IMG/VR virus record: IMGVR_UViG_2808606549_000001
Location: 1 to 64,000 of that record
Source: a virus
Taxonomy: Duplodnaviria; Caudoviricetes
Length of the DNA stretch: 64,000 nucleotides
Strand: one strand, 5' to 3'
Part shown: positions 1 through 64,000 of the stretch, piece by piece
Position numbering within the stretch: the stretch's first letter is position 1
Layout: every line of letters begins with the position of its first letter
Notes under the pieces: model-generated
The model's database searches: none
What the model was told of the DNA's origin: nothing
The model's input: only the letters and a program-made list of their open reading frames with translations
Program-made: the position numbers and the translations under genes

Positions 1-2
1 CT

Positions 3-128
3 GTACTTCTAAGGTTCTATTCGTATGTTGTTGCCATGACAAATCTCCAAAGTGACATCCATTACCTACAGCAAAGAGCCAAGGAACTAGAGATTAACGT
101 TAAAATGATGCAACAAGAATATCAATGA
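3..128 (+). CDS. 3' end of a hypothetical protein (partial)
   Basis: Open frame ...MTNLQSDIHYLQQRAKELEINVKMMQQEYQ* running in from the window edge. Confidence 0.45.
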   Translation, partial: VLLRFYSYVVAMTNLQSDIHYLQQRAKELEINVKMMQQEYQ

Positions 129-142
129 AATAATAAATTTAT
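125..142. repeat. Junction site ATGAAA-TAATAA-ATTTAT (copy of the 18-bp repeat)
   Basis: Matches the repeat family and overlaps the TGA stop of the preceding ORF. Confidence 0.6.
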
Positions 143-166
143 CGACTTAAGAGAACATAGAGAATT

Positions 167-195
167 GCGTCCAAACATGTGTTGGGCGTCTTTTT
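167..195 (+). terminator. Intrinsic terminator
   Basis: GCGTCCAA...TTGGGCGT hairpin followed by a T-tract. Confidence 0.6.
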
Positions 196-307
196 GTGTG
201 TTCTATAGGGGGTGCGAAAAGTTTGCTTAAGGCAGATTTCGTAAGTGGTCTCTCCCCCGTCCACCCCCTTTGACACACTTTAATGGGAGAAACTAATACG
301 GTTTTAC

Positions 308-381
308 AAGCATGGGATATGTTCGGAGTCGCGATCCGAACAGATAAGTGGACATTCCTGAGTCTACTTCTCATGCTTTTT
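308..381 (+). ncRNA. Three-way-junction leader RNA (C4/CI-like architecture) upstream of the GIY-YIG gene
   Basis: P1 308-317/369-378; P2 TGTTCGGA-GTCGCGA-TCCGAACA; P3 AGTGGAC-ATTCCTGA-GTCTACT; poly-T follows. The P3 loop is complementary to TCAGGA (388) and CAGGA (401, the SD). Confidence 0.65.
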
Positions 382-415
382 ATTATTTCAGGATAATCTA
401 CAGGAGGTTTAGATA

Positions 416-1318
416 TTGGACACTATTTGGACAACTGCTGGAATTTACTTGATTCAAAATGAAATAAATAATAAAAAATACGTTGGATCATCAAGAGATA
501 TATCAAAGCGGAAATCGAATCACGTAAAAAGACTAAATGAGAATATTCACGATAACGCACATCTTCAGTTGGCATGGAATAAATACGGTGAAGAAAATTT
601 TACTTTTAGAGTCTTAGAATATGTGTACGACATTCACGGAATGGTTGAAAGAGAACAGTATTGGATAGATAAATATGAATGTCTCGATAACAATAAAGGT
701 TATAACTTAACAAACGCCGTACCATACAGAAGACCTGATGGGTTTGCAGAACAATATAGAAGTAAAAAATTTAAATTGAAATCAGATAGAAAAAAGCCAG
801 TTCTTAAACTAGAGAAAAAAAGAAAAAGACGAGAAAGTATCCTAATAAGCGAACGAGATGCACATGATATAAAGATCAGAATAAACAACGGTGAATCTTT
901 AGTATCAATTGCTAAAATATATAACATAAATGAAAACAGAGTTAGTCAAATAAAATATGGTGAGATATTTGACAACGTATTACCTGAGCTTACGCAAATA
1001 AAGAATACGACTCGTGCCAAACCTCTTAATTCAGATCAAGTTGATCAAATAAAACGTATGCTAGACAATGAGTTTAATGATTCCGATATTGCAAAAACGA
1101 TTAATTGCAACCTGTCAGTTGTGTATAAGATAAGGTTGGGATATGCATATATTACAGATAAAAAACAAGCAAAATTAACAGACGAACAGGTAATAACTAT
1201 AAGAGCACACCTAAAAGAAGGAAAGTCAGTCAAAGAGATTTCAAACATGATGGGAATTCGACCAGGAACAATTCAAAAAATAAAAGACAATCAAGCATAT
1301 AGAGGAATAAAGATATGA
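416..1318 (+). CDS. Freestanding GIY-YIG homing endonuclease with repeated C-terminal HTH-like DNA-binding units
   Basis: GIYLIQNEINNKKYVGSS...R...H...EQYWID...GYN catalytic motif; SD CAGGAGG; TTG start. Confidence 0.9.
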   Translation: MDTIWTTAGIYLIQNEINNKKYVGSSRDISKRKSNHVKRLNENIHDNAHLQLAWNKYGEENFTFRVLEYVYDIHGMVEREQYWIDKYECLDNNKGYNLTNAVPYRRPDGFAEQYRSKKFKLKSDRKKPVLKLEKKRKRRESILISERDAHDIKIRINNGESLVSIAKIYNINENRVSQIKYGEIFDNVLPELTQIKNTTRAKPLNSDQVDQIKRMLDNEFNDSDIAKTINCNLSVVYKIRLGYAYITDKKQAKLTDEQVITIRAHLKEGKSVKEISNMMGIRPGTIQKIKDNQAYRGIKI

Positions 1319-1338
1319 GTTAGGTGCGTGAAATAAAT

Positions 1339-2259
1339 ATGCCAGGGAGAAAGCGAAAGACAGATACAACTAACAATGAAAATACACATCAAATTTGTAT
1401 AAAGTGTAAAAAAAATAAAAGTCTTAAATCTGATTACTACTCAACCGTAAGCAATCTCTATCCCAATGGTAATTATCCCGTCTGTAAGGCGTGTGTTCAA
1501 GAGAAGTTGCCACAAGAAGTTGACCCCTTAGATAAAAACTACCTGACAGTGGTTCATGGAATTCTTCTCGAATTAAACAAGCCATACCTCCATAGCCTTT
1601 GGTTGTCTTCAATCGAAGAAGCAAATCGAAGAGGTTGGAATACGTTTAACTGCTACATGAAAAATATTCAACTTAACCATAAAGATTATACATGGAAAAA
1701 TAGTGACCTGGGTGATAAGTCTTCTGAGCAATCTGATGACAATACACAAGTCAGCATTAATTTTAAGGTAACTCAAGACATTCTTATTCGTTGGGGTCAA
1801 AACTATACGGTTGATGATTATGTGAAATTAGAAGACTTCTATCACAACATGAAGAAAATGAACAAGATAGAAACCCCTCAAGAAGAAACATATCTAAAGA
1901 AACTTGCCGTAATATCTGTGAAAATGGATCAAGAATTAGAATCAGGAAACTATGGTCAGGTAAAACAACTTGGCGATCTGTTCTCTAAATACATGGCAGA
2001 CAGTAAATTTAGAGCCATGGATAAAAGTGAAGTAGATAAAACTGGAGGAATTCGTTCCTTCGGCGCTATCTTCGCAGAGTGTGAATCTGAAGGACATATT
2101 CCACCTTGGGAGCAGTTCAGAAAAATTAAAGGATTAACTCAAGACTTGGTAGACAAAACAATTATGCATATTGAGAATTTCACTCTCCGTTTAAATAAGA
2201 TCGAGCGAATGGTTGAACCTCCTTCAGATACCCCCAAGATTACTGAAGGTGATGTTTGA
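1339..2259 (+). CDS. Zn-finger protein, probable terminase small subunit
   Basis: CxxC...CxxC at the N-terminus; directly upstream of and overlapping the large terminase. Confidence 0.55.
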   Translation: MPGRKRKTDTTNNENTHQICIKCKKNKSLKSDYYSTVSNLYPNGNYPVCKACVQEKLPQEVDPLDKNYLTVVHGILLELNKPYLHSLWLSSIEEANRRGWNTFNCYMKNIQLNHKDYTWKNSDLGDKSSEQSDDNTQVSINFKVTQDILIRWGQNYTVDDYVKLEDFYHNMKKMNKIETPQEETYLKKLAVISVKMDQELESGNYGQVKQLGDLFSKYMADSKFRAMDKSEVDKTGGIRSFGAIFAECESEGHIPPWEQFRKIKGLTQDLVDKTIMHIENFTLRLNKIERMVEPPSDTPKITEGDV

Positions 2260-4037
2260 TGTCTTACAAAAACTATAGTAAACGAGACAGAGCCGATAAA
2301 GATTCTGAAGCATTTGCATCTCCAGAGAATATTGAAAGAACGCATGTTAATGAGGAAACGGTTGAAAGACTCCAACGAATTAGTGACAGATGGATTGAAT
2401 ATTGTAGTTATTTTCGTGCTTATCCAGATCACTTTCTAGATTTTATTTCTGACCCAGAATCCAAAATAAAGTTGTATTTCTATCAACGAGTTTATCTGCG
2501 TGTAATGCTTAGATATCGAAAAGTGTTTCTAACTGCTACTCGCGGTACTTCAAAAAGTTATCTCCAGACCTTAGCATTCGTCTTGAAATGCATCTTCTAC
2601 CCTAATACTAAACTGTTCATCTGCGCCCCAGGTAAAGAGCAAGCTTCCAAGATTGCAGCGGAGAAACTTGAAGATATTTTTGAACATTACCCACTTCTAC
2701 GAAACGAAGTTAAGACACTTACATCTACAAAAGATTATGTTCGTGTAGTCTTTACAAATGGCTCAAAATACGATGTTGTTCAAATGTCTGATGCATCGCG
2801 TGGCGGACGACGATATGGTGGTGCCGTAGAAGAAATCGCAGATAAGAAATTCAATGGTGATATTCTTAATAGCGTTGTAATTCCACTCATGGCGAATAAT
2901 CGAATTGCAATGAATGGTTCTGTAGATCCCAATGAACCACATAAAAGCGAAATTTATATTACAACAGCAGGTACACAGCAGCAATTCGCATATGAAAAAT
3001 TAATGGAAGTATACAATGAAATGCTGGATGGTAAGTCTGCATTTTGCTTAGGTAATTCTTATGAATTGCCTTGTGACTATGGTCAATTAGACATTGACTT
3101 TGTTGAAGCGCTAAGAGAGTCACCTACATACTCCATCATGGATTTCATGCGTGAATATGAGTCGATCTATACAGGAAGTGGATCTGATAGCCTTGTTTCA
3201 GATGATAAATTGAACAAGACCAGAGTCGTCGGTGTTGCCGAATGGGAACATTGTGGAGAGGAAAATGTTGAATATGTATTGTCTTATGACGTTTCTCGAA
3301 ATGAAGGCGACGAAAACGCCCTATCCTGTTTGGCGGTAATTAAAATTACACCAAAAAGTAATGGGACTTATACAAAAGAAGTCGTTAATTTGTTCTCACT
3401 GGAAGGCCAACATAGTTTGCTACAGGCTAAGTTCTTAAAAGAAAAAGTTAAAAACTATAGAGCAAAGATATTAGTTATCGATGCTAACGGACTAGGCGTG
3501 TCGGTTGTTGACCAACTTGTATTAGACTTGGACGATGGCAATCCTCCTTATTCGGTCGTCAATGATGAACGCTATGATAGATACAAAATGGACAACAGCA
3601 TCCCAATGGTATTTGCATTAAAGGCACAGAGCACTGAAACCAAAGAAACTCATATGGTCAATAACTTCATGCAAATATTCGCCAAAATGGATGTTGGACT
3701 ATTAAAGGTTACAAACGAAGGTATTAAAGATTTAGAAAAGAAGATGAAACACAAAATCAAGGATAGTGAGGAACTTGCAAGATTCCAACTACCCTATTTA
3801 TTGACTGATGTTCTTTGCGAAGAAATTATGAATCTTAGATATAAACAAAACGGTAACAATACTCAAGCAGAGCGTATTAGCATGAGAATAAGAAAAGATA
3901 AATTTAGTGCATTAATGTATGGCCTGTATTGGATTTACTTAGAGGAACAGAAAAATAGGATTCGGAAACGTCAAAATAACATTGATCCTCGTAAGTTTTT
4001 ACTTATGAAAAAGCCAAATGTCTATGCATCAAAGTAA
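2256..4037 (+). CDS. Terminase large subunit
   Basis: Walker A-like ATRGTSKS; YDVSR, IDANGLG and KDKFSA RNase H-like nuclease motifs. Confidence 0.9.
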   Translation: MMSYKNYSKRDRADKDSEAFASPENIERTHVNEETVERLQRISDRWIEYCSYFRAYPDHFLDFISDPESKIKLYFYQRVYLRVMLRYRKVFLTATRGTSKSYLQTLAFVLKCIFYPNTKLFICAPGKEQASKIAAEKLEDIFEHYPLLRNEVKTLTSTKDYVRVVFTNGSKYDVVQMSDASRGGRRYGGAVEEIADKKFNGDILNSVVIPLMANNRIAMNGSVDPNEPHKSEIYITTAGTQQQFAYEKLMEVYNEMLDGKSAFCLGNSYELPCDYGQLDIDFVEALRESPTYSIMDFMREYESIYTGSGSDSLVSDDKLNKTRVVGVAEWEHCGEENVEYVLSYDVSRNEGDENALSCLAVIKITPKSNGTYTKEVVNLFSLEGQHSLLQAKFLKEKVKNYRAKILVIDANGLGVSVVDQLVLDLDDGNPPYSVVNDERYDRYKMDNSIPMVFALKAQSTETKETHMVNNFMQIFAKMDVGLLKVTNEGIKDLEKKMKHKIKDSEELARFQLPYLLTDVLCEEIMNLRYKQNGNNTQAERISMRIRKDKFSALMYGLYWIYLEEQKNRIRKRQNNIDPRKFLLMKKPNVYASK

Positions 4038-4058
4038 TAAATGTGGGGAGGTGGATAA

Positions 4059-5552
4059 ATGGCAGATATTGATAATGAGGAATTAAAGAAGCAACGACAG
4101 TTTGCAGAGTTACAGAAACTTTCTCTTGTTGACCTAGAGAGGTTCCCTTATCGTACTCAGGAAATGGTTGTTGGTACATACACCAAAGACCAATTAAAAG
4201 AATATTTAAAGGCTCCCGAGCTTGAAGCAAATCAAAAAGCCTTACGTAAAATTAGTCGGTTTCTATACAATGCTTCTACACATTATAAGCGACTTGTTCA
4301 GGACTTTGCGACTATGCTGACTCTCGACCACTATTTAGAACCTTATTCGCTTAATCCTGATAAAGTGAATAAAAAGACATTTAAAACCGCATATCTTAAA
4401 GCTGTTGACGTTGTTGAAAACATGAATATTAAACATGAGATGGGAAAAGTTCAGCAATATGTCTATAGAGATGGTATTTTTTATGGATATATTCACTCAA
4501 ATAAGGAATCATTCTTTCTTCAGTACCTTGACCCTGATTTCTGCAAGATTACCTTTGTTGAAGATGGATTATTTGGATTCGCGTTCAATTTTCAATATTT
4601 CAATACATATCCTGAACGTTTAGACATGTTTCCAGATGAGTTCAAACAAATTTACAATGACAGGTTTGGCGGTAAAGGAAACAGAAAAAAGGGAAATTCA
4701 TCTACATATTGGGTTAACTTAGATATAAATAATACCATATGTATTAAAGTTGATGAAGCAACTTGGTATCCTATTCCCCCATTTGTTGGTGTATTTGAGG
4801 ATATTCTAAATATTTCTGATTTTAAAGCTTTGCAAAAAACAAGCGAAGAAATCGGAAACTATAAGTTGCTATTTCAGCAGATCCCACTTGATGAAAAAAC
4901 AGGCGACGCCAATAAGTTTTTACTTACCGAAGATTATGCGAAATTGTTCCATGATAATATCGAAGAGAATCTTCCAAAGCAAGTTGGCATCATAACGGGA
5001 CCGATGAAGGTTGAGGCTATCAATTTTGATAAGGACACAACTGATAAGAACCGCGTCATGGATTCTATTAGGCAATTCTGGTCAAATGCTGGCGTAGATC
5101 AAAAGCTATTCTCTGGTGATACATCTGGTTCAGTCGGGCTTAATGCGTCTATTCGCACAGATGAAGCCGTAGCATTTACTCTTCTGAAACAAATTGAGAG
5201 ATGGCTAAATAAATATGCCAAACAAAACATCAATGGTATATATAAGTTCAGAGTTAAGATGCCTGAAATTACGATCTTCAATCAAGAAGAATTGCGTCAA
5301 CAGCTTTTGAAAGAAGCTCAATTTGGACTTCCTGTGAAGACGAGGTTGCTGGCTGCTGGTGGAGCAAGTCCGTCTGCTGTAACCAATATGACTTTTCTTG
5401 AAAATGAAATTTTGAAATTGCAAGAATCATTTATACCTTTGTCCTCTGCTCACACTGGCGGTATGACTGAAGGTGGCGCTCCAATAAAGTCAGTTAAATC
5501 TGATGCAGGAGATAAAACCGCAGATTCTAACAGCAACGATAATCGTGCTTAA
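4059..5552 (+). CDS. Portal protein
   Basis: 497 aa directly after the terminase; SPbeta-type synteny. Confidence 0.8.
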   Translation: MADIDNEELKKQRQFAELQKLSLVDLERFPYRTQEMVVGTYTKDQLKEYLKAPELEANQKALRKISRFLYNASTHYKRLVQDFATMLTLDHYLEPYSLNPDKVNKKTFKTAYLKAVDVVENMNIKHEMGKVQQYVYRDGIFYGYIHSNKESFFLQYLDPDFCKITFVEDGLFGFAFNFQYFNTYPERLDMFPDEFKQIYNDRFGGKGNRKKGNSSTYWVNLDINNTICIKVDEATWYPIPPFVGVFEDILNISDFKALQKTSEEIGNYKLLFQQIPLDEKTGDANKFLLTEDYAKLFHDNIEENLPKQVGIITGPMKVEAINFDKDTTDKNRVMDSIRQFWSNAGVDQKLFSGDTSGSVGLNASIRTDEAVAFTLLKQIERWLNKYAKQNINGIYKFRVKMPEITIFNQEELRQQLLKEAQFGLPVKTRLLAAGGASPSAVTNMTFLENEILKLQESFIPLSSAHTGGMTEGGAPIKSVKSDAGDKTADSNSNDNRA

Positions 5553-5580
5553 CTACACCATTTGCTGAGAAGGAGGTGAT

Positions 5581-7182
5581 TTGTATTTGAAGTATACCGT
5601 TAATACATCTATCCCTATTACTTTTGAAGCAACCACACAAGAAGACTCTATATTCATGCCTGTTGTCATCGATATTGCTCATGTCGGTCAAAATCTAAAT
5701 AATTCTGTATTTTCTCGGGAGTTTCTTGAACAGATTGCCCCATCCCTCAGCAATATTCCAATTGTTGGCTATATCACATTAAACAATTATAACGAAGCAG
5801 ATTTTAACGGACACGAAGAGAAGTTAATTGTTGATGGCGATAAGATTGATTTTGATTACCAGGGAAGAGCATATGGAGTAATCCCTGAGAGCAATAATTA
5901 TAGATTCGAAGATAAGGTTTGTAATGATGGAGTAACCAGAACTTTCTTACGGTGCGATGCCCTACTGTGGAGAAAATTCCATGAGTGTACTGATATATTC
6001 GATAGAGATACCGAGAAATCACAAAGCCTTGAATTTGACCCAAAAAGTATTAAGGGTTTCTTTGGAAAAGATAAATTATTTCACTTTACTGACGCTAAAT
6101 TTGAAGCAGCATGTATCCTTGGTAATGGTGTTAGGCCAGCTCATGTAGGAAGTTCTGTAGAAAAGTTTAGTGCTAATGGACTGAAAGAGCAAATTAGCGA
6201 GATGTTTAGTGAAGTTAAAAAATATTTTGAGAAAAGTAAAGAAGTCGAAGTTTCTCAAGAAGGAGGTCAAGAAGTGGATCAAGTTTTTGAAATGTTGCAA
6301 AAGTATAACCTAACTATTGAAAATCTACAAGAAAAAGAGATTGATCATACCCAATTCTCACTTGAAGAACTTGAAGAAAAGGTTAAGTCGATGTTCAATG
6401 GACAACAGGAAACTGCAAATGAAGACGAATCTGATGCTATTCCAACTGATTTTTCGTTAACCGTTAGTCAAATGGAATGTGAACTAGATCGTGAATTGGA
6501 ATCCCTTGAATCTATTGTAGAGCAATACTGGGAAGATACTTATTCCTATCCTCGCTACTGCTATCGGGACTGTAAACCAGAACAAGGCATCGTTATTGCA
6601 ATTGACCGCAAGAACGAATACTTAGTTGGATTCAACTATTCAGTTTCTGGCGACAAATATACAATTGATGTTGCATCTGCTAAAAGGTATAAAGTTGACT
6701 ACTCTCCTATGGAGATTGAAGTTGATTCCCCTGTAGCAACTAATATGTCTAAGGATCAATATGAATTTGCGCTCCAGGCATATGAAAAACATCTTAAGGC
6801 GGAATTTGCAGTAGAAAAGGCAAAAGTTGACGAAGAGTTATCTCAACTCCAAGTTCAATTTGAACAAGTTGAAGATGAAAGAAAGCAATTTGCTGCCAAA
6901 CTTGCTGAAAAGGATGCCGAAGAGCGTCAATCACAAGAACAAGCGTTGTTTAATAGTTTCTCCGATAAGTTGACTGAAGATGAGATTGCAAGCATCAAAG
7001 AAGATAAATCTCAATTTACTATTCAGCAACTTGAAGAGAAAATGCTGCTTGCATTTGCCAAGAAAAATATCAAGTTTAGCACAACTCAAGAAGACAAACC
7101 TCTTCGTTTCGGCATCCCCGATGAAGAAGGAAAGGTCAAAAGTGATAAGTGTTGGGCTGACCTAATTGAAAGAAACAAATAA
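5581..7182 (+). CDS. Prohead protease/scaffold protein
   Basis: HVGQNLNNS...SLE...ACILG protease-like N-terminus and an acidic coiled-coil C-terminus; lies between portal and capsid. Confidence 0.7.
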   Translation: MYLKYTVNTSIPITFEATTQEDSIFMPVVIDIAHVGQNLNNSVFSREFLEQIAPSLSNIPIVGYITLNNYNEADFNGHEEKLIVDGDKIDFDYQGRAYGVIPESNNYRFEDKVCNDGVTRTFLRCDALLWRKFHECTDIFDRDTEKSQSLEFDPKSIKGFFGKDKLFHFTDAKFEAACILGNGVRPAHVGSSVEKFSANGLKEQISEMFSEVKKYFEKSKEVEVSQEGGQEVDQVFEMLQKYNLTIENLQEKEIDHTQFSLEELEEKVKSMFNGQQETANEDESDAIPTDFSLTVSQMECELDRELESLESIVEQYWEDTYSYPRYCYRDCKPEQGIVIAIDRKNEYLVGFNYSVSGDKYTIDVASAKRYKVDYSPMEIEVDSPVATNMSKDQYEFALQAYEKHLKAEFAVEKAKVDEELSQLQVQFEQVEDERKQFAAKLAEKDAEERQSQEQALFNSFSDKLTEDEIASIKEDKSQFTIQQLEEKMLLAFAKKNIKFSTTQEDKPLRFGIPDEEGKVKSDKCWADLIERNK

Positions 7183-7201
7183 TAAATAAACACATTTTAT
7201 T

Positions 7202-7226
7202 AACGCGCTTATTGGCGTGTTTTTTA
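7202..7226 (+). terminator. Intrinsic terminator-like hairpin
   Basis: AACGCGC-TTATTG-GCGTGTT followed by a T-tract. Confidence 0.5.
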
Positions 7227-7261
7227 TTTTACTTTTTAAATTCCAAGGAGGATTTACTTAA

Positions 7262-7750
7262 ATGGCTAAAGGTGCTGTTCGTCTTGACCGAGTTCATGCA
7301 ACTCGTGGAGGCAATATTCTTTCTGTAAAATCCGCAGCTGATGAGTTGCAAAATGGTTATGTTGTATTCGCTCATGCTCTATCTAGTGGTGAACGCGAAG
7401 TTTTTGACGCTATCAAACCTGCAACTGCAACAATTACGACTGATGAAGTTCTGCTGATCGCAAGCCCTGAAATTACCTATAACGCTGGTGAAACTATTTC
7501 TGATTTCACGAATGCTGCTGGTAAGGTTGCTCGCGCTATCCCGCTGAAGAATGACGACATTGTTACGATTACTGATAACGTAATCTCTGGTGCAGCCGTA
7601 GTAGGTAAATTCCTGATTCCTCAAAATGCATCTTACCAATTGGTTGTTGCAAACGACCTTTCTGGTGGCACTCGTTTTGCGGGTGAAGTCATCGAGAAAA
7701 CGACCATCTATGGTCTAGCTGCAACCGTTATTCGCGTTATCAAGGGCTAA
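7262..7750 (+). CDS. Capsid decoration/cement protein
   Basis: 162 aa, Ala/Val-rich, strong SD, immediately before the major capsid gene. Confidence 0.6.
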   Translation: MAKGAVRLDRVHATRGGNILSVKSAADELQNGYVVFAHALSSGEREVFDAIKPATATITTDEVLLIASPEITYNAGETISDFTNAAGKVARAIPLKNDDIVTITDNVISGAAVVGKFLIPQNASYQLVVANDLSGGTRFAGEVIEKTTIYGLAATVIRVIKG

Positions 7751-7782
7751 TACATAGCGACTATATAAGGAGGATAATATAA

Positions 7783-8769
7783 ATGTCTGATCGCAATAAA
7801 CTTGTCCAAATGGGCATCGATTTGTATAAAGGTTCTGTAGGAAACTTCTCCGCAGACGAAGTTGAACATAATTTCCGTAAAGCGCTAAACCAACTCACTG
7901 GTGGCGAAAAGTTTGATGCAAAAGCATTCCGCCGTAACAAAATTGCTATCTTCGAAGTAATGGAAGAAGTTCTAGATGTCGCAATCCTTGAGGGTATTGA
8001 AAATCAATTTGCTGAGTTTGTAGAATATCGCAATGTTTCTCATGGTGATAAGCCAATTTTCATGGTTGAAGATTACAAGCTGTTCCCTGTAGCCACCATT
8101 GCTTCCGGTACGAATAACATTCGTCGTCAACGTCTTGATCGTACTGGCCTGTCCGTTACGACTGGCTATAAGGGCGTCAAGATTTATGAAGAACTTGAGC
8201 GTTTCCTTGCTGGAAAGGTTGATTGGGCTAAACTTGTTGCTAAGGTACAAAAGTCTTTCAATGCTCAAATCGCTGCTGATATCTATGCTGCTCTTCAAGC
8301 TGGTTATGGCTCCCTCTCTGCTCCGTACAAGTACAGCGGTTCTTGGGATCTGACGCAATTCAACACTCTTATTTCCCACATCGAAGCCGCTACTGGCCTC
8401 TCCTCGATGGTATTCGGTACCAAACTTGCGCTTCAAAACGTTGCTCCAGCGTATGTTGCTTACAACGGTCAACTGATTGCAGATCGCAACAATGACGGTT
8501 ATTTTAAGGTTGTTGACGGTACAGTTCTTACTGAGATCAAGCAATCGCATGTTCCTGGTGGAGATACTTTTGCTATCAGCAACAAAGACATGATCATTGT
8601 CCCTAACGGCCAAGAGAAAATCATCAAGCTTGTTGTCGAAGGTGACTCTGAAATCACTGAATCTGTTGACGGTCAAAATGCCGATGAGTCGAAAGAATTC
8701 CTATTTAAGAAAAAGTATGGCGTTGGCGTAGTAGCTGCAACACGCTATGGCGCATACCTACTTCCATAA
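7783..8769 (+). CDS. Major capsid protein
   Basis: 328 aa with high-expression codon bias; size and position fit an HK97-fold capsid. Confidence 0.85.
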   Translation: MSDRNKLVQMGIDLYKGSVGNFSADEVEHNFRKALNQLTGGEKFDAKAFRRNKIAIFEVMEEVLDVAILEGIENQFAEFVEYRNVSHGDKPIFMVEDYKLFPVATIASGTNNIRRQRLDRTGLSVTTGYKGVKIYEELERFLAGKVDWAKLVAKVQKSFNAQIAADIYAALQAGYGSLSAPYKYSGSWDLTQFNTLISHIEAATGLSSMVFGTKLALQNVAPAYVAYNGQLIADRNNDGYFKVVDGTVLTEIKQSHVPGGDTFAISNKDMIIVPNGQEKIIKLVVEGDSEITESVDGQNADESKEFLFKKKYGVGVVAATRYGAYLLP

Positions 8770-8844
8770 TAGAAATAAAGTATAAAATAGAGGGTTCAAT
8801 TTATTTGTTCCCTCTTAAATCTAAATTTAAGGGAGAATGCATTA

Positions 8845-9300
8845 ATGGTTACAAAACGTAAGTTGGATGAAAATACTCTTGTCAATGTTGTCAATAACAC
8901 TAATGGCGTTCTTTACTATAAGTCTCCGCGAACTCAACGTGATTGGCGTTTTGAGAATTATGAAGATGAAGATGTCATGGAACTCCACGAACTCAGAACA
9001 ATGTCTGCTTCGTTCAAACGTTATTTTGAAGATAATTGGATTCGTATTCTTGATGATGATGTTATTGAGTATCTTCGTTTAGGTAGATACTTCGAAAAAA
9101 CAATGACGTCAGAAGAACTCGATCAGATGCTCGATAAATCCGTTGATGAGTTGAAGGAATTCTTAGATAAATCATCTAGCAATGTTAAGTCTCTTATTCT
9201 CGCAAAAGCAAGAGAGCGATATGAACAAGGTACACTTACTAATATTCATATCATCGAAATGCTTAAGGAGAAATTTGGAGCAGAGATCGATATTACTTAA
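8845..9300 (+). CDS. Phage structural/assembly protein
   Basis: Good SD; sits after the capsid gene as in SPbeta-like phages. Confidence 0.6.
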   Translation: MVTKRKLDENTLVNVVNNTNGVLYYKSPRTQRDWRFENYEDEDVMELHELRTMSASFKRYFEDNWIRILDDDVIEYLRLGRYFEKTMTSEELDQMLDKSVDELKEFLDKSSSNVKSLILAKARERYEQGTLTNIHIIEMLKEKFGAEIDIT

Positions 9301-9314
9301 TAGGAGGATGCTGA

Positions 9315-9731
9315 ATGGCAACTCCATTTACAAACGTATATGATGTAATGCTTAGTCAGTTGACAGATCCCATTTTCTTGGCGAACGACGACGATGACTC
9401 TTTGAAAAAACGATACCTGTTGAACAGTATTCCTCGATTTGCAAGGTGTAAAAAAGACCTGTCGCAGAGAAATGATATACAATTTACTGCTGATCTAAGT
9501 GATGAAGAAATGTTGATTCTTGGGACATTAATGGCCGTTGAATACTTGAAACCTCAGATATCATCACTTGAGAATATTAAGCAGTCGATGGGTTCTCGTG
9601 ATTTTAGTTTGACAAGTCAGGCTGCACACTTAGATCAACTGAGAAAACTCAGGAATGATTATAAGAAAGATGCTGACGATTTAATTGTTCAGTACACGTA
9701 CAACAATTCGAACTTGAGTGGTCTTAAATGA
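9315..9731 (+). CDS. Head-tail adaptor protein (putative)
   Basis: MATPFTNVYD...DFSLTSQAAHL; helical; synteny. Confidence 0.6.
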   Translation: MATPFTNVYDVMLSQLTDPIFLANDDDDSLKKRYLLNSIPRFARCKKDLSQRNDIQFTADLSDEEMLILGTLMAVEYLKPQISSLENIKQSMGSRDFSLTSQAAHLDQLRKLRNDYKKDADDLIVQYTYNNSNLSGLK

Positions 9732-10933
9732 GTTATAAAGATAAATACCTTGCTCGTGATAATGCTTATGGCAGTAGTATCGGAGAAACCAGAAAGAATG
9801 CAACGATATATAAAATAAATGAATCTTTTAAGGATTCTCCTTCCTATCACGAGTTGCCCATTGATGGTGTGAACACAGAAGTACGAGTAGTTACCACCGA
9901 TAAATATAACATTCAGACTCTCCTATTTAGACCATCAACTGTTGCTCATTTTGGTTCTTACGTTTCAATCGATTCCGAAGACTGGATTATTACAGAGTTG
10001 TTTTCGAATGATATTTATCCTAAAGCAACAATTAAACGATGCAATTCGATGCTTAAGTGGCTTGATGCTGATGGCTATTTGAAACAATATGCTTGTGTAT
10101 TCGAATCCCCTTCTTCTATTCAAACGGGAATCAAAGAAAATCAAATCATGACCATACCTAACGGTAAACGCATAGTGACAGTAAAGAAGGATCTTATCAC
10201 AAGCACTCTTAAGCGCGACAAGAGATTCATTCTAGATAATCATGCCTATAAAATTACCGACATTGATTCCACTACAAAAGAAGGCCTAACCGTATTATCG
10301 TTAGAGGATACCGAGATTAATTCTGCCGATAACCTAGAATTAGGAATAGCAGATTATGAAGGTAAAGTTGCTAATTTCACAGTTACTATATTAAATGGCG
10401 AAAACTTCTCAATGAAGGCTGCTTCAACAATTCAATTGCAAACAGAAGTTCGCAATAATGGCGTCTTGGTAAGTAAGAAGTTAACTTATCAATCGAGTAA
10501 TCCAAGTGTTGCCACTGTTTCCTCAAGTGGATTAGTATCATCTCTTTTGAATGGCAAAGTGGTTATTACTGCATCAATTGATGATCATCCAGATATTCAG
10601 GATACAACAACGATTACTGTTGAATTTGAAAATGCTCATAACTATTCAATAGAACTTGATAGTGCTCCAGTAGTCATCTTGAATACCTCAAAGACATTCA
10701 CAGCAGTTATCAAGGATAATTTGATCATTAATCCGAATAGAACAGTTTACTGGTATTTGTACGCTGCTGACGGAGTTGGTCCGTCTGATGTTGTGCAGAT
10801 GGTCATGAATTCAACTACTCAATGCACCCTAAAGGCGCTAAAAATAGGAAAAGCCAAATTGAAAGTTGTATTAGTCGGTAGTTTCCCAACACTCGAACAA
10901 GTATTCGATATACAAGTCAAAAGTCTTATATGA
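9728..10933 (+). CDS. Head closure/connector protein with Ig-like (Big_2) domain
   Basis: YQSSNPSVATVSSSGLV Big_2 signature; synteny. Confidence 0.65.
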   Translation: MSYKDKYLARDNAYGSSIGETRKNATIYKINESFKDSPSYHELPIDGVNTEVRVVTTDKYNIQTLLFRPSTVAHFGSYVSIDSEDWIITELFSNDIYPKATIKRCNSMLKWLDADGYLKQYACVFESPSSIQTGIKENQIMTIPNGKRIVTVKKDLITSTLKRDKRFILDNHAYKITDIDSTTKEGLTVLSLEDTEINSADNLELGIADYEGKVANFTVTILNGENFSMKAASTIQLQTEVRNNGVLVSKKLTYQSSNPSVATVSSSGLVSSLLNGKVVITASIDDHPDIQDTTTITVEFENAHNYSIELDSAPVVILNTSKTFTAVIKDNLIINPNRTVYWYLYAADGVGPSDVVQMVMNSTTQCTLKALKIGKAKLKVVLVGSFPTLEQVFDIQVKSLI

Positions 10934-10948
10934 GATATGTAACATTGT

Positions 10949-11437
10949 TTGGAGGTGAGTCGCATATCTCGATTCAAAGAGTTAGGCTATGACAAATTAA
11001 CGATTATGATGAGGTTAACAAATTCACAAAATTTGTGTAAAGCATTGTTTTATAATGACCGAAACTTTCTTGATAAACCGAATATAGCCGATCCCACCAC
11101 ATTAATATATGAATACATTTTTCCGTATAAGAAAATTCCCGATGTTCAAGTGAATGCACGTTCATTAATCACACTCAATTTCTCAAGATATAGGCCAGTT
11201 GGGGTCTCATTTAAATCTGGCATTATCGACTTCAATGTATTGATACATAAAGACAATATGAGAACAGATTACGGATGTTTGAGAACAGACTATATAGTTA
11301 GTGAAATCGATGAGTTGATTAATCAAACATATGGGTTGGGAATCGGTAAGGTAAAATTCTTTGCAATGGATGATATATTGGTGAATAGCGACTACCACGG
11401 TATAACGATTAGTTATGAAAAAGTGGATTTCAATTAG
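10949..11437 (+). CDS. Tail completion/terminator protein (putative; real start may be ATA 10964)
   Basis: Synteny; SD GGAGGTG at 10951-10957. Confidence 0.55.
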   Translation: MEVSRISRFKELGYDKLTIMMRLTNSQNLCKALFYNDRNFLDKPNIADPTTLIYEYIFPYKKIPDVQVNARSLITLNFSRYRPVGVSFKSGIIDFNVLIHKDNMRTDYGCLRTDYIVSEIDELINQTYGLGIGKVKFFAMDDILVNSDYHGITISYEKVDFN

Positions 11438-11445
11438 GTGATGTC

Positions 11446-12174
11446 ATGGATAGAGACGACATCGAATTAAAATTGCTTGCTGGGATGCCAATCGAAATTA
11501 ACGGATGTGGTCTGCTTTATACTCCCACAGTTAGAGATATTATTGAGATTGGTGAGATCAAATACAATCAGTACTTATCCGTACTATTGTTTGATAAAAG
11601 TAACGCCGATGTTGAAATTCCTGATGAAATAAGTAATTTCGAATTCTTTTTTATCAATTGTGTGTATAGCACAACTTTTAAGTCCATCGCACTAGAAGCA
11701 TTCAACTTTATATTCAGGATGAGACCTGAATTATGTGATGCCGATACATCGCTTGATCCATTCTTATATTTTGAAGATGGATCGAAAATTGATAAAAGTA
11801 ATTTTGAGTTTATTCAGGAAGTTGTTCGCATTGGACACCATGTCAAACTTCAAAAACGTGATGAAGAATATAACTTTGCCAATGAAACTGCAAGAAAGTT
11901 TATTGAAAAAGTAAAGGCATTCCGAGAGTCAGTGAAAGTAAAAAAGAAAGATGATTTGACCTTACATAGTATGATAAATGGAATGGCTTGGAAATCCCAT
12001 TCAGTAAACTTATTTAATATTTTTGAACTAACCATATATCAATTGAGATATGGGTTTTTAGCATTAAACAATATTGATGACTATCAATTCACTTTGCATG
12101 GAATCTATGCAGGAACAATTGATACTAAAAAAATAAAGTTTGATAAATTGCAATGGGCAAAAATCACTTTTTGA
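11446..12174 (+). CDS. Phage tail-region protein
   Basis: 242-aa ORF before the tail tube gene. Confidence 0.6.
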   Translation: MDRDDIELKLLAGMPIEINGCGLLYTPTVRDIIEIGEIKYNQYLSVLLFDKSNADVEIPDEISNFEFFFINCVYSTTFKSIALEAFNFIFRMRPELCDADTSLDPFLYFEDGSKIDKSNFEFIQEVVRIGHHVKLQKRDEEYNFANETARKFIEKVKAFRESVKVKKKDDLTLHSMINGMAWKSHSVNLFNIFELTIYQLRYGFLALNNIDDYQFTLHGIYAGTIDTKKIKFDKLQWAKITF

Positions 12175-12195
12175 AATTATAGGAGGAATACATAA

Positions 12196-12987
12196 ATGTC
12201 AGCTCCGAATCGTTGGGCAATTAAAGAATCAGGGGAAGTTACTTTCTACGACCTCGTAACAGGTAAGGCTAAGACCACGCTTCGCACACTTAAAACATCA
12301 AAACTTTCCACGACTGGCGCTACGACGTACAGTCGCGGTGGGCGCGGTAATGTAAAGCTGGTAGGGTTTTCCAGTGACCGCGAAGCAAGACTCGAACTGA
12401 CCGACGCTATCTTCGACAACGCGGCCATCTCCATGCTTACTGGTAACGATTTAACTACGGGAGTTAAAAATGTTAATCGCAATGAACTTGTCACTGTTAA
12501 CTCTAACTCCGCTACGCTATCTAAGACTCCAGTCGGAAACCTTATCAGTGTTTACAAGGTAAATCCCGATGGAACCAATGGTACAGAATTAACTAAGAAG
12601 GCTGGATCTTCAGTGGCTACTGGCGAATATGACATCTCGGCAAAGGTCTTGTCATTTTTCTCAGGTGATCTACCTAATGGTTCTAAAGTTCGAGTGTACT
12701 ATGTTGTTGCCACTGACAATACAGCAAAGAATATCAAAGTCACATCAGATCAGTTTGGCAAAACCTTTAAAGTTACAATTGACGTTCTCGTTCGTGATGA
12801 ATATACCAAAGCAGATTATGCGGGCATCTACACCATTCCAAATGCAAAATTCGAAGATAATTTCGACTTCGATTTTAGTAGTGACGGCGACCCTGCGGTT
12901 CTGGCGCTTAATCTCGAAATCCTTAAGAGTCCAACTTCTAATGACATGTGGGAACTTACAATCTACGACGATGCACTAATTCTATAA
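12196..12987 (+). CDS. Major tail tube protein
   Basis: Strong SD; RGGRGN...DGDPAV motifs; Thr/Ser-rich; synteny. Confidence 0.75.
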   Translation: MSAPNRWAIKESGEVTFYDLVTGKAKTTLRTLKTSKLSTTGATTYSRGGRGNVKLVGFSSDREARLELTDAIFDNAAISMLTGNDLTTGVKNVNRNELVTVNSNSATLSKTPVGNLISVYKVNPDGTNGTELTKKAGSSVATGEYDISAKVLSFFSGDLPNGSKVRVYYVVATDNTAKNIKVTSDQFGKTFKVTIDVLVRDEYTKADYAGIYTIPNAKFEDNFDFDFSSDGDPAVLALNLEILKSPTSNDMWELTIYDDALIL

Positions 12988-13001
12988 ATTTATTTTTACA
13001 T

Positions 13002-13070
13002 AACAAGGCTAGATTTGGGCTTGCAATCCAGATCGAAATCGGCGACTCACACGCCGCTGCCTTGTTTTTT
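13002..13070 (+). ncRNA. Three-way-junction leader RNA (C4/CI-like architecture) upstream of the HNH gene
   Basis: P1 AACAAGGC/GCCTTGTT; P2 GATTTGGG-CTTGCAA-TCCAGATC; P3 CGGCG-ACTCACA-CGCCG; poly-T follows. The P3 loop is complementary to TGTGAG at 13075 and 13088 (the SD). Confidence 0.65.
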
Positions 13071-13103
13071 ATATTGTGAGAACATTTTGTGAGGTGTAAA
13101 AGT

Positions 13104-14129
13104 TTGAGAAAAAAGATAACGTTTGAACTTGCAAAATCTAGTTTTGCTGATAGAAATTTAATTTTACTAGAAGATAATTATTTGGATGCGAAAACCAAGA
13201 TGAGATTTCTTTGTCCATTGCATCCTGAGTATGAGCAGAAAATAAACTATGGTAATTTTAGTCAGGGTTACGGATGTACTTGGTGTTCAAATAAGGTTCG
13301 TGCGAACATAGAGATTGTAAAAAATGAGTTCTTAAAACGTGGACTTAAATGTTTGTCGGACGTATATACTAATGAAAATAAGCAGTTAGAATACATATGC
13401 GACAATCATCCTGATTTAATCCAGCTAATTAGTTTCAGGTCAATTAAAAATGGTGTGGGTTGCAGGGAATGCTCTAAAGAAAAATTGAGATCTAGATTTC
13501 AATTAGATTTTGAATTTGTTAAAAATGATTTATTGAAAAATGGTTATGTACTTTTAGAAGATACATATCTAAATGCCAGAACGAAAATGAGATACATTTG
13601 CGAATTTCACCCTTTTGAAATTCAACTATCCAATTATAGCAATATGAAAAAGAAGTCAGCTTGCAGATATTGTGGATTAGAAAAACTTTCAGGAGAAAAT
13701 TGCTTTTATTGGCAAGGAGGAATTACGAAGTTATCACTATATCTTCGAAGTTGTATAAAAAACTGGTCAATTGAAGTAATGAGAGATAATGATTTTAAAT
13801 GTAAAATAACAGGTCGAAAAGGCATACTGGAAGTTCATCATTTAAAGAATTTTAGCGACATACTAAAAGAATCACTTACAGAACTTGGTCTACCAATTAG
13901 ACGAGAAGTTGGAGATTATTCAAAAGATGAGCTTTACCGACTAGAAAATTTATTTGTAAGAAAACATACTTTGGATACAGGGGTTCCATTATTGAAAGAA
14001 ATTCATGACCTATTTCATAAGACATATGGTCGATTTAATAACACACCAGAACAATTCTATGAATTCAAAGAAAGATATCTTTCAGGGGAATTCTCTATTG
14101 TTCCTCAAAAGGAAGCGGTTTTTATTTGA
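13104..14129 (+). CDS. Freestanding HNH-type homing endonuclease with three Zn-ribbon repeats
   Basis: Three repeats of Y..A.TKMR..C..H...C..C; C-terminal LEVHHL...H..FH..YG..NNT.EQF; TTG start after SD GAGGTG. Confidence 0.8.
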   Translation: MRKKITFELAKSSFADRNLILLEDNYLDAKTKMRFLCPLHPEYEQKINYGNFSQGYGCTWCSNKVRANIEIVKNEFLKRGLKCLSDVYTNENKQLEYICDNHPDLIQLISFRSIKNGVGCRECSKEKLRSRFQLDFEFVKNDLLKNGYVLLEDTYLNARTKMRYICEFHPFEIQLSNYSNMKKKSACRYCGLEKLSGENCFYWQGGITKLSLYLRSCIKNWSIEVMRDNDFKCKITGRKGILEVHHLKNFSDILKESLTELGLPIRREVGDYSKDELYRLENLFVRKHTLDTGVPLLKEIHDLFHKTYGRFNNTPEQFYEFKERYLSGEFSIVPQKEAVFI

Positions 14130-14180
14130 CCAATTTTTTGTGTAATAGCTAAACACAAAAATAATACTCACACGCCACTT

Positions 14181-14212
14181 AAGACGAAGACTAATTACCT
14201 TCGTCTTTTTTT
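14181..14212 (+). terminator. Intrinsic terminator
   Basis: AAGACGAAG-N8-CTTCGTCTT followed by a T-tract. Confidence 0.7.
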
Positions 14213-14247
14213 ATGTCTTTTATCAATTTAATACGGGAGAGATTAAT

Positions 14248-14733
14248 TTGAGCAAACAACTTAACCTTACAGAAATCAAAAAATTAAATAAAGCAGAATA
14301 TTCAACTACAAAAAGAGTTGAATTAGACAATGGCGAATTCCATCTTGATATCTATGAGAAATTCAAGCCAACTTCCATCAAAAAATTTATTGTTGAGTAC
14401 ATTGAGCTGCTAACTGAACTAAAAACTAAAGGCGTCTCATTTGAAGTTATTAGTGGCATTTCATATGTGTATTACATGTTGCTAATCAGACACTTTACTC
14501 CTAAACCAAATAACATTCCTAAAAATGCAGAGAAGATGTATCTGATTTGTGAAGAACTGATGAATCGAAATATCCTTAGCGATATCATTAATGCGTTCCC
14601 TCCTGAAGAAGTCGCTAAAATTGATGAAGAAATGAAGAAGTTCAATGAAAACACCGACTTATTAAAAAATACTGTTGGTGAACTATTTGTAGATAGCGCT
14701 CTTAAGGAAACTGAAGATGCCACAGTTCAATAA
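14248..14733 (+). CDS. Tail assembly chaperone (putative)
   Basis: Helical 161-aa ORF between the tail tube and tape measure genes. Confidence 0.5.
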   Translation: MSKQLNLTEIKKLNKAEYSTTKRVELDNGEFHLDIYEKFKPTSIKKFIVEYIELLTELKTKGVSFEVISGISYVYYMLLIRHFTPKPNNIPKNAEKMYLICEELMNRNILSDIINAFPPEEVAKIDEEMKKFNENTDLLKNTVGELFVDSALKETEDATVQ

Positions 14734-15196
14734 CTTAAATGATCTGTTTAAGCACATTCAATCAAATATTGTTGATACGCTTAATGATGAAGTAGCCACT
14801 GAAGTAAAATTCGAAGAGCAAAAACAAATTGAGCAAGTTGTGTATGAAGCATATCTCCATCCGTTCCAATATGAGCGCAGAACTTATACAGAAGGTGGCC
14901 TACAGGATATTGATATGATGGTTGCAGTTGTTGAGGTTAAAGGTAACGAGTGTGTTCTATCAGTTGTGAATATGGCAAAAGGCCAGAACGAAGATATATA
15001 CATAGCCCCTCTAATTGAATACGGCGATGGCGTTTATGGTGAGTATCAATATAAATACAATCGCGATAATACTTCATGGAAGTATCTAAGGAGTCGTCCC
15101 TTCACTCAGGCCACTATCGATGCACTCTTGGCATCAGGTAAACATATCAAGGGATTCAAGGAAGGCATGAAGAAGCGTGGTTTCGATATTACTTAG
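14717..15196 (+). CDS. Tail completion protein, HK97 gp10-like (putative)
   Basis: YERR...GL.D...IEYG...RPF motif pattern. Confidence 0.55.
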   Translation: MPQFNNLNDLFKHIQSNIVDTLNDEVATEVKFEEQKQIEQVVYEAYLHPFQYERRTYTEGGLQDIDMMVAVVEVKGNECVLSVVNMAKGQNEDIYIAPLIEYGDGVYGEYQYKYNRDNTSWKYLRSRPFTQATIDALLASGKHIKGFKEGMKKRGFDIT

Positions 15197-15207
15197 GAGG
15201 TGAGTAA

Positions 15208-16227
15208 ATGCCTAGAAAGACATATAAGAAACAAATTACATCTCCAGAATTACTTGAACAGATCGAACCTAAAAATATAAAGATGATGGAACGATTTCTG
15301 CGTGAAAAGAACACCAGAAGCGCTGACGGAACAATTGAAGCATATCGCAGCGATCTTAATATATTCTTCACATGGAATCTTTTAGAGAACGATAATAAGT
15401 TCTTCGTAGATATTAAGAAGATAGAATTTGCTGATTTCTTTAGTTATTGTGTAGAGGAGCTAAAGTGGTCTTCTAACCGTTTCGGTCGGATGCGTTCTTG
15501 CTTGAGCAGCTTTTCGAACTTCATTGAGAACTTTTTTGATGAGCAGCATCCAAACTTCAGGAATGTAATTCTAAAGGCAATTGCACTAATGCCTAAGAAT
15601 CCAGTTCGTGAAAAAACAATCTTATCTGAGCAACAAGTTAATGATCTTCTTAATCATCTGAAAAATGAACTCAACAGACCACAAGAAGCATGTTTGCTTG
15701 CACTAGCAGTTAGTAGCGGAGCGCGAATTTCTGAATTGTTGCGGTTCAAAACATCTCTGATTGATGAAAACAATACAGCATTCGATGATATGTTCCTAGA
15801 GACAACTAAAGAAATCAAGACAAAAGGAAGAACAAAAGCAGGAAAAATGCTTTATAAATATATCATCAAAGACCTCTTCCTCCCCTTCTACAAAGATTGG
15901 CTAGTCGAGCGTGAACGTATTATGAAAGAGAACAATCAAGAACACGACGCTATCTTCATCCTGAGAGATGGGAAGCCAGCAACAGTAGAGGCAGTTCGTG
16001 GATGGTCAGAAAAGTGGGAAGAATTCTTAGGCGTCCCTTTCTACTTCCACTCTCTTCGTCATTACATAGTGACTCACCTCACTCGCTTAGGATTGTCTTC
16101 GGACTTCATCATTGAAATCATGGGTTGGACGAGTGCAGATATGTACAAGGTATACAATGACCTTACGGCAAAAGATCGTAAATGGAAAGACCTCGACAAG
16201 TTAAAGGAACATTTGAAAACTGAATAA
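15208..16227 (+). CDS. Tyrosine recombinase (XerC/D-like), catalytically intact
   Basis: R (GARISEL), K (KTKG), HxxR (HSLRH), W (MGW) and Y (YKVYND) catalytic residues all present. Confidence 0.92.
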   Translation: MPRKTYKKQITSPELLEQIEPKNIKMMERFLREKNTRSADGTIEAYRSDLNIFFTWNLLENDNKFFVDIKKIEFADFFSYCVEELKWSSNRFGRMRSCLSSFSNFIENFFDEQHPNFRNVILKAIALMPKNPVREKTILSEQQVNDLLNHLKNELNRPQEACLLALAVSSGARISELLRFKTSLIDENNTAFDDMFLETTKEIKTKGRTKAGKMLYKYIIKDLFLPFYKDWLVERERIMKENNQEHDAIFILRDGKPATVEAVRGWSEKWEEFLGVPFYFHSLRHYIVTHLTRLGLSSDFIIEIMGWTSADMYKVYNDLTAKDRKWKDLDKLKEHLKTE

Positions 16228-16231
16228 GGTA

Positions 16232-16249
16232 ATGAAATATCACTTTTAT
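16232..16249. repeat. Junction site ATGAAA-TATCAC-TTTTAT immediately after the tyrosine recombinase
   Basis: Perfect consensus copy 4 bp downstream of the recombinase stop codon. Confidence 0.75.
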
Positions 16250-16282
16250 TCACTCTATTATTCACATCAAGGAGGTAAAATA

Positions 16283-17083
16283 TTGGCTGGAAATATTTAT
16301 TTAGATGACAATGGTAAACCAGTAGGATTAAATAATCCACTTCCAGTTCGGAGAGTCGGAAGTAGCGATTATGCTTCTTACCCTGACTTGTCTATCGGAG
16401 TGTCCCCCACAACTATCGTTTTCCCTAAAAGCATGAATAACATCATGATCACTAACGATGGGACCGATGATGTAAAAATCGGTCTACAAGGCAAAAATCC
16501 ATTCGGAACGATCCATGATAATCAGGACATCACATGGTCTTACACTGGAACATGGGTATCGGATACGACAGCAATTCTACGCGCTGTTGGATCGGACGTA
16601 GCAAAAACATCTACTGCTGGTAGTAAGGCTACATATAAACCCAATATTGCTTGCGCTCAAATTGCTGTTTCGATTGCAAAAGGCAGCGCCGCAGGGATTG
16701 CTCAAATTGAAATATCGAATGATGGTGGCAACACCTGGGCTAATCCATCTTCCATTTCAGGTGTTTCCCGTTCTGATGGTTTTACTGGTACTGCTATGGA
16801 TACTTTTGATGCCTACACCTCTGCTACCGCTGGACCTTATGATTTGATTTACACTCTGCCAACTATATCGAACTGGTCTTTGCGTGTTTCATATACAGGT
16901 TCCAAAAACTCAAGTTCGTCAGGGTACAATGTATGGATAGACTGCGGTAAAGTATTTACATCTACGAATGCATCAATCGTTATAAAATCTGGCGAAACGT
17001 TATCACTTGCTATCAGTAGTGGCGATATTCAACTAGCCAGTAAAAGCGGAACACAGCCTGTTAGATTGGTGGTGTCGGTATAA
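16283..17083 (+). CDS. Beta-rich virion-associated protein with a probable carbohydrate-binding module
   Basis: SD AGGAGG plus TTG at 16283; Ser/Thr/Gly-rich; WSYTGTW...GSKNSSSSGYNVWID jelly-roll-like pattern. Confidence 0.55.
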   Translation: MAGNIYLDDNGKPVGLNNPLPVRRVGSSDYASYPDLSIGVSPTTIVFPKSMNNIMITNDGTDDVKIGLQGKNPFGTIHDNQDITWSYTGTWVSDTTAILRAVGSDVAKTSTAGSKATYKPNIACAQIAVSIAKGSAAGIAQIEISNDGGNTWANPSSISGVSRSDGFTGTAMDTFDAYTSATAGPYDLIYTLPTISNWSLRVSYTGSKNSSSSGYNVWIDCGKVFTSTNASIVIKSGETLSLAISSGDIQLASKSGTQPVRLVVSV

Positions 17084-17782
17084 ATGGCAGGACTAAATCT
17101 ATCACCGCCAAGGTTCCAGAGCAAATGGCGTGGAAAAACAGCACATTTTCTCGGGGACAGTATCACACAAGGTGCTGGTTCTTCCACGCCATCAGATCCC
17201 AATTTGTTGTATCATGCTTTAGTTAAAAAGCAGTTGGGTCTCGCTTCTGTATCAAATTATGGCGTTTCTGGGACTCATATTTCAGGCGCGTATACGAACA
17301 CAAGTGGAAACTCAGGCACTCCCACTCAAAGTTTTACTGCAAGGTACAGTGGTATGAGTAACACTGCCGATCTTGTGGTTGTGTTCGGTGGAACAAACGA
17401 CTTTGGTCATGCTGAGACTGCTCCTATTGGGACGTTTGCTGACACAACAGATATCTCGTTTTATGGAGCACTTAGAACCTTGATGAGTGGTTTGATTAAT
17501 AAGTATCCGACTCAGCAGATTGTATTTATGACGCCTTTGCACAGAGAAGCGGATGACACAGCAAACACGGTCACTTCAAAAAAACTTAGCGATTATGTAG
17601 CGATCATAAAAGAGGTGGCGGCATATTATGCTATTCCTGTTTTGGACTTATACAGTGTATCTGGTATCCAACCGAATCTACCGATTGGGAAAACAACCTA
17701 TGCGGGAGATGGTCTGCACCCGAACGCAGCGGGCCATGCGGTGATAGCGAGGAAATTATCTGCATTTTTAGAAACTTTGTAA
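17084..17782 (+). CDS. SGNH/GDSL hydrolase (esterase/deacetylase)
   Basis: GDSITQG, GVSG, GTND and DGLHPN blocks. Confidence 0.9.
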   Translation: MAGLNLSPPRFQSKWRGKTAHFLGDSITQGAGSSTPSDPNLLYHALVKKQLGLASVSNYGVSGTHISGAYTNTSGNSGTPTQSFTARYSGMSNTADLVVVFGGTNDFGHAETAPIGTFADTTDISFYGALRTLMSGLINKYPTQQIVFMTPLHREADDTANTVTSKKLSDYVAIIKEVAAYYAIPVLDLYSVSGIQPNLPIGKTTYAGDGLHPNAAGHAVIARKLSAFLETL

Positions 17783-17870
17783 AAGAATTATTGGTGAGTG
17801 TTCTTCTAATTTTTACTAATAAATCATCTTATAGGCGACTTCATTCAATCGTATTGTCTCTAAAATAGAG

Positions 17871-17894
17871 AAACCGTTGTTTCAGCGGTTTTTT
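17871..17894 (+). terminator. Intrinsic terminator
   Basis: AAACCGTTG-TTT-CAGCGGTTT followed by a T-tract. Confidence 0.6.
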
Positions 17895-18010
17895 TCTTTT
17901 ATAGATAAAAACAATTAAAAAATATAATATCAGTTTTCCATTCCTATACATATACATATTGGTGTAAAATACCAGTATAACTAAATTCATGTTTAGGGGT
18001 GTGAATTGAG

Positions 18011-18382
18011 TTGAAAAGGATCATATTTATTTTGTGTCTGAGTGTCATCTTAACAAGTTGTTCATCTAATAAAACACCAGTTTCGAATGAGATCAAGAAT
18101 AAGTCTAAACAAGTTGGGGAAATATTAATCAACTATATGCAAGACGGTAAACAAATCGATAGTTCACAGCAACGGATTATCGATGCCTATGTTTCAAAAT
18201 ATGGAGAAAAACTATCCTCATTCAATGAGTACGAGCAAGGTGTAATAAACAACATTCTTAAAATGAATAACGATATGTATTATTATAATACTTACAACAA
18301 ATACAGTGATAAATTAAAAGCAATGGAAAGGTTCAACCAAGATTTAGCGGAGTTTAAAGAAATAGACCAAAGTATTAAATAG
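18011..18382 (+). CDS. Lipoprotein (moron)
   Basis: Signal peptide with lipobox ILTS-C; flanked by terminators. Confidence 0.75.
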   Translation: MKRIIFILCLSVILTSCSSNKTPVSNEIKNKSKQVGEILINYMQDGKQIDSSQQRIIDAYVSKYGEKLSSFNEYEQGVINNILKMNNDMYYYNTYNKYSDKLKAMERFNQDLAEFKEIDQSIK

Positions 18383-18397
18383 GTAGCACTATATTTA

Positions 18398-18428
18398 AGG
18401 AGTGGGCGCAACTGCCCTCTCCTTTTTT
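18398..18428 (+). terminator. Intrinsic terminator
   Basis: AGGAGTGGGC-GCAACT-GCCCTCTCCT followed by a T-tract. Confidence 0.6.
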
Positions 18429-18454
18429 GTCGTTTAGAAAAAGGAGAGGAAATC

Positions 18455-21400
18455 ATGGGTAATGATTTAAGGATATTAGTCTCAGCTTCATTAAATGTTG
18501 GAAAGAGCATCGGAGACATTAATGCTGCTATTAGTGGTCTTGAGAAAAAAGTAAACAAACTTAAATTGAAAATTGAAGTACCTCAAAATTTTGGTACATA
18601 CATCTCCTCCTTCATCGCAGCAGTGAATAAGATGAAGGCTATCGCAGATGACCAGAATAAAGTTGTAAGAGAAATAACAACAGAATATCAGAGACTTGAT
18701 GGGGCAATTGAGAGGGTTTCAGAGAGCACCCTAGCAAATGGAACTATCATTTCAAAAACAAAAATTAAAATTGATGAACGAGCTAAATCAATAAAGCAAG
18801 AAACAAAGGCAATTGATGACCAAAGAAAGTCTCTGGAAGACTTACTTGCTGAGAATGAGCGTTATAGCAAAAATGTTCAAACGCAAACAAGAAGAAATTC
18901 TAATGGAGAAGTAATTGGTGCTACTCACACTCTTCAAGATAGTCAAAATAACAAACTAGTAGTCAACACAAATGCTGATGGTTTAATTGATAACTATAAG
19001 CAGATAGAAGAATATCTAAAGAATGAACAGCAATTAGCAGCAGAAATTAAGCGAATCGATGCTGAATTAATCAAGAATCATAATGAAACTTACAAGATCA
19101 ATAAAGCAATTAACGATAAGGAACTTGCTGAAGACAAACAGTATTACTTGGCCCAACAAGAGAATGCTAAAAAAAACCTTGAATTTCAACAGGCAATTGC
19201 AGATAAACAAGCTCGCATCAGCGATCTTCAACGGAGGCTAGGGTCTGATAGTAACGTATCGCAGCAACTTAAAGAAGCATCTGATAAACTAAGTAAACTT
19301 GAATTCAGCGGAAATAATAAACTAGTTGGTATCGATGGCAGTTATAAAACTGCACTAAAAGAAGTAGATACGGGACTAAAAAATATTACTGCATCTGCGA
19401 AAACTGCCACTAGTCATGCAATTAGTTTTGGTGAAGCATTTAAAACAGCAATGCAAAAATTCCCAGTGTGGATGGCTGCTACAACCGCATTCTATGCTCC
19501 TCTTCGAGCGCTACAATCTGGTGTACAATACGTCTACAATCTAGATACAGCTCTCACTGACCTCAAAAAAACAACTAATGCCACTTCTGAAGAATATGCT
19601 CAATTTGCTAAAGACGCAGCAAAAACAGCCTCCTCCATCGGTGCTCTCACTCTGGATGTAATCAAGTCTACAACTGAATGGACTCGACTTGGTTATACGA
19701 TGCAACAAGCAACTCAACTGGCAAAGCAAACGACGATATACCAAAATGTTGGTGACATTGCTAACGCGCAAGATGCCTCCACCGCCCTTATTGCCGCAAT
19801 TAAGGGTTTTGGTATCGAAGTTGATTCCCAAGGCAAAAATATCACTCATCTCGTTGATGTGTATAACGAAGTCGGAAATAAGTTCTCGATTTCTTCTGCT
19901 GGAATTGGTGAAGCCGCTAAACGTTCTGCTTCGGCCCTATCGACTGCCGGAAATAGTATGGAACAATCAATTGCCCTGATCACCGCCGCAAATAGTTCAG
20001 TACAAGACCCTGAAAAAATAGGCAACGCGATGAAAACCTTAAGTTTGCGTCTTCGTGGCATCAATGAAGACGGAACAAAGGTTGATGGATTATTCCCTAC
20101 TCTTGAAAAGAAATTTAACTCGCTTGGATTGTCATTGATGAAGAATGACAAAACATTTAAGAGTACATATGAAATATTTCAGGAACTGTCTAAAGTTTGG
20201 GGTAAATTATCAGACTTTCAAAAGTCAGATATATTGGAACTTGTTGCTGGTAAAGAGCAAGCAAACGTAGCCGCCTCCCTCATTAATAACTGGAAAGACG
20301 CCGAAGACGCACTGACTGCTGGGCTGAATAGTTTCGGATCTGCTGCACGAGAAAACGAAACATATATAAATAGTCTTCAAGGCCATGTGGCTCGGTTCCA
20401 GAATGCTGTGAGTACGATGTGGAGCAACAGTATTAGTTCGAGTTTGCTTAAAGGCTTAGTTGATATCGGAACTGAAATTGTCAAATCATTAAACAACGTT
20501 GGTACTATTATTGCGCTTGTTACAGGCCTCTTTCTAACTTTTAAATCTAAGGCAATTGCTGGTTTTATCTCTGGTGTAGGAGAAAGCATTAAAACTCTTC
20601 TAACTTTCAAGACCGAGTTGACAACAACTACTGTGGCCGCTGATGGTACTACTGTGGCAGTCACTAACGCTTCAAGAGCTATGAGGATATTCCAAGCAAG
20701 TCTCGGAGTATTGGGTCTTGTTATTACCGCTGGGTCCCTACTCTACTCTGTTTTCAATGGACTCAACGATGTCACCAAGAAATCTACAGATTTAATTGAT
20801 AGGAACAATAAAGCATACGATAATCAAATCAGTAATTTAAGCGAAGTTAGTTCTTATTATGAAGAAAATTATAAGAACATATCTAAAGATAATACTGTAA
20901 AAGATCAACTGTTCAATATGCAAAACAAACTTATCGATACCTTCGGTTCCGAAGCAGAAGGTCTTGATTTAGTTAATGGTAAGTATGATGAACAGATAAG
21001 TAAAATCAAAGAACTAAATAAAACTGCGCTCGAAAATAATGTTAAGGATGGCCAAATTGCATCGGATGCTATTATGTCTAGACGCTATAGCGATCCTGAA
21101 ATGAGCGCAAAAATCAATTGGCTTTCATTTAATAAATCGAATGATTATGATGTCGGTGGCGACGTTGGCCTTGGCAACTTAAATGTAGAGGAATACTACA
21201 AAAAGTTAAATGATTTGTATAAGGGTATTCAAGATAAGAATGCAGAAGTATTCAAGTATTCTAAACTTATTCCCCAATCAAACGAACAGTGGAATAATGC
21301 GCTTGCTGCTGTAAAACAAAAATTAGACGAAATACAGCCGATTGTCGATCAATTAAACTCTGTCGAATATAAGAAACGTGACTTAATCAAACTCAATACA

Positions 21401-24400
21401 TCTGAACAGGCAAAGTTTAATCAAGAGCAACAGTCGATGTTCGATAAGATTAACGCTTCTCTGTCCGCCCTACCCATTGATAAGTATGAAAAGAGCATGG
21501 TTGGCGTATCATCGGCCATAAAAGATTTTGACGGTAAGAATCTCAATGATGTCCTTGTCAAAATTAAAAGCATTGGCTCAATTACTCCTGACGTATATGC
21601 TAAGATTTCATCTTCTTTAAGAGATGGCTCATCCGCAATTGATAGTAATACAGGTGCCAATAAGCTAAATGCAAAGTCACTAGAAGAACTAGCAAAACAA
21701 TCATCACAAGCAGATTCAGAATTAAAGGATCTCAACCAAATCCTACAAGATACAGCTAACGGTAAAGCACTTGATGCTAAGGCAGTTGCAGATCTTGCTA
21801 TGAAGTATCCTGACTTGCTGGATAAGATTCAGAAAACGGCAAATGGTTGGACTTTTGAAAAGGATGCAATTGAAGATGTTCGACAGGCCCAGATTGCCCT
21901 TCTTGCTGAAGTTAAATCTGCTGAAGCATTAAAGACAACCGAGCTTTATAAGCAACTTCAAACTCGTCTTAAGTATTACGGTATTGAAATCGACAGCATT
22001 ACCGATCTTGCAACTGCACAAGCCGCAATTAGCAATATTTATAATAATGCTAGTTCTCAGACTGGCGAAGAAATTCAAATGGGTAACATCCATGTGAAAG
22101 CCATGACCAAGGAAGCACAGAACACGGCTAGTGCTATTCATCAACTGCTCGATCTAAAGGATAGTTTCAATCAGAAATACACCTCTCTTCTTTCGTCGCC
22201 TAGTTACGGTACGTCAACAACTAAAGAGAAAAAGTCTTCTTCTGGCCCTTCTCTTAATGATGCTATAGCGGAAACGGATCTCACTAAAGAACGCGTCAAA
22301 GCAATGAACGCTGAATATGATGCTCGTGAGAAGAATATCCAATCGCTTGATCGTCAAATTAAGACTGCTGAAAAGTTGAAGGATTATGAGAAGACAGTTG
22401 ACCTCACAACTAAGAAAATTGAGCAACAACGTAAAGCAGTCGAAGACCTCAAGAATGCTCAGAATCAAATGTCTAAGGCTGCTGATACTTTACGCTCTCA
22501 AAATTCTAAGTACAATACTTCAACTTGGTTTGACTCTAATGGTGAGGCATCAGATAAGTATAAGGAATTTCTGAACTCCTTTGCTAAACGTTCACAGGCC
22601 ATTCACGACGATAATAAAATGTCGGTCAAAGAACGTAATGCATCAATCAAACAGATTGACGATGAGCAAAAAGCAGTTGAATCTTTGTTCAACAGTTTGT
22701 ATGCATATAAGCAAGGTTGGTCTGCTAACGCTGATGAAATTCAGAAGATGCTGGATGGTATTGATGCTTCACAAACCAGTCTAGATTCCATGAGACTCGA
22801 CAATACAAATAATTGGCTTGATAAGTTAACCAAGGCGTATTCAGAATTAGATAATCAGATTAATAGGTCGAAGATTATTCAGTCAATGTATGTTGAAGGC
22901 TCTAAGGAATATAATCGTGAAACTGAAATTCAAATCTCCTTGCTTGAAGAGAAACGTTCTGCTGTAGAAAATGATATTGCTTCTATTGAGCAGAAGATAG
23001 CTAGTAACAGTAAGTTATCAGCATCAGAACGCCTTACTGCTGATCAAATCAAATCATTAACAGAGGATTTGAAGCAACGTAAAGCAACGCTGCTAGATGT
23101 CCAAAAAGCAGAATATGATTTTTCTGTTCAATTGGCTCAGAACCTTGTTAATGTTCAAAATAAGATTGACCAGACGGTTATCGATTCCTATCAGTCACAA
23201 ATTGAAACTCTCCAAAAACAATGGGAAGCAGAAGCCGTATCTGAAGAACGTTCTAAACGGTTACTAGAGATATCTGAACTTCAACAAAAAGTTGATATCT
23301 ACCGTTCAGGCACTCTCGCTACTATTTCTGATGAACAAGCGAAACAACTTGGCTTGGAGCAAGCAAAAGCAGATGCTATCCAAGCACAAAACGATATCCT
23401 CAAACAGCAACAAGTCCTTCAGAATATTCAAAAGGAAAAGAATGTTCGAGTATTCCAGGATGGTCAATTTCAGTGGATTGCTGATCCTCGAAAAATACAG
23501 TCTGAAACGGAAAAGTTAACGAAACTCCAAGAAGACTATAGCAAGTCGATGTCGAAATCCCTTGATACCCTACTAGAAGATCTTCAGAGCAAGCAAGAGG
23601 ACTATAATAAATGGGAACTTGACCAGACCAGAAAAAACATCATTGCCCAATTACAGGCGAAGATTGATGCAAAGAACAATGAAATCAAAGTTCGGAATGA
23701 AAAATTTGAGGAAGAGAAAACTGCTTGGGCTGCTCATGGTGTCGATTTGGATACTATCTTAAAATCAAGTTTAGATACCATCAATACTTCATACGGCGAG
23801 AAATGGGATAACATCCTCTCTACTCTCAAATCTAAATTGGCGGAAGCTCAACGACTATACGCTTCAGCAATAGGGTTATCGTCTGCTGTTCCGTCCACAA
23901 GTGGGGCAACAGGAACATCGAGTGTATCCACCACTCCCTCCAACTCTTCTGCTGTAAATGGTATCTTGGGTCAGATGGCACAGAACTCTCAAGACTGGCA
24001 TACAGCCACTACCACAGCAGAAAAGAATGCACTCGCACAAAAGAATCAACAATTATCCAATCAACTTAAATCACAATATAATGTTGATTCTTCCTACGAT
24101 TCCAAAACAGGCAAATGGAATGTGCTTCAGTACCATACGGGCGGCATTGTTGGAGAGGATTCATCAATACCTCAATGGCTTGCGAACAAATTTGGTGTAG
24201 GACAAAATGAACAACTAGCAAAACTTTTAATGGGTGAAATGGTTGTAAAGAACCCCGTTAACATGGTTCAAAACTTTATAAATGGCATCACTGGTGGAAT
24301 GCAAGTTGCATGGAACGCACTTAAATCATCTAGTCAGCCAACTGTTCAAGGTGGAAACACATACGTATTTGAGCATATTGAGGTTAAAACAAATGATGCA

Positions 24401-24445
24401 AAACAGTTTATGAATAATCTCAAACTATATGGCAAGAATCAATAA
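18455..24445 (+). CDS. Tail tape measure protein
   Basis: 1996 aa, coiled-coil; TP901-type tape-measure core; hydrophobic mid-segment; C-terminal YHTGG. Confidence 0.92.
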   Translation: MGNDLRILVSASLNVGKSIGDINAAISGLEKKVNKLKLKIEVPQNFGTYISSFIAAVNKMKAIADDQNKVVREITTEYQRLDGAIERVSESTLANGTIISKTKIKIDERAKSIKQETKAIDDQRKSLEDLLAENERYSKNVQTQTRRNSNGEVIGATHTLQDSQNNKLVVNTNADGLIDNYKQIEEYLKNEQQLAAEIKRIDAELIKNHNETYKINKAINDKELAEDKQYYLAQQENAKKNLEFQQAIADKQARISDLQRRLGSDSNVSQQLKEASDKLSKLEFSGNNKLVGIDGSYKTALKEVDTGLKNITASAKTATSHAISFGEAFKTAMQKFPVWMAATTAFYAPLRALQSGVQYVYNLDTALTDLKKTTNATSEEYAQFAKDAAKTASSIGALTLDVIKSTTEWTRLGYTMQQATQLAKQTTIYQNVGDIANAQDASTALIAAIKGFGIEVDSQGKNITHLVDVYNEVGNKFSISSAGIGEAAKRSASALSTAGNSMEQSIALITAANSSVQDPEKIGNAMKTLSLRLRGINEDGTKVDGLFPTLEKKFNSLGLSLMKNDKTFKSTYEIFQELSKVWGKLSDFQKSDILELVAGKEQANVAASLINNWKDAEDALTAGLNSFGSAARENETYINSLQGHVARFQNAVSTMWSNSISSSLLKGLVDIGTEIVKSLNNVGTIIALVTGLFLTFKSKAIAGFISGVGESIKTLLTFKTELTTTTVAADGTTVAVTNASRAMRIFQASLGVLGLVITAGSLLYSVFNGLNDVTKKSTDLIDRNNKAYDNQISNLSEVSSYYEENYKNISKDNTVKDQLFNMQNKLIDTFGSEAEGLDLVNGKYDEQISKIKELNKTALENNVKDGQIASDAIMSRRYSDPEMSAKINWLSFNKSNDYDVGGDVGLGNLNVEEYYKKLNDLYKGIQDKNAEVFKYSKLIPQSNEQWNNALAAVKQKLDEIQPIVDQLNSVEYKKRDLIKLNTSEQAKFNQEQQSMFDKINASLSALPIDKYEKSMVGVSSAIKDFDGKNLNDVLVKIKSIGSITPDVYAKISSSLRDGSSAIDSNTGANKLNAKSLEELAKQSSQADSELKDLNQILQDTANGKALDAKAVADLAMKYPDLLDKIQKTANGWTFEKDAIEDVRQAQIALLAEVKSAEALKTTELYKQLQTRLKYYGIEIDSITDLATAQAAISNIYNNASSQTGEEIQMGNIHVKAMTKEAQNTASAIHQLLDLKDSFNQKYTSLLSSPSYGTSTTKEKKSSSGPSLNDAIAETDLTKERVKAMNAEYDAREKNIQSLDRQIKTAEKLKDYEKTVDLTTKKIEQQRKAVEDLKNAQNQMSKAADTLRSQNSKYNTSTWFDSNGEASDKYKEFLNSFAKRSQAIHDDNKMSVKERNASIKQIDDEQKAVESLFNSLYAYKQGWSANADEIQKMLDGIDASQTSLDSMRLDNTNNWLDKLTKAYSELDNQINRSKIIQSMYVEGSKEYNRETEIQISLLEEKRSAVENDIASIEQKIASNSKLSASERLTADQIKSLTEDLKQRKATLLDVQKAEYDFSVQLAQNLVNVQNKIDQTVIDSYQSQIETLQKQWEAEAVSEERSKRLLEISELQQKVDIYRSGTLATISDEQAKQLGLEQAKADAIQAQNDILKQQQVLQNIQKEKNVRVFQDGQFQWIADPRKIQSETEKLTKLQEDYSKSMSKSLDTLLEDLQSKQEDYNKWELDQTRKNIIAQLQAKIDAKNNEIKVRNEKFEEEKTAWAAHGVDLDTILKSSLDTINTSYGEKWDNILSTLKSKLAEAQRLYASAIGLSSAVPSTSGATGTSSVSTTPSNSSAVNGILGQMAQNSQDWHTATTTAEKNALAQKNQQLSNQLKSQYNVDSSYDSKTGKWNVLQYHTGGIVGEDSSIPQWLANKFGVGQNEQLAKLLMGEMVVKNPVNMVQNFINGITGGMQVAWNALKSSSQPTVQGGNTYVFEHIEVKTNDAKQFMNNLKLYGKNQ

Positions 24446-24547
24446 TTTGAGAATAATGAATTATGTGTACATGCTAGGAATATCAACTAAGAATTGGGGA
24501 GGTCTTCCCTCCCCTACTCTTCTCTTGAGAAAGGATGTGAAGAACGA

Positions 24548-25555
24548 TTGCTCTTTGCACCAGATCAACTCAATCCTGATTCATCATCGTTTGATGCTAC
24601 CAATACTCAATTATTTAATTGGCGTTCAAACGGAGATCCACAAACGCATTATAGAATAAAAATATATAACAATGACACAAACAATCTCGTTTATGATTCT
24701 ACGAAAATTGCTTCAACAATGTCTCAACACTTGCTTCCATCTAACACGTTAAGCAATGGTTTAAACTACAAATACCAACTCCAGGTATTCAACAATTCAA
24801 TCTCTGCGTTAAGTGACTATATTTTCTTTAAAACAAACAATAAACCAGTGTTAACTTTAAATACTCCGTCAATTATCACTACTCGTTCTTTTAATTTCAA
24901 AGGTAGTTATAGTCAAGCACAAAATATACCGTTTAATAGATTTAAGTTTATTTTTTACGATAGCAATTTTAACATACTTGTTGATTCCGGTTGGAAATAT
25001 GGATACAATATTGAATTCGAACAAGATGGATTTAAAACGGACGAACAATATTTCTTGGAACTTATAACTGAATCGCAGTATTCGATGCAAGCAACTACAG
25101 GGAAAAGACCATTTAATGTCTCCTATACTCAGCCAAATTCAAATAGTTTTTCGCTTACTGCTACACCAGATGATGATTCGGGAAGCGTCCTATTGAAATG
25201 GAGTCCACTCCTTCAGATTACTGGAACAAATGTTGGCAGTATTGAATATGTCGCTGGGAAGTTTGGCTATGGAGTCCATCTGAATACTTCTAGTAAAGTC
25301 ATTTTCAATTCTTTCATACCGATAAATGCTTCTATAATGTTTTGGGTTTCAATTGATTCAAGTTTTATTGGACAAATTATAAGTTTAGGGAATGATGAGG
25401 TCACTCTTGGATATAACGGTTCGCAGTTTTATTTAACTTGCGACGGAAATACTATTCTCGGTAAATTCACCTCTGTTCCCAATGGATTCTTTAAAGTTTT
25501 AATTAAGCCAGATAAAACTATTATTCAAACTTCGGATTATACTGAATACTTATGA
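24548..25555 (+). CDS. Baseplate/distal tail protein (FN3-like beta domains)
   Basis: Beta-rich ORF after the tape measure gene; SD AAAGGA plus TTG. Confidence 0.55.
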   Translation: MLFAPDQLNPDSSSFDATNTQLFNWRSNGDPQTHYRIKIYNNDTNNLVYDSTKIASTMSQHLLPSNTLSNGLNYKYQLQVFNNSISALSDYIFFKTNNKPVLTLNTPSIITTRSFNFKGSYSQAQNIPFNRFKFIFYDSNFNILVDSGWKYGYNIEFEQDGFKTDEQYFLELITESQYSMQATTGKRPFNVSYTQPNSNSFSLTATPDDDSGSVLLKWSPLLQITGTNVGSIEYVAGKFGYGVHLNTSSKVIFNSFIPINASIMFWVSIDSSFIGQIISLGNDEVTLGYNGSQFYLTCDGNTILGKFTSVPNGFFKVLIKPDKTIIQTSDYTEYL

Positions 25556-26466
25556 TCTGTGTAGGTGGTGTTCAATTGTTCTTTTCACTTAACGCGTTTA
25601 ATGCAAGCACTACCAGTAATAAAGTAATTATGAGTAATCGTGTATACTCCAAAGTATCTCTTATTGGTAATGGAGTATATGACGGTTTGCATGTAAAAAA
25701 TTATATTTTTTCGGACGATAAATTTTTGGACCTAAACTCTGAAGATTATTTTGGTGCAGGCTCTGTCTTCTTGGCTAATTTCGAGGGGAATTTAGAGGCT
25801 GGCAACTATACATCACTATCTAAGACAATCTCTAAGTGGCGGATACGCAGAAAGAGAAAAGACAAATTTTCTTCAACTGTACTTGCAGACATTCCGTCAA
25901 CATCGGTTGCATTTGCTGATTACCTTCAGGCAAATCGGACTGAATACGAATATCAGGTTTCACCTGTTGCTGAGGATGGTACTGAGGGCGCACCTGTTAT
26001 TTCAATGTGCACTTCAGACTTTTTTGGATGGTATTTGTGTAGTTTGGACAACGAAACAATATATAAATTTGATATGAACCTAGAAAGCGAAAGCATAGCG
26101 CTTAACTTAGATATGAAGTTGTTTGAAGGATTCACAAAGTATCCAGTTGCTAGGTTTGGTAAGCGGAAATATCATAGCGGTGGGTTAAAAACCATTCCTT
26201 ACCGTTTAATACATCAATCAAAAGGTTTGACAGGATGGTATTTTGCTCCATATGAAGCAGATTCGACAGAGTTGAAAATTGATCATATTTTATTGGAAAA
26301 ACTTGAAGAATTCATCACAAATGGTGAGCCTAAAATATTAAAAAATACTGGTGGCGACATGTTCAAAGTCCAGACAAGTAACTTCTCTTATCAGTATATG
26401 GACACAACGACCGAGCAGCCATTCACTATCAGTTTTCAGTTTACACAGGTGGGAGATGGTGAGTAA
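25552..26466 (+). CDS. Baseplate/distal tail protein
   Basis: Synteny; FN3-like YEYQVSPV segment. Confidence 0.55.
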   Translation: MICVGGVQLFFSLNAFNASTTSNKVIMSNRVYSKVSLIGNGVYDGLHVKNYIFSDDKFLDLNSEDYFGAGSVFLANFEGNLEAGNYTSLSKTISKWRIRRKRKDKFSSTVLADIPSTSVAFADYLQANRTEYEYQVSPVAEDGTEGAPVISMCTSDFFGWYLCSLDNETIYKFDMNLESESIALNLDMKLFEGFTKYPVARFGKRKYHSGGLKTIPYRLIHQSKGLTGWYFAPYEADSTELKIDHILLEKLEEFITNGEPKILKNTGGDMFKVQTSNFSYQYMDTTTEQPFTISFQFTQVGDGE

Positions 26467-27569
26467 TGCCATCCTATTACGATTACATCGATGCCATTCG
26501 GAAAGACTCATCTGTAACATATAAAATTGAACTACTTGATAAAAATGAGAATGTCATCGAAGACATCACTAAGAATTTTTTGGATGGATCGGTTAATATT
26601 TCATATCAAAACGGAAGTCGTAGAAGTGCGAATTTAAGCCTTACAAACTTCGATAATAACTACACTCCAAATTACAAAGGCAAGATATGGGCCAATACTA
26701 AAATTCGCATCTCTAGTGGACTGAATGATACTTTAAACTCAAATGGTATCTTCTGTCTAGTTGAACCCGAAATCAATAGTTACTTTACAGAAACATCCGC
26801 ATCCCTAAATTTAAATGATAAGTGGAGTCTACTTGATGGAACTCTAAGTGGGACTCTGAAAGCGGATTATATTATTCCTTTGGGTACGAACATTGCAGAT
26901 TCAGTTAGGGCCATTATTGTAAACGAAGTTGCTGATGTTAAGCCTCCTATCATTATTCCCACCGATGTGGTTACGCCATATACATTAACAATGGATCGTG
27001 GCGACAATCTGGGTGACATGCTAATTAAGTTGGCTGAAATGATAAGTTATGAGTGCTTCTACGACAAAAATGGAAACTTTCGCTTTCAACCCGTTGGTAG
27101 TGATGACATTAAGCCTTCGTCATGGGATTTCTCAACTAATGAGGTAACTTATCTAGGTTCAAGTAGAAAATTTGATTTTTCTCAAATGAAGAATAGTGTT
27201 TATGTATATGGTGACAACATCAATGGATCTCAAATAATGGGTTCTGCCCAGGATACCTTCATCTTCTCTCCTACATATGTTGGTTTGATTGGAGAAAGAG
27301 TGAAACTAATATCTGATGACATCATTTATAATAACGATCTTGCAAATCAACGAGCTGCCTACGAACTTAGAAAGGCCATTATTGTACAAGAAAGCACAAC
27401 AATAGATTGTGTTTGTATTTATCATTTAGATGTAGGGAATATAGTCACAATTGAAGACAGCGGAAATAATCTTAATCGAGATAGATACATTGTTAGCAAT
27501 ATTGACCTGCCTCTAAACTACGATTCAACAATGAAGATAAATGTATGGAAAAACAGACCTCTTGAATAG
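26466..27569 (+). CDS. Baseplate hub / tail-associated protein
   Basis: FYDKNGNFRF...NSVYVYG...A..RA.YEL...LDVGNIVTI hub-like pattern. Confidence 0.6.
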   Translation: MPSYYDYIDAIRKDSSVTYKIELLDKNENVIEDITKNFLDGSVNISYQNGSRRSANLSLTNFDNNYTPNYKGKIWANTKIRISSGLNDTLNSNGIFCLVEPEINSYFTETSASLNLNDKWSLLDGTLSGTLKADYIIPLGTNIADSVRAIIVNEVADVKPPIIIPTDVVTPYTLTMDRGDNLGDMLIKLAEMISYECFYDKNGNFRFQPVGSDDIKPSSWDFSTNEVTYLGSSRKFDFSQMKNSVYVYGDNINGSQIMGSAQDTFIFSPTYVGLIGERVKLISDDIIYNNDLANQRAAYELRKAIIVQESTTIDCVCIYHLDVGNIVTIEDSGNNLNRDRYIVSNIDLPLNYDSTMKINVWKNRPLE

Positions 27570-27581
27570 GAAGATTAATCT

Positions 27582-27869
27582 ATGGACAGAGAACTCTTAT
27601 TAAGCGATCCCCAAGCGGCAAGTTTGTTTTATCAAATTATCGATAAACGGATTGAGGCGATGATAAAAAATCTTAAATTTGATAAAACATACTCTGCTAC
27701 TGTTGTTGGAGTTAACGGCGAGAAAGCGGATATTAAATTGCAGGGTGGCATAAATACTATCTCAGGCGTTCCCAATAAGACAGGAGAAGTCTTGTCTAGT
27801 GGCAATGAAGTGTTGGTTGAAGCCATCAATAATTCCTTGAATAACTTAGTTATTAAATATAAAAAATAA
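27582..27869 (+). CDS. Small baseplate protein (OB-fold spike-like)
   Basis: ATVVGV....DIKL...VPN....L..G.EV pattern; synteny. Confidence 0.5.
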   Translation: MDRELLLSDPQAASLFYQIIDKRIEAMIKNLKFDKTYSATVVGVNGEKADIKLQGGINTISGVPNKTGEVLSSGNEVLVEAINNSLNNLVIKYKK

Positions 27870-27890
27870 TAATGAGGGGAGATATTAACT

Positions 27891-28799
27891 ATGCCAAAGG
27901 CAGATTTACCAACTAACAATGATCTTATAATGGCTAAATATACTCGCTATAATGAATTATATATGAAAGCAAATAAGACAACAGCAGAAAATGCAGAATT
28001 GGCAAGCCTACAAATGGATCTTGCTGATTATCTAATTACAGCAACAGATTGGAATTCGCTTTTTACCTCTGTCAGTGATGGGAAAAATAAAATCGCTACC
28101 GCTATTACTGGCAAGGGAATTGCAGCATCAGGTAGCGATACATACACACAATTATCAAACAAAATCAGTTCGATTCAAACGGGCAGTGAGACTTCAGACG
28201 GCACCGCAAATGCCGACGATATTTTAGCCCCCAAAGTTGCATACTCTAAAAATCAAAGAATAGTTGGTACATTGTCACTCTCTGGCAACGCTGCTGACTC
28301 TCAGGTTTTGTTTGGTCAAACTTATTACAATAGTGATGCTAAGACAAAGCGTTCAGGAACAATGCCTAACCGTGGAGCACTGTCCTTTACTCCAAGTGAT
28401 ACACCACAATTCATACCAGAGGGATATTACAATGGATCAGGAACCATAGCTGCTGGTAAAAGGAAATATTCTGGAATTGCGATTCTTGATACCGCACAAG
28501 GGACTCGTGGATTCGAAAGGTCTGATGGACAGGTTTTGTATATGGGAATGGTGGTGGCTACTGGATTACCATTCAAACCAAGAGTAATAATCCTTTATAC
28601 TTCGGCAGGTAACTATGTGGGTGCCGTCTATAGCGATTACTCAAATACAGATCCTTCTACTGGGTTCAAATATGTTGTATCTCTTGCTCATGCCCAAGGC
28701 ACTTCTTACCGAGTCGGGACAACGAATTGCTGGATAAGCAATACTGGCTTCAGTATGCCGTTTTATTATCAAAACGCGAATTTTGATATTTTCGAATAG
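27891..28799 (+). CDS. Tail fibre/receptor-binding protein
   Basis: FTSVSDGKNKIATAITGKG and GTMPNRG...IPEGYYNGSG tail-fibre motifs. Confidence 0.7.
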   Translation: MPKADLPTNNDLIMAKYTRYNELYMKANKTTAENAELASLQMDLADYLITATDWNSLFTSVSDGKNKIATAITGKGIAASGSDTYTQLSNKISSIQTGSETSDGTANADDILAPKVAYSKNQRIVGTLSLSGNAADSQVLFGQTYYNSDAKTKRSGTMPNRGALSFTPSDTPQFIPEGYYNGSGTIAAGKRKYSGIAILDTAQGTRGFERSDGQVLYMGMVVATGLPFKPRVIILYTSAGNYVGAVYSDYSNTDPSTGFKYVVSLAHAQGTSYRVGTTNCWISNTGFSMPFYYQNANFDIFE

Positions 28800-28860
28800 T
28801 AAATTTGATCCGCGGGGTCGATTATTTGACCTCTCTTCTCTTTATGTAGGAGGTTTTAAC

Positions 28861-31125
28861 TTGCCATTAAGCAACAATAAATTATTAAAATTATCTTTCA
28901 AACATAAAGACCAGCCAGATAAGCCCAATATGACAACAGAGCAGTTTAAAGCTGCCGTAGATAGTCAGGCAGAAGAACTACAGGCGAAACATAATAGTTT
29001 AATCGATGAGTTGGAAGGGATGGGAATATCAACTCGATCCGATCTTGATAAACACGGATATGATATTACGAGCGCAAAGTACGGAGCTATTAATAGCGGA
29101 TCTATCGATACCAGTCAGGCGTTTATATTTGCGTCCTTCGATTTGACGGCTATCGGCGGGGGCGAAATGTATGTTCCACCTGGCACATACCGAATTTCTG
29201 CGAATGTGGATATACCCAGTGGGGTTGTTGTCGTATTAGCGAATGGGGCGCGCATTTCCGTGGACACAGGCTTTACCTTTAAGGCCAATATACAGGCTCG
29301 CCCATCAAGCAATATCTTCACTGGACCTGGGACGGTATTACTGCCTTATACGAAGGAGATTTATCCGCAGTGGTTTGGGGCTAAACCGGATGGAGCGACC
29401 GAGAATTCCGCAGCTATCAATAACATGCTGGCTTCGTCGGATAGTTGCGACATGATATTTACGGCTGGAGTGTATCTTGTCGAAACAGATATCACAGTTT
29501 TGAAACCGGACGTGAGGCTAATCGGTCGTGGCGCAACTATTAAATCGTTGAATGCGACGGCGGGACGATTGGCCGTAAAAAGCTGCAAGGAAATAAGTGG
29601 ATTCACTTTCGACCGCGCGACGATCTACGTGCCGTATGATTACGATAATGGGTTTATGCGCATACAGTTCAACAAGTTTTTGAATACTGGGCTGTCGATT
29701 TATTTCGGGTGCGGTTTTAGTCGATGGGCTCAAAATGTTCATATACTCTGGAACGAATTCAACGGGTGCTCTTATGCGGTTTATGGCGCTCTCACAAACG
29801 GCCTAATCGCTTTTAACAAAATGTCGAATTCACTTAGCCGGAACATCGAATTGGCCGCTGGAGACGATACCGTTATTTTAGGAAATCGAATCGATGGCGG
29901 GATTACTGCGATTAGTTTTCTTTGTTCGCGTGATCTTACAGGTGGGAAAGGTGCTCACAATGTCGTTATCTCTGAAAACGTCGTATCCAATGTTTCAGAA
30001 GAAGCGATTGGTTGCGATCTTCGAGGGAACACATCGGGGAAAACTGGAACAGTAAAAACTGGAACTATCACCGCTTATTACAGGGACACTCCTGGGAGGC
30101 AAATCGTTCCCGACTTCGCATTTACCAACTACCAATACTTGCGCTACTACGTCGTCATGCTGACTGGCAAATCGAAAGGGAAAATCTATGAAATTGACTA
30201 CATGGGACCTACTGGAGTTGAAATGTTCCAGCTCTCCGAAGGTTCGACCAGCACTTCGCAGCCGGATGTTGCCGTTGGAGACAAGTTTGTTATCCAAGTG
30301 CCGTATCTTGGATTCGTCATCTCAAACAATGTGATCCATAACTGCACGACGGGTATTTCGTTATGGGGCAATTCCTTTCATACGCGGATCGTGAACAACC
30401 GCATACGGAATACGCCCAATGCTGCCGTCGCTATCAATACGCTATATGGGTTCGTGGATGGTGGTTATGGATGCTGCTTCCACAATACCATCGAAGGCAA
30501 CGAGATTATGAAGGGGAACATCCAAGTCACAGGGTTTGACAAGTATGGCGCTGCTGACCTCCCTTCCTATGGAAATCAGATTATCAATAACCGAATTCAG
30601 CATGGCACCATCACCTATTCCCGTCAGAACGACTTTTTGATAGAAGGGAATATCTGTGATGACCTAATTGTGGAATATTGCGGGAATACCTTGCCAGATG
30701 CCAGTCAGCAATACGCTGGGCGGACTCGCGTAATTGTGGATTCAGGAATCAAGCAGCGAGAGCGTGTTAACGTTACATCTGGGGCGACATCAAGTGGCAA
30801 TATAACCATTTCGCTTGGTGGAGCTAACTACCAAATTGCTGTTGTTACAGGTGACACTCCAAGCACTATAGCGAGCAAAATCAATGCGGCCACGTTCAAT
30901 GGCTTTACAACCGAATATATAGGTGGAGCGACTTCGGTAAAGTTCATTTCAACTTCGCTAGGATCGAAACCGACTGGATCGTTCAACGCAGGAACGACGG
31001 GCGCAGCAGGTACATTCTCGACAATTGCTTTGGGAAGCAATGGTTCAGGCGTCGCAGATACTGCCTATGTTTGCCTTAAGTCCGCGACCGGAACCTATTC
31101 ATGGAAACCACTCACCAACGGTTAA
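28861..31125 (+). CDS. Tailspike with right-handed beta-helix (pectin-lyase-like depolymerase)
   Basis: YGA...DT..F...GGG.MYVPPGTY and WFGAKPDG..EN..AI motifs; repeated I.NN.I beta-helix rungs; SD AGGAGG plus TTG at 28861. Confidence 0.85.
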   Translation: MPLSNNKLLKLSFKHKDQPDKPNMTTEQFKAAVDSQAEELQAKHNSLIDELEGMGISTRSDLDKHGYDITSAKYGAINSGSIDTSQAFIFASFDLTAIGGGEMYVPPGTYRISANVDIPSGVVVVLANGARISVDTGFTFKANIQARPSSNIFTGPGTVLLPYTKEIYPQWFGAKPDGATENSAAINNMLASSDSCDMIFTAGVYLVETDITVLKPDVRLIGRGATIKSLNATAGRLAVKSCKEISGFTFDRATIYVPYDYDNGFMRIQFNKFLNTGLSIYFGCGFSRWAQNVHILWNEFNGCSYAVYGALTNGLIAFNKMSNSLSRNIELAAGDDTVILGNRIDGGITAISFLCSRDLTGGKGAHNVVISENVVSNVSEEAIGCDLRGNTSGKTGTVKTGTITAYYRDTPGRQIVPDFAFTNYQYLRYYVVMLTGKSKGKIYEIDYMGPTGVEMFQLSEGSTSTSQPDVAVGDKFVIQVPYLGFVISNNVIHNCTTGISLWGNSFHTRIVNNRIRNTPNAAVAINTLYGFVDGGYGCCFHNTIEGNEIMKGNIQVTGFDKYGAADLPSYGNQIINNRIQHGTITYSRQNDFLIEGNICDDLIVEYCGNTLPDASQQYAGRTRVIVDSGIKQRERVNVTSGATSSGNITISLGGANYQIAVVTGDTPSTIASKINAATFNGFTTEYIGGATSVKFISTSLGSKPTGSFNAGTTGAAGTFSTIALGSNGSGVADTAYVCLKSATGTYSWKPLTNG

Positions 31126-31137
31126 AGGGGGTTAAAT

Positions 31138-31437
31138 ATGCGCGTTTCATCCAAACAATTGAAGATCAAGTCCTTACAAGAAGTGGAGACCACCATTACG
31201 GCAGAACACGAGGAAATCACTGCTATACTGGAAGATAAGACTGTCCGTAAAGTATCCGTAATGATTCTATATACCAGGGGCGACGGCTCGGAAATTGAAA
31301 CTAAAACATATGATATTGTCGGCGGCAACTATGGCTTACTCATGAGCGAATCACCTGATTTTGCCCCAGGCAAGCCGCTCAATGAGTACCGAGAAGATGA
31401 TTTGTGGTACATCATCGGCCTAATGGATACTCAATAG
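31138..31437 (+). CDS. Hypothetical protein (possible tailspike chaperone)
   Basis: SD GGGGG; directly after the tailspike and before a terminator. Confidence 0.6.
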   Translation: MRVSSKQLKIKSLQEVETTITAEHEEITAILEDKTVRKVSVMILYTRGDGSEIETKTYDIVGGNYGLLMSESPDFAPGKPLNEYREDDLWYIIGLMDTQ

Positions 31438-31449
31438 AATAATTTCTTC

Positions 31450-31479
31450 AAAAGGTAGTCATTAAGTTGACTACCTTTT
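31450..31479 (+). terminator. Intrinsic terminator
   Basis: AAAAGGTAGTCA-TTAAGT-TGACTACCTTTT. Confidence 0.75.
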
Positions 31480-31525
31480 ATTTTTTATGATTGAAGATAC
31501 TTTCGGGAAGTAGGTTGTTTGTTAA

Positions 31526-32014
31526 ATGGAATATTTGAGGATCATGGCAGAGTCTACAAAGACAACTTTTATAAAAATGTTTACTGATTCAGTATTTTAT
31601 GTTGGCGGAGTTTCAATTGGAGTAATTTGCTATTTGACGGGACTTACGCCACAGCAAATTGGAAGTGCGTTTGTTCTCATTATATTAGATATTATTTCGA
31701 GAGTCTGGGCAGAAAAGGCCAACAATAGACCTATCATTTCCAGAAAGATGTATGCTGGATTTAGTGGCAAAGTAATGGCTTATATTATTCTTCTTATTGC
31801 TGCAAACCAAATCTTTTTTATTGGTGAGTACTTGCAATATGTTATTCTTTCCGGTTTTGGCTTAATTGAGATTCGCAGCATATACGAGAACTTAGTCGAT
31901 GCCAAGCAGAAGCACTTGGATATAATCGGAGATAAAATTAATCAAGAAATAGAAAATTTCAAAGCGAAGCCGAATGAAGAATTCACAAAACCAAATGATA
32001 CAAATACACAATAA
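31526..32014 (+). CDS. Holin (phage holin 4 family-like)
   Basis: Several transmembrane segments; LDI.S...I.S.....G...K...E..SI.EN motif; upstream of the amidase. Confidence 0.8.
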   Translation: MEYLRIMAESTKTTFIKMFTDSVFYVGGVSIGVICYLTGLTPQQIGSAFVLIILDIISRVWAEKANNRPIISRKMYAGFSGKVMAYIILLIAANQIFFIGEYLQYVILSGFGLIEIRSIYENLVDAKQKHLDIIGDKINQEIENFKAKPNEEFTKPNDTNTQ

Positions 32015-32132
32015 AAGACAACATTATCATCATCGCCCTGCTTGAGCATCAGAAAGATATATGTTGTCCTAGGTTTGATTATAAAACAAAGTTTATAAAA
32101 TTACAACACTTCACTAGAGAGGATATTACACC

Positions 32133-32954
32133 ATGATCAAGAAGGGAAACTTCCAACTGTTTGAATCAATTGATGAATTCGCAGATTGGCTGTCTAAAGA
32201 GAATATCACAAGACGGATCTCCACATTGCAAGTTCATCATACTGCCTCTCCTAACTACACAACAAGAAAAAATCAGGATTATTTCGCGTGTCTCGAAGGT
32301 ATGCGAAATTTTCATATCAATACAAATGGTTGGACTGCAACGGGTCAGAACATCACTACTTTCGAGGATGGTAAGATTGCTCTGTCACTAGATAGAGATC
32401 TGAATAAGACTCCAGCAGGTATCAAGGGCGCGAATGAATCTGCAATTTGTATTGAGAATATAGGCAACTTCGACAAAGGAGGAGACTCGATTACTCAAAT
32501 CCAGAAGGATACAATCGTGAAATTGTATGCCCTCCTCGCTCTAAAACTCAGTATTCCTGTTGATACGGATCATATCGTTTATCATGCTTGGTATGATGAA
32601 TCAGGTAAGCGACTGAAAGATTATACTCCTGGCCAATCATCGAAAACATGTCCAGGAACTAATTTCTTTGGCACAGGTAACACTATTGCTTCAGCGAACA
32701 CTTCTTTTATCCCAATGGTCAGAGATGAAGTACTAAAAATTAAAAATAAAAAGGTGGAAGAAATTTTGAATACTTTCAGTAAGTACTTCGACGACGTGAC
32801 TAAGCAATATCAGGCTGCTTCCATAGATTCCGCAAAAGATAAGGGTTTTATCACTGGAGTAGACGCGAAGCATTTTAACCCTGATGGCAACGTAACACGT
32901 GGCGACTTAGCCGTTATTATTAACCGTGTCGTAGACTATATCCTTAAACACTAA
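32133..32954 (+). CDS. Endolysin: N-acetylmuramoyl-L-alanine amidase (Amidase_2) with C-terminal SLH domain
   Basis: VHHTA...ICIE..GNFD...YH...KTCPG; GFITG....FNPDGNVTRGDLAVIINR SLH motif. Confidence 0.9.
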   Translation: MIKKGNFQLFESIDEFADWLSKENITRRISTLQVHHTASPNYTTRKNQDYFACLEGMRNFHINTNGWTATGQNITTFEDGKIALSLDRDLNKTPAGIKGANESAICIENIGNFDKGGDSITQIQKDTIVKLYALLALKLSIPVDTDHIVYHAWYDESGKRLKDYTPGQSSKTCPGTNFFGTGNTIASANTSFIPMVRDEVLKIKNKKVEEILNTFSKYFDDVTKQYQAASIDSAKDKGFITGVDAKHFNPDGNVTRGDLAVIINRVVDYILKH

Positions 32955-32980
32955 TTACGATTGTCAAAGGAGGAATAAGT

Positions 32981-33376
32981 ATGGAATTCGTATATGTGAT
33001 TTCTGCACTTGTATTTATCATTGTCGTTACGCTGGGAATCAAATATGCAAAAGAAAAGAATATCATTTCTGATAGTGACATTAGTGTAGTTACGGATGTG
33101 ATTAGTATCGCAAAGAATGTAATAAGTGATCTTGACCTCAACGAAAAAACTAAAACATCTATTTCAACTGTGCTCGATATTTCCGATTCGGTTTCGGATT
33201 ATGTTCATAACCTAAGTAGCGCTGTAAATGTTGAAGATAAGGAAGGTCTTGCTTTAGACGTAGTAAATAAGATTCTATCTATTCTCCGGATTCCGGTTTC
33301 TGATAAGGATAAAGGGTTGATTGCGATCGTTATTCATGAATCGATAAAATATCTAGAAGGCAAAGACCTGGTTTAA
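32981..33376 (+). CDS. Holin-like membrane protein
   Basis: Single N-terminal transmembrane helix; follows the endolysin. Confidence 0.55.
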   Translation: MEFVYVISALVFIIVVTLGIKYAKEKNIISDSDISVVTDVISIAKNVISDLDLNEKTKTSISTVLDISDSVSDYVHNLSSAVNVEDKEGLALDVVNKILSILRIPVSDKDKGLIAIVIHESIKYLEGKDLV

Positions 33377-33386
33377 TGTAGAGTCG

Positions 33387-33404
33387 ATAAAAGACAAATT
33401 TCAT
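33387..33404. repeat. Junction site ATAAAA-GACAAA-TTTCAT at the end of the lysis cassette
   Basis: Perfect consensus copy (CG-ATAAAA-N6-TTTCAT-G) 10 bp after the stop, oriented with + strand genes. Confidence 0.7.
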
Positions 33405-33470
33405 GCACATTTTACGTTCAAAAAACGGAGTGTGAGTGAGTAAAATGAAGAAAATAGAAGGTAACTTTTT

Positions 33471-33500
33471 GGGGACTTCGGCAATCGGAGTCCTCTTTTT
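33471..33500 (+). terminator. Late-operon terminator
   Basis: GGGGACTTCG-GCAAT-CGGAGTCCTC followed by a T-tract. Confidence 0.7.
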
Positions 33501-33614
33501 ATTTCTTAAGAGATAAGTGCCTGACGCCTGAACGCTTTGCGTCCACTTGTCCGCCCCACCGCTGAAGCGGCAGGTCGTTAACTATTATTTTAAAGATGAT
33601 GAGGAGAGATTTTT

Positions 33615-33842
33615 TTGAACGAATTGTTTTATACGCAAAGTACAAATTTAGCTGCTTACCTAGTGATGAACGGATTTGAAATTGTAGGCGTGCGAAAACC
33701 AAACGGACGGTCAACTACGATTTACTTTAACAAGACAGATGCTCTTCATGATTGCGTTAGAACTTATAACACTGAAGATCAACTAAAGAAATTCATTTCT
33801 GCATTCAAAACAGTAAAAGAAAAAATCAACTATCACAATTGA
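33615..33842 (+). CDS. Small DUF5659-like protein
   Basis: S..LAAYL...GF.........T..YF..T..L...V..Y pattern; SD GAGGAG. Confidence 0.6.
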   Translation: MNELFYTQSTNLAAYLVMNGFEIVGVRKPNGRSTTIYFNKTDALHDCVRTYNTEDQLKKFISAFKTVKEKINYHN

Positions 33843-33876
33843 CTTATTTATTATACGTTTAGGGGTTGTATTATTT

Positions 33877-34488
33877 ATGCTTGAAGATAAATACGGGAAA
33901 CACGGAGAACAGTTTTATGATGTAGAGACTGGAAAAATAGTTGAATTAGATGAGTTATCAAAAGCTATAAATGAAAGCATACAAGAGGAATATGCGAAAG
34001 GCGTTAGTTATTTAGTTAGTTTGGGAATGAAAATACCTCTTCGCTTAGTAAAGGCAAGAAACGGCGAAAGTTATAATATTATTAACATCAAGGAAAGGTT
34101 CCATTTCACAAAAATATTTAAGACGGATGTGAGATTCGTGCTAGACGAGTTCAAATTAAGTGTCTATAGTCGAGCATTTCTTTATTCTCTTCTACCCTAC
34201 CTTTACTTTCCTACAAATACAGTCATAATTGACGGAAAGAATCCAGAGATCGATGACTTGATGAAACTCGTGGGAATTGGAAAATCTAAAATTTATGAAG
34301 TAATGAATGAGCTAGAAAATTTGAATATCATCAAAAGAGAAAAAGTGAATGGTAAACTTATTATTTATTTTAATCCATTCCTTCATTCTTGCGGACTTGT
34401 TGATACGGAAACATATAAATTGTTTGAGAATAGTATATTTAATCCACTCCATGATATGACTAAAGGAGTCCAAGAAGTAAGAACGTAA
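33877..34488 (+). CDS. RepL-like winged-helix protein (Firmicutes plasmid replication/maintenance family)
   Basis: FYDVETG, F.KIF, HTH GIGKSKIYEVMNELENLNII, YFNP. Confidence 0.65.
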   Translation: MLEDKYGKHGEQFYDVETGKIVELDELSKAINESIQEEYAKGVSYLVSLGMKIPLRLVKARNGESYNIINIKERFHFTKIFKTDVRFVLDEFKLSVYSRAFLYSLLPYLYFPTNTVIIDGKNPEIDDLMKLVGIGKSKIYEVMNELENLNIIKREKVNGKLIIYFNPFLHSCGLVDTETYKLFENSIFNPLHDMTKGVQEVRT

Positions 34489-34613
34489 TTATGTAAATTA
34501 TGCGAATTCACCTTATATTTCAAGGGATAATAGCCACTTTTTGATTCCGTATTACGGAATTGCAAGTATTACCTCATGGAAAATCGATTAAAGTATATGT
34601 GAATAGCAGAATT

Positions 34614-34648
34614 GGAGTCACCTGAAATTATGGGTGGCTCCTTTTTTT
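34614..34648 (+). terminator. Intrinsic terminator
   Basis: GGAGTCACC...GGTGGCTCC followed by T7. Confidence 0.7.
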
Positions 34649-34758
34649 ATCAAAATTCATCTGTTCAATCAATAGCCATCATCCAGGAAAGAAAAGTGTT
34701 CCATTTTAACTTTTTATGATACAATGTGTATCAAATAGCTATAGGGAGATGCGGATTA

Positions 34759-36093
34759 ATGGGCGTGTATCAATTCGGAGAGTTGGCTTTTTTGGTATCT
34801 TTGATCGCATCAGTATTTTTGCCGATGAGATTTGCGCTGATAGCATATGTTGTTATGTGCAACATCGATATGCCAGGAATCGGAAACATAGTAAAAATAT
34901 TGATCGTCCCCGTGATCTTGCTTTTTCGACTTAACCGTATGAATAAACATAACCACTCAAATGAAAACCCTAAAATAGTTCAGGTTCCATATTTATTTTG
35001 GGGAATCTTTCTGGCATACTCCATTTTCGCAATTGCATGGTCACCTATCAATTATACGGCTGGAATCAAATTTTCCGCAAACTTAATAGGCATTTTGTTG
35101 TTTTATCTTGTATTTAAGAGAGCAAATGCCAACGATTTTTTAAATGCTCGATTTCTTACTGCTTCTATTGTAAGTACTCTCGCATTGGGTATCATTCAAA
35201 CATATATCCTTGATTCGACATATGGTTCAGAATATTCACGGTTTACCGGATTCATGGCTTCTCAGCCTTATGCAGCTTTCCTAGTAGGCTTGCTAATACT
35301 GGTGATCTGGAATAATCAATACAGAATTCCAACTAAATTAATTTTATCGGTTTCTCTGATTACTGCTTTGATACTAAACGGCAGTAGAACATGGTTTATC
35401 GGAGCTTGCATTGTATTGGCTGTATTATCATTATCCACAGTACTTACCAGTTCTCTTCATATAAGCATCGTATCTTTTGTATTGTTAATTGTTATAGTTG
35501 GAGGGTCTTTGTTCTATAATTATGCAATGCAAAACCAAGAACGACTTGAAAATTCAAATCGTTTATTCCAGGGATTTTACACTCTTACTGGTCAAGATAG
35601 TAACAAAGGAACAATCGGTTTCCGAAAAAACATGAACGAAGGAATGATCGACGAGATTAAGCATAGCACAGAACTTAAGTTATTTTTCGGGCATGGCACA
35701 TCAAGTTCTGAGTACGTAGCCAGAAAATACGAATCATATCAATTCCATGGCGATAATGTTGACTCCAATCGGGTTGCTCATAACGAGTGGCTTCGAATTA
35801 CTTACGAATTTGGCATCCTCGGTATGATGTTCTGGGTATCGTTTTTGTTAAGTTGTTTCTTCTACCTTGTAAGTAAGGGGTATCAGGTAGCGCCCATTCT
35901 TGCATACGGTGGTGGGATGCTTGTCGCTCTGACATCCGAGAATGTGATCATGGGAGCTGGTACAGTCGGGTTATGCGGCCTTATGATCGTAATAGCATCA
36001 AAACAGAAGAAAAGCGTAAGTGTGGATTCTACTCCAGCAGTGACAAGAACCATGATGAGACAGATGAATAGTAGGCTAAGTTTAAATAAGTGA
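34759..36093 (+). CDS. O-antigen ligase/polymerase (Wzy_C-like) polytopic membrane protein
   Basis: About 11-12 transmembrane segments; GSRT, FFGHG and AHNEWLRITYEFGILG signatures; own extended -10 (TGATACAAT). Confidence 0.8.
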   Translation: MGVYQFGELAFLVSLIASVFLPMRFALIAYVVMCNIDMPGIGNIVKILIVPVILLFRLNRMNKHNHSNENPKIVQVPYLFWGIFLAYSIFAIAWSPINYTAGIKFSANLIGILLFYLVFKRANANDFLNARFLTASIVSTLALGIIQTYILDSTYGSEYSRFTGFMASQPYAAFLVGLLILVIWNNQYRIPTKLILSVSLITALILNGSRTWFIGACIVLAVLSLSTVLTSSLHISIVSFVLLIVIVGGSLFYNYAMQNQERLENSNRLFQGFYTLTGQDSNKGTIGFRKNMNEGMIDEIKHSTELKLFFGHGTSSSEYVARKYESYQFHGDNVDSNRVAHNEWLRITYEFGILGMMFWVSFLLSCFFYLVSKGYQVAPILAYGGGMLVALTSENVIMGAGTVGLCGLMIVIASKQKKSVSVDSTPAVTRTMMRQMNSRLSLNK

Positions 36094-36100
36094 GGAAATT

Positions 36101-36126
36101 GGAGCGATCATATCGCTCCTTTTTTA
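36101..36126 (+). terminator. Terminator at the convergence of the two gene arms
   Basis: GGAGCGAT-CAT-ATCGCTCC followed by a T-tract. Confidence 0.75.
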
Positions 36127-36148
36127 TTACTTATGCCTACTTAGAACC

Positions 36149-36283
36149 TCATCCAATGAGCGCCACTAGGCCATTCATATTAAGTATCTTCGTCCATTCA
36201 TCTCTCACTATTTTATTTATTACTTCTTTTGGATTACTCCCATTGTGAATCAAGTTTATGCGATATGGTTTTTTCTTCTTCAT
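36149..36283 (-). CDS. Small basic protein (44 aa)
   Basis: SD GAAGGAG plus ATG; MKKKKPYRINLIHNG... Confidence 0.5.
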   Translation of the reverse strand: MKKKKPYRINLIHNGSNPKEVINKIVRDEWTKILNMNGLVALIG

Positions 36284-36293
36284 GAAATCTCCT

Positions 36294-37160
36294 TCACAAT
36301 ATGAACTCCTGGAAAGTTGGTGATCTGAGTTTGCCACTTCTCGTCAGCGACTGATATTTTACTTTACATGAGATAACAGGATCAAGGAAAATCCAATCCC
36401 TATTCTCCCCTGTCTTTATCTGCTTTGCAATCCTAAAGAATGCTTTTCTTGCCTCAGAGGAAGGTGGGAACTCAATAACACCTCTATACTCCCCATCGCT
36501 GCTCAGGCTCCATCCAAATTCCTTTTTGCGGATACCTGTTATCTGAAAAGTGTCATATTGATAATTCTTCGTTTTAACCCATACATTCTGTGGCCTGGAA
36601 TCAATGTAATAACGTGATTTAACCGTATTGGATATGTTTTTAGATACGATGCCTTCGAGACCGAGGCTCTGAACGTTCTCAAACAGCCCTAGACCGTCTT
36701 TACTCATGGAGGTGGCGGATAGAGCGTCAGAGGGTGTGACGATATCCTGGAGGATGCCTAGACGGTCTAGGAGGCTGCTCGAAGTTAAGTCTCCCCCATC
36801 ACATAAGATAATATCCCACACAACAAAATGAGCTGGCATCGTTTTGGTGAGAGTGTTCACCTTGGCTGCATTCTTGGTGAGTAGTCGAGTTATTGAGTCT
36901 TCCCATGATGGCTTACCCTCATAGAAGCAAATACACTCTCCATCGAGAATAGCCGTCTTACAATTTAACCGGATACGTTGGAGTTCAGGGAATCGATCAG
37001 TAACCTCATTCCCTTCCCTAGTCCATGTACGAACCGAACCATTATCGTAATGAATGAGTATACGGAAACCATCCCATTTAACTTGATGAATCCATTTGTC
37101 ACCGGACATTATTGTTGAGGATGGGTGAAGTAACATTGGTTTAATTGGTGTGTTGAGCAT
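36294..37160 (-). CDS. ATP-dependent DNA ligase (LigD ligase-domain-like)
   Basis: KWDGFR adenylation motif; LDGE, WDI, EGIVSK, WVKTK, LRSP. Confidence 0.9.
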   Translation of the reverse strand: MLNTPIKPMLLHPSSTIMSGDKWIHQVKWDGFRILIHYDNGSVRTWTREGNEVTDRFPELQRIRLNCKTAILDGECICFYEGKPSWEDSITRLLTKNAAKVNTLTKTMPAHFVVWDIILCDGGDLTSSSLLDRLGILQDIVTPSDALSATSMSKDGLGLFENVQSLGLEGIVSKNISNTVKSRYYIDSRPQNVWVKTKNYQYDTFQITGIRKKEFGWSLSSDGEYRGVIEFPPSSEARKAFFRIAKQIKTGENRDWIFLDPVISCKVKYQSLTRSGKLRSPTFQEFIL

Positions 37161-37239
37161 AAAACAACCCTCCATGATATTTACGGTATCACAGAGGGCC
37201 GTATGGTTACATAGTGGGTTATTGGGAAGTTCTTAATTG

Positions 37240-37285
37240 CATGGTTTTGTAATATAATATGAGCAAATTATGCTACAAAACCATG
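37240..37285. other. Candidate attP for the serine integrase
   Basis: 46-bp imperfect inverted repeat (CATGGTTTTGTA...TACAAAACCATG; 19 of 22 positions symmetric) around a central AG at 37262-37263; overlaps the integrase stop. Confidence 0.65.
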
Positions 37286-38916
37286 TGAATAGCATCCATA
37301 TTATATTTGTCTATTATTCGAGTAATCTGATTAAAGACATCAAACTCAAATGTAATTACCGCTTTCCTTTTTTCATTGGTGTTCCTACTTATCTTCATAT
37401 GGTCAATATGTTGCAGCAACTTTGTTCGCTCGATCTTCTTTTCAATCTCCAACCCTTTAATGTCACTCTTAAGGTCAACCAATAAACCAATTTCTTTTTT
37501 TATGTCGTTTTCAGTTTGAGAGACTGACTTCAAGTGTTTTCGTTTTTCTGCGATTTTTTCATCTAATTCACTGCTTAACTGATCCAAATAATCAGAGTCA
37601 AAATTGCCCTTTATATATAGAAGAGCTGTTCTATTCTTTTCTTCCTCAAGACCCTTTATCTCTTCCTTTAGCAGTTTAATTTCCTCAGTATCGCTTTCAC
37701 TTTTCTTGTTTTCTAAATACTTAACTATTTCATCTATCTTTGATAGTCGCTCCTCTTTGACTGATAAAAACAATTCAGCAAGCATTCCATTAGCCAGGAC
37801 ATCTAACTCCATTTCAATTTGATCTGAATATACATTTACATTGTCGCAGTGCGCAGTCCCTTTATTTTTCTTGGTGGTACAATTGTAGAATGGCTTTCCG
37901 CGATCTTTGTTTCTAACATATGACGCGCCACATTCTGAACAAATAATCTTACCTGCAAACTCACTCGTTCCTTTATAAATACCCTTTTGCATTTTATGAT
38001 TGATCTTATTGTCCCGAGTCATTTGAGCTTTAACAAACTCTTCTTTTGTGATAATAGAAGGAATAGCATTCTCATGAACTATCCACTTACTTTCATCATT
38101 TATCTTTGCGAAAGTACTTTTATTAAACATGCTGCCATAGGTGTATTTTTGTCTAACTGACGCTCCATAGTATTTTTCATTGGAGAGTATCCTTTTTACG
38201 GCTGAAACAGCAAACGGCTTATTATTTCTTGTGTAGATCCCCTTGCTGGTCAGATGATTAATTATTCTCCGAACACCTATTCCTTCATTATATAATTTAT
38301 AAATTTCCCTAATGACTTCGGCCTCTTCTTCTCTTATTTCAAACTTCTGCTCTTCATCCTTGTGATACGAATATCCATAAATCCTACTGTTTGAGAATAG
38401 GTGACCTTTCTTGGCTCCTTCAATATGTCCGAACTTAACCTTATTCGATTTATCAATTGAATCCTGTTGGTCAAAGTTCAAGAACAGGTTGAGCATGAAT
38501 TCTTTACTTGGCCCATCAAACAATAAATCAATATCAAGGAAGTGTACAATAACACCTTGTTTTAGTAATTCTCTTAAAACTTCAATGACCATAACATTTC
38601 TTGCAAAACGACTAGTATTCTTTACGAAAATCATTTTGAACTTGGGAGTCCTATTGGTTGCAGAAAATATCGACCGTGACTTAGACACTTTTATCTCTTC
38701 TAATCCTGCATCTATGAGCATCCTAGTGAACTCGTCTCTTTTATTGAGGCTTGTCCCAGTTATTCCTTTGTCGGCATAAATGTCATACAGTTGATAAGCC
38801 TCATTCTTAGTTATTTCTCGCTCAAAATATGATTTTTGATTCTCATAACTGTTTTCCTGGTCTTTACTTGAGGTGCTGACGCGACAGTATGCACTTACAT
38901 ATATTTTATCTGTCAA
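37273..38916 (-). CDS. Large serine recombinase (phage integrase, SprA-like)
   Basis: YCRVST catalytic Ser; SRFARN; recombinase domain YGY; Zn ribbon CSECG...C...C; coiled coil; SD GGAGGT plus TTG at 38916. Confidence 0.93.
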   Translation of the reverse strand: MTDKIYVSAYCRVSTSSKDQENSYENQKSYFEREITKNEAYQLYDIYADKGITGTSLNKRDEFTRMLIDAGLEEIKVSKSRSIFSATNRTPKFKMIFVKNTSRFARNVMVIEVLRELLKQGVIVHFLDIDLLFDGPSKEFMLNLFLNFDQQDSIDKSNKVKFGHIEGAKKGHLFSNSRIYGYSYHKDEEQKFEIREEEAEVIREIYKLYNEGIGVRRIINHLTSKGIYTRNNKPFAVSAVKRILSNEKYYGASVRQKYTYGSMFNKSTFAKINDESKWIVHENAIPSIITKEEFVKAQMTRDNKINHKMQKGIYKGTSEFAGKIICSECGASYVRNKDRGKPFYNCTTKKNKGTAHCDNVNVYSDQIEMELDVLANGMLAELFLSVKEERLSKIDEIVKYLENKKSESDTEEIKLLKEEIKGLEEEKNRTALLYIKGNFDSDYLDQLSSELDEKIAEKRKHLKSVSQTENDIKKEIGLLVDLKSDIKGLEIEKKIERTKLLQHIDHMKISRNTNEKRKAVITFEFDVFNQITRIIDKYNMDAIHMVL

Positions 38917-38988
38917 TATTTTTACCTCCATGCATGGCAATGTATCAATTTATAAATTATATCACAAAGACAAACAAAAAAGCAGACA

Positions 38989-39123
38989 TCACATCTGCTT
39001 TGGAGTATTTTGTATTAATTGGATTATTCCATTCTTAACCTCATATGTTCCGTATGGAGTCGACACATAAAAGCAATATGGCTTCTTCTTAGGAGTTTTC
39101 CTTTTCGTTTTTTTCAACTCCAT
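38989..39123 (-). CDS. Small basic protein upstream of the integrase
   Basis: SD GAGGTG; ELKKTKRKTPKKKPYCFYV...; ends in the terminator hairpin AAAGCAGA/TCTGCTTT. Confidence 0.45.
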   Translation of the reverse strand: MELKKTKRKTPKKKPYCFYVSTPYGTYEVKNGIIQLIQNTPKQM

Positions 39124-39163
39124 CACCTCTTGCAATAACCTATTCCCCTCCGAATTTGTCCCA

Positions 39164-39703
39164 TTACTTATTGTGTTGGATTGCCTGTTCGATAAATTCC
39201 CTAAGATGATAATGATACCGTTTCGTCTTCTTTCTCCAGGCGATCTCAATGCCAACTTCTTCACATATTGAAATTGGAATGCTGCTTTTGTTTACTTTAC
39301 TTTTATATGTATGATCCTTAATTTCATTCTCTGCAACATTCTTATAAGCAACGAAGTCTTTAATTGGCACAAAGTAAACCTTATTCTCTGGCTCCCTGAA
39401 GTTAAACAGGAAACCAGAGATGACATCATCATATGTATCAGCCTTAAGCAAGTTTTCTATCTGATGCTTCTTTATGATCTTCTCGCTGAAACTAATTGAT
39501 TTATCTTTTGTTGATTTTTGTTCTAGTGTGAATAAATGACCTTTGCTGAACATCATACAATCGTATTTATTTGGAGCAACCTTTATTCGTTTTCTCAATT
39601 CAATGGGGAGACTTATGTCCTTGATTCTATTGTAAAAGATGCCTAACTTCGCACAACTACTCTCCAAATCAGATTCAAATAATTTTCCGAGATTAATAGT
39701 CAA
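39164..39703 (-). CDS. recU: RecU-like Holliday junction resolvase
   Basis: GKLFE...YDC...EQKST...HQIENL. Confidence 0.75.
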   Translation of the reverse strand: MTINLGKLFESDLESSCAKLGIFYNRIKDISLPIELRKRIKVAPNKYDCMMFSKGHLFTLEQKSTKDKSISFSEKIIKKHQIENLLKADTYDDVISGFLFNFREPENKVYFVPIKDFVAYKNVAENEIKDHTYKSKVNKSSIPISICEEVGIEIAWRKKTKRYHYHLREFIEQAIQHNK

Positions 39704-39928
39704 TCAAGCACCTTGAAATTTAGGATACCGTTCAGCAAAAGCAGCCAATGAATCTTTCAAACTGGTTTTAGTATGAAGTGAATAGTCAAGAAGTTTATCC
39801 TTGGACTTATATAGAACAGTGCATCCTTCATTCTGAGCAAGATGTTCGTTCAAAGATTTCTCCGAACGAAACGTTAAATTTACAACATCACCATTACATG
39901 TTTTATATTTAAGATAGATCCGGTTCAT
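39704..39928 (-). CDS. Hypothetical protein
   Basis: SD GGAGG plus ATG overlapping the dnaE stop. Confidence 0.55.
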   Translation of the reverse strand: MNRIYLKYKTCNGDVVNLTFRSEKSLNEHLAQNEGCTVLYKSKDKLLDYSLHTKTSLKDSLAAFAERYPKFQGA

Positions 39929-42900
39929 TTTAATATTCCTCCGTTTACTATTCTGAATTGAGTAATCCACGGTTCCTTCTCAGGAAGTACATCGAATCCA
40001 CCATTAGGATTGGGCTTTTTCTTGTTAGTGTATTCAATTCTAAGATTATTAATAATCGAGCCAACTTTGAGATTGCTATTGCTGTATTCTTTTTTATTTA
40101 ACTTTGCAACATTCTCGGTTCCATTAATCAAATTGTATATTGTTAGTCTAGGAGAATATTGCGTATTAATTTCAGTAATAACACCATGATATTCATCAAG
40201 TTCTGGATAGATAGTTTGAGCATATCCCATAACTTCTTTTTCAAATTCTATTTGTTCGTTCGGCGGGATTTTCTTTTCCTTCAGTGTTAGGAAAATCTCG
40301 GATGCTCTTTCCTTAATAATTTCTAGCCTTTTTATCTTTGTCGCGTCTTTATGTGTTTTCTTGTATGTTTCTTTTCCCGTAGAGAATAACTCAACTATTT
40401 TTAGCAGCTCATTATTTCCGCCAAACTTACTAAAGTAATTAATTTTGACAAGAATATCGAGTTGGCGTGTATTGATTGATGTATTCTCTTCAATGTCTAC
40501 TAGCAAATCTACAAATGAATCATATGATTTTTTTCCTAATTCATATAATTCTTCGGCCACTTTTACATTCATGTATTTGATACTTGAAAGGTCTGAGTAG
40601 ATTTTATTCTCATCTTCGTTTGCAACAAACATCCGATTATCATAACCAAACTTGAATCCACCATCCAAAATGCCGAATCCTCTCTGCATCTCCTCTTTTA
40701 GCGCAGAAACTTTTTCTTTATTCTTCTTTGCCGAGAAGTGTCGTAGCAAGGTCTCATAAAAATAGATGGTATGGTGACTTTTTAAATAAGCGCAGTAAAC
40801 AGAATCTAGAGCATAACTGTATGCATGGCTCGCATTGAAGCCGTAACCTGAGCTGTCTTCAATGATTTTCCATACTTGCTCACTCATCTCAAGAGCCTCA
40901 TCTAATGAGCGGTTTTCACGTTCAATTATCTTTTCGCTGAAACCCTTTAAGAATCTATCTTTTAGTGGCTTAACGACATCAGGCTTCTTCTTACTGATTG
41001 CTTTGATGATTCCATAAGTTTCATCGGTAGGGAATCCAGCATATGCAAGTGTGGCCATCGTTTGTTCTTGATATAGAACGAAAGAGTTCTTCATCTCTTC
41101 TGTCTGAATTAGATCATCGAAACTTTTGATTCCATAAGAGAAAGGTTGACGTGATTCAAAAACGTGATACATCGATTTAAAAGAAGGACGAATAGCAGCG
41201 ATAAAAGCAGTTAGTTCAGAAATGTTCTTTGGCTTATACTTTTTTACTTTTTGAGTAGTTGAATACTTTTCGACTTGGTTTATTCCTACAGTGAGTCCGT
41301 CCTCGTAAATCTTCCATACTTTTTCATTATTTTTGATTTCATCAAGTAATTCTGTTTCTGTATGAATTGGTTTGTTAATCCGCTTATATGTATCATAATT
41401 AGTTTTAACAACGTCAACTTTAAGTAAATCATTCTTGAGAAACTTAAAATATTCTGCGATTTCGCCATCAACTAAAGCGGCAAGAACTTCTTTCTTTGTT
41501 GATTCGCTTTTTAATAGAATGAGTCCGATTTCTTCTTTAATGTTACCTTGATAAAGTAAGTGTCCACATGGATGCGGCTTTTTATCAGATATGATCCCTG
41601 TGTACTTTTCACTTTCTTTAATCAAATTGTGATGCTTTTCATCTACGTAATCATAAACGTCGATAAGATCCTTTTCATCGTCTTCAGCGTATTTCAAATC
41701 AGCTTCATATTTTTCAAGTTGTTGCGATACTTCATTTGCAATTTCAAAAGGTAGGTTCTGTGATTTAGCATATAATTTAAATCCAGATTTGCGCTTGAAT
41801 GTCCCATAAGCAATCATCGGATATGAATGGCCTTCACCAAGAACTTTATTCTGTGCTTGAATGAAGACTTCTGGATTACCTAAGTTCATATCTAGGTCAG
41901 GTAATGATTTAGTTTGGAGAATCCTACTCTCGCTCATGAATCGCTCTGGATACAATTGAACAGGTGAAGCAATGCGATCTACCTGAGAGAAGCCAAGCAA
42001 AGTATTTGTATAGAACGAAACACCAGATCCTCTTCCTGTTGAGGTGATAATTCCACCCATACCTACGGCTTCTTTTACGATTTCATGGTCAATGAGAAAG
42101 TAATCAGACATCCCTGTGTTGACTACTACCTCACCTTCCTTACGAATCTCTTCGATATATTTTTGATGCTTACTCGGATCAATTTTAACTTTTACTTCTC
42201 TCCATTTCTGGTTAAGAAGTTGCTTATACTTTTGATCTCTTTCTTGCTGAGATAGTTCAGGATAAAGAGTAGGCAACTTAATTTCTTTACTGAACACCTT
42301 AATCTTATCTGAATCATAATCATCAAAATCCATAAATCGCATTGTATTCTTTATTGATGCATCAATCTGTTCCTCAGACAATACCCCTTGTTCGATAAAT
42401 CTCTTCTTCAATGTCTCTCCATCTGGATAGTCCATATACCATCCGTCTTCTTGCTCGTATCTAATTCCCTTAGCTTCAAGAACATTATCGCGGTCGATTG
42501 CTTGTTCAGGATAGATGAAGTGGCTGTCACATCCAGCAATCAGTTCGATATTCCTCTTGTTGCTGATTTGCAGGATCTTCTTATGCAATTCCTTTTGTGG
42601 CTCAGTATTATGTGCCTGAACTTCAAGCATAAAATTAGAACCGAAGTAAGAATGCAGATCAGATACAATTTTATCAATATCCTCGTAATGCCAAAAGGCA
42701 ATACATGCTGAAGTAACCAACACTTCATTAGGATCAATCGTTGAAATTAAATCTAAGTCGATTCTCGGCTTGTAATAATAGCCTGAAATATTCGCTTCCG
42801 ATAGAATACGGTTAATGTCTCTCCTACCTTTTTCAGACTTAGCGAAGATACAGATATGGGAATTCGTATTGTCCTTTTCAAATCTATCCTTAACCCAATA

Positions 42901-43113
42901 TGCTTCTGTTCCAAAGATGAACTTAAGACCATTATTTTTTGCTAAGTCATATGTCTGAAAGTATCGTCCTTGGAAGCCGTGTTCAAGGCTGCTAAGAATC
43001 TTATGATCTAATTCCTTTGTGCGTTTTACATAGTCATGAACATTTACTGCACAGTCGGGAGTATAGATGTTGGATGCATCGGTGTGCCGATGGTAGTTAC
43101 AGAAGATGCACAA
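39925..43113 (-). CDS. dnaE: DNA polymerase III alpha subunit (family C, phage DnaE)
   Basis: PHP domain (NYHRHT, DSH); GRGSG; PDLD; HPCG; YQEQ; GYGFNASHA. Confidence 0.95.
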   Translation of the reverse strand: MCIFCNYHRHTDASNIYTPDCAVNVHDYVKRTKELDHKILSSLEHGFQGRYFQTYDLAKNNGLKFIFGTEAYWVKDRFEKDNTNSHICIFAKSEKGRRDINRILSEANISGYYYKPRIDLDLISTIDPNEVLVTSACIAFWHYEDIDKIVSDLHSYFGSNFMLEVQAHNTEPQKELHKKILQISNKRNIELIAGCDSHFIYPEQAIDRDNVLEAKGIRYEQEDGWYMDYPDGETLKKRFIEQGVLSEEQIDASIKNTMRFMDFDDYDSDKIKVFSKEIKLPTLYPELSQQERDQKYKQLLNQKWREVKVKIDPSKHQKYIEEIRKEGEVVVNTGMSDYFLIDHEIVKEAVGMGGIITSTGRGSGVSFYTNTLLGFSQVDRIASPVQLYPERFMSESRILQTKSLPDLDMNLGNPEVFIQAQNKVLGEGHSYPMIAYGTFKRKSGFKLYAKSQNLPFEIANEVSQQLEKYEADLKYAEDDEKDLIDVYDYVDEKHHNLIKESEKYTGIISDKKPHPCGHLLYQGNIKEEIGLILLKSESTKKEVLAALVDGEIAEYFKFLKNDLLKVDVVKTNYDTYKRINKPIHTETELLDEIKNNEKVWKIYEDGLTVGINQVEKYSTTQKVKKYKPKNISELTAFIAAIRPSFKSMYHVFESRQPFSYGIKSFDDLIQTEEMKNSFVLYQEQTMATLAYAGFPTDETYGIIKAISKKKPDVVKPLKDRFLKGFSEKIIERENRSLDEALEMSEQVWKIIEDSSGYGFNASHAYSYALDSVYCAYLKSHHTIYFYETLLRHFSAKKNKEKVSALKEEMQRGFGILDGGFKFGYDNRMFVANEDENKIYSDLSSIKYMNVKVAEELYELGKKSYDSFVDLLVDIEENTSINTRQLDILVKINYFSKFGGNNELLKIVELFSTGKETYKKTHKDATKIKRLEIIKERASEIFLTLKEKKIPPNEQIEFEKEVMGYAQTIYPELDEYHGVITEINTQYSPRLTIYNLINGTENVAKLNKKEYSNSNLKVGSIINNLRIEYTNKKKPNPNGGFDVLPEKEPWITQFRIVNGGILK

Positions 43114-43170
43114 TTAGTTGTTACACTCCTTTCAAAAATCAGATGAAACGGCAATTTTATTGGAATTTTG

Positions 43171-43217
43171 ACACAAAATATAGATATTTCATCAAGTCAT
43201 AACACTATATATAGTGT
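43171..43217. promoter_or_regulatory. Tandem NrdR boxes upstream of dnaE
   Basis: ACACTATATATAGTGT (43202-43217, perfect palindrome fitting the NrdR consensus) and ACACAAAATATAGATA (43171-43186), 31 bp apart. Confidence 0.7.
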
Positions 43218-43220
43218 CAT

Positions 43221-43586
43221 TCACTCAACGCCGCGAATAATTTCTCTCCAATATACCCTAGTGGGATCTGGCTTTAGGCAATCAATCAAGTGTTGTGCTG
43301 CAACTTGTGGCATTGCCGTATCTCCGCAAGTGTAGACGTCGAATGAAGCAAATCCTTGAGATGGATATGTATGGATGTCATAACTTGATTCCTGAAGCAA
43401 AAACATAATAGTCACACCGTTTGGAATGAAGTGTTTTTCGATGTGTCCGAGAATAGTTGCATTCGCTTTCTCTAAAGCTTCTCTTGATAAGTCTCTTAGC
43501 ATATCGATATTGTCTAATGTACCTGCATCAACTCCCCACATATCAACATGAATTGATAATCCACGAGTCCCGTACTCTTGTTCCAA
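43221..43586 (-). CDS. speD: S-adenosylmethionine decarboxylase proenzyme
   Basis: HF.PNGVT...LQES cleavage site; IHTYP; DVYTCG; RG. Confidence 0.85.
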   Translation of the reverse strand: MEQEYGTRGLSIHVDMWGVDAGTLDNIDMLRDLSREALEKANATILGHIEKHFIPNGVTIMFLLQESSYDIHTYPSQGFASFDVYTCGDTAMPQVAAQHLIDCLKPDPTRVYWREIIRGVE

Positions 43587-43597
43587 CTATCTTCCTC

Positions 43598-43972
43598 CTA
43601 TACACTCATCTTTTCGAATCTGCCATCCGGCAATGAATACACCACGGATTTTAAGTTAAACTTCTTCAAGTATTCTTGGCAGTGTCTGCAAGGCTTCGAT
43701 AAAATGGCCTTACCGCATTTCCAACCTGCCACATACAGGATTGCACCTTTTATCTCATCTGGGTCTAATTCACATAGAACCATCAATTCAGCATGTGATT
43801 GACGGTCTTTGTAAATTGGATCGATAAGTTCTCCAGCCTTTGTTTTATTCCCTTCTACTTTTAGCAGTTTCCCTCCGACCACTAAACATGCGATATGACG
43901 GTATGGATTGTTTACTTGGTGTCTCTCTGCTTTCTTCAGACAGTAAGTTATCCATCGTTTATCCCTACTCAT
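43598..43972 (-). CDS. Zn-dependent cytidine/nucleotide deaminase-like protein
   Basis: HAE...SKPCRHC motif. Confidence 0.8.
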   Translation of the reverse strand: MSRDKRWITYCLKKAERHQVNNPYRHIACLVVGGKLLKVEGNKTKAGELIDPIYKDRQSHAELMVLCELDPDEIKGAILYVAGWKCGKAILSKPCRHCQEYLKKFNLKSVVYSLPDGRFEKMSV

Positions 43973-44236
43973 ATCAATTCCTCACATATGTATTATTTAT
44001 TTTTAATTGTCGATGAATTATTCCTTTTATCATAATTTTTTTATTCTTTAAAAATCAACTTGTCATTTATCCAGTGTGTTATATATCCCCTATCGGACTC
44101 TATGCTATTTAAACTATTTTGCAACTCTTTTGCTTTGTCATATTTCATTGTAGCTAAAAATACAATTCCGCTTCTTCCCTGAACTACATATATGGTTTCT
44201 TGATTCATTTACTCCACTCCCCATCAAATTGTTCTT

Positions 44237-45511
44237 TTATGGCCCAAAAGGATCATTGTCACCTTCGTTATCTAGCAGAAATTTATAGTCCACATAAGGA
44301 ACTTCCCTTACCACCTGACAAGCCTTTAATGTAACTGTATCATCACTAACGTCAGCAAAGTCATCGACCTCAAAGCGAACCTCAAGTAGTGCTCGATTAT
44401 CTCTTGTGCTATACGGTGACTCATTAATATTTTTTAGTTCATTGAAATATAGAACCGGAGTTCCATAGCTATAACTACTGCCTTTCGGAACTGCCCTCTC
44501 GCCAATCTTATACTCAAAGGCACTATCGTAGAAACTGAAATATTGCTCTCCGCGTTTCTCAACAAACTTATAAAGTCGCTTATTGAATAGAACTTCTCGA
44601 TGATCTACTTTTATGCCATTGGAAGGTTCTTTACTAACCTTTTTCATTCCGCCATGACCAAACAGTCGATATGTATTATTGTTAAAGATAAAGTATTTAA
44701 CTGGCTGCTTTCGGATATTATCAATCAGTTCATCAACATTCTCAATTGTCTGAGGTTCTGGAGCTTTAAAATAATCTTCACTTGTCGAAAGTTTTGAAAT
44801 GTTTTTGATTGCTTGCGAGATCGAAAACTCATCTGTATCCTTAAACATCTTATCGTAATTTTCGCCATACATTCCGCCAATGTGTTCTTTAAGTTCTGCA
44901 TAGGAAGTGATGTTAAGTCCAATGCAAGAAAGCATAACCTTCACTAGTTCAGCCTTAGAAATGTAATAACCCTTATCTCTGTATTTTTGGACTCGCAACA
45001 TTGAAACTAATGGATAGGCCGTGTTCTCGTTGTAAATCAGAATCTTTTGCGAGTTATGCTTGAAGAATTCATTGTGAAAGTAGAACAGTTCATCCTTGAA
45101 ATCAAAAGCCCCCATGCAAACCGTATAATCAAAGGTCTCAAAGATTTCATCGGCGCTATTGAAATATTTAAAGTGGATGAGTTGTACGTCTTTAGAATTT
45201 TTCCATCGGATTAGTGTTGCTTTACTCGTAGAAGCCACAAACCAACCACTACTGCTACTATAGTTTTCCTCAATAAAATCGATCAAGTCTTCCTCTTTGC
45301 GGAAGTAAACATCAATATCATTGATTTCTCGATTACACATCAGACTTGTAATGGTGCCGCCAGCGATAAAGCAGTTGTATGACTTCAGTTCAGTTACCAA
45401 ACTTTTACCTAGATGATTATATAGTTTATTCTTTTCAAATTGATACAGTTCCCGTTTCCTGACTTCCTCTTGTTTCTTCAAAATTTCATCAAGTTGGATA
45501 CCAATGCTCAA
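44237..45511 (-). CDS. Nucleotidyltransferase (Pol-beta/CCA-like) with C-terminal extension
   Basis: IAGG.I.S.....INDIDVYF...VQLI...FDYTVC. Confidence 0.7.
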   Translation of the reverse strand: MSIGIQLDEILKKQEEVRKRELYQFEKNKLYNHLGKSLVTELKSYNCFIAGGTITSLMCNREINDIDVYFRKEEDLIDFIEENYSSSSGWFVASTSKATLIRWKNSKDVQLIHFKYFNSADEIFETFDYTVCMGAFDFKDELFYFHNEFFKHNSQKILIYNENTAYPLVSMLRVQKYRDKGYYISKAELVKVMLSCIGLNITSYAELKEHIGGMYGENYDKMFKDTDEFSISQAIKNISKLSTSEDYFKAPEPQTIENVDELIDNIRKQPVKYFIFNNNTYRLFGHGGMKKVSKEPSNGIKVDHREVLFNKRLYKFVEKRGEQYFSFYDSAFEYKIGERAVPKGSSYSYGTPVLYFNELKNINESPYSTRDNRALLEVRFEVDDFADVSDDTVTLKACQVVREVPYVDYKFLLDNEGDNDPFGP

Positions 45512-45576
45512 TGTTTTATTCTCCCTTTATCATTGTATATTTGAATTTGAATTGCCATGAAATGAGACATTTATTG

Positions 45577-46305
45577 TTAGTCTTTACTAAATTGATTAAT
45601 TGTCAAATATACCAGCATATCTTTTGAAAGACCTTCTTCTTTAAGTGCTCGAATAGTCTTTACTTTCTTTATGGCGATCTTGTAATTATCCATCATTGCA
45701 ATCGAAAACGCCTCACTGAATCCTAGTTCTTTCATTAACTCAAGAAATTTGTTTCTTGCGAATATCTCATAAGAAGTATTGATACAGATATCATAATCAT
45801 TTTGATTTTCTACAAAAGGATATTGATATGAAATTCGTTCTTTTAGATCGTCGTATGTAAGTTCCTCGATAATCTCAATTTGTTTGGAAGATAATTTAGA
45901 ATCATCGTTATTAAGCCTATAACCATATTTATGATATTTTTGTGCTGACGCCGCTTTATCTGCATCAGTCTTTTTAACTAACCCTCTTACCTTAAAGTAT
46001 CTGTTTTTAAAATCCAATCCATAATAATCAAATACATTATCTAGATTCAAGCAAAAATGAAAGCCAGAGTAGCATAATCGAACAGCCCCCTCATAGGTAT
46101 ACGTCTTGCCAATTTCAAATTGAAAATCCCTACATATCATATTTTCATCCATACCCTTGTAACCTTCCACCCAAATCCATTCATCATCAACATTTTTCGT
46201 TTCTAAAGACGCCTCGTTGGATACAGATAAATTCTCATCATTGTTGGTCTTTTTTTCCTCTACCTCAATCGATGATGTTTCCACTGTCCTTTTCTTCCAA
46301 AACAT
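45577..46305 (-). CDS. Conserved phage protein (GYKG...CRDFQFEIGKTY...C.SGFHFC family)
   Basis: Recognisable phage domain of unknown function. Confidence 0.65.
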   Translation of the reverse strand: MFWKKRTVETSSIEVEEKKTNNDENLSVSNEASLETKNVDDEWIWVEGYKGMDENMICRDFQFEIGKTYTYEGAVRLCYSGFHFCLNLDNVFDYYGLDFKNRYFKVRGLVKKTDADKAASAQKYHKYGYRLNNDDSKLSSKQIEIIEELTYDDLKERISYQYPFVENQNDYDICINTSYEIFARNKFLELMKELGFSEAFSIAMMDNYKIAIKKVKTIRALKEEGLSKDMLVYLTINQFSKD

Positions 46306-46355
46306 TTTATATCGCCTCTAATTATTATTTTTTATTTCCACATGAAATCTGGTTT

Positions 46356-46514
46356 TTATGGGTTCTCAATTGCTAATATAAATCCAAGGTCGAACATGAA
46401 TACTCCAAATAACAACGTATAGTATAATGACTTATCTTTTTTGGTAATCGTAAGAATCAAAGTCAAAATGACTAAAATCAGAAGCGTTAGAGAGATTATT
46501 TGAGAAGTATTCAA
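46356..46514 (-). CDS. Small two-TM membrane protein (below the ORF-track cutoff)
   Basis: MNTSQIISLTLLILVIL...LAIENP*; SD GGGGAG; its stop lies in repeat site 46342. Confidence 0.5.
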   Translation of the reverse strand: MNTSQIISLTLLILVILTLILTITKKDKSLYYTLLFGVFMFDLGFILAIENP

Positions 46515-46535
46515 TTAGGGCTCCCCTTTTTTAAA

Positions 46536-46763
46536 TTATTCATCAACAATCTCGAATTCCCAAAACCCACTTTCGCCTTCTAGATAGTTTTCTAATTTTA
46601 AAAGGTCTTCGTCCCAGGCTTTATAATCGGGGATTTCAACATAAAAACCACCTTCATTTTTCTTCACAATTGCCAGTCTGCCATACTCTCCATCATGGAA
46701 TGGTCTTAATTTATGTTCAGCACATATATCTCGACCGTATCTGTCCTTGTATGCCGATTTCAC
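46536..46763 (-). CDS. YopX-like small protein
   Basis: KDRYGRDI...FEIV pattern. Confidence 0.45.
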   Translation of the reverse strand: MKSAYKDRYGRDICAEHKLRPFHDGEYGRLAIVKKNEGGFYVEIPDYKAWDEDLLKLENYLEGESGFWEFEIVDE

Positions 46764-46803
46764 TGATTCACCTCACAATGTCCGATAATACATTCTCTGA
46801 TTT

Positions 46804-47118
46804 TTACTCTTCCCAACAAATTGTACAGGGGAAGTTTTCATTCTTATTGATCATTTCTTTTAGTGAATACAATACTGGCTCATCCTTGCCTTCACATTCA
46901 CTACATCCATCATTGCAACACATCACCATTTCGAAATCCATTTCTTTAAGGGTTAGACGCTTGATTCTGAGTTGACAACTATCCTCTTCACCTTCGTCCA
47001 TTTCACCGAAGAATAGATTTTCGGGGTAGCAGGTTTCTTCGATGTAATGTGAAAGGGCAATGTCTGCATTCTTCGCTGCTATATATCTTTCATTTATCTT
47101 GTAAACGTTCAAAACCAT
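46804..47118 (-). CDS. Hypothetical acidic protein
   Basis: ORF with SD; overlaps the upstream gene. Confidence 0.55.
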   Translation of the reverse strand: MVLNVYKINERYIAAKNADIALSHYIEETCYPENLFFGEMDEGEEDSCQLRIKRLTLKEMDFEMVMCCNDGCSECEGKDEPVLYSLKEMINKNENFPCTICWEE

Positions 47119-47545
47119 ATCCCTCCTTTAACACTTTATCTGGAGAGGTCATAGCAATGTTCTTCGCCATTTTAGTGGCGCACTTTAAACAAATTTTCGG
47201 AGTGGCTGTATTGCTCCACATCTCTTCTACTCCACAGAATGCACAAATATATTTAGTAATTGCTGCCCCACCAATCCCACTTCGTGAATGTTGAATGGCA
47301 TAAGCCATTTTTTTCACATCGATTGGAGATTGCTTCAGTTTTATCTTCTCTTCAAGTAGACACATTACTTCGATATGTTTATTGGATTCTTGTGCAGAAA
47401 GCTCTTCCCACGACATTTCAGATCCGAACACTTCTTTTAATGTTTCTATGTAGGCATCTTTATGTCCACGTTTCTTATGCTTAATAGAATCGAGAAACCA
47501 TGTATCTAATGACAATCCTTTCACCATCCTCATGAAATTTAACAT
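47090..47545 (-). CDS. Hypothetical protein with C-terminal Zn finger
   Basis: CAFCG...CLKC. Confidence 0.6.
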   Translation of the reverse strand: MLNFMRMVKGLSLDTWFLDSIKHKKRGHKDAYIETLKEVFGSEMSWEELSAQESNKHIEVMCLLEEKIKLKQSPIDVKKMAYAIQHSRSGIGGAAITKYICAFCGVEEMWSNTATPKICLKCATKMAKNIAMTSPDKVLKEGYGFERLQDK

Positions 47546-47746
47546 TCATCTACTTACGATAACAGAACAAGCCATAAATCCTCCGATAAATATCCATAGA
47601 GCGAAGAAGAATAACGCGATTACCTTTTCGAGTTTATTTGGTTCCGTAACAACTGATTTACCAAACATAAAAGAGAAAAGTAGAAATGCTAAAATTGCTA
47701 TAACTTCATTCAAAATACTAAATTTTATTCCTCCAATCAAATTCAC
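47546..47746 (-). CDS. Small membrane protein
   Basis: Two hydrophobic helices; bounded by repeat sites 47532 and 47736. Confidence 0.5.
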   Translation of the reverse strand: MNLIGGIKFSILNEVIAILAFLLFSFMFGKSVVTEPNKLEKVIALFFFALWIFIGGFMACSVIVSR

Positions 47747-48018
47747 TTTTCATTGTACTTGTCTAATTGCTTGAGTAGTTGATCTAACTTAGGATTATCT
47801 ATCATGCAGTCATTGCAATAACCTGCGTACATCAACAACTCTTTTTCTACTTCGGAGCGATTAATTTTACTGCGGTAATCTCGTATGGTCGTCATAAATG
47901 TTCTATTGAGGAATGTTTGCGTCTTTTGATACTCGCTAATAATTTCTTTTTGCAGATCAATTATGGCGTCTTTTTTTGAACTGTCCAAAGAATCACCCCA
48001 TTTCCCCATGAAAATCAC
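47743..48018 (-). CDS. Hypothetical protein
   Basis: Bounded by repeat sites 47736 and 48008. Confidence 0.5.
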   Translation of the reverse strand: MIFMGKWGDSLDSSKKDAIIDLQKEIISEYQKTQTFLNRTFMTTIRDYRSKINRSEVEKELLMYAGYCNDCMIDNPKLDQLLKQLDKYNEK

Positions 48019-48021
48019 ATT

Positions 48022-48369
48022 TCATTGGCACTTATTATGTATTTCATCTTGAATAGTCGGAGTAAAATTATTCGCCATCTGATGCTCATAAACTCCGAAC
48101 ATCATCCAATCAAGTGTATCTGCATAGCCGACAAATTCTAAGTCTTCTGCTTTTTCATAATACCCATTTACCATAATATCGTTTGAAACTATGTATTTTT
48201 TATTTTTCTTATTATAGACTGCCATCCATATTTCTTTTTGTAACTTTGACTCATTATTCTTCATACTTGAGAAAAAGAAAAATCCAGGAGTCGTTGATTC
48301 TTCTTTTTTAAATACTTTATAAACGCTCACGCCGCTAAGTTGCCTATAGATTTCCTCCGATTTCATCAT
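48022..48369 (-). CDS. Hypothetical protein
   Basis: SD GGAGG; stop lies in repeat site 48008. Confidence 0.6.
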   Translation of the reverse strand: MMKSEEIYRQLSGVSVYKVFKKEESTTPGFFFFSSMKNNESKLQKEIWMAVYNKKNKKYIVSNDIMVNGYYEKAEDLEFVGYADTLDWMMFGVYEHQMANNFTPTIQDEIHNKCQ

Positions 48370-48630
48370 CTTTTCTTTCCTCCTGTTGGAGTGTATTTTA
48401 TTATGTCACAATAAATCTTCCTGGTTATCTTCCATCTGATCTACTATTTGTCTAAGATCCTGCCTGTAGTCATTCACGTGTTTCACAATTCGATTGCGAA
48501 GTGTGCTGCTATTTAACTTTAGAGCCTTATTAATAATTTCAGAACAGAGTCCAATTTGGTTATAAACTTCATCAACGGTCAATTCGAATCACCTTCTATG
48601 ATATTAACTTGCTAATCATATCGATATGTA

Positions 48631-48924
48631 TTAAACGCATATTTCATTTACTTGATAATAATGCCTGAGTTTAAGTCGTTCACTTACCTTGTGCTCCGTT
48701 TTAACCTTTGCCATTCCGATAACTTCATTATTTTTAACAAATACAATGCGATTGTGATAATGGTAAAGCATTGTACCGTCCCGTTTAATTTTAATTCTTC
48801 GACCAAGATCAACACTTCGTTGAATTTTATAATCAAGCTCCTCGAAGGAATCACATTTAAGAGTGCTCAACGGACAATATTCTTTCCATAGTTCTCTTGC
48901 TCGTTCAGTGATATTAATTTTCAT
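48631..48924 (-). CDS. Hypothetical basic protein
   Basis: SD GAGGAG just downstream of repeat site 48945. Confidence 0.6.
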   Translation of the reverse strand: MKINITERARELWKEYCPLSTLKCDSFEELDYKIQRSVDLGRRIKIKRDGTMLYHYHNRIVFVKNNEVIGMAKVKTEHKVSERLKLRHYYQVNEICV

Positions 48925-48958
48925 GCTTCGTCTCCTCTTTTCTTATGAAATAGAAGTT

Positions 48959-49504
48959 TTATCGAAATAGTAAATTGTAAAGCACCTTTTCTCCATCAAT
49001 TATTTCAGCGTGTTCTTTGCTTATCTTTTCTTTCCAACTCTCAGCAAATTGCTTTGCCTCTGCTAAATCCTCAAAACCTCTGCCTAAAGCAGCACTATAC
49101 GAACCCTCATTCAACTTCTTTTGATAAAAGTTGTATTCAAATTCATCCTTATATTTTCTTCCGAAATAAAAAGGGTCTTTCCATGAAAAGCAAGGACTGT
49201 TCCCTTTCCAGGGGTCTGCCCACAATTCCACTGATAAGGGGATACCACAAGAAACACCTTTAATTATCACGCTATAGCGTCCCTGGTAAGTCTCACTTTT
49301 TTGTCTCGACGTACTTGCGTGTTCGCGAACTGTAACTCTAAAGAAATGCATTAAAGATTTAAATTGATGCGTCTCTCTCCAAACGAACGCTTTATAAATT
49401 GAGGGAGATTCAAATGCAGTATTCCAATAGTTATCGATTTCGTATATGTCATTTTCCTGAAACCAGTATGGTTTATTCTTAATTACCCATTCGTATTCGT
49501 TAAT
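48959..49504 (-). CDS. Hypothetical protein (frame open to an ATT at 49504)
   Basis: SD GAGGTG 6 nt before the ATT; 51 extra in-frame codons upstream of the ATG at 49351. Confidence 0.55.
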   Translation of the reverse strand: MNEYEWVIKNKPYWFQENDIYEIDNYWNTAFESPSIYKAFVWRETHQFKSLMHFFRVTVREHASTSRQKSETYQGRYSVIIKGVSCGIPLSVELWADPWKGNSPCFSWKDPFYFGRKYKDEFEYNFYQKKLNEGSYSAALGRGFEDLAEAKQFAESWKEKISKEHAEIIDGEKVLYNLLFR

Positions 49505-49515
49505 TTAAATCACCT

Positions 49516-49725
49516 CTAGACTTGATAATAGTTATCTAAGAGTTTTCCTGTGGCTGCTTCTTCAACATGTGATACCCAATCAAGAGTTCTGAGTAGGTGG
49601 TAATTTTTTTCGCCACATTTCAATCCAACAATGTCCGTATATTTCGATGTATACACGACTTCTCCGTACTTCTCTAATCGTTCTAAATTCTTGGCGTCTT
49701 TTAGCCTTAATAGAACACTTACCAT
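49516..49725 (-). CDS. Small protein, YlbG/DUF2129-like
   Basis: L...KYG.V.Y.SK...V.L...V..VE pattern. Confidence 0.45.
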   Translation of the reverse strand: MVSVLLRLKDAKNLERLEKYGEVVYTSKYTDIVGLKCGEKNYHLLRTLDWVSHVEEAATGKLLDNYYQV

Positions 49726-49950
49726 TATGTATCACCCCATGAAATCTGAGTTTCGTCTAATTATTGATATTTCTTTAGATAATAGTATTCATAAAGATCG
49801 ATTGCGTTAAAAACTGTTAACAGCCCTGCAAATGAAAACCAAAACCAAGGAGTAACCGTATTTTCAAAAATTAAACCAGAGATGGCGATTCCATATAAAA
49901 TGATATTGATGCCGATGGTGAAATAAATCTGGAACTTAACAGGTGGAACC

Positions 49951-50148
49951 TTAAGTCTTTTCAGTGTTCATCTTCTCCTCTTTACGTTTAATAATCGTGA
50001 TGACAAAATAAATAGCCCACATTATTGAACTGAAATACCATGCCCAAGGATCGGTCAGAAAAGGAATTTTAAATATCGCAAATGAAAGTGATATAAGCAT
50101 AAGACCTGCTGAATAAATCAGCGTCCAAATATATTCTCTTCGACTCAA
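49951..50148 (-). CDS. Small membrane protein
   Basis: Two transmembrane helices. Confidence 0.5.
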   Translation of the reverse strand: MSRREYIWTLIYSAGLMLISLSFAIFKIPFLTDPWAWYFSSIMWAIYFVITIIKRKEEKMNTEKT

Positions 50149-50185
50149 TGTTTCTTTGCTCCCAACGAAAGATTTTCAACGGATT

Positions 50186-50416
50186 CTAAACTCGGATTCC
50201 AACCAAATTAACTAATTTCCCTGTCTTTTTAACCTTAAACTTCTTTGGGGCCTCATCTTGGTATTTCAAAAGTTCTTCATACGTCTCTTCGGTAAATTTA
50301 TAAATCTGGCCCTCATACTTTACAGAATCATCAATCAGAAAGTTTGTAGCATGAGGAATATCTCCTTCCCATGTGAGGGCTGCAAGTGCATATGTCTCTT
50401 TTGAATACTTGGTCAT
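50186..50416 (-). CDS. Hypothetical protein
   Basis: ORF with SD, translationally coupled to its neighbour. Confidence 0.55.
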   Translation of the reverse strand: MTKYSKETYALAALTWEGDIPHATNFLIDDSVKYEGQIYKFTEETYEELLKYQDEAPKKFKVKKTGKLVNLVGIRV

Positions 50417-50607
50417 CTAATTGTCTCCATCAGTTTTGACTTTTTAACTTTATTGCGCTTCTCCCATCGACTCCGAGCAAGCATTAGATCATATGGCATG
50501 ACAACCGATTCAACACATTTGTTTACGTAATTATCATCAGGCTCAAGGCAATAATCCAAACGGTAGTCATATTGAATGTCTTCGATCCAACTTTTCATTT
50601 TTAACAC
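50413..50607 (-). CDS. Hypothetical protein
   Basis: ORF with SD GAGGTG. Confidence 0.5.
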   Translation of the reverse strand: MLKMKSWIEDIQYDYRLDYCLEPDDNYVNKCVESVVMPYDLMLARSRWEKRNKVKKSKLMETIR

Positions 50608-50617
50608 CTCATATGTA

Positions 50618-51181
50618 TTATTTTAATATAAGTGCTTTTTGTGCATTAGCACAATGAATGCATATGTAAGATTTTGAAGACTTAGACTTTTTACGACTGA
50701 AATCAACGCGAGGATAAACATCTTTGCAGCAATCACATTTCAATAAGAGTCTCCGTCTGCTATGAAGCATTTTGGTGTACTCAATTGCAATTTTATTCTC
50801 TGTCATGTCTTCAAAACCAAGCATCGATTGTCTGCTTAAATTGTGAGCCTTGTTGTCTGCGCTAGGAGTGTAAAGCAGTTGCACAGTTGGATTAAGTTTC
50901 AGTTCTGAGAAGATTTCACTAAGGAAGGGATCGTTTGAATATTTGTCAGGACGATTTATCTGCTCAATAGCATTCATACAATCAGTATACAATTTTACAT
51001 TTTTAATTTTCAATCTTCTGATTGTTCGAAATGCTTCGCGTAAACCTATGTATTCAGCTTCCATTGATGTCTTTGCTTCAACTGCGAAACGTGATTGATA
51101 AATTAACTGCTTACTTCGGAGGAGTTTAAAACCAACTCCTGCTGAATCCCGATATGATCCATCTACATATGCTTTGTACAT
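50618..51181 (-). CDS. Ribonuclease HI-like protein with C-terminal Zn finger
   Basis: YVDGS...EAEY...YTDC...N.AH.LS; CDCC...CIHC. Confidence 0.8.
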   Translation of the reverse strand: MYKAYVDGSYRDSAGVGFKLLRSKQLIYQSRFAVEAKTSMEAEYIGLREAFRTIRRLKIKNVKLYTDCMNAIEQINRPDKYSNDPFLSEIFSELKLNPTVQLLYTPSADNKAHNLSRQSMLGFEDMTENKIAIEYTKMLHSRRRLLLKCDCCKDVYPRVDFSRKKSKSSKSYICIHCANAQKALILK

Positions 51182-51241
51182 TCTCCACCTCCTTGGTATA
51201 AAAAGAAAGTCCATAAATCATTTGGTAAGATTTATAGACTG

Positions 51242-51270
51242 ATCGTATCACGAGTATTTTGTTTTTGCAA
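51242..51270 (-). promoter_or_regulatory. Sigma-A type promoter
   Basis: TTGCAA-N17-TACGAT with extended TG and an upstream A-tract. Confidence 0.55.
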
Positions 51271-51299
51271 GAACTTTTTTACATTATTTATTTTAAAAT

Positions 51300-52097
51300 T
51301 TAAATTGCTACAGGAGCTTTAATTCCAGGGTGAGAATCGTATCCATCAAGAATGAAATCACTTGGAGTGAAGGCAAACAAATCTTTCACAGTAGGGTTCA
51401 GATACATCTTAGGAAGTACTCTTGGTTCGCGTGATATTTGAAGTTTAACCTGTTCAATATGATTGGAGTAAATATGTACATCTCCACCACTATAAATAAG
51501 CTCCCCCACCTCTAGTCCGGTCACTTGGGCCATCATCATAGTTAGCAGAGCATAAGAAGCAATATTGAAAGGCAGCCCAAGGAACACGTCAGTGGATCTC
51601 ATTGTGAACATACAAGACAGTTTACCTTCAGACACATAGAATTGAAATACGAAATGACAAGGCGGCAGTTTCATCCGGTCGATCTCTGCCACGTTCCAGG
51701 CACTAACAAGGTGACGTCGAGAATCTGGATTAGTCTTAATCGATTGGATTACGTTGGCAATTTGATCGATAACTTTCCCCTCATTCGTTTCCCATGTTCG
51801 CCACTGTTTGCTGTAGATTGGGCCAAGTTCACCATCCTCATCAGCCCATTCGTCCCAAATGGTAACCCCGTATTTCTCTCTTAACTCATTGTTATTAGTC
51901 GAACCAGAGATGAACCACAATAATTCGCCAATAATTGATTTAATGTGAGTTCTTTTTGTTGTAACAAGCGGAAATCCTTCTTGTAAATTAAATCTAAGTT
52001 GTCTTCCGAAAACAGAAATTGTCCCAGTACCTGTTCTATCACCTTTTTGTATTCCATTTTCTAAAATATCATTAAGCAAATCGATATATTGTTTCAT
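51300..52097 (-). CDS. thyA: Thymidylate synthase
   Basis: [39 protein letters not shown]. Confidence 0.97.
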
Positions 52098-52155
52098 TTC
52101 TCCTCCTATTTATTTTGTGATATAATTCAATTAATTAATTTAAGGAGTGATGTAA

Positions 52156-52455
52156 TTGGTAAAAGCATTTGAAGAGAAGCATATTAATGAGTTTAAAGAC
52201 AAATTAAACTCATTCATTGCACACGAAGAGCAAGGAATTGCATTTGAAAAAGAAGTTAATCCAGAAGCAAACACTTTGGTTCGTTCCGTTACCATCGGAG
52301 TCTTTAAGAATATTCTCAATATGTATGAGGAACACTTTAACAATGCTCCCAAGGTAAATGTAAGTCCCACTCCACCACGCAATACTGGCGCTAGGAGACC
52401 TGGAAGACCGAGAGGCGCCAACAAAGAAGCCGCTGCTGCATCTGAGCAACAATAA
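52156..52455 (+). CDS. Counter-oriented small protein with AT-hook-like RPGRPRG tail
   Basis: Own extended -10 (TGATATAAT), SD AAGGAG and terminator 52459-52485. Confidence 0.7.
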   Translation: MVKAFEEKHINEFKDKLNSFIAHEEQGIAFEKEVNPEANTLVRSVTIGVFKNILNMYEEHFNNAPKVNVSPTPPRNTGARRPGRPRGANKEAAAASEQQ

Positions 52456-52514
52456 TTAGAGAGGGGATATTCTCCCCTCTTTTTTATTTATTGTCCAACC
52501 TTTTTAATTTGTCT

Positions 52515-52904
52515 TTAAATCTCTTCATGGATTAGCGTTTCAGGAGGTTGCCACCCATCTGGCTTGATAATCTTATTATCACCTTCACGGAAACGAGGTT
52601 TCCCATCCGACCAGAGCTTGCTTAAATTCGCATTATTTACGACATCAAAAATTGGATCTGGCTTTACTCCGTGTTCAACCAATGTCCCAATAGCGAAGTA
52701 GATTAAATCGATAAGTCCGTCTACTTCATCATAAAGAGTTTCAGCATCCTTATACTCATCTAATTCCTCTTGCATCCATTTAATACGTGAAGTTTTGCGT
52801 TCATCTGTGAGTCGAGTTGGTGTCTCTGGTGCAGGTTGACCAAATGCCAAATGGAACTCACGAACTTGATTAAAATAACGATTGTCTGTGTATTCTTTAG
52901 TCAA
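52515..52904 (-). CDS. All-alpha NTP pyrophosphatase (MazG-like dUTPase family)
   Basis: VREFH..F...EELDE...DGLID..YF..G...ANLSK...KIIKP.GW. Confidence 0.8.
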   Translation of the reverse strand: MTKEYTDNRYFNQVREFHLAFGQPAPETPTRLTDERKTSRIKWMQEELDEYKDAETLYDEVDGLIDLIYFAIGTLVEHGVKPDPIFDVVNNANLSKLWSDGKPRFREGDNKIIKPDGWQPPETLIHEEI

Positions 52905-52942
52905 CTAAATGCTCCTTTTATTGTAATTGCATTTTTAATATA

Positions 52943-55612
52943 TTATGCTTCACACGAAGAGCACAGTTTATCTTTACTGAATTGTTGCGCTGCGTTAGTG
53001 CTATGTTGGTAGTACAACGTTTTAATTTTATTTTCCCAGGCAAATAAATATAGTTCATTGATTTGCTTTGCAGGCATCTTTGGGTTAATCATTAGGTTTA
53101 ATGACTGACTTTGATCGATGAACAATTGTCGAGTAGATGCTTGATCCAAAATTACATATTGGTCAATTTCACTAAAAGTCTTGAATACTTCCTTTTCATT
53201 TTCGCTCAAGAAATCAAGATGCTGCACAGAACCGTCATTATCCCGAATGTTATTCCATACTTCTCGCGTGTCTTTACCATAGGAATTTAGGACTTCTTTT
53301 AGGTATGGATTTTGGATAGTAACCTTCATCTTAGCTAAGTCTTTTACGTAGCAGTTTGACCAGATGGGTTCAATACTTTGCGAGACCTGACCCAAGATAA
53401 AAGCAGATGAAGTTGTTGGAGCAATTGCGGTTAGTGTTGTGTTCCGACGACCATACCCCTTCAATACATCAGGTTCACCATATTGATTCGCCAATTCTTT
53501 AGACGCTTTAAGTGCTCTCGTTTGAATGAAACTGAAAATACGTGAGTTCAACTTTGAAGCATCCAGGCTTTCAAAGGGAATCATTTTAGACTGAAGGTAA
53601 GAATGCCAACCTAGTGTTCCCAATCCTAATGCTCGATTTTCTTTGGCAAATTTGTAGGCACGTTCCATGAAATAAAAAGCCTGCTTTTTATCTTTAGCTT
53701 TGGAGTCACGCATTTCTTCAAGTTTTTTGATAAATTCAGTCATAACAGCGTCAAGGAAAAACACCATTGTTTCAACTGCATCTGTTTCTTTCCACTCATC
53801 GTAATATAACAGATTCATTGAGGATAAGTTGCAGACGAAAGACCATTCTTCGTTGTTCGGCAACATGATTTCCGAACATTGTCCTGTAAGAATACCATTA
53901 AACATACCCATATGTCTTTTAGGTTCTGTGAAGCAATATGTATCACTCAAACCATCCAGTTCTTCAATGCTTTCAACTTGAATGAAATGACAGCATTCAC
54001 GATTCGGTTCTTTTACTTCCCATTTCAATCGATTGCATTTTAATCCTAGCTCACTCAACTTAAATAGTGAATTTCCATTAATAAGGATTCTGTAAGTTGT
54101 GGCCGCATTGTATTCCCCAAGTTCACCAGATCCATCATTTTTAGGTAATAGATTGATCCCTTCTTCTCTAGCAAGACTAACCTTGCTCATAACTCCTAAT
54201 GTCTGTAGCATCAATTGAACTTCTTTTAAGAAGTCTTTATTGATAGAAGCTGCCTGAATTGACTGTGAACCATCATTGTTTGTAACAGTTCCATCAGCGT
54301 CAAGATATCCAGAAAGCCAATTCAATCTGCTTTCAATGGAATATTCTGATGTCGGAACGAAATACTTTTGTTTAAGCATCTGTGTTCTTCCGACTACCCT
54401 ATTGTTTTGCGGTTCATGATTCCAATTTAATACTGACTTAATATGAGGCAATAAGTTAATTTTCTCATGATAAAGATAGATGATTTGTGAATTTTGATAC
54501 GAGCATCCATCTCCAGTGTAGAATCCATTATCGTAAGCATATTCTAATTCTTTACTTCCTTGAATCACAGGTAGACTGAATTTAATAAGTTTATCTCCGA
54601 CTTTTAAATCTTTAGCCTCAACTTCTTTGTATCGAGGAGGATTCGTTCTCTTCCCTGACTCAGTGCTTACAAGGATATAAAACTTATGATAAGGCGTACA
54701 GTCCAATTCATATCCGCTGTCTGTGATCACGCGAAGCAAGTTTTTATTTTCTCCCGTTTTAACTACCTGCACATCAGACCACTCTTCACCATTCCATACA
54801 TTGACCTTTTTATTAACCAACTCTTTGATTGATTTATACCCAATATCGGTCAACAGTTTTGTATTTGGAGCAACACACATGTTAGAATGATTAATTTTTA
54901 GTCCTTTATCTTTGTACACATCAACAGTGTTTTGGTTGACTGTATCCACAAAGAAAATATATGGATATCCAACTTCAGTTCTACGCTGAATGACTTTTGC
55001 CCAAACTCCTCGCTTTTTTGAATCTCCTGCAATCATTTCTTTCATCCACTGATCGGATACAGAAACTCCGTGTGTTAACTTTTGAATCGAAAAACCTTCA
55101 GTTCCGATTTGTAGAAACTCCTCAATATCAGGATGTTCAATTGGTAGGTAAGGTGAAAAGTGTCCTCTTCGAGTTGAACCTTGGCTAACCACATCCATAG
55201 CAGATTCAAACAAGTTCATAAAATGTACTGAACCAGATGACTCACCATTGTTATTAATCGATGCTCCACGATGACGTAGATCTCCAAAATAACCAGAGGT
55301 GCCACCGCCAAATTTACTCATCATCCCAACTTCTGATAATGTATGTAGAATTCCCGCCATATCATCTGACACATATGACCCAAAACAACTAATCGGCAAT
55401 CCTTTATCTGTTCCAAAATTTGCCCATACGGGAGTTGAAAGGGAATAGAATCCCTTTTCCATATAGCCATAGAATTTATCTGAAAATTCTTTAATTCCAA
55501 GAATTGATTCTGCGGTATCGGCAACTTCACGAATACGCTGCTCTGGTGTAACTCCTTCATTTAGATATCCTCGTGACAAGAAAATTCTACTATACTCATT
55601 TAACCATCTCAT
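52943..55612 (-). CDS. nrdA: Ribonucleotide reductase class I alpha subunit (no ATP cone) containing an intein
   Basis: STPVWAN, PISCF, GGGTS, SNM[C...Q]CSEI, APTTSS, QSQSLN, KTLYY, terminal CSSC. Confidence 0.95.
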   Translation of the reverse strand: MRWLNEYSRIFLSRGYLNEGVTPEQRIREVADTAESILGIKEFSDKFYGYMEKGFYSLSTPVWANFGTDKGLPISCFGSYVSDDMAGILHTLSEVGMMSKFGGGTSGYFGDLRHRGASINNNGESSGSVHFMNLFESAMDVVSQGSTRRGHFSPYLPIEHPDIEEFLQIGTEGFSIQKLTHGVSVSDQWMKEMIAGDSKKRGVWAKVIQRRTEVGYPYIFFVDTVNQNTVDVYKDKGLKINHSNMCVAPNTKLLTDIGYKSIKELVNKKVNVWNGEEWSDVQVVKTGENKNLLRVITDSGYELDCTPYHKFYILVSTESGKRTNPPRYKEVEAKDLKVGDKLIKFSLPVIQGSKELEYAYDNGFYTGDGCSYQNSQIIYLYHEKINLLPHIKSVLNWNHEPQNNRVVGRTQMLKQKYFVPTSEYSIESRLNWLSGYLDADGTVTNNDGSQSIQAASINKDFLKEVQLMLQTLGVMSKVSLAREEGINLLPKNDGSGELGEYNAATTYRILINGNSLFKLSELGLKCNRLKWEVKEPNRECCHFIQVESIEELDGLSDTYCFTEPKRHMGMFNGILTGQCSEIMLPNNEEWSFVCNLSSMNLLYYDEWKETDAVETMVFFLDAVMTEFIKKLEEMRDSKAKDKKQAFYFMERAYKFAKENRALGLGTLGWHSYLQSKMIPFESLDASKLNSRIFSFIQTRALKASKELANQYGEPDVLKGYGRRNTTLTAIAPTTSSAFILGQVSQSIEPIWSNCYVKDLAKMKVTIQNPYLKEVLNSYGKDTREVWNNIRDNDGSVQHLDFLSENEKEVFKTFSEIDQYVILDQASTRQLFIDQSQSLNLMINPKMPAKQINELYLFAWENKIKTLYYQHSTNAAQQFSKDKLCSSCEA
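53879..54877 (-). mobile_element. Intein (333 aa) with LAGLIDADG endonuclease, ending in Gln
   Basis: Starts CVAPNT; block B LDCTPYHKF; WLSGYLDADG; ends FNGILTGQ; the +1 residue is the catalytic Cys of NxCxE. Confidence 0.9.
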
Positions 55613-55637
55613 TAAATAATTTCCTCCGAATTCAATA

Positions 55638-56903
55638 TTAGAACAAGTCGTCTGCTGTAATGCTTTTCATTCGTTTACTGTAATTGACCGAACGCTTTAC
55701 GAAGAGATCTACGTGCTTCGTAGTAAGTAATTCGTCTTCGAACCAAGCGGTTGCTTCAATTGCAGTATCATCCACTTCAAATATTGGATCGTAACCAACA
55801 CTTCGGAGAGAATTATTCAGACGATTTTTAATAAATTCTTTAACTGTATGTTTAGGTAAGAAATCCAAGTCACCAGATTCGTAAATCCAATCAACAACAA
55901 TTTCCTCGGACTTATATGACTCTTTACATGCTTGAATTACCATGTTTTTTAATTTGTCATCAAACCACTCAGGATGTTCATTGCGAATCGTCTTAATTAG
56001 TTCTATTCCAAAAAGTCCGTGAAGCTGCTCCTCTTTAGATGTTGCCTCAATGACATTTGACATGCCTTTAAAGATATTTCTATGCTTGTTAAACGCCATG
56101 ATAATTAAAAATTGCGAGAATAGTGAAACATGTTCAATGAAAAGTGAGAATAAAAGGATAGACAAAGTGTAATCTCTATTATCCTCTGTTCGTGCGAGTG
56201 AGACGCCCTTAGTCAGATAATCTACACGCTGAAATAATTCAGGGATATTTTCTATCTTTTTAAACTCATCATTGAGTCCCAAGATTTCAAGCAGGTGTGA
56301 ATAGGCGTCATGATGTCGAACTTCGCTTTCTGCGAAAGTATATCCTACTGATCCGATTTCTGGCTTGGGGAGGCGACGATACAGATCACCCCAAAAAGAT
56401 TTAACTGCAACTTCTACTTGGGCGATTGCAAGCATCGCATTTTTAATCGCATTTCTTTCTGAGTCCGTTACATTTACTTTGAAATCTTGAATGTCCGAGG
56501 TATAGTTGAACTCAGTATGCAACCAATAAGAATGCTGAATTGCTTCTTTATACTGAGAAAGTTCTGGGTATTCGTATGGTTTTAAATTCAAACGATGTTT
56601 GAAAATATCGGGTCTTCTTTCTTGGTTTCTTTTTTCGCGGTAAATAATATATGCTTTCGCAGTAGACTTGTATTCCGAACTCAACAAAACCGTCTCCACT
56701 AAGTCTTGCACAGTCTCAACGGTAAGTTTATCATGATCGCTGTTTTCGATTAATTCTAAAACATCTTGAGTTAACTTCTCTGCTTCAGAAACGTCAAACT
56801 CTCCTGTTTGCCTTCCTGCTTTCGCAATGGCATTCGTAATTTTTTCCACATTAAAATTATCTTCTGTCCCATTACGTTTCGTTATTAGGTTTGGAAACCC
56901 CAT
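55638..56903 (-). CDS. nrdB: Ribonucleotide reductase beta subunit with N-terminal ATP cone (class Id-type)
   Basis: ITKRNG...FN.EKI..AI.KA...VE.VQD.VE..L...AKAYI.YR ATP cone; AQVEVAVK, ESEVRH..AY, IEHVSLF, EEQLH. Confidence 0.92.
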   Translation of the reverse strand: MGFPNLITKRNGTEDNFNVEKITNAIAKAGRQTGEFDVSEAEKLTQDVLELIENSDHDKLTVETVQDLVETVLLSSEYKSTAKAYIIYREKRNQERRPDIFKHRLNLKPYEYPELSQYKEAIQHSYWLHTEFNYTSDIQDFKVNVTDSERNAIKNAMLAIAQVEVAVKSFWGDLYRRLPKPEIGSVGYTFAESEVRHHDAYSHLLEILGLNDEFKKIENIPELFQRVDYLTKGVSLARTEDNRDYTLSILLFSLFIEHVSLFSQFLIIMAFNKHRNIFKGMSNVIEATSKEEQLHGLFGIELIKTIRNEHPEWFDDKLKNMVIQACKESYKSEEIVVDWIYESGDLDFLPKHTVKEFIKNRLNNSLRSVGYDPIFEVDDTAIEATAWFEDELLTTKHVDLFVKRSVNYSKRMKSITADDLF

Positions 56904-56952
56904 TTTCTTTTATGCGTCTCCTTGCATTTTTTATTTAAATGAAATGATTATT

Positions 56953-57159
56953 TTATTCGTTACGTGCAATGCCAGCATTTGCCCAAAAGACAGCAGTTTC
57001 AAGATTAGTTAGCGCCGTTGCCTTCTCTCGACTGTCAGGAACAAGCTCATCAATCGCCTTCGCAAATCCCTTTGCCAGGCTGCGTAGCGCTTCATACTTT
57101 TCTGGCTGCCCTTCCTTTGGTGAATGATAAATAAAATTGTTTTCAATAAATTGACTCAT
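56953..57159 (-). CDS. Acb2/Tad1-like helical-hairpin protein (candidate immune-signal sponge)
   Basis: F.YH.P...Q..KY..LR...SREKATALTNLETAVFWANAGIAR resembles the Tad1 C-terminal hairpin, recalled from memory. Confidence 0.65.
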   Translation of the reverse strand: MSQFIENNFIYHSPKEGQPEKYEALRSLAKGFAKAIDELVPDSREKATALTNLETAVFWANAGIARNE

Positions 57160-57230
57160 TCTTCTCTCCTCTCTTTCCCTACCGCCCACCCATAATAACT
57201 GCGATGAAATTATGTTTTTATCTGAATTAC

Positions 57231-57392
57231 TTAATTAAAGAAACCTGCCCAATATAGCAGACCCACTTCTACAGCAGCCGCGAAAAGCGTTGACCAGAAG
57301 TTATAATTCCCTTTTGGCTTACCGTGCAGATTCGCAGCCAACAACAATCCGATACCGATTAACACTATAATAATAATTTGTGGAATTCCCAA
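57231..57392 (-). CDS. Small membrane protein (below the ORF-track cutoff)
   Basis: MGIPQIIIIVLIGIGLLLAANLHGKPKG...WAGFFN*; SD AAGGAG; lies between repeat sites 57204 and 57418. Confidence 0.55.
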   Translation of the reverse strand: MGIPQIIIIVLIGIGLLLAANLHGKPKGNYNFWSTLFAAAVEVGLLYWAGFFN

Positions 57393-57431
57393 TAAAATAT
57401 CTCCTTTTTTAGTTTCTTCGAAAGAACTCTT

Positions 57432-57818
57432 TTATCGGTTTCTACTCGACAAATATTCCGTTTCTAATTCTTGCTTGTTGATGTCATATTTCTTAAGTAG
57501 ATAATTCAAAAGATCATCGTCACTCACTTCAATACCATTGCAAAATGGACAATACTTTGAAGCAATTCCAGTGTCGTCAATAATGTCTCCGATCTCGTAT
57601 CCATATTCGCTATCTTCCTTTGACTGAACACCAAACTCTTCTTTCTGCTCAGGAGTGCCGTCAAACACTACACCATAATGATATGCATACCTAGAATTAA
57701 TGTCGTCGTTTACTACGCAAGAAGCGCATAATCGATGACTACACTTACAACAAGATGCGACATACTCTTCATAGCGACTTTCACCACATGAATCGCATGA
57801 ATAAAAATCTACTCCCAA
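57432..57818 (-). CDS. Cys-rich Zn-binding hypothetical protein
   Basis: Several CxxC motifs; bounded by repeat sites 57418 and 57833. Confidence 0.6.
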   Translation of the reverse strand: MGVDFYSCDSCGESRYEEYVASCCKCSHRLCASCVVNDDINSRYAYHYGVVFDGTPEQKEEFGVQSKEDSEYGYEIGDIIDDTGIASKYCPFCNGIEVSDDDLLNYLLKKYDINKQELETEYLSSRNR

Positions 57819-57846
57819 ATCTCCATCTCCCCATGAAATCTCAAAT

Positions 57847-58356
57847 TCATTTCCAAAATTGATACCATCTCTGTTTAGACTTAGCTGGTTGCACGTCATT
57901 ATTATCCTTTTTTACTTCTTCAGCCGTCTTTGATTCATTTTCAATTCTTTTTCTTTCATCTAGAATTAGTCGTCTCTTTTCGTAATCATCTGACGCTTTC
58001 TTTTTGGATTCTTTATCTTCTACAAACCTTGCTTTGGCAATATAGTAGTTTACTGTTCCATCGCTTTCATGAGAAGATTTTAAAATTTCAAAATTCTCCT
58101 CATTTATTTTAATGTATTCACCTCGATTTAATTCTCTGATGAAGTTTTCTGTCTCATCAATAACTTCCCAATACTCATCAATAAATCTACTAACGATTTC
58201 TCCCCTGCTATTTGATAAATCAAGCAAATCTAATTCTGGAAGTTCAGAACTATACCAATGACCATAGGGCCGATATCCAAGGTAAAATTGTTCCGTTGCA
58301 ACTTTCTGATATATCTTGCTCCTCAAAATTCTATCCTCCCTAAGCAATTTGTTCAT
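57847..58356 (-). CDS. Hypothetical protein ending in RWYQFWK
   Basis: ORF whose stop lies in repeat site 57833. Confidence 0.6.
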   Translation of the reverse strand: MNKLLREDRILRSKIYQKVATEQFYLGYRPYGHWYSSELPELDLLDLSNSRGEIVSRFIDEYWEVIDETENFIRELNRGEYIKINEENFEILKSSHESDGTVNYYIAKARFVEDKESKKKASDDYEKRRLILDERKRIENESKTAEEVKKDNNDVQPAKSKQRWYQFWK

Positions 58357-58864
58357 CAACAATTCCCCACTTAATTGCTTCATCAATGTCCATATAATAA
58401 TCTTCATTACGTTTCGAATGGATAAACGCCACTGACAAGTTTGTTTTACTGCTGATGATGCTATTTCTCTTAGTCACTAATTTTTCAATCTTCTCAACTC
58501 GTTGTCTTAAATCGTGAAGTTGGAGAGATCCGCCAATATTCTCGGAGGGATCATGGAACATAAATTCAGCAAAGAGTCCAGCGTATCGCTTATGTCCGCA
58601 TGCAAAGATTAGGAATGCTGCTGAATATGCATATCCATAGCAATATGTATAAATCGGAGTCTTAGAGGTTTCCATGAGTGAAGCCATCGTGATAGCATCT
58701 AAGATATTTCCTCCACCTGAATTGATAATTAGATGGATAGGCTCTCTATCTTCAACTTGATTAAAATCATCTTCATTATTAATCCTGATGATTTCAGCCA
58801 TAACAGGAGCAACGGATTGATTATTAATCAAATCATATATGTATAGAACACGGTCTGGATTCAT
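58340..58864 (-). CDS. ClpP-like serine protease
   Basis: PI.L.INSGGG, YSAAFLI, FMFH, DYYM...EA..WG.VD. Confidence 0.85.
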   Translation of the reverse strand: MNPDRVLYIYDLINNQSVAPVMAEIIRINNEDDFNQVEDREPIHLIINSGGGNILDAITMASLMETSKTPIYTYCYGYAYSAAFLIFACGHKRYAGLFAEFMFHDPSENIGGSLQLHDLRQRVEKIEKLVTKRNSIISSKTNLSVAFIHSKRNEDYYMDIDEAIKWGIVDEQIA

Positions 58865-58881
58865 TATTTCTCTCCCACAAT

Positions 58882-59169
58882 TCAATTAACATATCTCACA
58901 ATGCCATTCGGATCTAAGTTGATTCCACAATTCTTAAGTTTATTTGTAATTACATCTTCAATCAGATATCCATCACCATGGGAGTCAAAAATGATTTGCT
59001 TCGGTTGATGCTGTGCTATGTATTGGACAATATCTTTAATTGCGTTGTCATAATATCCTTTTGCAACTTTAGGCAGATGATAAATACCTTGCTCGACATC
59101 TATACGCTGCACAACAATTTCTGACTGAGCAAGAAAGCCTGCTCGTTCTGCTCCAATGATGAATAACAT
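58882..59169 (-). CDS. Hypothetical protein
   Basis: SD AAGGAG. Confidence 0.55.
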   Translation of the reverse strand: MLFIIGAERAGFLAQSEIVVQRIDVEQGIYHLPKVAKGYYDNAIKDIVQYIAQHQPKQIIFDSHGDGYLIEDVITNKLKNCGINLDPNGIVRYVN

Positions 59170-59328
59170 TTTAGTCTCCTTTTAGTTTGATCCTACTGAA
59201 TATCCTACAAAGAAAACTACTGCTGTGTAGAAAAACAGCACCCAGAATAGCAATGACCTAGCAGGTTCAATAATCAAGTAATTAAGAATTTTCTTCAATG
59301 CGGTTTCCTTCCTCTTGAAAGCACAGTT

Positions 59329-59544
59329 TTATTGGACTACTAACTTATAACTGCCTGCATCAACTTCACTTGTTGGCACGTAATCCTTAAATCCATCTTC
59401 GTAAGTTACTTCAAAGCAAATTCGTTCCTTGAGTCCTCCATCAGGTTCAACATGAACAAGACCAGTAATAATAGGAATATCGCAGTTTGGTCTTCGATAT
59501 GAATTAGTGCTTACTGGCTCTAAAAACACATAGTTCACTTTCAT
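59329..59544 (-). CDS. Hypothetical protein
   Basis: SD AAGGAG; stop lies in repeat site 59315. Confidence 0.6.
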   Translation of the reverse strand: MKVNYVFLEPVSTNSYRRPNCDIPIITGLVHVEPDGGLKERICFEVTYEDGFKDYVPTSEVDAGSYKLVVQ

Positions 59545-59760
59545 CTAATTCTCCTTATTCCGTTAAAATTCAAACTTCATTGGAATATACTTTATCAATA
59601 AACACTGTCTACATCAGTCCAAAATTCTTCTCCATTGTCGATTACAATTACTCTTAGTGCGTCACCATGAACATTTGTCACTTTGGCATTTTTTCCGACA
59701 TTGTGTGCATAATCACTACGATGGATTTCTACTATCTCTCCAAGTAGAAAAGAATAGTCA

Positions 59761-60330
59761 TTAGACATGTACCAATTCTCCTTTTTTATACTTATTATAA
59801 GCCGAACGTACAGCCTTCAGTTTGTCATTTTCCTCAAGAGGTTCAGAAATAAATCTTCTTCCTGTGTACTTCATATTAACTCCGCAACACTCATATTTTT
59901 TAAATGCCCTTCCTACCTTACCCTCTTGCTTTTCTTCTAAGTAGTCTCTGGTCTGATAATTTTTCTCGCAGAGAGTGCATTTGTAGCAGCCATATGGATA
60001 AAGATATAGGAATGCACCATTCTTAAAGATTGTCGTCTCCGTAGATGAAGCGCCAATCCGCTCTAATTCATCCTCAAAGAATGTAGTGTGATCATCATAT
60101 TCTTGCCCCACTTTGCGACAATACCAATGGCACAACTCATGAAGCAATGTATCGTCAGTCATTAACTCATCGTGAAGAATTCTAGGAGAAAGTTCAATGT
60201 AGGTTTCAGCACACCATCCATATGTACGTTTGAGTCTATTATTGACCCTAACTGGAATGTCTAACTCCATATTCCACAAATGCTTTACAAAGAATTTTGC
60301 TTTCTCTTGTAGACTCTGGCTAGTCTCCAT
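59761..60330 (-). CDS. SprT-like zinc metalloprotease
   Basis: NNRLKRTYG...IELS...TLLHELCH...DH...F; C-terminal Zn ribbon. Confidence 0.8.
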   Translation of the reverse strand: METSQSLQEKAKFFVKHLWNMELDIPVRVNNRLKRTYGWCAETYIELSPRILHDELMTDDTLLHELCHWYCRKVGQEYDDHTTFFEDELERIGASSTETTIFKNGAFLYLYPYGCYKCTLCEKNYQTRDYLEEKQEGKVGRAFKKYECCGVNMKYTGRRFISEPLEENDKLKAVRSAYNKYKKGELVHV

Positions 60331-60356
60331 TTCATCTCTCCCAATGAAATATAGAT

Positions 60357-60560
60357 TTAATAACCTCTGAGTTTAACTAACTCGTTGAATGCTCTACAAA
60401 TTAGCATATCTGGATCGTCTGGACGCGCAGGAACACTTAGCGAAAATGTTCTATCGATGAATTTCTGTAAAGCCTTGTGACACTCATTAATATCAACTGG
60501 TTCCTTACACTGCCTTTCAAACTCTTCTTGGTTCATTTTAAAGTGCTCCATAGTATTCAT
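60357..60560 (-). CDS. Hypothetical protein
   Basis: Stop lies in repeat site 60344. Confidence 0.5.
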   Translation of the reverse strand: MNTMEHFKMNQEEFERQCKEPVDINECHKALQKFIDRTFSLSVPARPDDPDMLICRAFNELVKLRGY

Positions 60561-60786
60561 GTGGCATATCGTTGTTGTTGCGCTTCCTGCGCTGATTGAA
60601 TTTGGTGTTTGTAGATCCGCCCTTTTTCGTTCCTTGCATCAGATGAACTACAACATCCGTGAACCCTTTGATCTTGGCGATATGTTCGGATTCAACTCGT
60701 GCAGTGATTCTGTCTGTAAATGTTTCGTGAGTGATAATTTCTGCTTTACCATTTTCATTTTTTGCGATTGCATAGTATTGAGCCAT
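60538..60786 (-). CDS. Hypothetical protein
   Basis: SD GGGAG. Confidence 0.55.
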   Translation of the reverse strand: MAQYYAIAKNENGKAEIITHETFTDRITARVESEHIAKIKGFTDVVVHLMQGTKKGGSTNTKFNQRRKRNNNDMPHEYYGAL

Positions 60787-60821
60787 TATTATTATTTCTC
60801 CCTTTATTTATGTTTTGTTTA

Positions 60822-61652
60822 TTATTTAAATGGGTGATAATCAATTGCTTCGCCAAACGGATCGTTTTCCTTGATCCAATTTCTAAACTCACATGATTCT
60901 CGATGATTGCAGAGGTTGCAAGCAAAAAAGTCTTTTTGGCCATCTACCGCTTTACATCTTGGATTCCAAACTACATTCGACTCAATCTTCTTAGTTGTAT
61001 CGACTACCCATCGTTTTGTCTGCTCTAATTTATTATGATCGAATTTATAGGCAAACTCTTTCTGTCCTGATTCCCTGGGAAAGATGTAGATGAGATGGTC
61101 TGGGTATCTACCATACTTTTCGAAAATAGGTATGGAGTACATATACAACTGCATAATGTTGTGTTCAAGTTTATCTCCTGTGTACCTAGCAGCCGTCTTA
61201 TAGTCACCAATAACTAAATCGTATTTCTTGTGTTCGGCCACTAGATCAGGGAATCCCTTAACCTTAACACCATCAACATCAAACAATTTTTCTTCTTCTG
61301 CTTCTAACACTTTATAGTTGTCGAAGATTTCATTATAACTACCATCATCAAAAAATCTATGTATGGCCGTTTCATAAGACTTACCCATCTTATAAAACGG
61401 AGGCTTAAAGTTAAAACTCCTCAGTCTACGGTTGATCTCGTCTTTTATATCCCACTCATACAAATTACCTTTTAACAGATCCTCGATGATTTCATGGAAC
61501 ATTGTTCCGTACTCACCGAAATAATTATTAATGCCTCTGTCACCTTCCAAGTATGTCTTGTAAAAGTTCCAAAAGCATCCCTCTCCTTTCTCTGCTAAGT
61601 GGTATGAATTCAATCGACTAAAACTGTAAATTGTTTCACTTATCATAATCAC
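60822..61652 (-). CDS. PD-(D/E)XK exonuclease (Cas4/AddB-like)
   Basis: YSFSRL...C...GT.FH..IE...GFPDL...DYKT...QL..Y...C..C.....C. Confidence 0.85.
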   Translation of the reverse strand: MIMISETIYSFSRLNSYHLAEKGEGCFWNFYKTYLEGDRGINNYFGEYGTMFHEIIEDLLKGNLYEWDIKDEINRRLRSFNFKPPFYKMGKSYETAIHRFFDDGSYNEIFDNYKVLEAEEEKLFDVDGVKVKGFPDLVAEHKKYDLVIGDYKTAARYTGDKLEHNIMQLYMYSIPIFEKYGRYPDHLIYIFPRESGQKEFAYKFDHNKLEQTKRWVVDTTKKIESNVVWNPRCKAVDGQKDFFACNLCNHRESCEFRNWIKENDPFGEAIDYHPFK

Positions 61653-61669
61653 TTCCGCATCTTTTATTT

Positions 61670-61906
61670 CTATGTATTTTTATTGATTCCTTCTGCACAA
61701 TTCAGTAGTGATTGGAGGATCGCCTGTTCATCTGGCTTCAATTCAAGTGCTTCTGTATTTCCATAAGCTTGAGCAAAGACTTTGTACAGAACACTTGTTA
61801 ATGCAGAAACCTCCTTATTGTTTATTTCCCATTCAATCTTGTGAATTGTTTCGGCTACAGATATTTTGCTCAAGCCTGTCACTCTCCCCCTTGGCGATAC
61901 ATGCAT
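61670..61906 (-). CDS. Hypothetical protein
   Basis: ORF in the minus-strand arm. Confidence 0.5.
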   Translation of the reverse strand: MHVSPRGRVTGLSKISVAETIHKIEWEINNKEVSALTSVLYKVFAQAYGNTEALELKPDEQAILQSLLNCAEGINKNT

Positions 61907-61961
61907 ATTAGCAAATTGCTTATCCCAAAGTCAATATATCTCAGACTATAATTTATCTTTT

Positions 61962-62174
61962 TTACATTTTATTTTTTAGCCGTCCATATTTAACCTTAGC
62001 GAGTCGGATCAACTCTGGTTCAGTTAGGCTCCCCTTGGGCATGTACTTGCTCCAGAGGGCTTCTACGGCCTCGGGACGGTAATCATCTACAGCAGCCTTG
62101 ATGTTGTGTCCTCGCTCTTTAAGCAGCAAACTAGCTAATCCTAAGAGCATCAAATCGGTTTGAATCTGTTTCAT
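61962..62174 (-). CDS. Hypothetical protein
   Basis: SD GGGGG directly after repeat site 62184. Confidence 0.55.
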   Translation of the reverse strand: MKQIQTDLMLLGLASLLLKERGHNIKAAVDDYRPEAVEALWSKYMPKGSLTEPELIRLAKVKYGRLKNKM

Positions 62175-62197
62175 ATTACCCCCATGAAACTAATGTT

Positions 62198-62602
62198 TTA
62201 TTGGAATTTACTTTTGAGCCATTCTTTAAATGAAACTGTAACAGTCTCCTCATAATTGACGCAGCCAATGTTTTGATCTGGTCGATATTTTTTAATACAA
62301 CCAAACACGCTATCGTAATTCGAGCACTTTTTGCATTTGCTTTCATTAAGAATATTATATTCTTCAGTTGTCATGAAATAAAACCGACGCTCTGCCAAAT
62401 TGAGATAGTTATTTAAGTATATTAGATTTAGCTCAATATCTTCCTTTATTACAATTGTGGATTTGTGGCGATAGTCAATCTTAAATCCCATAACAGGCAT
62501 GTGATTCTGAAGATATTCTTGAAGTTCTTCAATAGATTGAACATTTTCAATCCAGTAAAAATCTCCCCAACCACTTCCTGCCTTCTCACATCGAATAAAC
62601 AT
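62198..62602 (-). CDS. Hypothetical protein with Cys cluster
   Basis: Bounded by repeat sites 62184 and 62619. Confidence 0.6.
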   Translation of the reverse strand: MFIRCEKAGSGWGDFYWIENVQSIEELQEYLQNHMPVMGFKIDYRHKSTIVIKEDIELNLIYLNNYLNLAERRFYFMTTEEYNILNESKCKKCSNYDSVFGCIKKYRPDQNIGCVNYEETVTVSFKEWLKSKFQ

Positions 62603-62682
62603 ATTGTTATCCTTTCCTATGAAACGTGTGTTTTATCGGAATTTCCGGCTTAAAAAGTCCTTATAAATCAAGGCTTTTTGAT

Positions 62683-63432
62683 TCAGCTAAAAGTTGCCTC
62701 TGGTTCCTTTTCTGGAGTTACTTCGTCATTTGAATATTCTTCATCAATAATAACCCTCGTCCCATTTTGATCAAGCTTCATCAGGAATAATTCAAAACTA
62801 TTTAGATGCTTGATTGAATGCAGATCGTGCCTCGTGTCATACTTAATTTCAAATCCTTCTTTTCGATCATCTTTCCATCGGGACAGTCTTACTGCAAAAT
62901 TCATATCCTCATCCTTTTCACATTCAAGGATCAGATTGGCATATTTAAACGATTCCCAAGAGTAGGTGTTTTCTGCGTAAACAACCTCAAAACGAACATC
63001 AACCATTTCATAAGAAACGCCATCATCATACACTACTTCTAAATTATCTGTGTTGACATTCTTCTCTACATACTTCATCCATTTTTCGTAAATCTCAGAT
63101 ACATTAATGGAATCCCTTTTATCTTCGGCAGACATAATCTCTTTGAAGTTTTCAAGAAGAAGGCGATTTGCAGTCGTAGACTCTTTAAGGATTTCCGCTA
63201 GAACATGATCAAGTTTTACAACATATTTTGAATAATCATATCCGTCTAGATAGGGGATCATAACTGATTCAATCTTCTTTTTAATTGCCTTCGTGCCATC
63301 GCCCCAAGAGCCGAAGATATCCTCGATAGCTTTCTTAACTCCTTTTTCTAGATTATCCGCAATAATCTTTTCAACAATGCCTTCATCAAGTTTCTGAGCA
63401 ACAATATCCTTAATTGATTGTTCTACTGTCAT
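62683..63432 (-). CDS. Conserved hypothetical phage protein
   Basis: 249 aa; SD AAGGAG. Confidence 0.7.
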   Translation of the reverse strand: MTVEQSIKDIVAQKLDEGIVEKIIADNLEKGVKKAIEDIFGSWGDGTKAIKKKIESVMIPYLDGYDYSKYVVKLDHVLAEILKESTTANRLLLENFKEIMSAEDKRDSINVSEIYEKWMKYVEKNVNTDNLEVVYDDGVSYEMVDVRFEVVYAENTYSWESFKYANLILECEKDEDMNFAVRLSRWKDDRKEGFEIKYDTRHDLHSIKHLNSFELFLMKLDQNGTRVIIDEEYSNDEVTPEKEPEATFS

Positions 63433-63440
63433 ATTTTATT

Positions 63441-63776
63441 TTATTCTCCTTTTAGTTTTTCAATTAGTTTTTCAAGAACTTCAATAGCGTATTGATTAAT
63501 AGTTCTTTCTTCTTTGAACCACTCTGGATCATCCTTTAGTGAGGCATGAAGAATGAAACTGCCTCCACAATATTGAGCCGTCTCTTGGCAATTTCCTTTA
63601 TCAGTCCAAGCCAATTTAAGACATCCAGCAGCTAGGCTACCAACAATATCATCCTCAGTGTCATGAACAAAAACTGTTCCCTTTTTGCAACCAGGCATAT
63701 CTTTTTGAAGAATGTATTTCTTCATCTTTTGTTGACGATTGCGATCCAATATATATGGATAATTTCTTTTGTGCAT
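63441..63776 (-). CDS. Hypothetical protein
   Basis: SD GGAG directly after repeat site 63789. Confidence 0.6.
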   Translation of the reverse strand: MHKRNYPYILDRNRQQKMKKYILQKDMPGCKKGTVFVHDTEDDIVGSLAAGCLKLAWTDKGNCQETAQYCGGSFILHASLKDDPEWFKEERTINQYAIEVLEKLIEKLKGE

Positions 63777-64000
63777 CTCGTACTCTCCATGAAATTTGCT
63801 TTTTATCGTATATTAACTTACTGGATTGTTGCTAAACCTGAAGGTTAGTGTGCTGCAAAACTTTCGATTTACCGCAATGTTTCCTTCAAGCCAACAATTC
63901 TCAATCTTTTTTCGCGTCGCATTTTCTAGAAAAAACAAGTCAAATCGAAAATCTCTACCTGAATAAATCATCATCTCGTACTTTCTTTCTATATCATGAT

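Follow-up and report, generated by a model that had tools for sequence, protein, structure and literature searches.

The c4 RNA sets two different loops (a' and b') against two different target boxes and is released by RNase P; the P4 CI RNA is a comparable system. The part of PMC12197685 that deals with c4 of phages P1 and P7 describes a small structured RNA from its target's own transcript, whose loops are complementary to repeated targets. It covers the ribosome-binding site of a harmful gene, and its phage-specific codes lead to heteroimmunity. For T4 homing endonucleases (I-TevI, I-TevII, I-TevIII, segB and mobE), the corresponding part of PMC2988022 describes RNA structures that sequester the ribosome-binding site, as well as terminators that trim transcript levels. 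A further family of interest here is int-alpA (RF02996), which, judging from its name and description, presumably neighbours integrase or alpA genes in Proteobacteria. This motif was described in Weinberg et al. 2017 (PMC5737381), the main text of which, supplements aside, leaves it undiscussed and has no occurrence of 'alpA'.

Two structured leaders and their closest known family

The window, that is, the whole stretch of 64,000 nucleotides of viral DNA analysed here, contains two leaders, each in front of an endonuclease-type gene (Table 1). The MFE folds of both are three-way junctions (z = -5.16 for locus 1 and -4.00 for locus 2); for neither locus did any of 200 shuffles reach a fold this good. 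The original prediction is upheld in its anatomy and coordinates, and also in that the P3 loop is complementary to a doubled motif with the second copy in the Shine-Dalgarno sequence; at each locus the two sites lie 13 nt apart. Upstream of locus 1, a promoter-like pair read by eye might start transcription around 306-308, where P1 begins. It is missing from our promoter scan because that scan accepts a second hexamer only if its sixth letter is T. Locus 2 starts 15 nt after a structural gene. Both leaders end in the manner of intrinsic terminators, P1 of 10 and 8 pairs being followed by TTTTTATT at locus 1 and TTTTTTAT at locus 2, and the T-run presumably terminates transcription at both. A simple terminator scan omits them because their 'loop' is a branched interior of 50 nt.

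Table 1. Features of the two loci, numbered from the first letter of the window
Locus	Feature	Position	Strand	Details
1	Promoter-like pair	270..299	+	TTGACA 270-275, 18-nt spacer, TAATAC 294-299; read by eye
1	Leader RNA	308..381	+	MFE fold; no J3; T-run 377-381 terminator-like
1	P1	308-317/369-378	+	10 pairs; J1 = TA
1	P2	320-327/335-342	+	7-nt loop GTCGCGA 328-334, palindrome TCGCGA inside
1	J2 linker	343-346	+	GATA
1	P3	347-353/362-368	+	
1	Guide (P3 loop)	354..361	+	ATTCCTGA
1	Target 1	388..393	+	TCAGGA; 6 Watson-Crick pairs with guide; 10 nt past P1
1	Target 2	401..407	+	CAGGAGG = Shine-Dalgarno; 5 Watson-Crick pairs and one G-T (G.U)
1	GIY-YIG homing endonuclease gene	416..1318	+	300 aa; TTG start 416; C-terminal HTH domains
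2	Leader RNA	13002..13071	+	MFE fold; J3 CT; T-run closes 3' end
2	P1	13002-13009/13059-13066	+	8 pairs; J1 = TA
2	P2	13012-13019/13027-13034	+	Loop CTTGCAA 13020-13026, palindrome TTGCAA inside
2	J2 linker		+	GAAAT
2	P3	13040-13044/13052-13056	+	
2	Guide (P3 loop)	13045..13051	+	ACTCACA
2	Target 1	13075..13080	+	TGTGAG; 6 Watson-Crick pairs; 9 nt past P1
2	Target 2	13088..13094	+	TGTGAGG; overlaps Shine-Dalgarno GAGGTG 13091-13096
2	Endonuclease-like gene	13104..14129	+	341 aa; TTG start 13104; three treble-clef-like repeats
2	Plain hairpin terminator	14181..14213	+	3' of nuclease gene

C4 had been put forward for comparison. With E <= 10 as the limit, RF01695 (C4) matches nothing in the 127.5-kb genome or the two leader regions, and the closest Rfam family is int-alpA, which locus 2 matches at 36.2 bits, a narrow margin over the gathering score of 35.8 (E = 4e-6 in a 301-nt region and 4.1e-7 in the genome). 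The default filtered Rfam scan of the whole window misses this match. A second phage (G003) matches RF02996 at 37.2 bits. Nothing in Rfam, int-alpA included, matches locus 1 (region 100-500) at E <= 10, and the int-alpA model likewise fails to find the junction-strand and hairpin variants described below. Of our own covariance models, R1, built from a relative, finds locus 1 (30.4 bits, E = 1.6e-4), and R3, built from locus-1-type elements, finds locus 2 only at 23 bits (E = 0.012).

The phage elements resemble int-alpA in their three-way junction, closure by a stem and U-run, the junction letters J1 UA, J2 GAAA(A) and J3 CU, and a P3 loop that varies. At locus 2 these letters (UA / GAAAA / CU in the family) align as CTAG, CGAAAT and CTG. 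Locus 1 agrees with int-alpA in its architecture, in J1 TA, in having a J2 rich in G and A, and in its target geometry. At 38 bona fide bacterial int-alpA loci, the score of loop against downstream sequence was 9.95, compared with 7.29 after shuffling, and changes in the loop are mirrored in the targets. There, target 1 usually starts 7-9 nt past P1 and target 2 at +20 to +22, the second on the Shine-Dalgarno sequence; the window loci fit this geometry (+10/+23 at locus 1, +9/+22 at locus 2). Behind nine bacterial loci the genes belong to no Pfam family, and none can be recognised as a nuclease. In contrast, the window elements front homing endonuclease genes in Bacillota-type siphophages and do not adjoin integrase or alpA, their neighbours being terminase, portal, virion and nuclease genes.

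Compared with c4 as covered in part by PMC12197685, the elements would work alike, with a structured RNA, a guide loop, repeated targets, a ribosome-binding site and differing codes. Unlike c4, they set a single guide against two copies of one box, and their 3' end looks terminator-made. With the T4 genes, as far as the relevant part of PMC2988022 goes, they share the biological problem and would have the end point in common, a nuclease Shine-Dalgarno sequence hidden in transcripts from upstream. The inhibitory strand in T4 belongs to a local hairpin around the ribosome-binding site, whereas here a separate and conserved fold presents the guide 40-90 nt upstream, there is a second target, and unrelated nucleases have the design in common.

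Covariation of guides and targets

Taken alone, the window loci are modest evidence, with 6-bp duplexes that about 0.5% of leader shuffles match: when the P3 loop +/-1 nt was compared with the 38-nt leader, 243 of 50,000 shuffles reached the doubled complementarity of locus 1 and 241 of 50,000 that of locus 2. When whole interiors were set against leaders belonging to other elements, the two loci were matched by 31% and 16% of cross pairs and are not significant alone by this measure.

The comparison rests on 30 non-redundant elements from phage contigs, found by structure-only searches that are blind to downstream targets (a Python descriptor, models R1, R2 and R3, a P1 pattern scan and RF02996). 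All 30 have two sites matching their own guide, with 18 distinct guide sequences among them, and in every one the second site lies at the ribosome-binding site, ending <= 20 nt ahead of an open start codon. The longest complement between guide and downstream sequence averaged 9.2 nt, against 5.7 nt with shuffled downstream sequence and 5.5 nt in the same sense (28 elements). Among 17 representatives that differ in guide, own pairs scored 16.2 on average and the 272 swapped pairs 10.1. Thus, the claim that loop and targets change together holds in the homologues. P1 and P2 covary as well, with changes on both sides at 7 of 12 pairs, a level reached by none of 500 shuffles.

The three-way junction, which had been predicted as the common feature, is present at both window loci but is not constant: in relatives the guide may lie in a junction strand or in a plain terminator loop, giving three architectures overall. 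One element (L012) has neither three-way junction nor P2 and still has two targets; the junction-strand type likewise keeps both. Guides are as short as 6 nt.

Nuclease genes and genomic context

Domains of homing-endonuclease type occur in 30 of 30 ORFs directly downstream. They belong to several unrelated families (GIY-YIG, phrog_12131, phrog_559/681, EndoVII/HNH-like, NUMOD3 and one weak Phage_endo_I), as had been proposed from the two window genes. The weakest calls are the second window gene (PHROG families only) and L190, whose Phage_endo_I match (3e-6) falls short of the Pfam cut-off. The first window gene is GIY-YIG, as originally assigned (PF01541, 4e-10; phrog_7168, 5.6e-27). The second had been called HNH. 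Its endonuclease character is supported (phrog_681 'endonuclease', 1.3e-21; phrog_5104, 1.3e-22), but Pfam gave no HNH match and only a weak CapR; a His-Me-finger-like EVHH...N...H stretch, seen by eye in the C-terminal part of the translation, makes HNH a plausible assignment.

The portal relatives are phages of Bacillota, and the elements sit in large Bacillota-type siphophages. One leader and target set fronts three nuclease families (L048/L061, L050 and L064/L052), and at one site upstream of terS, leaders that are almost identical stand before nucleases of different families. Nuclease-free relatives retain a P1-like hairpin at the terS site. An element resembling P1/P2, with no clear targets, stands directly before terS in L040, which has no nuclease gene, and the terS Shine-Dalgarno sequence of L016 is matched by the loop of a plain hairpin. 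These two cases indicate that the element is not strictly tied to nucleases. The idea that it travels with them is only partly borne out. Two other nuclease-like genes of this genome are without a leader.

At the locus 2 site, nuclease-free relatives have a plain terminator only, lacking guide and target features. The terminator 3' of the locus 2 nuclease gene is probably this resident one, which in those relatives directly follows the structural gene. Just ahead of it, in the nuclease 3' UTR, we noted by eye an 11-nt exact repeat (ACTCACACGCC, 14166..14176, + strand) of 13045-13055, comprising the guide and the start of the P3 3' arm.

Proposed mechanism and alternatives

The explanation we favour, with some confidence, is that the leader RNA is a terminator-embedded antisense guide that masks the nuclease gene's ribosome-binding site. 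A short structured leader, closed by a stem and T-run, would display one unpaired guide (P3 loop, junction strand or terminator loop). The covariation argues strongly that the guide pairs with its targets, that is, two downstream copies of its complement, target 1 soon after the T-run and target 2 on the Shine-Dalgarno sequence. Pairing with target 2 would close off the ribosome-binding site from which a free-standing homing endonuclease is translated, and we infer that it represses translation. The nuclease would then be silent in read-through transcripts (in cis), through an abundant terminated RNA of ~60-75 nt (in trans), or both, and the terminator itself would restrict transcription into the nuclease gene. 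Each cassette has its own guide/target code, so that the element is most likely a portable translation silencer. Counted against this explanation are the 6-bp duplexes of the window, the better match of target 1, L040 and L016, the genes behind int-alpA that cannot be recognised as nucleases, the wobble count given below, and the two leaderless nuclease-like genes.

The anti-Shine-Dalgarno guide could instead operate a two-state switch, pairing with target 1 (site free, ON) or with target 2 (site blocked, OFF). Some factor (a protein, ligand or second RNA, for instance) that acts at the junction or target 1 would set the balance, and the leader would be a regulated riboregulator, not a constant silencer. 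Expression platforms classically have this layout, in which two copies of a sequence compete for one partner. Of the two targets, the first is nearer to the guide and usually gives the longer and more perfect match; in cis it should therefore win over the Shine-Dalgarno copy, which suits a decoy or switch no less than a pure silencer. The junction (J1 TA, J2 GAAA(A), J3 CT) is conserved from bacterial int-alpA through the phage elements, as is typical of a binding pocket. Nevertheless, no ligand or protein partner is indicated, the variants without a three-way junction keep both targets, and a default-ON state is unexpected for a toxic nuclease. We regard the switch as rather unlikely.

Much less probable is that a sequence-specific protein recognises the three motif copies (one inverted, two direct) as DNA, for example in autorepression by the nuclease, the fold being only a terminator. 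I-TevI is documented to repress itself from an operator that covers its promoter (in the part of PMC2988022 concerned). Allowing G.U pairs lengthened the duplexes no more than allowing A.C mismatches (533 versus 549 nt summed), so that the wobble evidence cannot separate RNA-level from DNA-level selection and does not favour RNA-level pairing. However, the inverted copy always falls in an unpaired part of a covarying RNA, on the coding strand and in all three architectures, and the second of the direct copies overlaps the Shine-Dalgarno sequence every time. Identical motif sets ahead of unrelated nuclease families speak against operators for the nuclease's DNA-binding domain, and 18 motifs would demand 18 matching protein specificities.

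HEARO/omega RNA is a guide for IscB, and here too a structured RNA with a variable loop adjoins nuclease genes. It is nonetheless very hard to believe that the RNA directs the adjacent nuclease to DNA sites matching its loop: the partner nucleases have several unrelated folds, no matched sites were found other than those that each element carries in its own leader, over its ribosome-binding site, the guides are as short as six nucleotides, and the bacterial int-alpA loci front proteins not recognisable as nucleases. That these are ordinary terminators of upstream operons, with chance complementarity between pyrimidine-rich loops and purine-rich Shine-Dalgarno sequences, would agree with the stem and T-run at both 3' ends, the position of locus 2 behind a structural gene and the moderate significance of the window loci alone, but is scarcely credible: in 18 guide classes the covariation reaches letters beyond the Shine-Dalgarno sequence, every element has both sites, and nuclease-free relatives have plain terminators that lack these features.

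If the leader is indeed a terminator-embedded antisense guide, this would provide a testable mechanism for int-alpA, an orphan Rfam family of unknown function. It would show how unrelated free-standing homing endonucleases are tamed in late operons of Gram-positive-type phages, by a common and re-codable module as against the ad hoc hairpins of T4. At least 18 orthogonal guide/target codes, possibly with orthogonal dimerisation loops, would form a toolkit of translational repressors of ~60-75 nt.

Kissing-loop dimerisation is known for the HIV-1 DIS hairpin and the GACG tetraloop of MoMuLV. The P2 loops resemble such hairpins in being palindromic: they hold self-complementary hexamers that are flanked by a purine and vary between elements (TCGCGA, TTGCAA, TCATGA, TAGCTA), and a palindrome of >= 6 nt is present in 7 of 13 distinct loops, with 0.5 expected. 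Some bacterial int-alpA P2 loops are GACG, although a palindrome of only four letters says little for kissing loops when the bacterial loops are G+C-rich. We tentatively raise the possibility that int-alpA-like RNAs are a broad family of programmable, self-dimerising antisense regulators of mobile elements across phyla, in which a kissing P2 dimer clamps tandem targets cooperatively. Two RNA copies would join via the palindromic P2 loop, and their two short guides would grip the two tandem targets; such a rare natural functional RNA homodimer would explain how 6-bp guides achieve specificity and why the targets of the three-way-junction type are doubled at a fixed spacing of 12-14 nt. L012, which lacks P2, keeps two targets. 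Dimerisation would also explain differing palindromes and guides in elements that share a genome, and both differ in 3 of 3 cases where one genome or contig has two elements, namely the window, G003 and the L045 contig.

Leader RNAs of the two window nuclease genes

The virus record is 127.5 kb long with a G+C content of 36.6%, and the window covers its first 64 kb. Among deposited phages, the nearest portal proteins are those of Alicyclobacillus phage KKP_3916 (46%), Brevibacillus phage Sundance and large Bacillus phages. These are phages of Bacillota, and we therefore regard the virus as a large phage of Bacillota type. A scan for tRNA and tmRNA genes within the window gave none. The features discussed here are listed in the table.

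Features of the virus record (positions 1 to 64,000 are the window)
Feature	Position	Remark
Terminator	167-189	
G/C-rich stretch	205-268	ends complementary (GGGGGTG ... CACCCCC)
Promoter-like site	270-299	
Leader RNA, locus 1	308-381	
GIY-YIG nuclease gene	416-1318	TTG start at 416
Small-terminase-like gene	1324-2259	phrog_3314
Large terminase gene	2256-4037	
Portal gene	4059-5552	
Leader RNA, locus 2	13002-13071	
Repeat ACTCACACGCC, first copy	13045-13055	guide and start of P3 3' arm
Second nuclease-like gene	13104-14129	amid virion genes; TTG start at 13104
Repeat ACTCACACGCC, second copy	14166-14176	3' untranslated region of nuclease gene
Plain terminator	14181-14213	after nuclease gene
phrog_681-like ORF	103690-105016 (-)	outside window; one in-frame TAA inside match
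Second GIY-YIG gene	116296-117142 (-)	outside window

Minimum-free-energy folding of 300-385 and 12995-13075 returned exactly the three-way junctions proposed for the two leaders, and all coordinates and motifs of the original prediction were found in the sequence. In each fold, stem P1 closes the structure and is followed by a T-run; P1 encloses an 8-bp hairpin (P2, 7-nt loop), a GA-rich linker and a second hairpin (P3, 7-8-nt loop). The fold z-scores were -5.16 (locus 1) and -4.00 (locus 2), and none of 200 shuffles folded equally well. The P3 loop, hereafter called the guide, is complementary to two downstream sites (targets 1 and 2) with a spacing of 13 nt; target 2 lies on the Shine-Dalgarno sequence, 9-10 nt 5' of the TTG start. 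This doubled complementarity was matched by ≈ 0.5% of leader shuffles (243 of 50,000 for locus 1 and 241 of 50,000 for locus 2). Viewed alone, the doubled match at the window loci is moderately unlikely to have arisen by chance. When the whole 50-nt interior was left free to pair, neither window locus was distinct from swapped pairs.

TTG is the start codon of both window nuclease genes and of several relatives, which is consistent with deliberately weak initiation. The second gene had been called HNH; PHROG families and a motif seen by eye favor this assignment, but Pfam gave no support. An exact 11-nt direct repeat, ACTCACACGCC, occurs within the guide region of locus 2 and again directly 5' of the plain terminator that follows the gene. 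The second copy may be a scar left by insertion, or it may provide the mRNA with another guide at its 3' end. To look for more elements in the genome, we used a descriptor consisting of a terminator, an exact complement of at least 7 nt and a second site. It gave four matches compared with 0-7 in ten shuffles, a number not beyond chance; both window loci, with duplexes of only 6 bp, escape this descriptor.

Covariation of guide and targets among relatives

DNA similarity searches of deposited phages yielded no match to either window leader or to a leader of the junction-strand type described below. IMG/VR loci were therefore fetched via their flanking proteins, and relatives were searched for by structure alone, blind to the downstream targets. 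The tools were a Python descriptor, three covariance models built from relatives (R1 from one relative, R2 from four relatives of the second architecture, and R3), a pattern scan based on the P1 arms that the second architecture conserves, and the Rfam model RF02996 run on whole contigs. The E-values of R1-R3 are rough because the calibration was short; the R1 search did not find locus 2 and the R3 search did not find the element of contig L190. The P1-arm scan returned 20 stretches, from which four false hits (L054, L055, L063 and L065) were removed. After leaving out five identical duplicates and adding L190 and a second element of contig L045, we obtained 30 non-redundant elements, with start codons of the relatives set by a simple rule. 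They come mostly from one related group of metagenomic phages, and the independent units are therefore the 18 guide classes rather than the 30 elements. The cultured relative KKP_3916 gave no match with R2 or RF02996; hence, no cultured carrier was found.

Three architectures were present. Both window loci, L034, L044, L190 and two elements of L045 form the three-way junction and carry the guide in the P3 loop. In 22 elements (the junction-strand type), P1 encloses P2, and the guide is the unpaired stretch that links P2 to the 3' arm of P1. In L012, the guide lies in the loop of a plain terminator hairpin; the gene that follows encodes a homologue of the second window nuclease (36% identity), and the guide cores of the two loci are almost identical.

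Two downstream sites complementary to the guide were found in 30 of 30 elements, and in all 30 an open start codon follows the end of the second site by at most 20 nt. The 18 different guide sequences each had their own matching pair of targets, in agreement with the original observation that loop and targets change together. The longest complement between guide and downstream sequence averaged 9.2 nt, compared with 5.7 nt in shuffles and 5.5 nt for same-sense matches (28 elements). Own guide/target pairs scored 16.2 and swapped pairs 10.1 (17 representatives). Compensatory changes supported the stems as well: both sides of P1/P2 differed in 7 of 12 pairs, which none of 500 shuffles equaled. 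From this covariation, we strongly infer that guide and targets pair.

The summed duplex length with G.U allowed (533 nt) was similar to that with A.C allowed (549 nt), and this count does not separate selection at the RNA level from selection at the DNA level. Position is the better argument for pairing at the RNA level. In every architecture, the inverted copy lies in an unpaired part of the covarying fold, on the coding strand, and the second direct copy is the ribosome-binding site in every case. Moreover, nucleases of three unrelated families follow a single leader/target set (guide core CTCCACACAT), which argues against the sites being operators that the nuclease binds through its DNA-binding domain.

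Proposed mode of action and likeness to int-alpA

The best-supported reading is that RNA-RNA pairing between guide and leader, in cis or in trans, would hide the ribosome-binding site, and that a putative terminator would restrict read-through into the nuclease gene. The c4 RNA of phage P1, as described in a review (PMC12197685), works in the way proposed here for guide and leader, and the likeness is one of mode of action. The Rfam C4 model (RF01695), the family named originally for comparison, gave no match. T4 hairpins that sequester the ribosome-binding site (PMC2988022) share the same end result. The leading alternative is a switch with two states, in which target 1 and the Shine-Dalgarno copy would compete for the guide. 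Attenuation with the targets blocking termination was rejected, since the targets lie 3' of the T-run and are untranscribed at the termination decision. We also rejected a packaging RNA or cos/pac signal, as locus 2 and other copies are far from terminase genes, and an omega RNA-like guide for the adjacent nuclease.

Locus 2 scored 36.2 bits with the orphan RNA motif int-alpA (RF02996; PMC5737381), whose gathering score is 35.8, and its junction letters aligned with those of the family. This match arose only from a small-region scan; a default-filter Rfam scan of the whole window gave nothing, and none of the Rfam models finds locus 1 or the other variants. A second phage, G003, contains one int-alpA match (37.2 bits) and one element of the junction-strand type. 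A consensus-derived pattern was used to fetch 120 bacterial genome stretches, of which 38 have the closing stem and the first junction strand (J1). At these 38 loci, the P3 loop is complementary to two sites, usually 7-9 and 20-22 nt after P1, the second on the Shine-Dalgarno sequence. Locus 1 (+10/+23) and locus 2 (+9/+22) of the window share this geometry. The loop/downstream score was 9.95 compared with 7.29 in shuffles (38 loci), and loop variants were matched by their targets (CCTTCA/TGAAGG, ACTTCA/TGAAGT, CCCTG/CAGGG, CAGCCT/AGGCTG and CCCTC/GAGGG). Pfam analysis of the genes downstream of nine bacterial loci gave no family. At many bacterial int-alpA loci (among L066-L185), inspection by eye placed the second target in the loop of a small downstream hairpin, e.g. 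GCAC...GTGC around TTGAAGGA; the P3 loop would then meet it in a loop-loop kiss. In the mainly open-access literature covered, including the main text of PMC5737381, we found no description of this leader or of pairing between the int-alpA loop and the ribosome-binding site.

The P2 loops, for which the consensus NTYGCRA had been proposed, are better described as palindromes (TCGCGA, TTGCAA, TCATGA and TAGCTA); other elements have AGCT or GGCC. A palindrome of at least 6 nt was present in 7 of 13 distinct P2 loops, compared with 0.5 expected, and none of 20,000 random sets reached 7. The P3 loops contained no such palindromes. Closely related leaders differ by a swap of TAGCTA and TCATGA, and the P2 palindromes differ within each of the three genomes or contigs that have two elements. 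This pattern suggests that two RNA copies may kiss loop-loop via P2, so as to present two guides to two targets. Contrary to this, L012 lacks P2 and keeps two targets, and the palindrome of L061 is broken. The G+C-rich P2 loops of bacteria are weak evidence for kissing.

Association with nucleases and insertion sites

Homing-endonuclease-type domains were found in 30 of 30 downstream ORFs: GIY-YIG, phrog_12131, phrog_559/681, EndoVII/HNH-like zinc modules, NUMOD3 and, in one case, a weak T7-endonuclease-I-like match. One common site, 5' of nuclease-terS-terL, holds many elements; others are at locus 2 and in L012, L045 (5946) and L190. In the nuclease-free relatives L013 and L015, the position of locus 2 has only a plain terminator after the structural gene, and the window has the same after its nuclease gene. 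The leader and nuclease at locus 2 therefore look like a single insertion. To this extent the proposal that the leader travels with its nuclease was upheld; the terS site is less clean, as related hairpins occur there without a nuclease. At such nuclease-free terS sites, L027 (1840-1900) has a plain hairpin whose arms are the P1 arms of the junction-strand type, L040 (3864-3930) has a P2 and P1 arms resembling those of locus 1 but lacks clear targets, and the hairpin loop CCTCTCCC of L016 (3895-3960) matches the terS Shine-Dalgarno sequence GGGAGA once.

In L048, L050, L052, L061 and L064, leaders and targets are nearly identical, but from the start codon on the nuclease ORF differs (phrog_12131, phrog_681 or GIY-YIG). 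The leader thus seems to serve as a constant expression platform for interchangeable nucleases. The guide leader is absent from both opposite-strand nuclease-like genes of the virus record.

Split matches were seen in several relatives. L038 (4971-8057) has ≈ 1.1 kb inserted in the large terminase, the terL genes of L019, L020, L021 and L023 show an other-frame overlap near codon 50, and in L014 (4648-4967) an insertion of ≈ 320 nt interrupts the gene homologous to the structural gene at 12196-12987. Introns, inteins or additional nuclease insertions may account for these splits. Finally, the G/C-rich stretch between the first terminator and the promoter-like site lies near the record start and the terminase genes, and may encode a further structured RNA or act as a signal for packaging.

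Follow-up and report, generated by a model that had tools for sequence, protein, structure and literature searches.

A YomM/gp50-family tyrosine recombinase beside a dispersed intercistronic dyad and a variable gene slot in the tail module of a Paenibacillus SPbeta-like phage

The window (the whole 64-kb stretch of DNA analyzed here, part of a 127,534-bp phage record) contains, at 15208–16227 (+), the gene for a 339-aa tyrosine recombinase, whose AGGAGG ribosome site lies right behind the stop codon of the preceding gene. The protein belongs to the PF00589 superfamily (E 3.3e-22; 79.5 bits versus a cut-off of 27.1) and gives the single match to that family across the full record. Alignments to XerA (4a8e) and to homologues place the catalytic set at R173, H281, R284, W307, and Y316, and the catalytic Lys somewhere in the 204–213 hairpin, in which K213 is invariant in a six-sequence alignment. 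The family match and the residue alignments confirm the initial annotation in its description of an intact R-K-H-R-W-Y recombinase. The N-terminal SAM-like core-binding domain (PF13495) scores 22.2 bits, under the cut-off of 27, and the equivalog models for XerC, XerD, XerS, and XerA give just 34–70 bits against cut-offs of 220–335. Membership in the IntI family was considered and rejected (TIGR02249, 18.8 bits versus a cut-off of 265, with residues 37–189 alone matched). The nearest relatives, at 71–83% identity, are found in Paenibacillus and viral contigs (L081 is closest, at 83%). Farther away, the protein shares 25% identity over 264 aa with its distant homologue YomM of SPbeta (E 1e-13) and 25–26% with Tsamsa gp227, LW81_155, and 6ec_55, all of which keep the catalytic residues; tblastn reaches Tsamsa-like, 949-like, and 6ec-like phages with E values of 1e-10 to 1e-16. 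Judged by its sequence, the enzyme is a catalytically intact member of the family of SPbeta YomM and Tyrovirus gp50, to which the window newly adds a Paenibacillus lineage. YomM, gp50, and the 949-group "integrase" are conserved, mostly catalytically intact, and have a fixed place in the tail module of large siphoviruses of Firmicutes.

The recombinase locus lies between chaperone/neck-like genes and the tape measure gene. Directly 5′ of the recombinase is the F6 gene (14717–15196, +; 159 aa; phrog_16506), which overlaps by 17 nt the YomO-like F5 gene (14248–14733, +; 161 aa; phrog_7383; 32% identity to SPbeta YomO over 142 aa by tblastn), itself kept in relatives. The tape measure gene (18455–24445, +; 1996 aa; F3 in relatives) matches SPbeta YomI by tblastn with an E value of 7e-43. 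The order F6, recombinase, (F14), F7, tape measure is found in 7 of 9 viral-contig relative loci, or 5 of 7 distinct lineages, and in Tsamsa and LW81 the recombinase gene stands immediately 5′ of a tape measure gene of 3,100–3,200 aa; in this phage three extra genes intervene. Because the gene is fixed just 5′ of the tape measure gene, the recombinase is probably co-transcribed late, a timing that we infer from this position and from the phage-encoded YonO-like polymerase. There is no promoter excess around 14–19 kb (9 sites versus 16.8 expected). As the initial annotation had claimed, the phage also encodes a large serine recombinase (37273–38916, −), with Resolvase, Recombinase, and Zn_ribbon_recom domains and 32% identity to SprA over 207 aa, which is likely the phage integrase. 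For the tail-module enzyme, a Cre- or Xer-like reaction on phage DNA after replication or packaging would be the likeliest role.

Behind the recombinase, the first of the three intervening genes (16283–17083, +) encodes a 266-aa protein of a rare family without known domain. Its likely start is the TTG at 16283, 7 nt past an AGGAGG, and is backed by three homologues with the same starting residue (46–55% identity; one named, from Paenibacillus cineris); searches of Pfam, PHROG, NCBIfam, Atlas, and PDB sequences gave no match to the protein. The second (17084–17782, +), whose start abuts the preceding stop, encodes a 232-aa SGNH/GDSL esterase (PF13472, 1.4e-25). Its best PHROG is phrog_5240 "tail fiber protein", matched over C-terminal positions 452–668 of 670 (2e-54), and the esterase resembles tail-fiber C-terminal domains. 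The third (18011–18382, +) encodes a small, moron-like protein of 123 aa and is flanked by two terminator-like hairpins, one 3′ of the esterase gene (17867–17895, +) and one immediately 5′ of the tape measure gene (18404–18417, +). The N terminus of this protein, MKRIIFILCLSVILTSCSS, bears an LTSC lipobox, so that a lipoprotein is plausible, although LPAM_1 matches weakly (17.1 bits versus a cut-off of 20). Of the labels first given to these genes, the esterase is therefore borne out and the lipoprotein is plausible, whereas "carbohydrate-binding-like" has no family match behind it. All three genes are missing from 12 of 12 relative loci compared, and the genes between recombinase and tape measure do vary among relatives. 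This interval is a variable slot, occupied here by a lineage-specific insert of the 266-aa protein, esterase, and lipoprotein genes.

The recombinase stop codon (TAA, 16225–16227) is followed by GGTA and then by ATGAAATATCACTTTTAT at 16232–16249 (+), that is, the dyad ATGAAA-TATCAC-TTTTAT, 4 bp past the stop, with 33 nt between it and the TTG of the next gene. The perfect repeat that had been noticed here is an exact match to a 29-copy dyad, and is a true member of an intercistronic dyad family, of the form xTrAAA-N6-TTTyAy, that is spread over the genome. ATGAAA-N6-TTTTAT occurs in 10 exact copies in the window (20 matches with up to one mismatch, versus a shuffle mean of 2.86) and in 29 exact copies in the whole 127.5-kb record, where 60 first-order Markov simulations average 0.23. 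The flanks of the 16232 copy are atypical (ggta/tcac, versus a family preference for yCyC/CG), and its orientation is the minority one. When its arms are extended to 11 positions, 8 of these are complementary; the ATG within the copy is an unlikely start of the next gene.

The sole other copy in the late block (33387–33404, −) lies 11 nt past a 131-aa gene located behind holin and endolysin, with accessory genes (DUF5659, TrmB-like, Wzy_C-like) on its 3′ side; both late-block copies sit at transitions from structural or lysis genes to accessory genes. The copy at 43143–43160 (+), in the early minus-strand region, precedes the start of the DNA polymerase gene, and another early-region copy is at 57204–57221 (+). 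The upstream stop codon is contained in the dyads at 46342–46359 (+; the stop of a minus-strand gene), 48945–48962 (+; with a ribosome site next), 56939–56956 (+), and 62184–62201 (+), the last of which also directly adjoins the next gene's ribosome site, GGGGG. Similarly, the copies at 62619–62636 (+) and 63789–63806 (+) abut the ribosome sites AGGAAAGG and GGAGAG. Over the phage as a whole (G000), the xTAAAA half contains the TAA of the upstream gene in 16 of 34 oriented readings, versus 9% of all xTAAAA, and a ribosome site frequently abuts the other half. The dyads are oriented with transcription in this phage (20:4), in SPbeta (12:3), and in G001 (7:0), with little bias in G002, G003, and G004; the spacers differ among copies in this phage. 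Neither a stable RNA fold (z −0.99 to +1.05) nor an Rfam match was found for the dyads, and recognition at the DNA level is therefore more likely. We infer that the dyad may act as "punctuation", a signal in the DNA that is bound by a protein and coupled to expression of the cistron that follows. The label "regulatory" is inferential.

Every SPbeta/Tyrovirus supergroup phage that we examined carries its own dyad variant, including G001–G004, SPbeta (about 36 dyads), and Tsamsa (20 sites). Among control phages, the general pattern has no copies in SPO1, SPP1, and phi105 and one in phage K, in the terminal repeat. The family is seen solely in phage groups that carry the tail-module recombinase, groups that share other genes too, yet the Lactococcus phage LW81 has the recombinase and merely 2 to 5 dyads. 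To compare dyads by gene we took nine distinct close lineages, the window included, and scanned 600-bp flanks of the recombinase gene for each genome's own dyad. A copy no more than 600 bp downstream is present in 6 of 9 lineages, and in 3 of 9 (the window, L009, and L083) a copy is at the stop codon or overlaps it; 3 of 9 have a copy upstream, and 3 of 9 have none within 600 bp (L006/12, L007, and L081). Dyads stand on both sides of the gene in G002/G003, L008/L082, and L083. Copies also lie 416 bp downstream of yomM in SPbeta and, in the dyad-poor Staphylococcus phage 6ec, about 115 bp upstream of the homologous gene. In the late-region loci of the relatives, 9 of 17 dyads are within 600 bp of the recombinase, although such flanks make up ~10% of the sequence. 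Thus, the expectation that homologous recombinases are followed by a site matching each genome's own repeat holds for the wider flank in most lineages and for the stop codon itself in only a third. The positional link between recombinase and dyad exceeds that expected of a pure bystander, and binding of the dyad by the enzyme is possible. The tendency of each genome's own dyad to adjoin the recombinase gene is a concrete lead.

Two known systems offer direct comparisons. In PMC9703825, gp50 has the neck genes on one side and the tape measure gene on the other, as in 949-group phages, and its role is given as unknown; a putative attP immediately past its stop codon is already described, with 11-bp perfect arms in Thrax1. 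Tyrovirus gp50 (gp227 in Tsamsa; PMC9703825 and PMC3903500) resembles the present locus in having a homologous enzyme (26%), a place in the structural module before the tape measure gene, a possibly equivalent post-stop inverted repeat with a 6-bp core, three recombinase-fold genes per phage, and an inferred late co-transcription. The Tyrovirus arrangement differs from ours, where three accessory genes precede the tape measure gene and the host is Paenibacillus. The Tsamsa site, moreover, is a unique 14-bp inverted repeat (13 of 14 complementary) with a 6-bp core, in contrast to the 6-6-6 dyad of a 29-copy family at 16232, and the two are unrelated in sequence. None of the 20 Tsamsa dyads adjoins the recombinase; the different, unique palindrome is there instead. 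The second comparison is YomM, which the initial annotation had named as a tyrosine recombinase in this region of SPbeta. It is indeed there, past yomO and yomN and ahead of variable genes and of yomI, which encodes the tape measure protein, but it has Lys at the second catalytic Arg and its C terminus aligns poorly; we found no mention of it in the SPbeta papers searched. Despite this Lys, SPbeta retains its ~36 dyads.

Taken whole, the reading in which a gp50-family recombinase adjoins both a dyad serving as regulatory punctuation and a slot for variable accessory genes has about an even chance. The recombinase gene and the slot behind it would be separately punctuated units within the late operon, and the dyad would recur beside the recombinase because the two behave as such units. 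Similar signals are known. The stoperators of mycobacteriophage L5 and the PeSL regulatory cassettes of T4-type phages comprise dozens of short sites in small intergenic gaps, oriented with transcription, and these act as regulatory punctuation that may coincide with module borders. The dyad differs from them in being near-palindromic and working in both orientations, and its regulatory activity is putative. Two counterpoints may be raised against punctuation: inverted arms around a 6-bp spacer form the architecture of an Xer-type core site, and the Tyrovirus precedent has a putative site exactly past the stop codon.

These counterpoints lead to a second reading, which we consider unlikely on balance, in which the post-stop dyad is the recombinase's own core site, as Cre has loxP, XerS has difSL, and gp50 has its putative attP. 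The late-made enzyme would recombine this single site between genome copies, for example to resolve multimers or cyclize terminally redundant DNA. The dispersed dyads would then be look-alikes, weakly bound or bound by paralogous recombinase-fold proteins. The recurrence of the dyad near the stop in relatives (6 of 9 downstream, 3 of 9 at the stop), the copies near the SPbeta and 6ec homologues, and the inverted arms around a 6-bp spacer, 8 of 11 complementary at 16232, all accord with such a site, as does the conservation of the spacer CTATCC of the downstream copy in L008, L010, and L083. The catalytic residues are intact, and are kept even in LW81 of the Lactococcus 949 group, which we take to be a virulent phage. 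The 11-6-11 site right past the gp50 stop, as given in PMC9703825, points the same way. Against this reading stands the lack of a copy within 600 bp in L006/12, L007, and the closest relative L081, which is 83% identical. The gap between recombinase and F7 is just 13–30 nt in L005/13 and L006/12, and in LW81 the gap to the tape measure gene is 17 nt and holds no dyad. The palindrome of Tsamsa, unique in its genome, is unrelated to the dyad; the flanks of the 16232 copy are atypical; and in YomM the second Arg is replaced by Lys.

Third, the dyads could be stoperator-like repression sites of another protein, the tail recombinase being unrelated to them, a reading that we hold to be improbable. 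This phage encodes two further recombinase-fold DNA binders, an MrpR/SroF-like protein (record positions 84418–85389; PF22822 and PF22823) and a YopP-like protein (record positions 119585–120634; in Pfam, an N-terminal SAM-like domain only). An MrpR-like homologue is present in every dyad-rich genome examined, including Tsamsa, and absent from the dyad-poor 6ec and LW81, and the orientation bias of the dyads with transcription resembles that of mycobacteriophage stoperators. The YopP-like protein, on the other hand, is also found in the dyad-poor LW81. In bioRxiv 10.1101/2025.11.27.690993, SroF binds DNA as a monomer via its recombinase fold. In PMC10516654, ChAP-seq of SPbeta MrpR gave ten peaks, all at SPBRE, the MrpR/SroF operator, which differs from the dyad. 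SPBRE is, like the dyad, a dispersed intergenic element of SPbeta-family phages, and it is read by a recombinase-fold protein, but it is a 24–26-bp, monomer-bound box with ~10 sites, compared with ~36 dyads in SPbeta, and its sequence (about ATACAAAWAATATGTAT, inside −35/−10 promoters) is different. Identity of the dyad with SPBRE was rejected, as the SPbeta boxes upstream of the ChAP-seq target genes of PMC10516654 look different.

Fourth, and somewhat more doubtful still, the YomM/gp50 recombinases themselves could read the dispersed dyads, as 20–50 Xer-type core sites at cistron boundaries in phages of the SPbeta/Tyrovirus supergroup, acted on by a late-made, catalytically active enzyme. 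If so, the enzymes would have a site-specific nicking or relaxing role on replicating or packaging DNA, or would be an engine of gene-cassette exchange, and the copy beside the enzyme's own gene would be a primary or autoregulatory site. The initial annotation had named the recombinase the best candidate for acting on the repeats; Tsamsa, LW81, the Lys of YomM, and the two other recombinase-fold proteins weaken that claim.

Finally, an integron-like system, in which the dispersed dyads are attC-like, the post-stop copy is attI-like, and the enzyme captures and shuffles cassettes on replicating concatemers, is very improbable. The resemblance is real in several respects: a tyrosine recombinase gene with an adjoining site and variable genes downstream, the co-occurrence of dyad and recombinase in the same phage groups, and dyads at cistron boundaries that frequently contain the stop codon of the upstream gene, as the sites of some integron cassettes also do. 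The intI/attI claim nevertheless fails on the IntI model, as seen above, and on three further points. First, the cargo is bounded by a dyad at one end alone: 16250–18454 contains no second dyad, even with up to one mismatch, no other flanking repeat was found at the cargo, and the 266-aa and esterase genes abut, so that there is no attC-like site per cassette. Second, dyads do not bound each of the small indels by the recombinase (F14, and, in L083, a 101-aa ORF). Third, mosaic breakpoints are not significantly enriched at dyad junctions (15 of 40 versus 53 of 203 dyad-less junctions, p 0.18; reciprocally, 11 of 45 versus 56 of 261, p 0.70) in the G003/G002 pair, other pairs being too diverged. 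Moreover, a spacer mismatch blocks classical strand exchange by Cre, Flp, and Xer, and the spacers differ between dyad copies, so that such exchange between copies would be blocked; the 6-bp A/T stems yield no stable folded strand; and alternative joints are absent from the contigs of the likely source sample, in which rare forms would be invisible. The orientation of dyads with transcription in three genomes, their frequent overlap with upstream stop codons and contact with ribosome sites, the separate palindrome of Tsamsa, and the scarcity of dyads in LW81 also tell against an integron. Two of the three outcomes that the initial annotation had named as contrary, orthologues lacking the adjacent site and invariant downstream genes, are not what the relatives display, and its idea is thus not refuted: the observation stands, and the interpretation is partly supported.

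The dyad family is common, in genome-specific variants, to SPbeta, Tsamsa, and the Paenibacillus phages. Because it is also nearly absent from the four unrelated Firmicute phages and unlike SPBRE, it looks like a second, previously undescribed layer of cis signals, and this in so well studied a model phage as SPbeta.

The open reading frame at 15208–16227 (+) encodes a 339-residue tyrosine recombinase that matches PF00589 (E = 3.3e-22), the sole match to that family in the whole 127,534-bp viral record whose first 64 kb make up the window. Alignment places the catalytic residues at R173, H281, R284, W307 and Y316, with a conserved lysine in the 204–213 hairpin; the enzyme thus looks intact, as the initial annotation had claimed. 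SPbeta YomM is 25% identical to it (E = 1e-13) and occupies the equivalent position, with yomO and yomN upstream and variable genes, then the tape measure gene yomI, downstream, in agreement with the initial annotation, which named YomM as a tyrosine recombinase of this region in SPbeta. Tsamsa gp227, Lactococcus LW81_155 and Staphylococcus 6ec_55 share 25–26% identity with the enzyme and keep the R, H-x-x-R, H and Y residues; in YomM, the second catalytic arginine is replaced by lysine. A giant tape measure gene directly follows the recombinase gene in Tsamsa and LW81. In the SPbeta literature that we searched, we found no mention of YomM. Placement of YomM/gp50-type recombinases in the tail module is already described in print: PMC9703825 names the “Tyroviruses” after their three tyrosine recombinases and puts their gp50 where the neck genes give way to the tape measure gene, as in 949-group phages, with a putative site right behind its stop codon and its role left open. 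The enzyme here is a new Paenibacillus-phage member of this group. Tsamsa (PMC3903500) has three recombinase-fold genes, which by tblastn are the counterparts of the YomM-like, YopP-like and MrpR-like genes of the present phage. Of the three proteins here, PF00589 still recognizes just the YomM-like one; PF22822 and PF22823 are matched by the MrpR-like protein, and an N-terminal SAM-like domain is all that is recognized in the YopP-like protein.

Judged by its predicted proteins, the phage is a distant SPbeta-like one. Searches (tblastn) with SPbeta proteins recover homologues of the YonO-type RNA polymerase (52% identity), the HU-like YonN, the RecU-like YotM, and YopP, YopQ and YopR/MrpR, as well as a SprA-like large serine recombinase (37273–38916), the last also recognized by domain matches. 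Its morphogenesis genes are nearer to those of Tsamsa and Lactococcus 949-group phages than to those of SPbeta, and Paenibacillus prophages are the closest bacterial-genome relatives of the recombinase (72–83% identity). The phage collection searched for near-identical DNA gave no match. Structural and lysis genes form a plus-strand block (416–36248) that includes the holin (31526–32014) and endolysin (32133–32954). Gene position and the YonO-like polymerase suggest that the recombinase, as part of this block, is transcribed late.

The recombinase stop codon (16225–16227) is followed by GGTA and then by the dyad ATGAAATATCACTTTTAT at 16232–16249. The pattern ATGAAA-N6-TTTTAT has 10 exact copies in the window; allowing one mismatch raises the count to 20, where shuffled sequences average 2.86. 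The whole record has 29 copies, against 0.23 in simulations. Because these counts lie so far above expectation, the copy at 16232 is real rather than a chance match, and the perfect repeat reported 4 bp after the stop stands. This copy is atypical in its flanks (the family prefers yCyC...CG) and lies in the minority orientation relative to transcription. Its ATG is an unlikely start for the next gene, which most likely begins at TTG 16283 behind AGGAGG; its three homologues begin at the same residue. A sigma-A promoter match at 16232 (ATGAAA-N18-TATTAT) was dismissed as evidence: weak matches of this kind, itself included, number 9, fewer than the 16.8 that chance would give.

We searched genome by genome for over-represented 6-N-6 pairs, tallying palindromic pairs on both strands, and found that each genome carries its own variant of one dyad family. 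The form with 29 copies in this phage (G000) has 20 in the related genome G004, which also has 32 of ATGAAA-N6-TTTCAT (both strands); the relatives G002 and G003 have 31 and 29 of GTAAAA-N6-TTTTAT, and the relative G001 has 12 of a weaker ATGAAA type (both strands). ATAAAA-N6-TTTTAT occurs at 13 sites in SPbeta, or 36 under a broader pattern that adds the TTTTAA form, and at 20 in Tsamsa. The control Firmicute phages SPO1, SPP1, phi105 and K have 0, 0, 0 and 1 site. LW81 has 2 sites plus 3 of the GTAAAA form, and 6ec has 5, of which one bears the record label “PHIRE predicted regulatory element,” the sole annotation of the dyad encountered. The family can be written xTrAAA-N6-TTTyAy, in genome-specific variants, across SPbeta (NC_001884), Tsamsa (KC481682) and the Paenibacillus phages G000–G004, and the accessible parts of the SPbeta- and Tyrovirus-phage papers cited here do not mention it.

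The neighborhood of the recombinase was compared in nine loci from viral relatives and three from Paenibacillus, which together with the window make up 9 distinct lineages. The initial annotation expected orthologues to be followed by a site matching the repeat of their own genome. This was true of 6 lineages when 600 bp downstream of the gene is allowed, but at or overlapping the stop codon the dyad is found in only 3 (the window, L009 and L083), and 3 lineages, including the closest relative (L081), have none inside that distance on either side. Upstream copies occur in 3 of the 9. Over half of the dyads in the late-region loci of the relatives (9 of 17) fall within 600 bp of the recombinase; these are not independent events, since the copies are partly orthologous. 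In the whole genomes, late blocks of 36–57 kb hold 2 to 7 copies, one or two of which flank the recombinase in G000, G002, G003 and G004, and in SPbeta a copy follows yomM at a distance of 416 bp. The positional link is thus real. The slot behind the gene is also variable, the second check that the initial annotation had named: all three genes in the window are missing from the 12 relative loci compared. Two of the three points on which the proposal might have failed thus did not refute it.

The initial annotation described these three genes as accessory-looking and the first as carbohydrate-binding-like. The first product (266 residues) belongs to a rare family with no recognizable domain, no Atlas match, no longer or fused relatives, and only sub-threshold matches among PDB sequences (E = 0.06). 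The 232-residue product is an SGNH esterase. Among phage proteins it matches best the C-terminal portion of tail-fibre family phrog_5240 (2e-54), and it may therefore be associated with the virion and not simply cargo. The 123-residue product has a lipoprotein-type N terminus, and its gene is flanked by two terminator-like hairpins. A search for bounding inverted or direct repeats or an invertible segment returned only chance-level short matches. The three are classed as a lineage-specific accessory insert. Elsewhere in the tail region, a 754-residue protein (28861–31125, +) carries a pectate-lyase-like beta-helix domain (PF12708) and is likely a depolymerase tail spike; together with the esterase, it suggests that the phage attacks a surface polysaccharide.

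The functional roles of the dyads and the enzyme are, throughout, ones that we infer. Dyads are present at about 12% of gene junctions, and the usual form in this phage, read in gene direction, is stop, ATAAAA-N6-TTTCAT, ribosome site. Orientation is biased in G000 (20:4), SPbeta (12:3) and G001 (7:0), and weakly or not at all in G002, G003 and G004. In 16 of 34 oriented readings in G000, the first half contains the TAA that ends the upstream gene, against 9% of all xTAAAA words; SPbeta and G002 give comparable per-site fractions. The second half is often abutted by a ribosome site, and reversed copies also occur upstream of ribosome sites. An RNA explanation was rejected, as no Rfam family was found in the window and four dyad contexts fold no better than shuffled sequence. 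Taken together, these features point to a putative near-palindromic protein site, acting at the DNA level and tied to cistron starts. We give about even chances to the dyads being regulatory punctuation, with the recombinase a neighbor and not their enzyme.

A different recombinase-fold protein might bind such a site. In SPbeta, targets of MrpR carry an SPBRE box inside −35/−10 promoters (target genes as named in PMC10516654). This box differs from the dyad, which rules out that the two are the same element. In G000, the repeated k-mer ATACATATG was considered as an SPBRE-like box and rejected, since the contexts of its copies are unrelated. The MrpR-family repressor homologue (PF22822 and PF22823) adjoins a DndB-like YopQ homologue at 84418–86742 (−) of the whole record, a pair resembling yopQ–yopR of SPbeta.

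It is unlikely, in our estimation, that the adjacent dyad is the recombinase's own core site. Directly after the gp227 stop, Tsamsa has a 14-6-14 palindrome (L047:7944–7977; 13 of 14 positions complementary), evidently the putative attP of PMC9703825. Among the other genomes, none has such a long palindrome beside the recombinase; 6ec has a terminator hairpin there.

Least probable is the integron-like (intI/attI) arrangement first proposed, with the recombinase capturing gene cassettes via the dyads, because the enzyme shows no more than a broad likeness to Xer and is far from the IntI model, the cargo bears one dyad and not one per gene, the indels adjoining the recombinase are not dyad-bounded, mosaic breakpoints show no significant excess at dyad junctions (in the sole genome pair close enough for DNA comparison), and spacers vary from copy to copy. 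Tsamsa has 20 dyads, but what lies beside gp227 is a different palindrome, unique in the genome; LW81 has the enzyme and hardly any dyads; and in SPbeta some 36 dyads occur alongside a YomM missing one catalytic arginine. Dyad-rich genomes are tracked better by the MrpR-like protein than by the tail-module recombinase, although ChAP-seq in SPbeta places MrpR on SPBRE only (PMC10516654). No RNA run is listed among the sequencing runs that contain this DNA; the two listed are Logan contig sets, from what is likely the source sample, and show no alternative joints, though contigs are uninformative on rare forms. The observation itself is correct: a YomM/gp50-type tail-module recombinase has next to it a genuine copy of the dispersed dyad and an accessory insert specific to its lineage.

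Several further features were seen. The lone match in phage K (NC_005880), ATAAAAGAGGGATTTTAT, lies in the terminal repeat (8376–8393 and 148207–148224) and is identical letter for letter to the SPbeta copy downstream of yomM (39885), possibly by coincidence. In two relatives, the first 12 bases of gene family F7, ATGAAACTATAC, resemble a dyad copy about 50 bp upstream, GTAAAACTATCC (L008:7259–7280, L010:7273–7294), which is suggestive of a local duplication or a degenerate half-site. Past the second of its dyads, the late block closes with accessory genes (34759–36093, +, and also 33615–33842 and 33877–34488) for a Wzy_C (O-antigen ligase-like) membrane protein, a DUF5659 protein and a weakly TrmB-like HTH protein, which may be lysogenic-conversion genes. 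A 346-residue protein (13089–14129, +) with endonuclease-like PHROG matches (phrog_681, phrog_5104) is encoded between the major tail protein-like and YomO-like genes, a second variable slot that holds other genes in relatives (families F8, F11, F12, F20 and F21). Just upstream of the recombinase, genes of families F5 (161 residues) and F6 (159 residues) overlap by 17 nt (14717–14733), the usual siphovirus place of a frameshifted tail-chaperone pair.

Follow-up and report, generated by a model that had tools for sequence, protein, structure and literature searches.

Tyrosine recombinases require identical overlap regions, Xer-type sites have a central region of 6 bp, and the attC sites of integrons are roughly 57-141 bp long. 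PeSLs are described as junction repeats found at module boundaries in variable regions (PMC2839356), and stoperators as elements of short intergenic spaces with a bias to the direction of transcription (PMC9283540). In the SPbeta group, the recombinase-fold protein MrpR acts as a repressor (PMC10516654), and the late operon of SPbeta is transcribed by YonO from one start site (PMC5467207).

The phage analyzed here is, judging by its YonO, MrpR, YopP, YopQ-like and YomM-like homologues, a member of the SPbeta supergroup. Its whole record comprises 127,534 bp; the window is the 64-kb stretch of it in whose coordinates positions are given unless they are marked as genome positions. Junction sites of the form ATRAAA-N6-TTTYAT and the features associated with them in the window are as follows.

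125..142, minus strand: copy near the start of the record, 1 mismatch
15208..16227, plus strand: Xer-like tyrosine recombinase of 339 aa, candidate enzyme, in the structural operon at the position of SPbeta yomM
16232..16249, minus strand: exact site, opposite in direction to the rightward genes, 5 nt past the stop codon of the tyrosine recombinase gene
33387..33404, plus strand: exact site in the rightward (late) arm, in the same direction as the rightward genes
43143..43160, minus strand: junction site ATAAAA-TTGCCG-TTTCAT, exact, dnaE start 29 nt downstream
43221..49725, minus strand: array of small, mostly unnamed genes, from dnaE to the thyA-nrd block
44013..44030, minus strand: junction site ATAAAA-GGAATA-ATTCAT, 1 arm mismatch
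44223..44240, minus strand: junction site, 1 mismatch (TTTGAT), TAA of the upstream gene within the left arm
45557..45574, minus strand: junction site, 1 mismatch (ATAAAT)
46342..46359, minus strand: junction site, exact, stop codon at offset +1
47532..47549, minus strand: weak copy ATGAAT-GTTAAA-TTTCAT, 2 mismatches, TGA stop within
47736..47753, plus strand: copy ATCAAA-TTCACT-TTTCAT, 1 mismatch, stop in the spacer; read on the plus strand and therefore inverted relative to the leftward genes
48008..48025, no strand: symmetric copy ATGAAA-N6-TTTCAT, stop codon at offset +1
48945..48962, minus strand: junction site, exact, stop at offset +1, next start 20 nt downstream
49739..49756, minus strand: weak copy ACGAAA...TTTCAT, 2 mismatches, followed by GGGG and ATG
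56939..56956, minus strand: junction site upstream of nrdB, exact, stop at offset +1
56953..64000, minus strand: second small-gene array with sites at many junctions, running past the window end
57204..57221, minus strand: junction site, exact
57418..57435, minus strand: weak copy ATAAAA...TTTCGA, 2 mismatches, TAA stop within
57833..57850, minus strand: weak copy ATGAAT...TTTCAT, 2 mismatches, TGA stop within
59315..59332, minus strand: junction site, 1 mismatch (TTTCAA), stop at offset +1
60344..60361, minus strand: junction site, 1 mismatch (ATTAAA), stop at offset +2
62184..62201, minus strand: junction site, exact, stop at offset +1, next start 9 nt downstream
62619..62636, minus strand: junction site, exact
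63789..63806, minus strand: junction site, exact

All 22 copies listed in the preliminary description, 19 of them in 43143-63806 and three at 125, 16232 and 33387, were found at their positions. The enrichment that it reported also holds, with 11 exact ATRAAA-N6-TTTYAT matches in the window where 100 dinucleotide shuffles gave 0.27 on average and 2 at most, but its count of ten exact copies was off by one: nine lie in 43143-63806 and two outside, and the remaining ten of the 19 copies have one or two arm mismatches. The whole record contains 33 such matches (0.31 in shuffles), and about 55 sites are found genome-wide when one mismatch is allowed. The arms are nearly invariant across sites (position table) and asymmetric, since ATAAAA..TTTCAT occurs 29 times in the genome, ATGAAA..TTTCAT four times and ATAAAA..TTTTAT not once. 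ATGAAA-N6-TTTTAT was counted 23 times forward and 6 times in reverse in the whole record, the backwards control giving 1 and 0. Its 29 copies are tied to the N6 spacing, and spacings of N2-N5 and N7-N11 give 0-1 copies in the whole genome; in the three genomes compared, 29, 20 and 30 copies were found at N6 vs 0-1 at the remaining spacings. Around the site there is a weaker outer palindrome (TTCCG-ATAAAA-N6-TTTCAT-GGGAA), to which the common flank AAATTCCA-ATAAAA, correctly noticed earlier for the sites at 43143 and 62184, belongs.

The sites avoid coding sequences: of the 55 sites found when one mismatch is allowed, 50 are centred outside the predicted CDS, which make up 88.4% of the genome (binomial p = 3e-41; genes were called with our own codon-usage and RBS script, not with a standard gene finder). 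A site is located just 5' of the Shine-Dalgarno sequence, overlapping part of it, at 9-45 nt from the next start codon. The upstream stop codon falls within the site in 12 of the 19 copies, as had been stated; eight of these cases were computed at offset +1 or +2, and those at 47532, 47736, 57418 and 57833 were read from ORF ends. The nearest gene has the same direction for 35 of the 51 asymmetric sites and the opposite one for 16, so that about a third are inverted (23 vs 6 for the exact sites). The sites border the variable arrays of small genes, and the core blocks lack them, with no copy at up to one mismatch in dnaE (39925-43113) or in 49739-56939 (thyA-nrdA-nrdB). The initial view of the sites as real, oriented and junction-specific is supported.

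The motif is a feature of phage DNA: a Paenibacillus genome of 5.2 Mb contains 24 exact copies, and 20 of them fall within a prophage of ~170 kb. The phage and its Paenibacillus relative have a collinear core and unrelated small-gene arrays, with sites throughout both arrays, and the genes of the 43221..49725 array are all without a homologue in the matching region of the closest relative found. SPbeta carries its own version, ATAAAA-N6-TTTTAW, in 30 copies at N6 only. A search for a close relative of this phage found none, and the evidence on breakpoints was drawn from other phages, which carry this motif or a sister of it.

It had been proposed to test whether gains and losses of genes in relatives break at the sites, and this was found in two related groups, the SPbeta clade and the TTTCAT-type phages G008-G010. 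In eight SPbeta-like genomes, the starts of homology blocks cluster at site offsets -5 to +1 and the ends at +16 to +18. A breakpoint was present in 43 of 45 junctions with a site vs 76 of 200 without one, these junctions not being independent since the eight genomes are related to one another; restricted to gaps of 25-90 nt, the counts become 33/35 for site junctions and 22/62 for site-free ones. Internal block ends coincide with sites in 87 of 332 cases in these genomes, and the sites are therefore not the sole boundaries. Among the spacer groups of the SPbeta clade found at junctions in at least two genomes, the flanks were swapped in 15 of 15, that is, a slot retains its own spacer while the flanking DNA is exchanged. 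Two sites bound a stretch of 3213 bp with 99.97% identity between SPbeta and phi3T, and some indels run from site to site (~800 bp with yoqH-yoqI; ~1.8 kb with Gad1). In G008-G010, homology breaks at 5 of 9 shared-spacer sites. Contigs of two runs containing the phage, which are blind to rare forms, held no site-to-site joints. The same kind of site marks where related phages swapped, gained or lost gene blocks, and this behaviour may extend to the phage studied here.

We tentatively favour the explanation that these are core sites for Xer-like phage tyrosine recombinases. The sites would be read by protein as double-stranded DNA, with two inverted 6-bp arms 6 bp apart, each between the stop of one gene and the ribosome-binding site of the next, and would serve as joints for exchanging, gaining and losing gene modules among related SPbeta-type phages. 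The enzyme, which may be the YomM-like (15208-16227) or the YopP-like candidate (genome 119585-120634), would bind the arms and use the 6-bp spacer as the overlap region, so that the crossover would be located within the spacer. As the spacers within one genome all differ, its sites would normally not recombine together; the recombination partner would be the same-spacer site of a co-resident relative, and the DNA of one side could be swapped without flanking homology, with the gene order preserved. Rarer joins of unlike sites at an arm may add or remove the genes lying between. It should be mentioned that exchange through an identity of 18 bp, or of 6-8 bp at the arms, would give the same pattern without a dedicated enzyme.

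The product of 15208..16227 has the sole PF00589 match in the genome (Pfam Phage_integrase, 3.3e-22), its best NCBIfam matches are XerA, XerC and XerD, all well under their cut-offs, and R, HxxR, W and Y are all present in the alignment. The alignment shows R, HxxR, H/W and Y retained in both candidates, which are Xer-like; for SPbeta YomM and YopP, our alignment places K at the expected second catalytic Arg. As to the suggestion that the phage uses its own tyrosine recombinase, the genome does encode Xer-like enzymes with catalytic residues, and these are candidates for a role at the sites. Of the compared genomes G001-G010, all but the fragment G007 gave PF00589 matches, the motif-poor G002 and G005 among them, and thus the presence of a tyrosine recombinase does not follow the motif. 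YomM-like and YopP-like proteins are each absent from some motif-carrying genomes, and no YopP-like protein was found in the motif-carrying G008-G010. Arms of six bases are short for a recombinase, which counts against the recombinase reading.

The main rival explanation, somewhat less probable than the recombinase reading, is that a dimeric DNA-binding protein at many junctions blocks or tunes the read-through of the early region by the host polymerase, with exchange via microhomology as a by-product, because the sites would be the sole short identical stretches left between unrelated genes. One candidate regulator is the recombinase-fold YopP homologue; yopP is described as a core gene of SPbeta-like phages whose expression in lysogeny is most likely. 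MrpR provides a precedent in the same phage group, and the sites, likewise in short intergenic spaces and biased to the transcription direction, are dense in the early, host-transcribed region (40/124 junctions) and rare in the late operon (3/34). Helix-turn-helix dimers like the 434 repressor are also compatible with the strict N6 spacing. Spacer identity follows flank identity (93%, 85% and 71% across falling flank-identity classes), and this comparison revealed no constraint on the spacer beyond that of its flanks. However, a regulator alone explains neither the breakpoint excess nor the site-to-site indels, 16 of the 51 asymmetric sites are opposed to the gene direction, the YopP-like protein of this phage keeps in the alignment all catalytic residues, needless for a pure repressor, and G008-G010 carry the motif without a YopP-like match.

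PeSL-like cassettes, in which the repeat supplies a promoter and/or terminator for the next gene and its recombination shuffles modules as in T4-type phages, share with our sites the repeated junction motifs in variable small-gene regions that coincide with module boundaries, but appear improbable here. No conserved -35 or -10 surrounds the sites (position table), sigma-70-like matches number 57 vs 70.2 expected in 43-63 kb, and the next start is so close that a promoter and leader cannot fit; there is no stable stem-loop, and terminator-like matches are not enriched (10 vs 9.1 expected). An mRNA element, that is, a hairpin or protein-binding element acting as a translational operator or processing site, would agree with the position of the site on the 5' side of the Shine-Dalgarno sequence and with the orientation biased to the mRNA sense. 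We consider it equally improbable, because 5 of 9 sites fold at a minimum free energy of 0, an arm hairpin (-4 to -5 kcal/mol) forms in just 2 of 9, the A-C opposition conserved in the arms weakens pairing in the mRNA strand, and about a third of the asymmetric sites are inverted. The near invariance of the arms leaves no compensatory variation, and no Rfam match was found in the 64-kb window.

A genome-wide operator of an MrpR-like master repressor, the alternative named in the preliminary description, is very unlikely. MrpR binds a repeated element in SPbeta, and a homologue is encoded at genome 84418-85389 (MrpR_N_CB 2.4e-23; MrpR_C_cat 9.8e-18), but that element, SPBRE, which we recovered at ten reported promoters as approximately ACAAATACAAAAAATATGTATAT, overlaps promoter hexamers and differs in sequence from the junction motif. 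ChAP-seq gave ten peaks in SPbeta, every one at an SPBRE promoter, vs at least 30 junction sites, and at three early promoters the present genome carries an SPBRE-like element of its own together with an extended -10.

A true integron, with attC-type cassettes captured or excised by an IntI integrase, was rejected as extremely unlikely: a one-directional gene array split by imperfect palindromes and an encoded tyrosine recombinase speak for it, but the integron-integrase model TIGR02249 scores 18.8 bits vs a cut-off of 265, neither attI nor Pc was found beside the recombinase gene, which is 27 kb away within the structural operon, and the sites do not fold. The integron-like character first suggested was thus not upheld in the strict sense, and that interpretation is, overall, partly supported. 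Compared with known systems, the sites are 18-28 bp long and non-folding, attC being far longer; in the SPbeta clade, unlike integron cassettes, they are tied to a slot and not to one gene; and, if bound by a regulator, they would resemble the stoperators of Cluster A mycobacteriophages.

The junction element of this phage, ATRAAA-N6-TTTYAT, reads ATAAAA-N6-TTTCAT on the coding strand and consists of two 6-bp arms separated by a 6-bp spacer. All 22 site strings listed in the preliminary description were found at their positions, and the excess that it had roughly estimated was confirmed: the window contains 11 exact copies, with 0.27 expected. Across the entire 127,534-bp record (G000), whose first half is the window, we counted 33 exact copies, with 0.31 in shuffled sequences, and a de novo search for spaced word pairs ranked this motif first in the genome. 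The string ATGAAA-N6-TTTTAT occurs 29 times in G000 and its backwards control once. The spacing of this arm pair is strict: all 29 copies have N6, and other spacings from N2 to N11 gave zero or one. By kind, the exact sites comprise 29 mixed copies (ATAAAA..TTTCAT), four of ATGAAA..TTTCAT and none of ATAAAA..TTTTAT; thus, the asymmetry is part of the site. Outer, weaker positions widen it to approximately TTCCG-ATAAAA-N6-TTTCAT-GGGAA, with pseudo-palindromic arms.

The observation that all spacers differ also held for the whole record (55 of 55 sites with at most one arm mismatch), yet this carries no weight because only 0.82 repeated pairs are expected by chance; the corresponding test for avoidance of repeated spacers (0 pairs versus 0.82 expected in this genome and 0.48 in SPbeta) had no power. 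It should be mentioned that the spacer ends with A in 30 of 55 sites of this phage and in 16 of 30 SPbeta sites, and seldom with T, and that it never begins with C in SPbeta; both versions of the motif thus share a weak preference within the spacer.

The positions of the sites relative to genes were determined with gene calls from our own script, based on codon usage and ribosome-binding sites, which limits the accuracy of the CDS and junction counts. Equal frequency inside coding sequences, which would have spoken against a junction element, was not observed: 50 of the 55 sites (at most one arm mismatch) are centred outside CDS in a genome that is 88.4% coding (p = 3e-41). The preceding gene usually stops inside the first arm, with a TAA or TGA at its offset +1, or at most 13 nt ahead of the site, in agreement with the earlier reading, and the next start codon follows 9–45 nt after the site. 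Asymmetric sites are oriented with the nearest gene in 35 cases and against it in 16 (23 versus 6 for exact sites). Sites are carried by 40 of 124 junctions in the leftward block (36–98 kb), by 6 of 39 junctions at 103–121 kb and by just 3 of 34 in the rightward structural block. The core blocks are indeed free of them, with none in dnaE and none in the thyA-nrdA-nrdB block. The array genes are mostly unnamed, and five of ten tested had no PHROG match. The following individual features were recorded in and next to the window:

window 16232-16249, exact site, inverted relative to the neighbouring genes, 5 nt past the stop codon of the tyrosine recombinase gene; the following ORF might start at the ATGAAA of this site
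window 52943-55612, ribonucleotide reductase large subunit with an intein carrying a LAGLIDADG domain; the SPbeta counterpart is likewise annotated with an intein
window 55638-56903, N-terminal ATP-cone domain fused to the ribonucleotide reductase small subunit
G000:C1 64484-64578, immediately past the window end, two exact sites in opposite orientations around a 59-bp segment that holds a terminator-like palindrome, AAAACCCTTG...CAACGGTTTT

Several encoded proteins connect the phage with SPbeta. Its YonO-type RNA polymerase has 52% identity to SPbeta YonO, its YopP homologue is 34% identical, and its MrpR homologue is encoded beside a DndB-like protein in the yopQ-yopR arrangement. A large serine recombinase is also present, the Xer-like tyrosine recombinase gene lies in the structural operon at the position of SPbeta yomM, and the DnaE protein has 45% identity to that of Geobacillus virus E3. 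By these matches, this phage is a distant member of the SPbeta supergroup. Three further genes are located in L050 and L051, two loci taken from G000:

L050:3399-4742, DndB-like protein, gene directly upstream of the MrpR homologue, like yopQ in SPbeta
L050:16020-17117 (G000 98020-99117), tubulin/FtsZ-family GTPase, within a short rightward block
L051:7908-9008, protein with a GmrSD N-terminal domain

The closest relative found was a Paenibacillus prophage that carries the TTTCAT form of the motif. In the 5.2-Mb Paenibacillus genome, 20 of 24 exact copies lie inside this prophage of ~170 kb and none in the adjoining 50 kb of host DNA. The best DnaE identities were 67% among viral contigs, 69% (this prophage) among genome contigs and 57% among metagenome contigs, and megablast of the 43–50 kb region against the phage collection gave no match; relatives at 69% or below are too distant for nucleotide-level mapping of breakpoints in this phage itself. 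The first 160 kb of the prophage hold homologues of 32 of 227 genes and the extension those of about 20 more; the common genes, chiefly for replication, lysogeny and structure, keep the same order. For the small genes upstream of dnaE the prophage offers no counterparts, and sites punctuate both arrays. Indirectly, this is the picture that a conserved core with exchangeable slots would be expected to give. The 18-mer with spacer TACTAG at G000:C1 92394 recurs identically in the Paenibacillus prophage (G011:C1:1429292), against a chance expectation of about 0.2 such matches; as its flanks are unrelated, it may be a chance match. Contigs of two sequencing runs containing this phage showed no site-to-site joints, although such contigs are blind to rare circles or deletions; the contigs of a third run gave no coverage.

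Unexpectedly, the same word-pair search in SPbeta ranked a related motif first, ATAAA-N7-TTTTA, with 52 copies versus 4.7 expected. The SPbeta version of the site, ATAAAA-N6-TTTTA[AT], is found 30 times at N6 and at most once at other spacings. These sites lie directly past stop codons and a short distance ahead of ribosome-binding sites. Its commonest form, T[GA]A-ATAAAA-N6-TTTTAA, by our reading of the consensus (SPbeta loci L053-L055), has stops in all three frames, which would terminate an incoming gene in any frame. Among other IMG/VR virus records, exact motif copies number 14 in G008, 10 in G009, 8 in G010 and 6 in G006 (backwards control 0–1). In other relatives, G001-G005, copies are few or absent. 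The motif was also present in one metagenome contig. Viral contigs scanned for the motif together with its CG/GG flanks yielded 28 stretches with a single match each, some of which led to G006-G010; a dyad search of the partial relative loci L009-L017 revealed no convincing element.

The preliminary description had proposed a check on whether gene gains and losses in relatives break at the sites. We examined this in other phages, namely the SPbeta clade and G008-G010, with a positive outcome. For the SPbeta clade, the 81.3–101 kb region of SPbeta was compared with the matching regions of Goe13, phi3T, SPbetaL4, SPbetaL8, SPbetaL2, SPR and BUCT083. Among 640 internal ends from all ordered pairs, starts of homology blocks cluster at site offsets -5 to +1 and their ends at +16 to +18. 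At 245 co-directional junctions, a breakpoint was present at 43 of 45 with a site and at 76 of 200 without (Fisher p = 1.7e-13), the counts being non-independent because the genomes are related; with the same reservation, junctions with gaps of 25–90 nt had a breakpoint in 33 of 35 cases with a site versus 22 of 62 without. The sites account for just 87 of 332 internal block ends.

Within a slot, that is, a junction with its own spacer across relatives, the same spacer recurs in as many as eight of the eight genomes, with flanks on either side that vary in many combinations. Swapped flanks were observed in all 15 junction spacer groups that occur in at least two genomes; the two spacer groups without swaps are chance matches within genes. 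Arm variants in the SPbeta clade go with their own flank and the spacer is common to them. No extra conservation of the spacers beyond that of the flanks was seen. SPbeta and phi3T share a 3213-bp segment with 99.97% identity and site-to-site ends. Anchoring on the flanks revealed one site inverted as a whole and also site-to-site gains or losses between unlike sites, of ~800 bp with yoqH-yoqI and of ~1.8 kb with Gad1. The latter module is found in two loci:

L058:13580-15402, SPbetaL4, module with a Gad1-annotated gene between two junction sites, insertion relative to SPbeta
L060, SPbetaL2, module with a Gad1-annotated gene between two junction sites, insertion relative to SPbeta

In G008-G010, which carry the TTTCAT form, shared-spacer sites coincide exactly with homology breaks in five of nine cases, one case is ambiguous, and in three both flanks are kept. 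The consulted part of a study of phi3Ts-SPbeta hybrids reports one non-homologous laboratory crossover after yosA; in the hybrids, the region after yosA is one parent's version throughout.

Because the sites are strictly spaced, lack folding and are confined to phage DNA, they would seem to be read by a protein on double-stranded DNA. Inverted arms around a 6-bp spacer are the geometry of tyrosine-recombinase core sites of the Xer type, and by alignment both candidate Xer-like recombinases, the YomM-like (window 15208-16227) and YopP-like (genome 119585-120634) proteins, carry the catalytic residues R, HxxR, W/H and Y. Together with the same-spacer sites with swapped flanks, which a recombinase needing identical overlap regions would yield, the geometry and the two Xer-like proteins lead us tentatively to favour site-specific recombination as the mechanism. 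It is possible, if doubtful, that SPbeta-type phages run a natural cassette-exchange system with core sites at gene junctions, the 6-bp spacer serving as an address and Xer-like recombinases swapping the modules. Swaps would then take place between co-resident relatives at matching addresses, without flanking homology and with gene order intact, and anti-defence and other accessory genes would travel in the slots. If this were true, a large double-stranded DNA genome would reassort in effect like a segmented one.

The main rival, which we regard as somewhat less likely than site-specific recombination, is that the sites bind a regulator, perhaps as a stoperator-like roadblock, with exchange proceeding via the short shared sequence. 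Microhomology exchange would give the same picture as crossover at a core site, with block ends at the site edges and a shared spacer, and the sites have the properties expected of stoperators, being oriented (35 versus 16), numerous and located in short intergenic spaces (50 of 55 outside CDS). Comparing the occurrence of YomM-like, YopP-like and PF00589 proteins across genomes with that of the motif was of no help in separating recombinase from regulator.

Neither of the two comparisons offered by the preliminary description, an integron-like array and an operator of the SPbeta repressor MrpR, agrees with the data. As to the integron, the 15208-16227 protein scores 18.8 bits with the integron integrase model TIGR02249 (cut-off 265) and its top matches are Xer models. 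The sites measure 18–28 bp and, when nine were folded with RNA parameters, five had a minimum free energy of 0, so that attC-type folding is not apparent. There is no array head with integrase, attI and promoter, the sole PF00589 gene being part of the structural operon, at a distance of 27 kb from the first array. Finally, the site does not move with a cassette: in the SPbeta clade the same-spacer site stays in its slot with either flank changing.

As to the MrpR operator, we derived its sequence from the ten promoters that the ChAP-seq paper lists (PMC10516654). This SPbeta operator (SPBRE), approximately ACAAATACAAAAAATATGTATAT, is unlike the junction motif and sits in promoters, and in the consulted part of that paper the ChAP-seq peaks fall on SPBRE promoters only (PMC10516654). 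This genome has a separate SPBRE-like element, a second repeat TATAAAAAATACAAAA-N3-TATTG located in three large intergenic regions:

G000:C1 97274 (L050:15274), minus strand
G000:C1 112078 (L051:11078), minus strand
G000:C1 116223 (L051:15223), minus strand

It is followed ~25 nt on by TGCTATAAT, or by TGGTAATAT in the 97274 copy. The two parts together are likely an early promoter and operator for the MrpR homologue, and judged by sequence this would be a better operator candidate than the junction motif.

The sites are unlikely to be an RNA element, a hairpin, a promoter or an MrpR operator. Among the nine folded sites an arm hairpin (-4 to -5 kcal/mol) formed in two, and no Rfam family matched in the window. 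No conserved -35/-10-like hexamers surround the sites, promoter-like matches in a sigma-70 scan are not enriched (57 versus 70.2 expected), and neither are terminator-like matches. The SPbeta late operon has a single start site used by YonO (PMC5467207). Type I restriction targets, ComK boxes, CodY boxes, IHF sites and primase sites were weighed for their resemblance and dropped; none accounts for the junction position.

The consulted parts of the literature searched, including an SPbeta review, preprints on SPbeta relatives and on hybrid phages and the MrpR paper, do not describe the motif; the 1999 SPbeta genome paper and supplementary files were outside this search and may bear on priority. 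It is an old question why phage mosaic boundaries coincide so cleanly with gene edges. Here such boundaries carry a defined 18-bp element, both in SPbeta and phi3T, which form a Bacillus subtilis model system, and in no fewer than two further groups of large phages of Firmicutes, and the question becomes directly testable by ordinary genetics. Since the slots hold accessory genes, such as the Gad1-annotated gene in SPbetaL4 and SPbetaL2, the sites may organise the spread of such genes.

Core sites of the Xer/Cre type (dif, loxP and heterospecific lox) have inverted arms and an asymmetric spacer of 6–8 bp, and productive exchange requires the same spacer. The junction sites resemble them in their inverted arms and spacer, in the Xer-like recombinases encoded by the phage and in the same-spacer sites with swapped flanks in relatives. 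However, the conserved arms here are 6 bp long, or up to ~11 counting the weak outer bases. To our knowledge, natural systems of this type work with no more than two sites on a replicon, where they resolve dimers or mediate integration, whereas here there are ~55 differently addressed sites at gene junctions, and the pairing of enzyme and site is putative. If a dedicated recombinase is involved, Xer-type enzymes would be seen in a new role, and engineered cassette exchange would have a parallel in nature.

With integron attC arrays the junction sites share one-directional genes, imperfect palindromes between them, and gains and losses ending at the sites. But attC sites are far longer, fold as single strands and move with the cassette, and an IntI gene, attI and Pc head the array; none of this applies here. 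Stoperators, bound by the L5 repressor in Cluster A mycobacteriophages, are similar in having more than 20 genome-wide sites in short intergenic spaces with an orientation that tracks transcription, according to the consulted part of PMC9283540, yet they are an asymmetric 13-mer with a single sequence, to which the repressor binds as a monomer, whereas the junction site is dyad-like with a variable spacer and a third of its copies are inverted. SPBRE is likewise a repeated intergenic element of the same phage group read by a protein with a recombinase fold (PMC10516654, consulted in part), but it has another sequence and ~10 copies within promoters, and SPbeta contains both SPBRE and the junction motif.

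The closest described thing, as far as the consulted parts of the source papers go, is the PeSL of T4-type phages. In both cases short repeated motifs separate the small non-essential genes of variable regions (PMC2839356, PMC4122927), and differences between close relatives, here seen in the SPbeta clade and G008-G010, end at the motifs, with recombination shuffling modules (PMC2839356). A PeSL, however, combines a sigma-70 promoter with a terminator stem-loop and its copies are alike, whereas the junction site has no promoter, stable hairpin or terminator. It is a pseudo-palindrome of 18 bp whose spacer, strictly 6 bp long, has a different sequence at each genome position and is kept per slot among relatives. 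If no dedicated recombinase is involved, the junction sites would join the PeSLs of T4-type phages as a clear second case of recombination being channelled by motifs at gene junctions.
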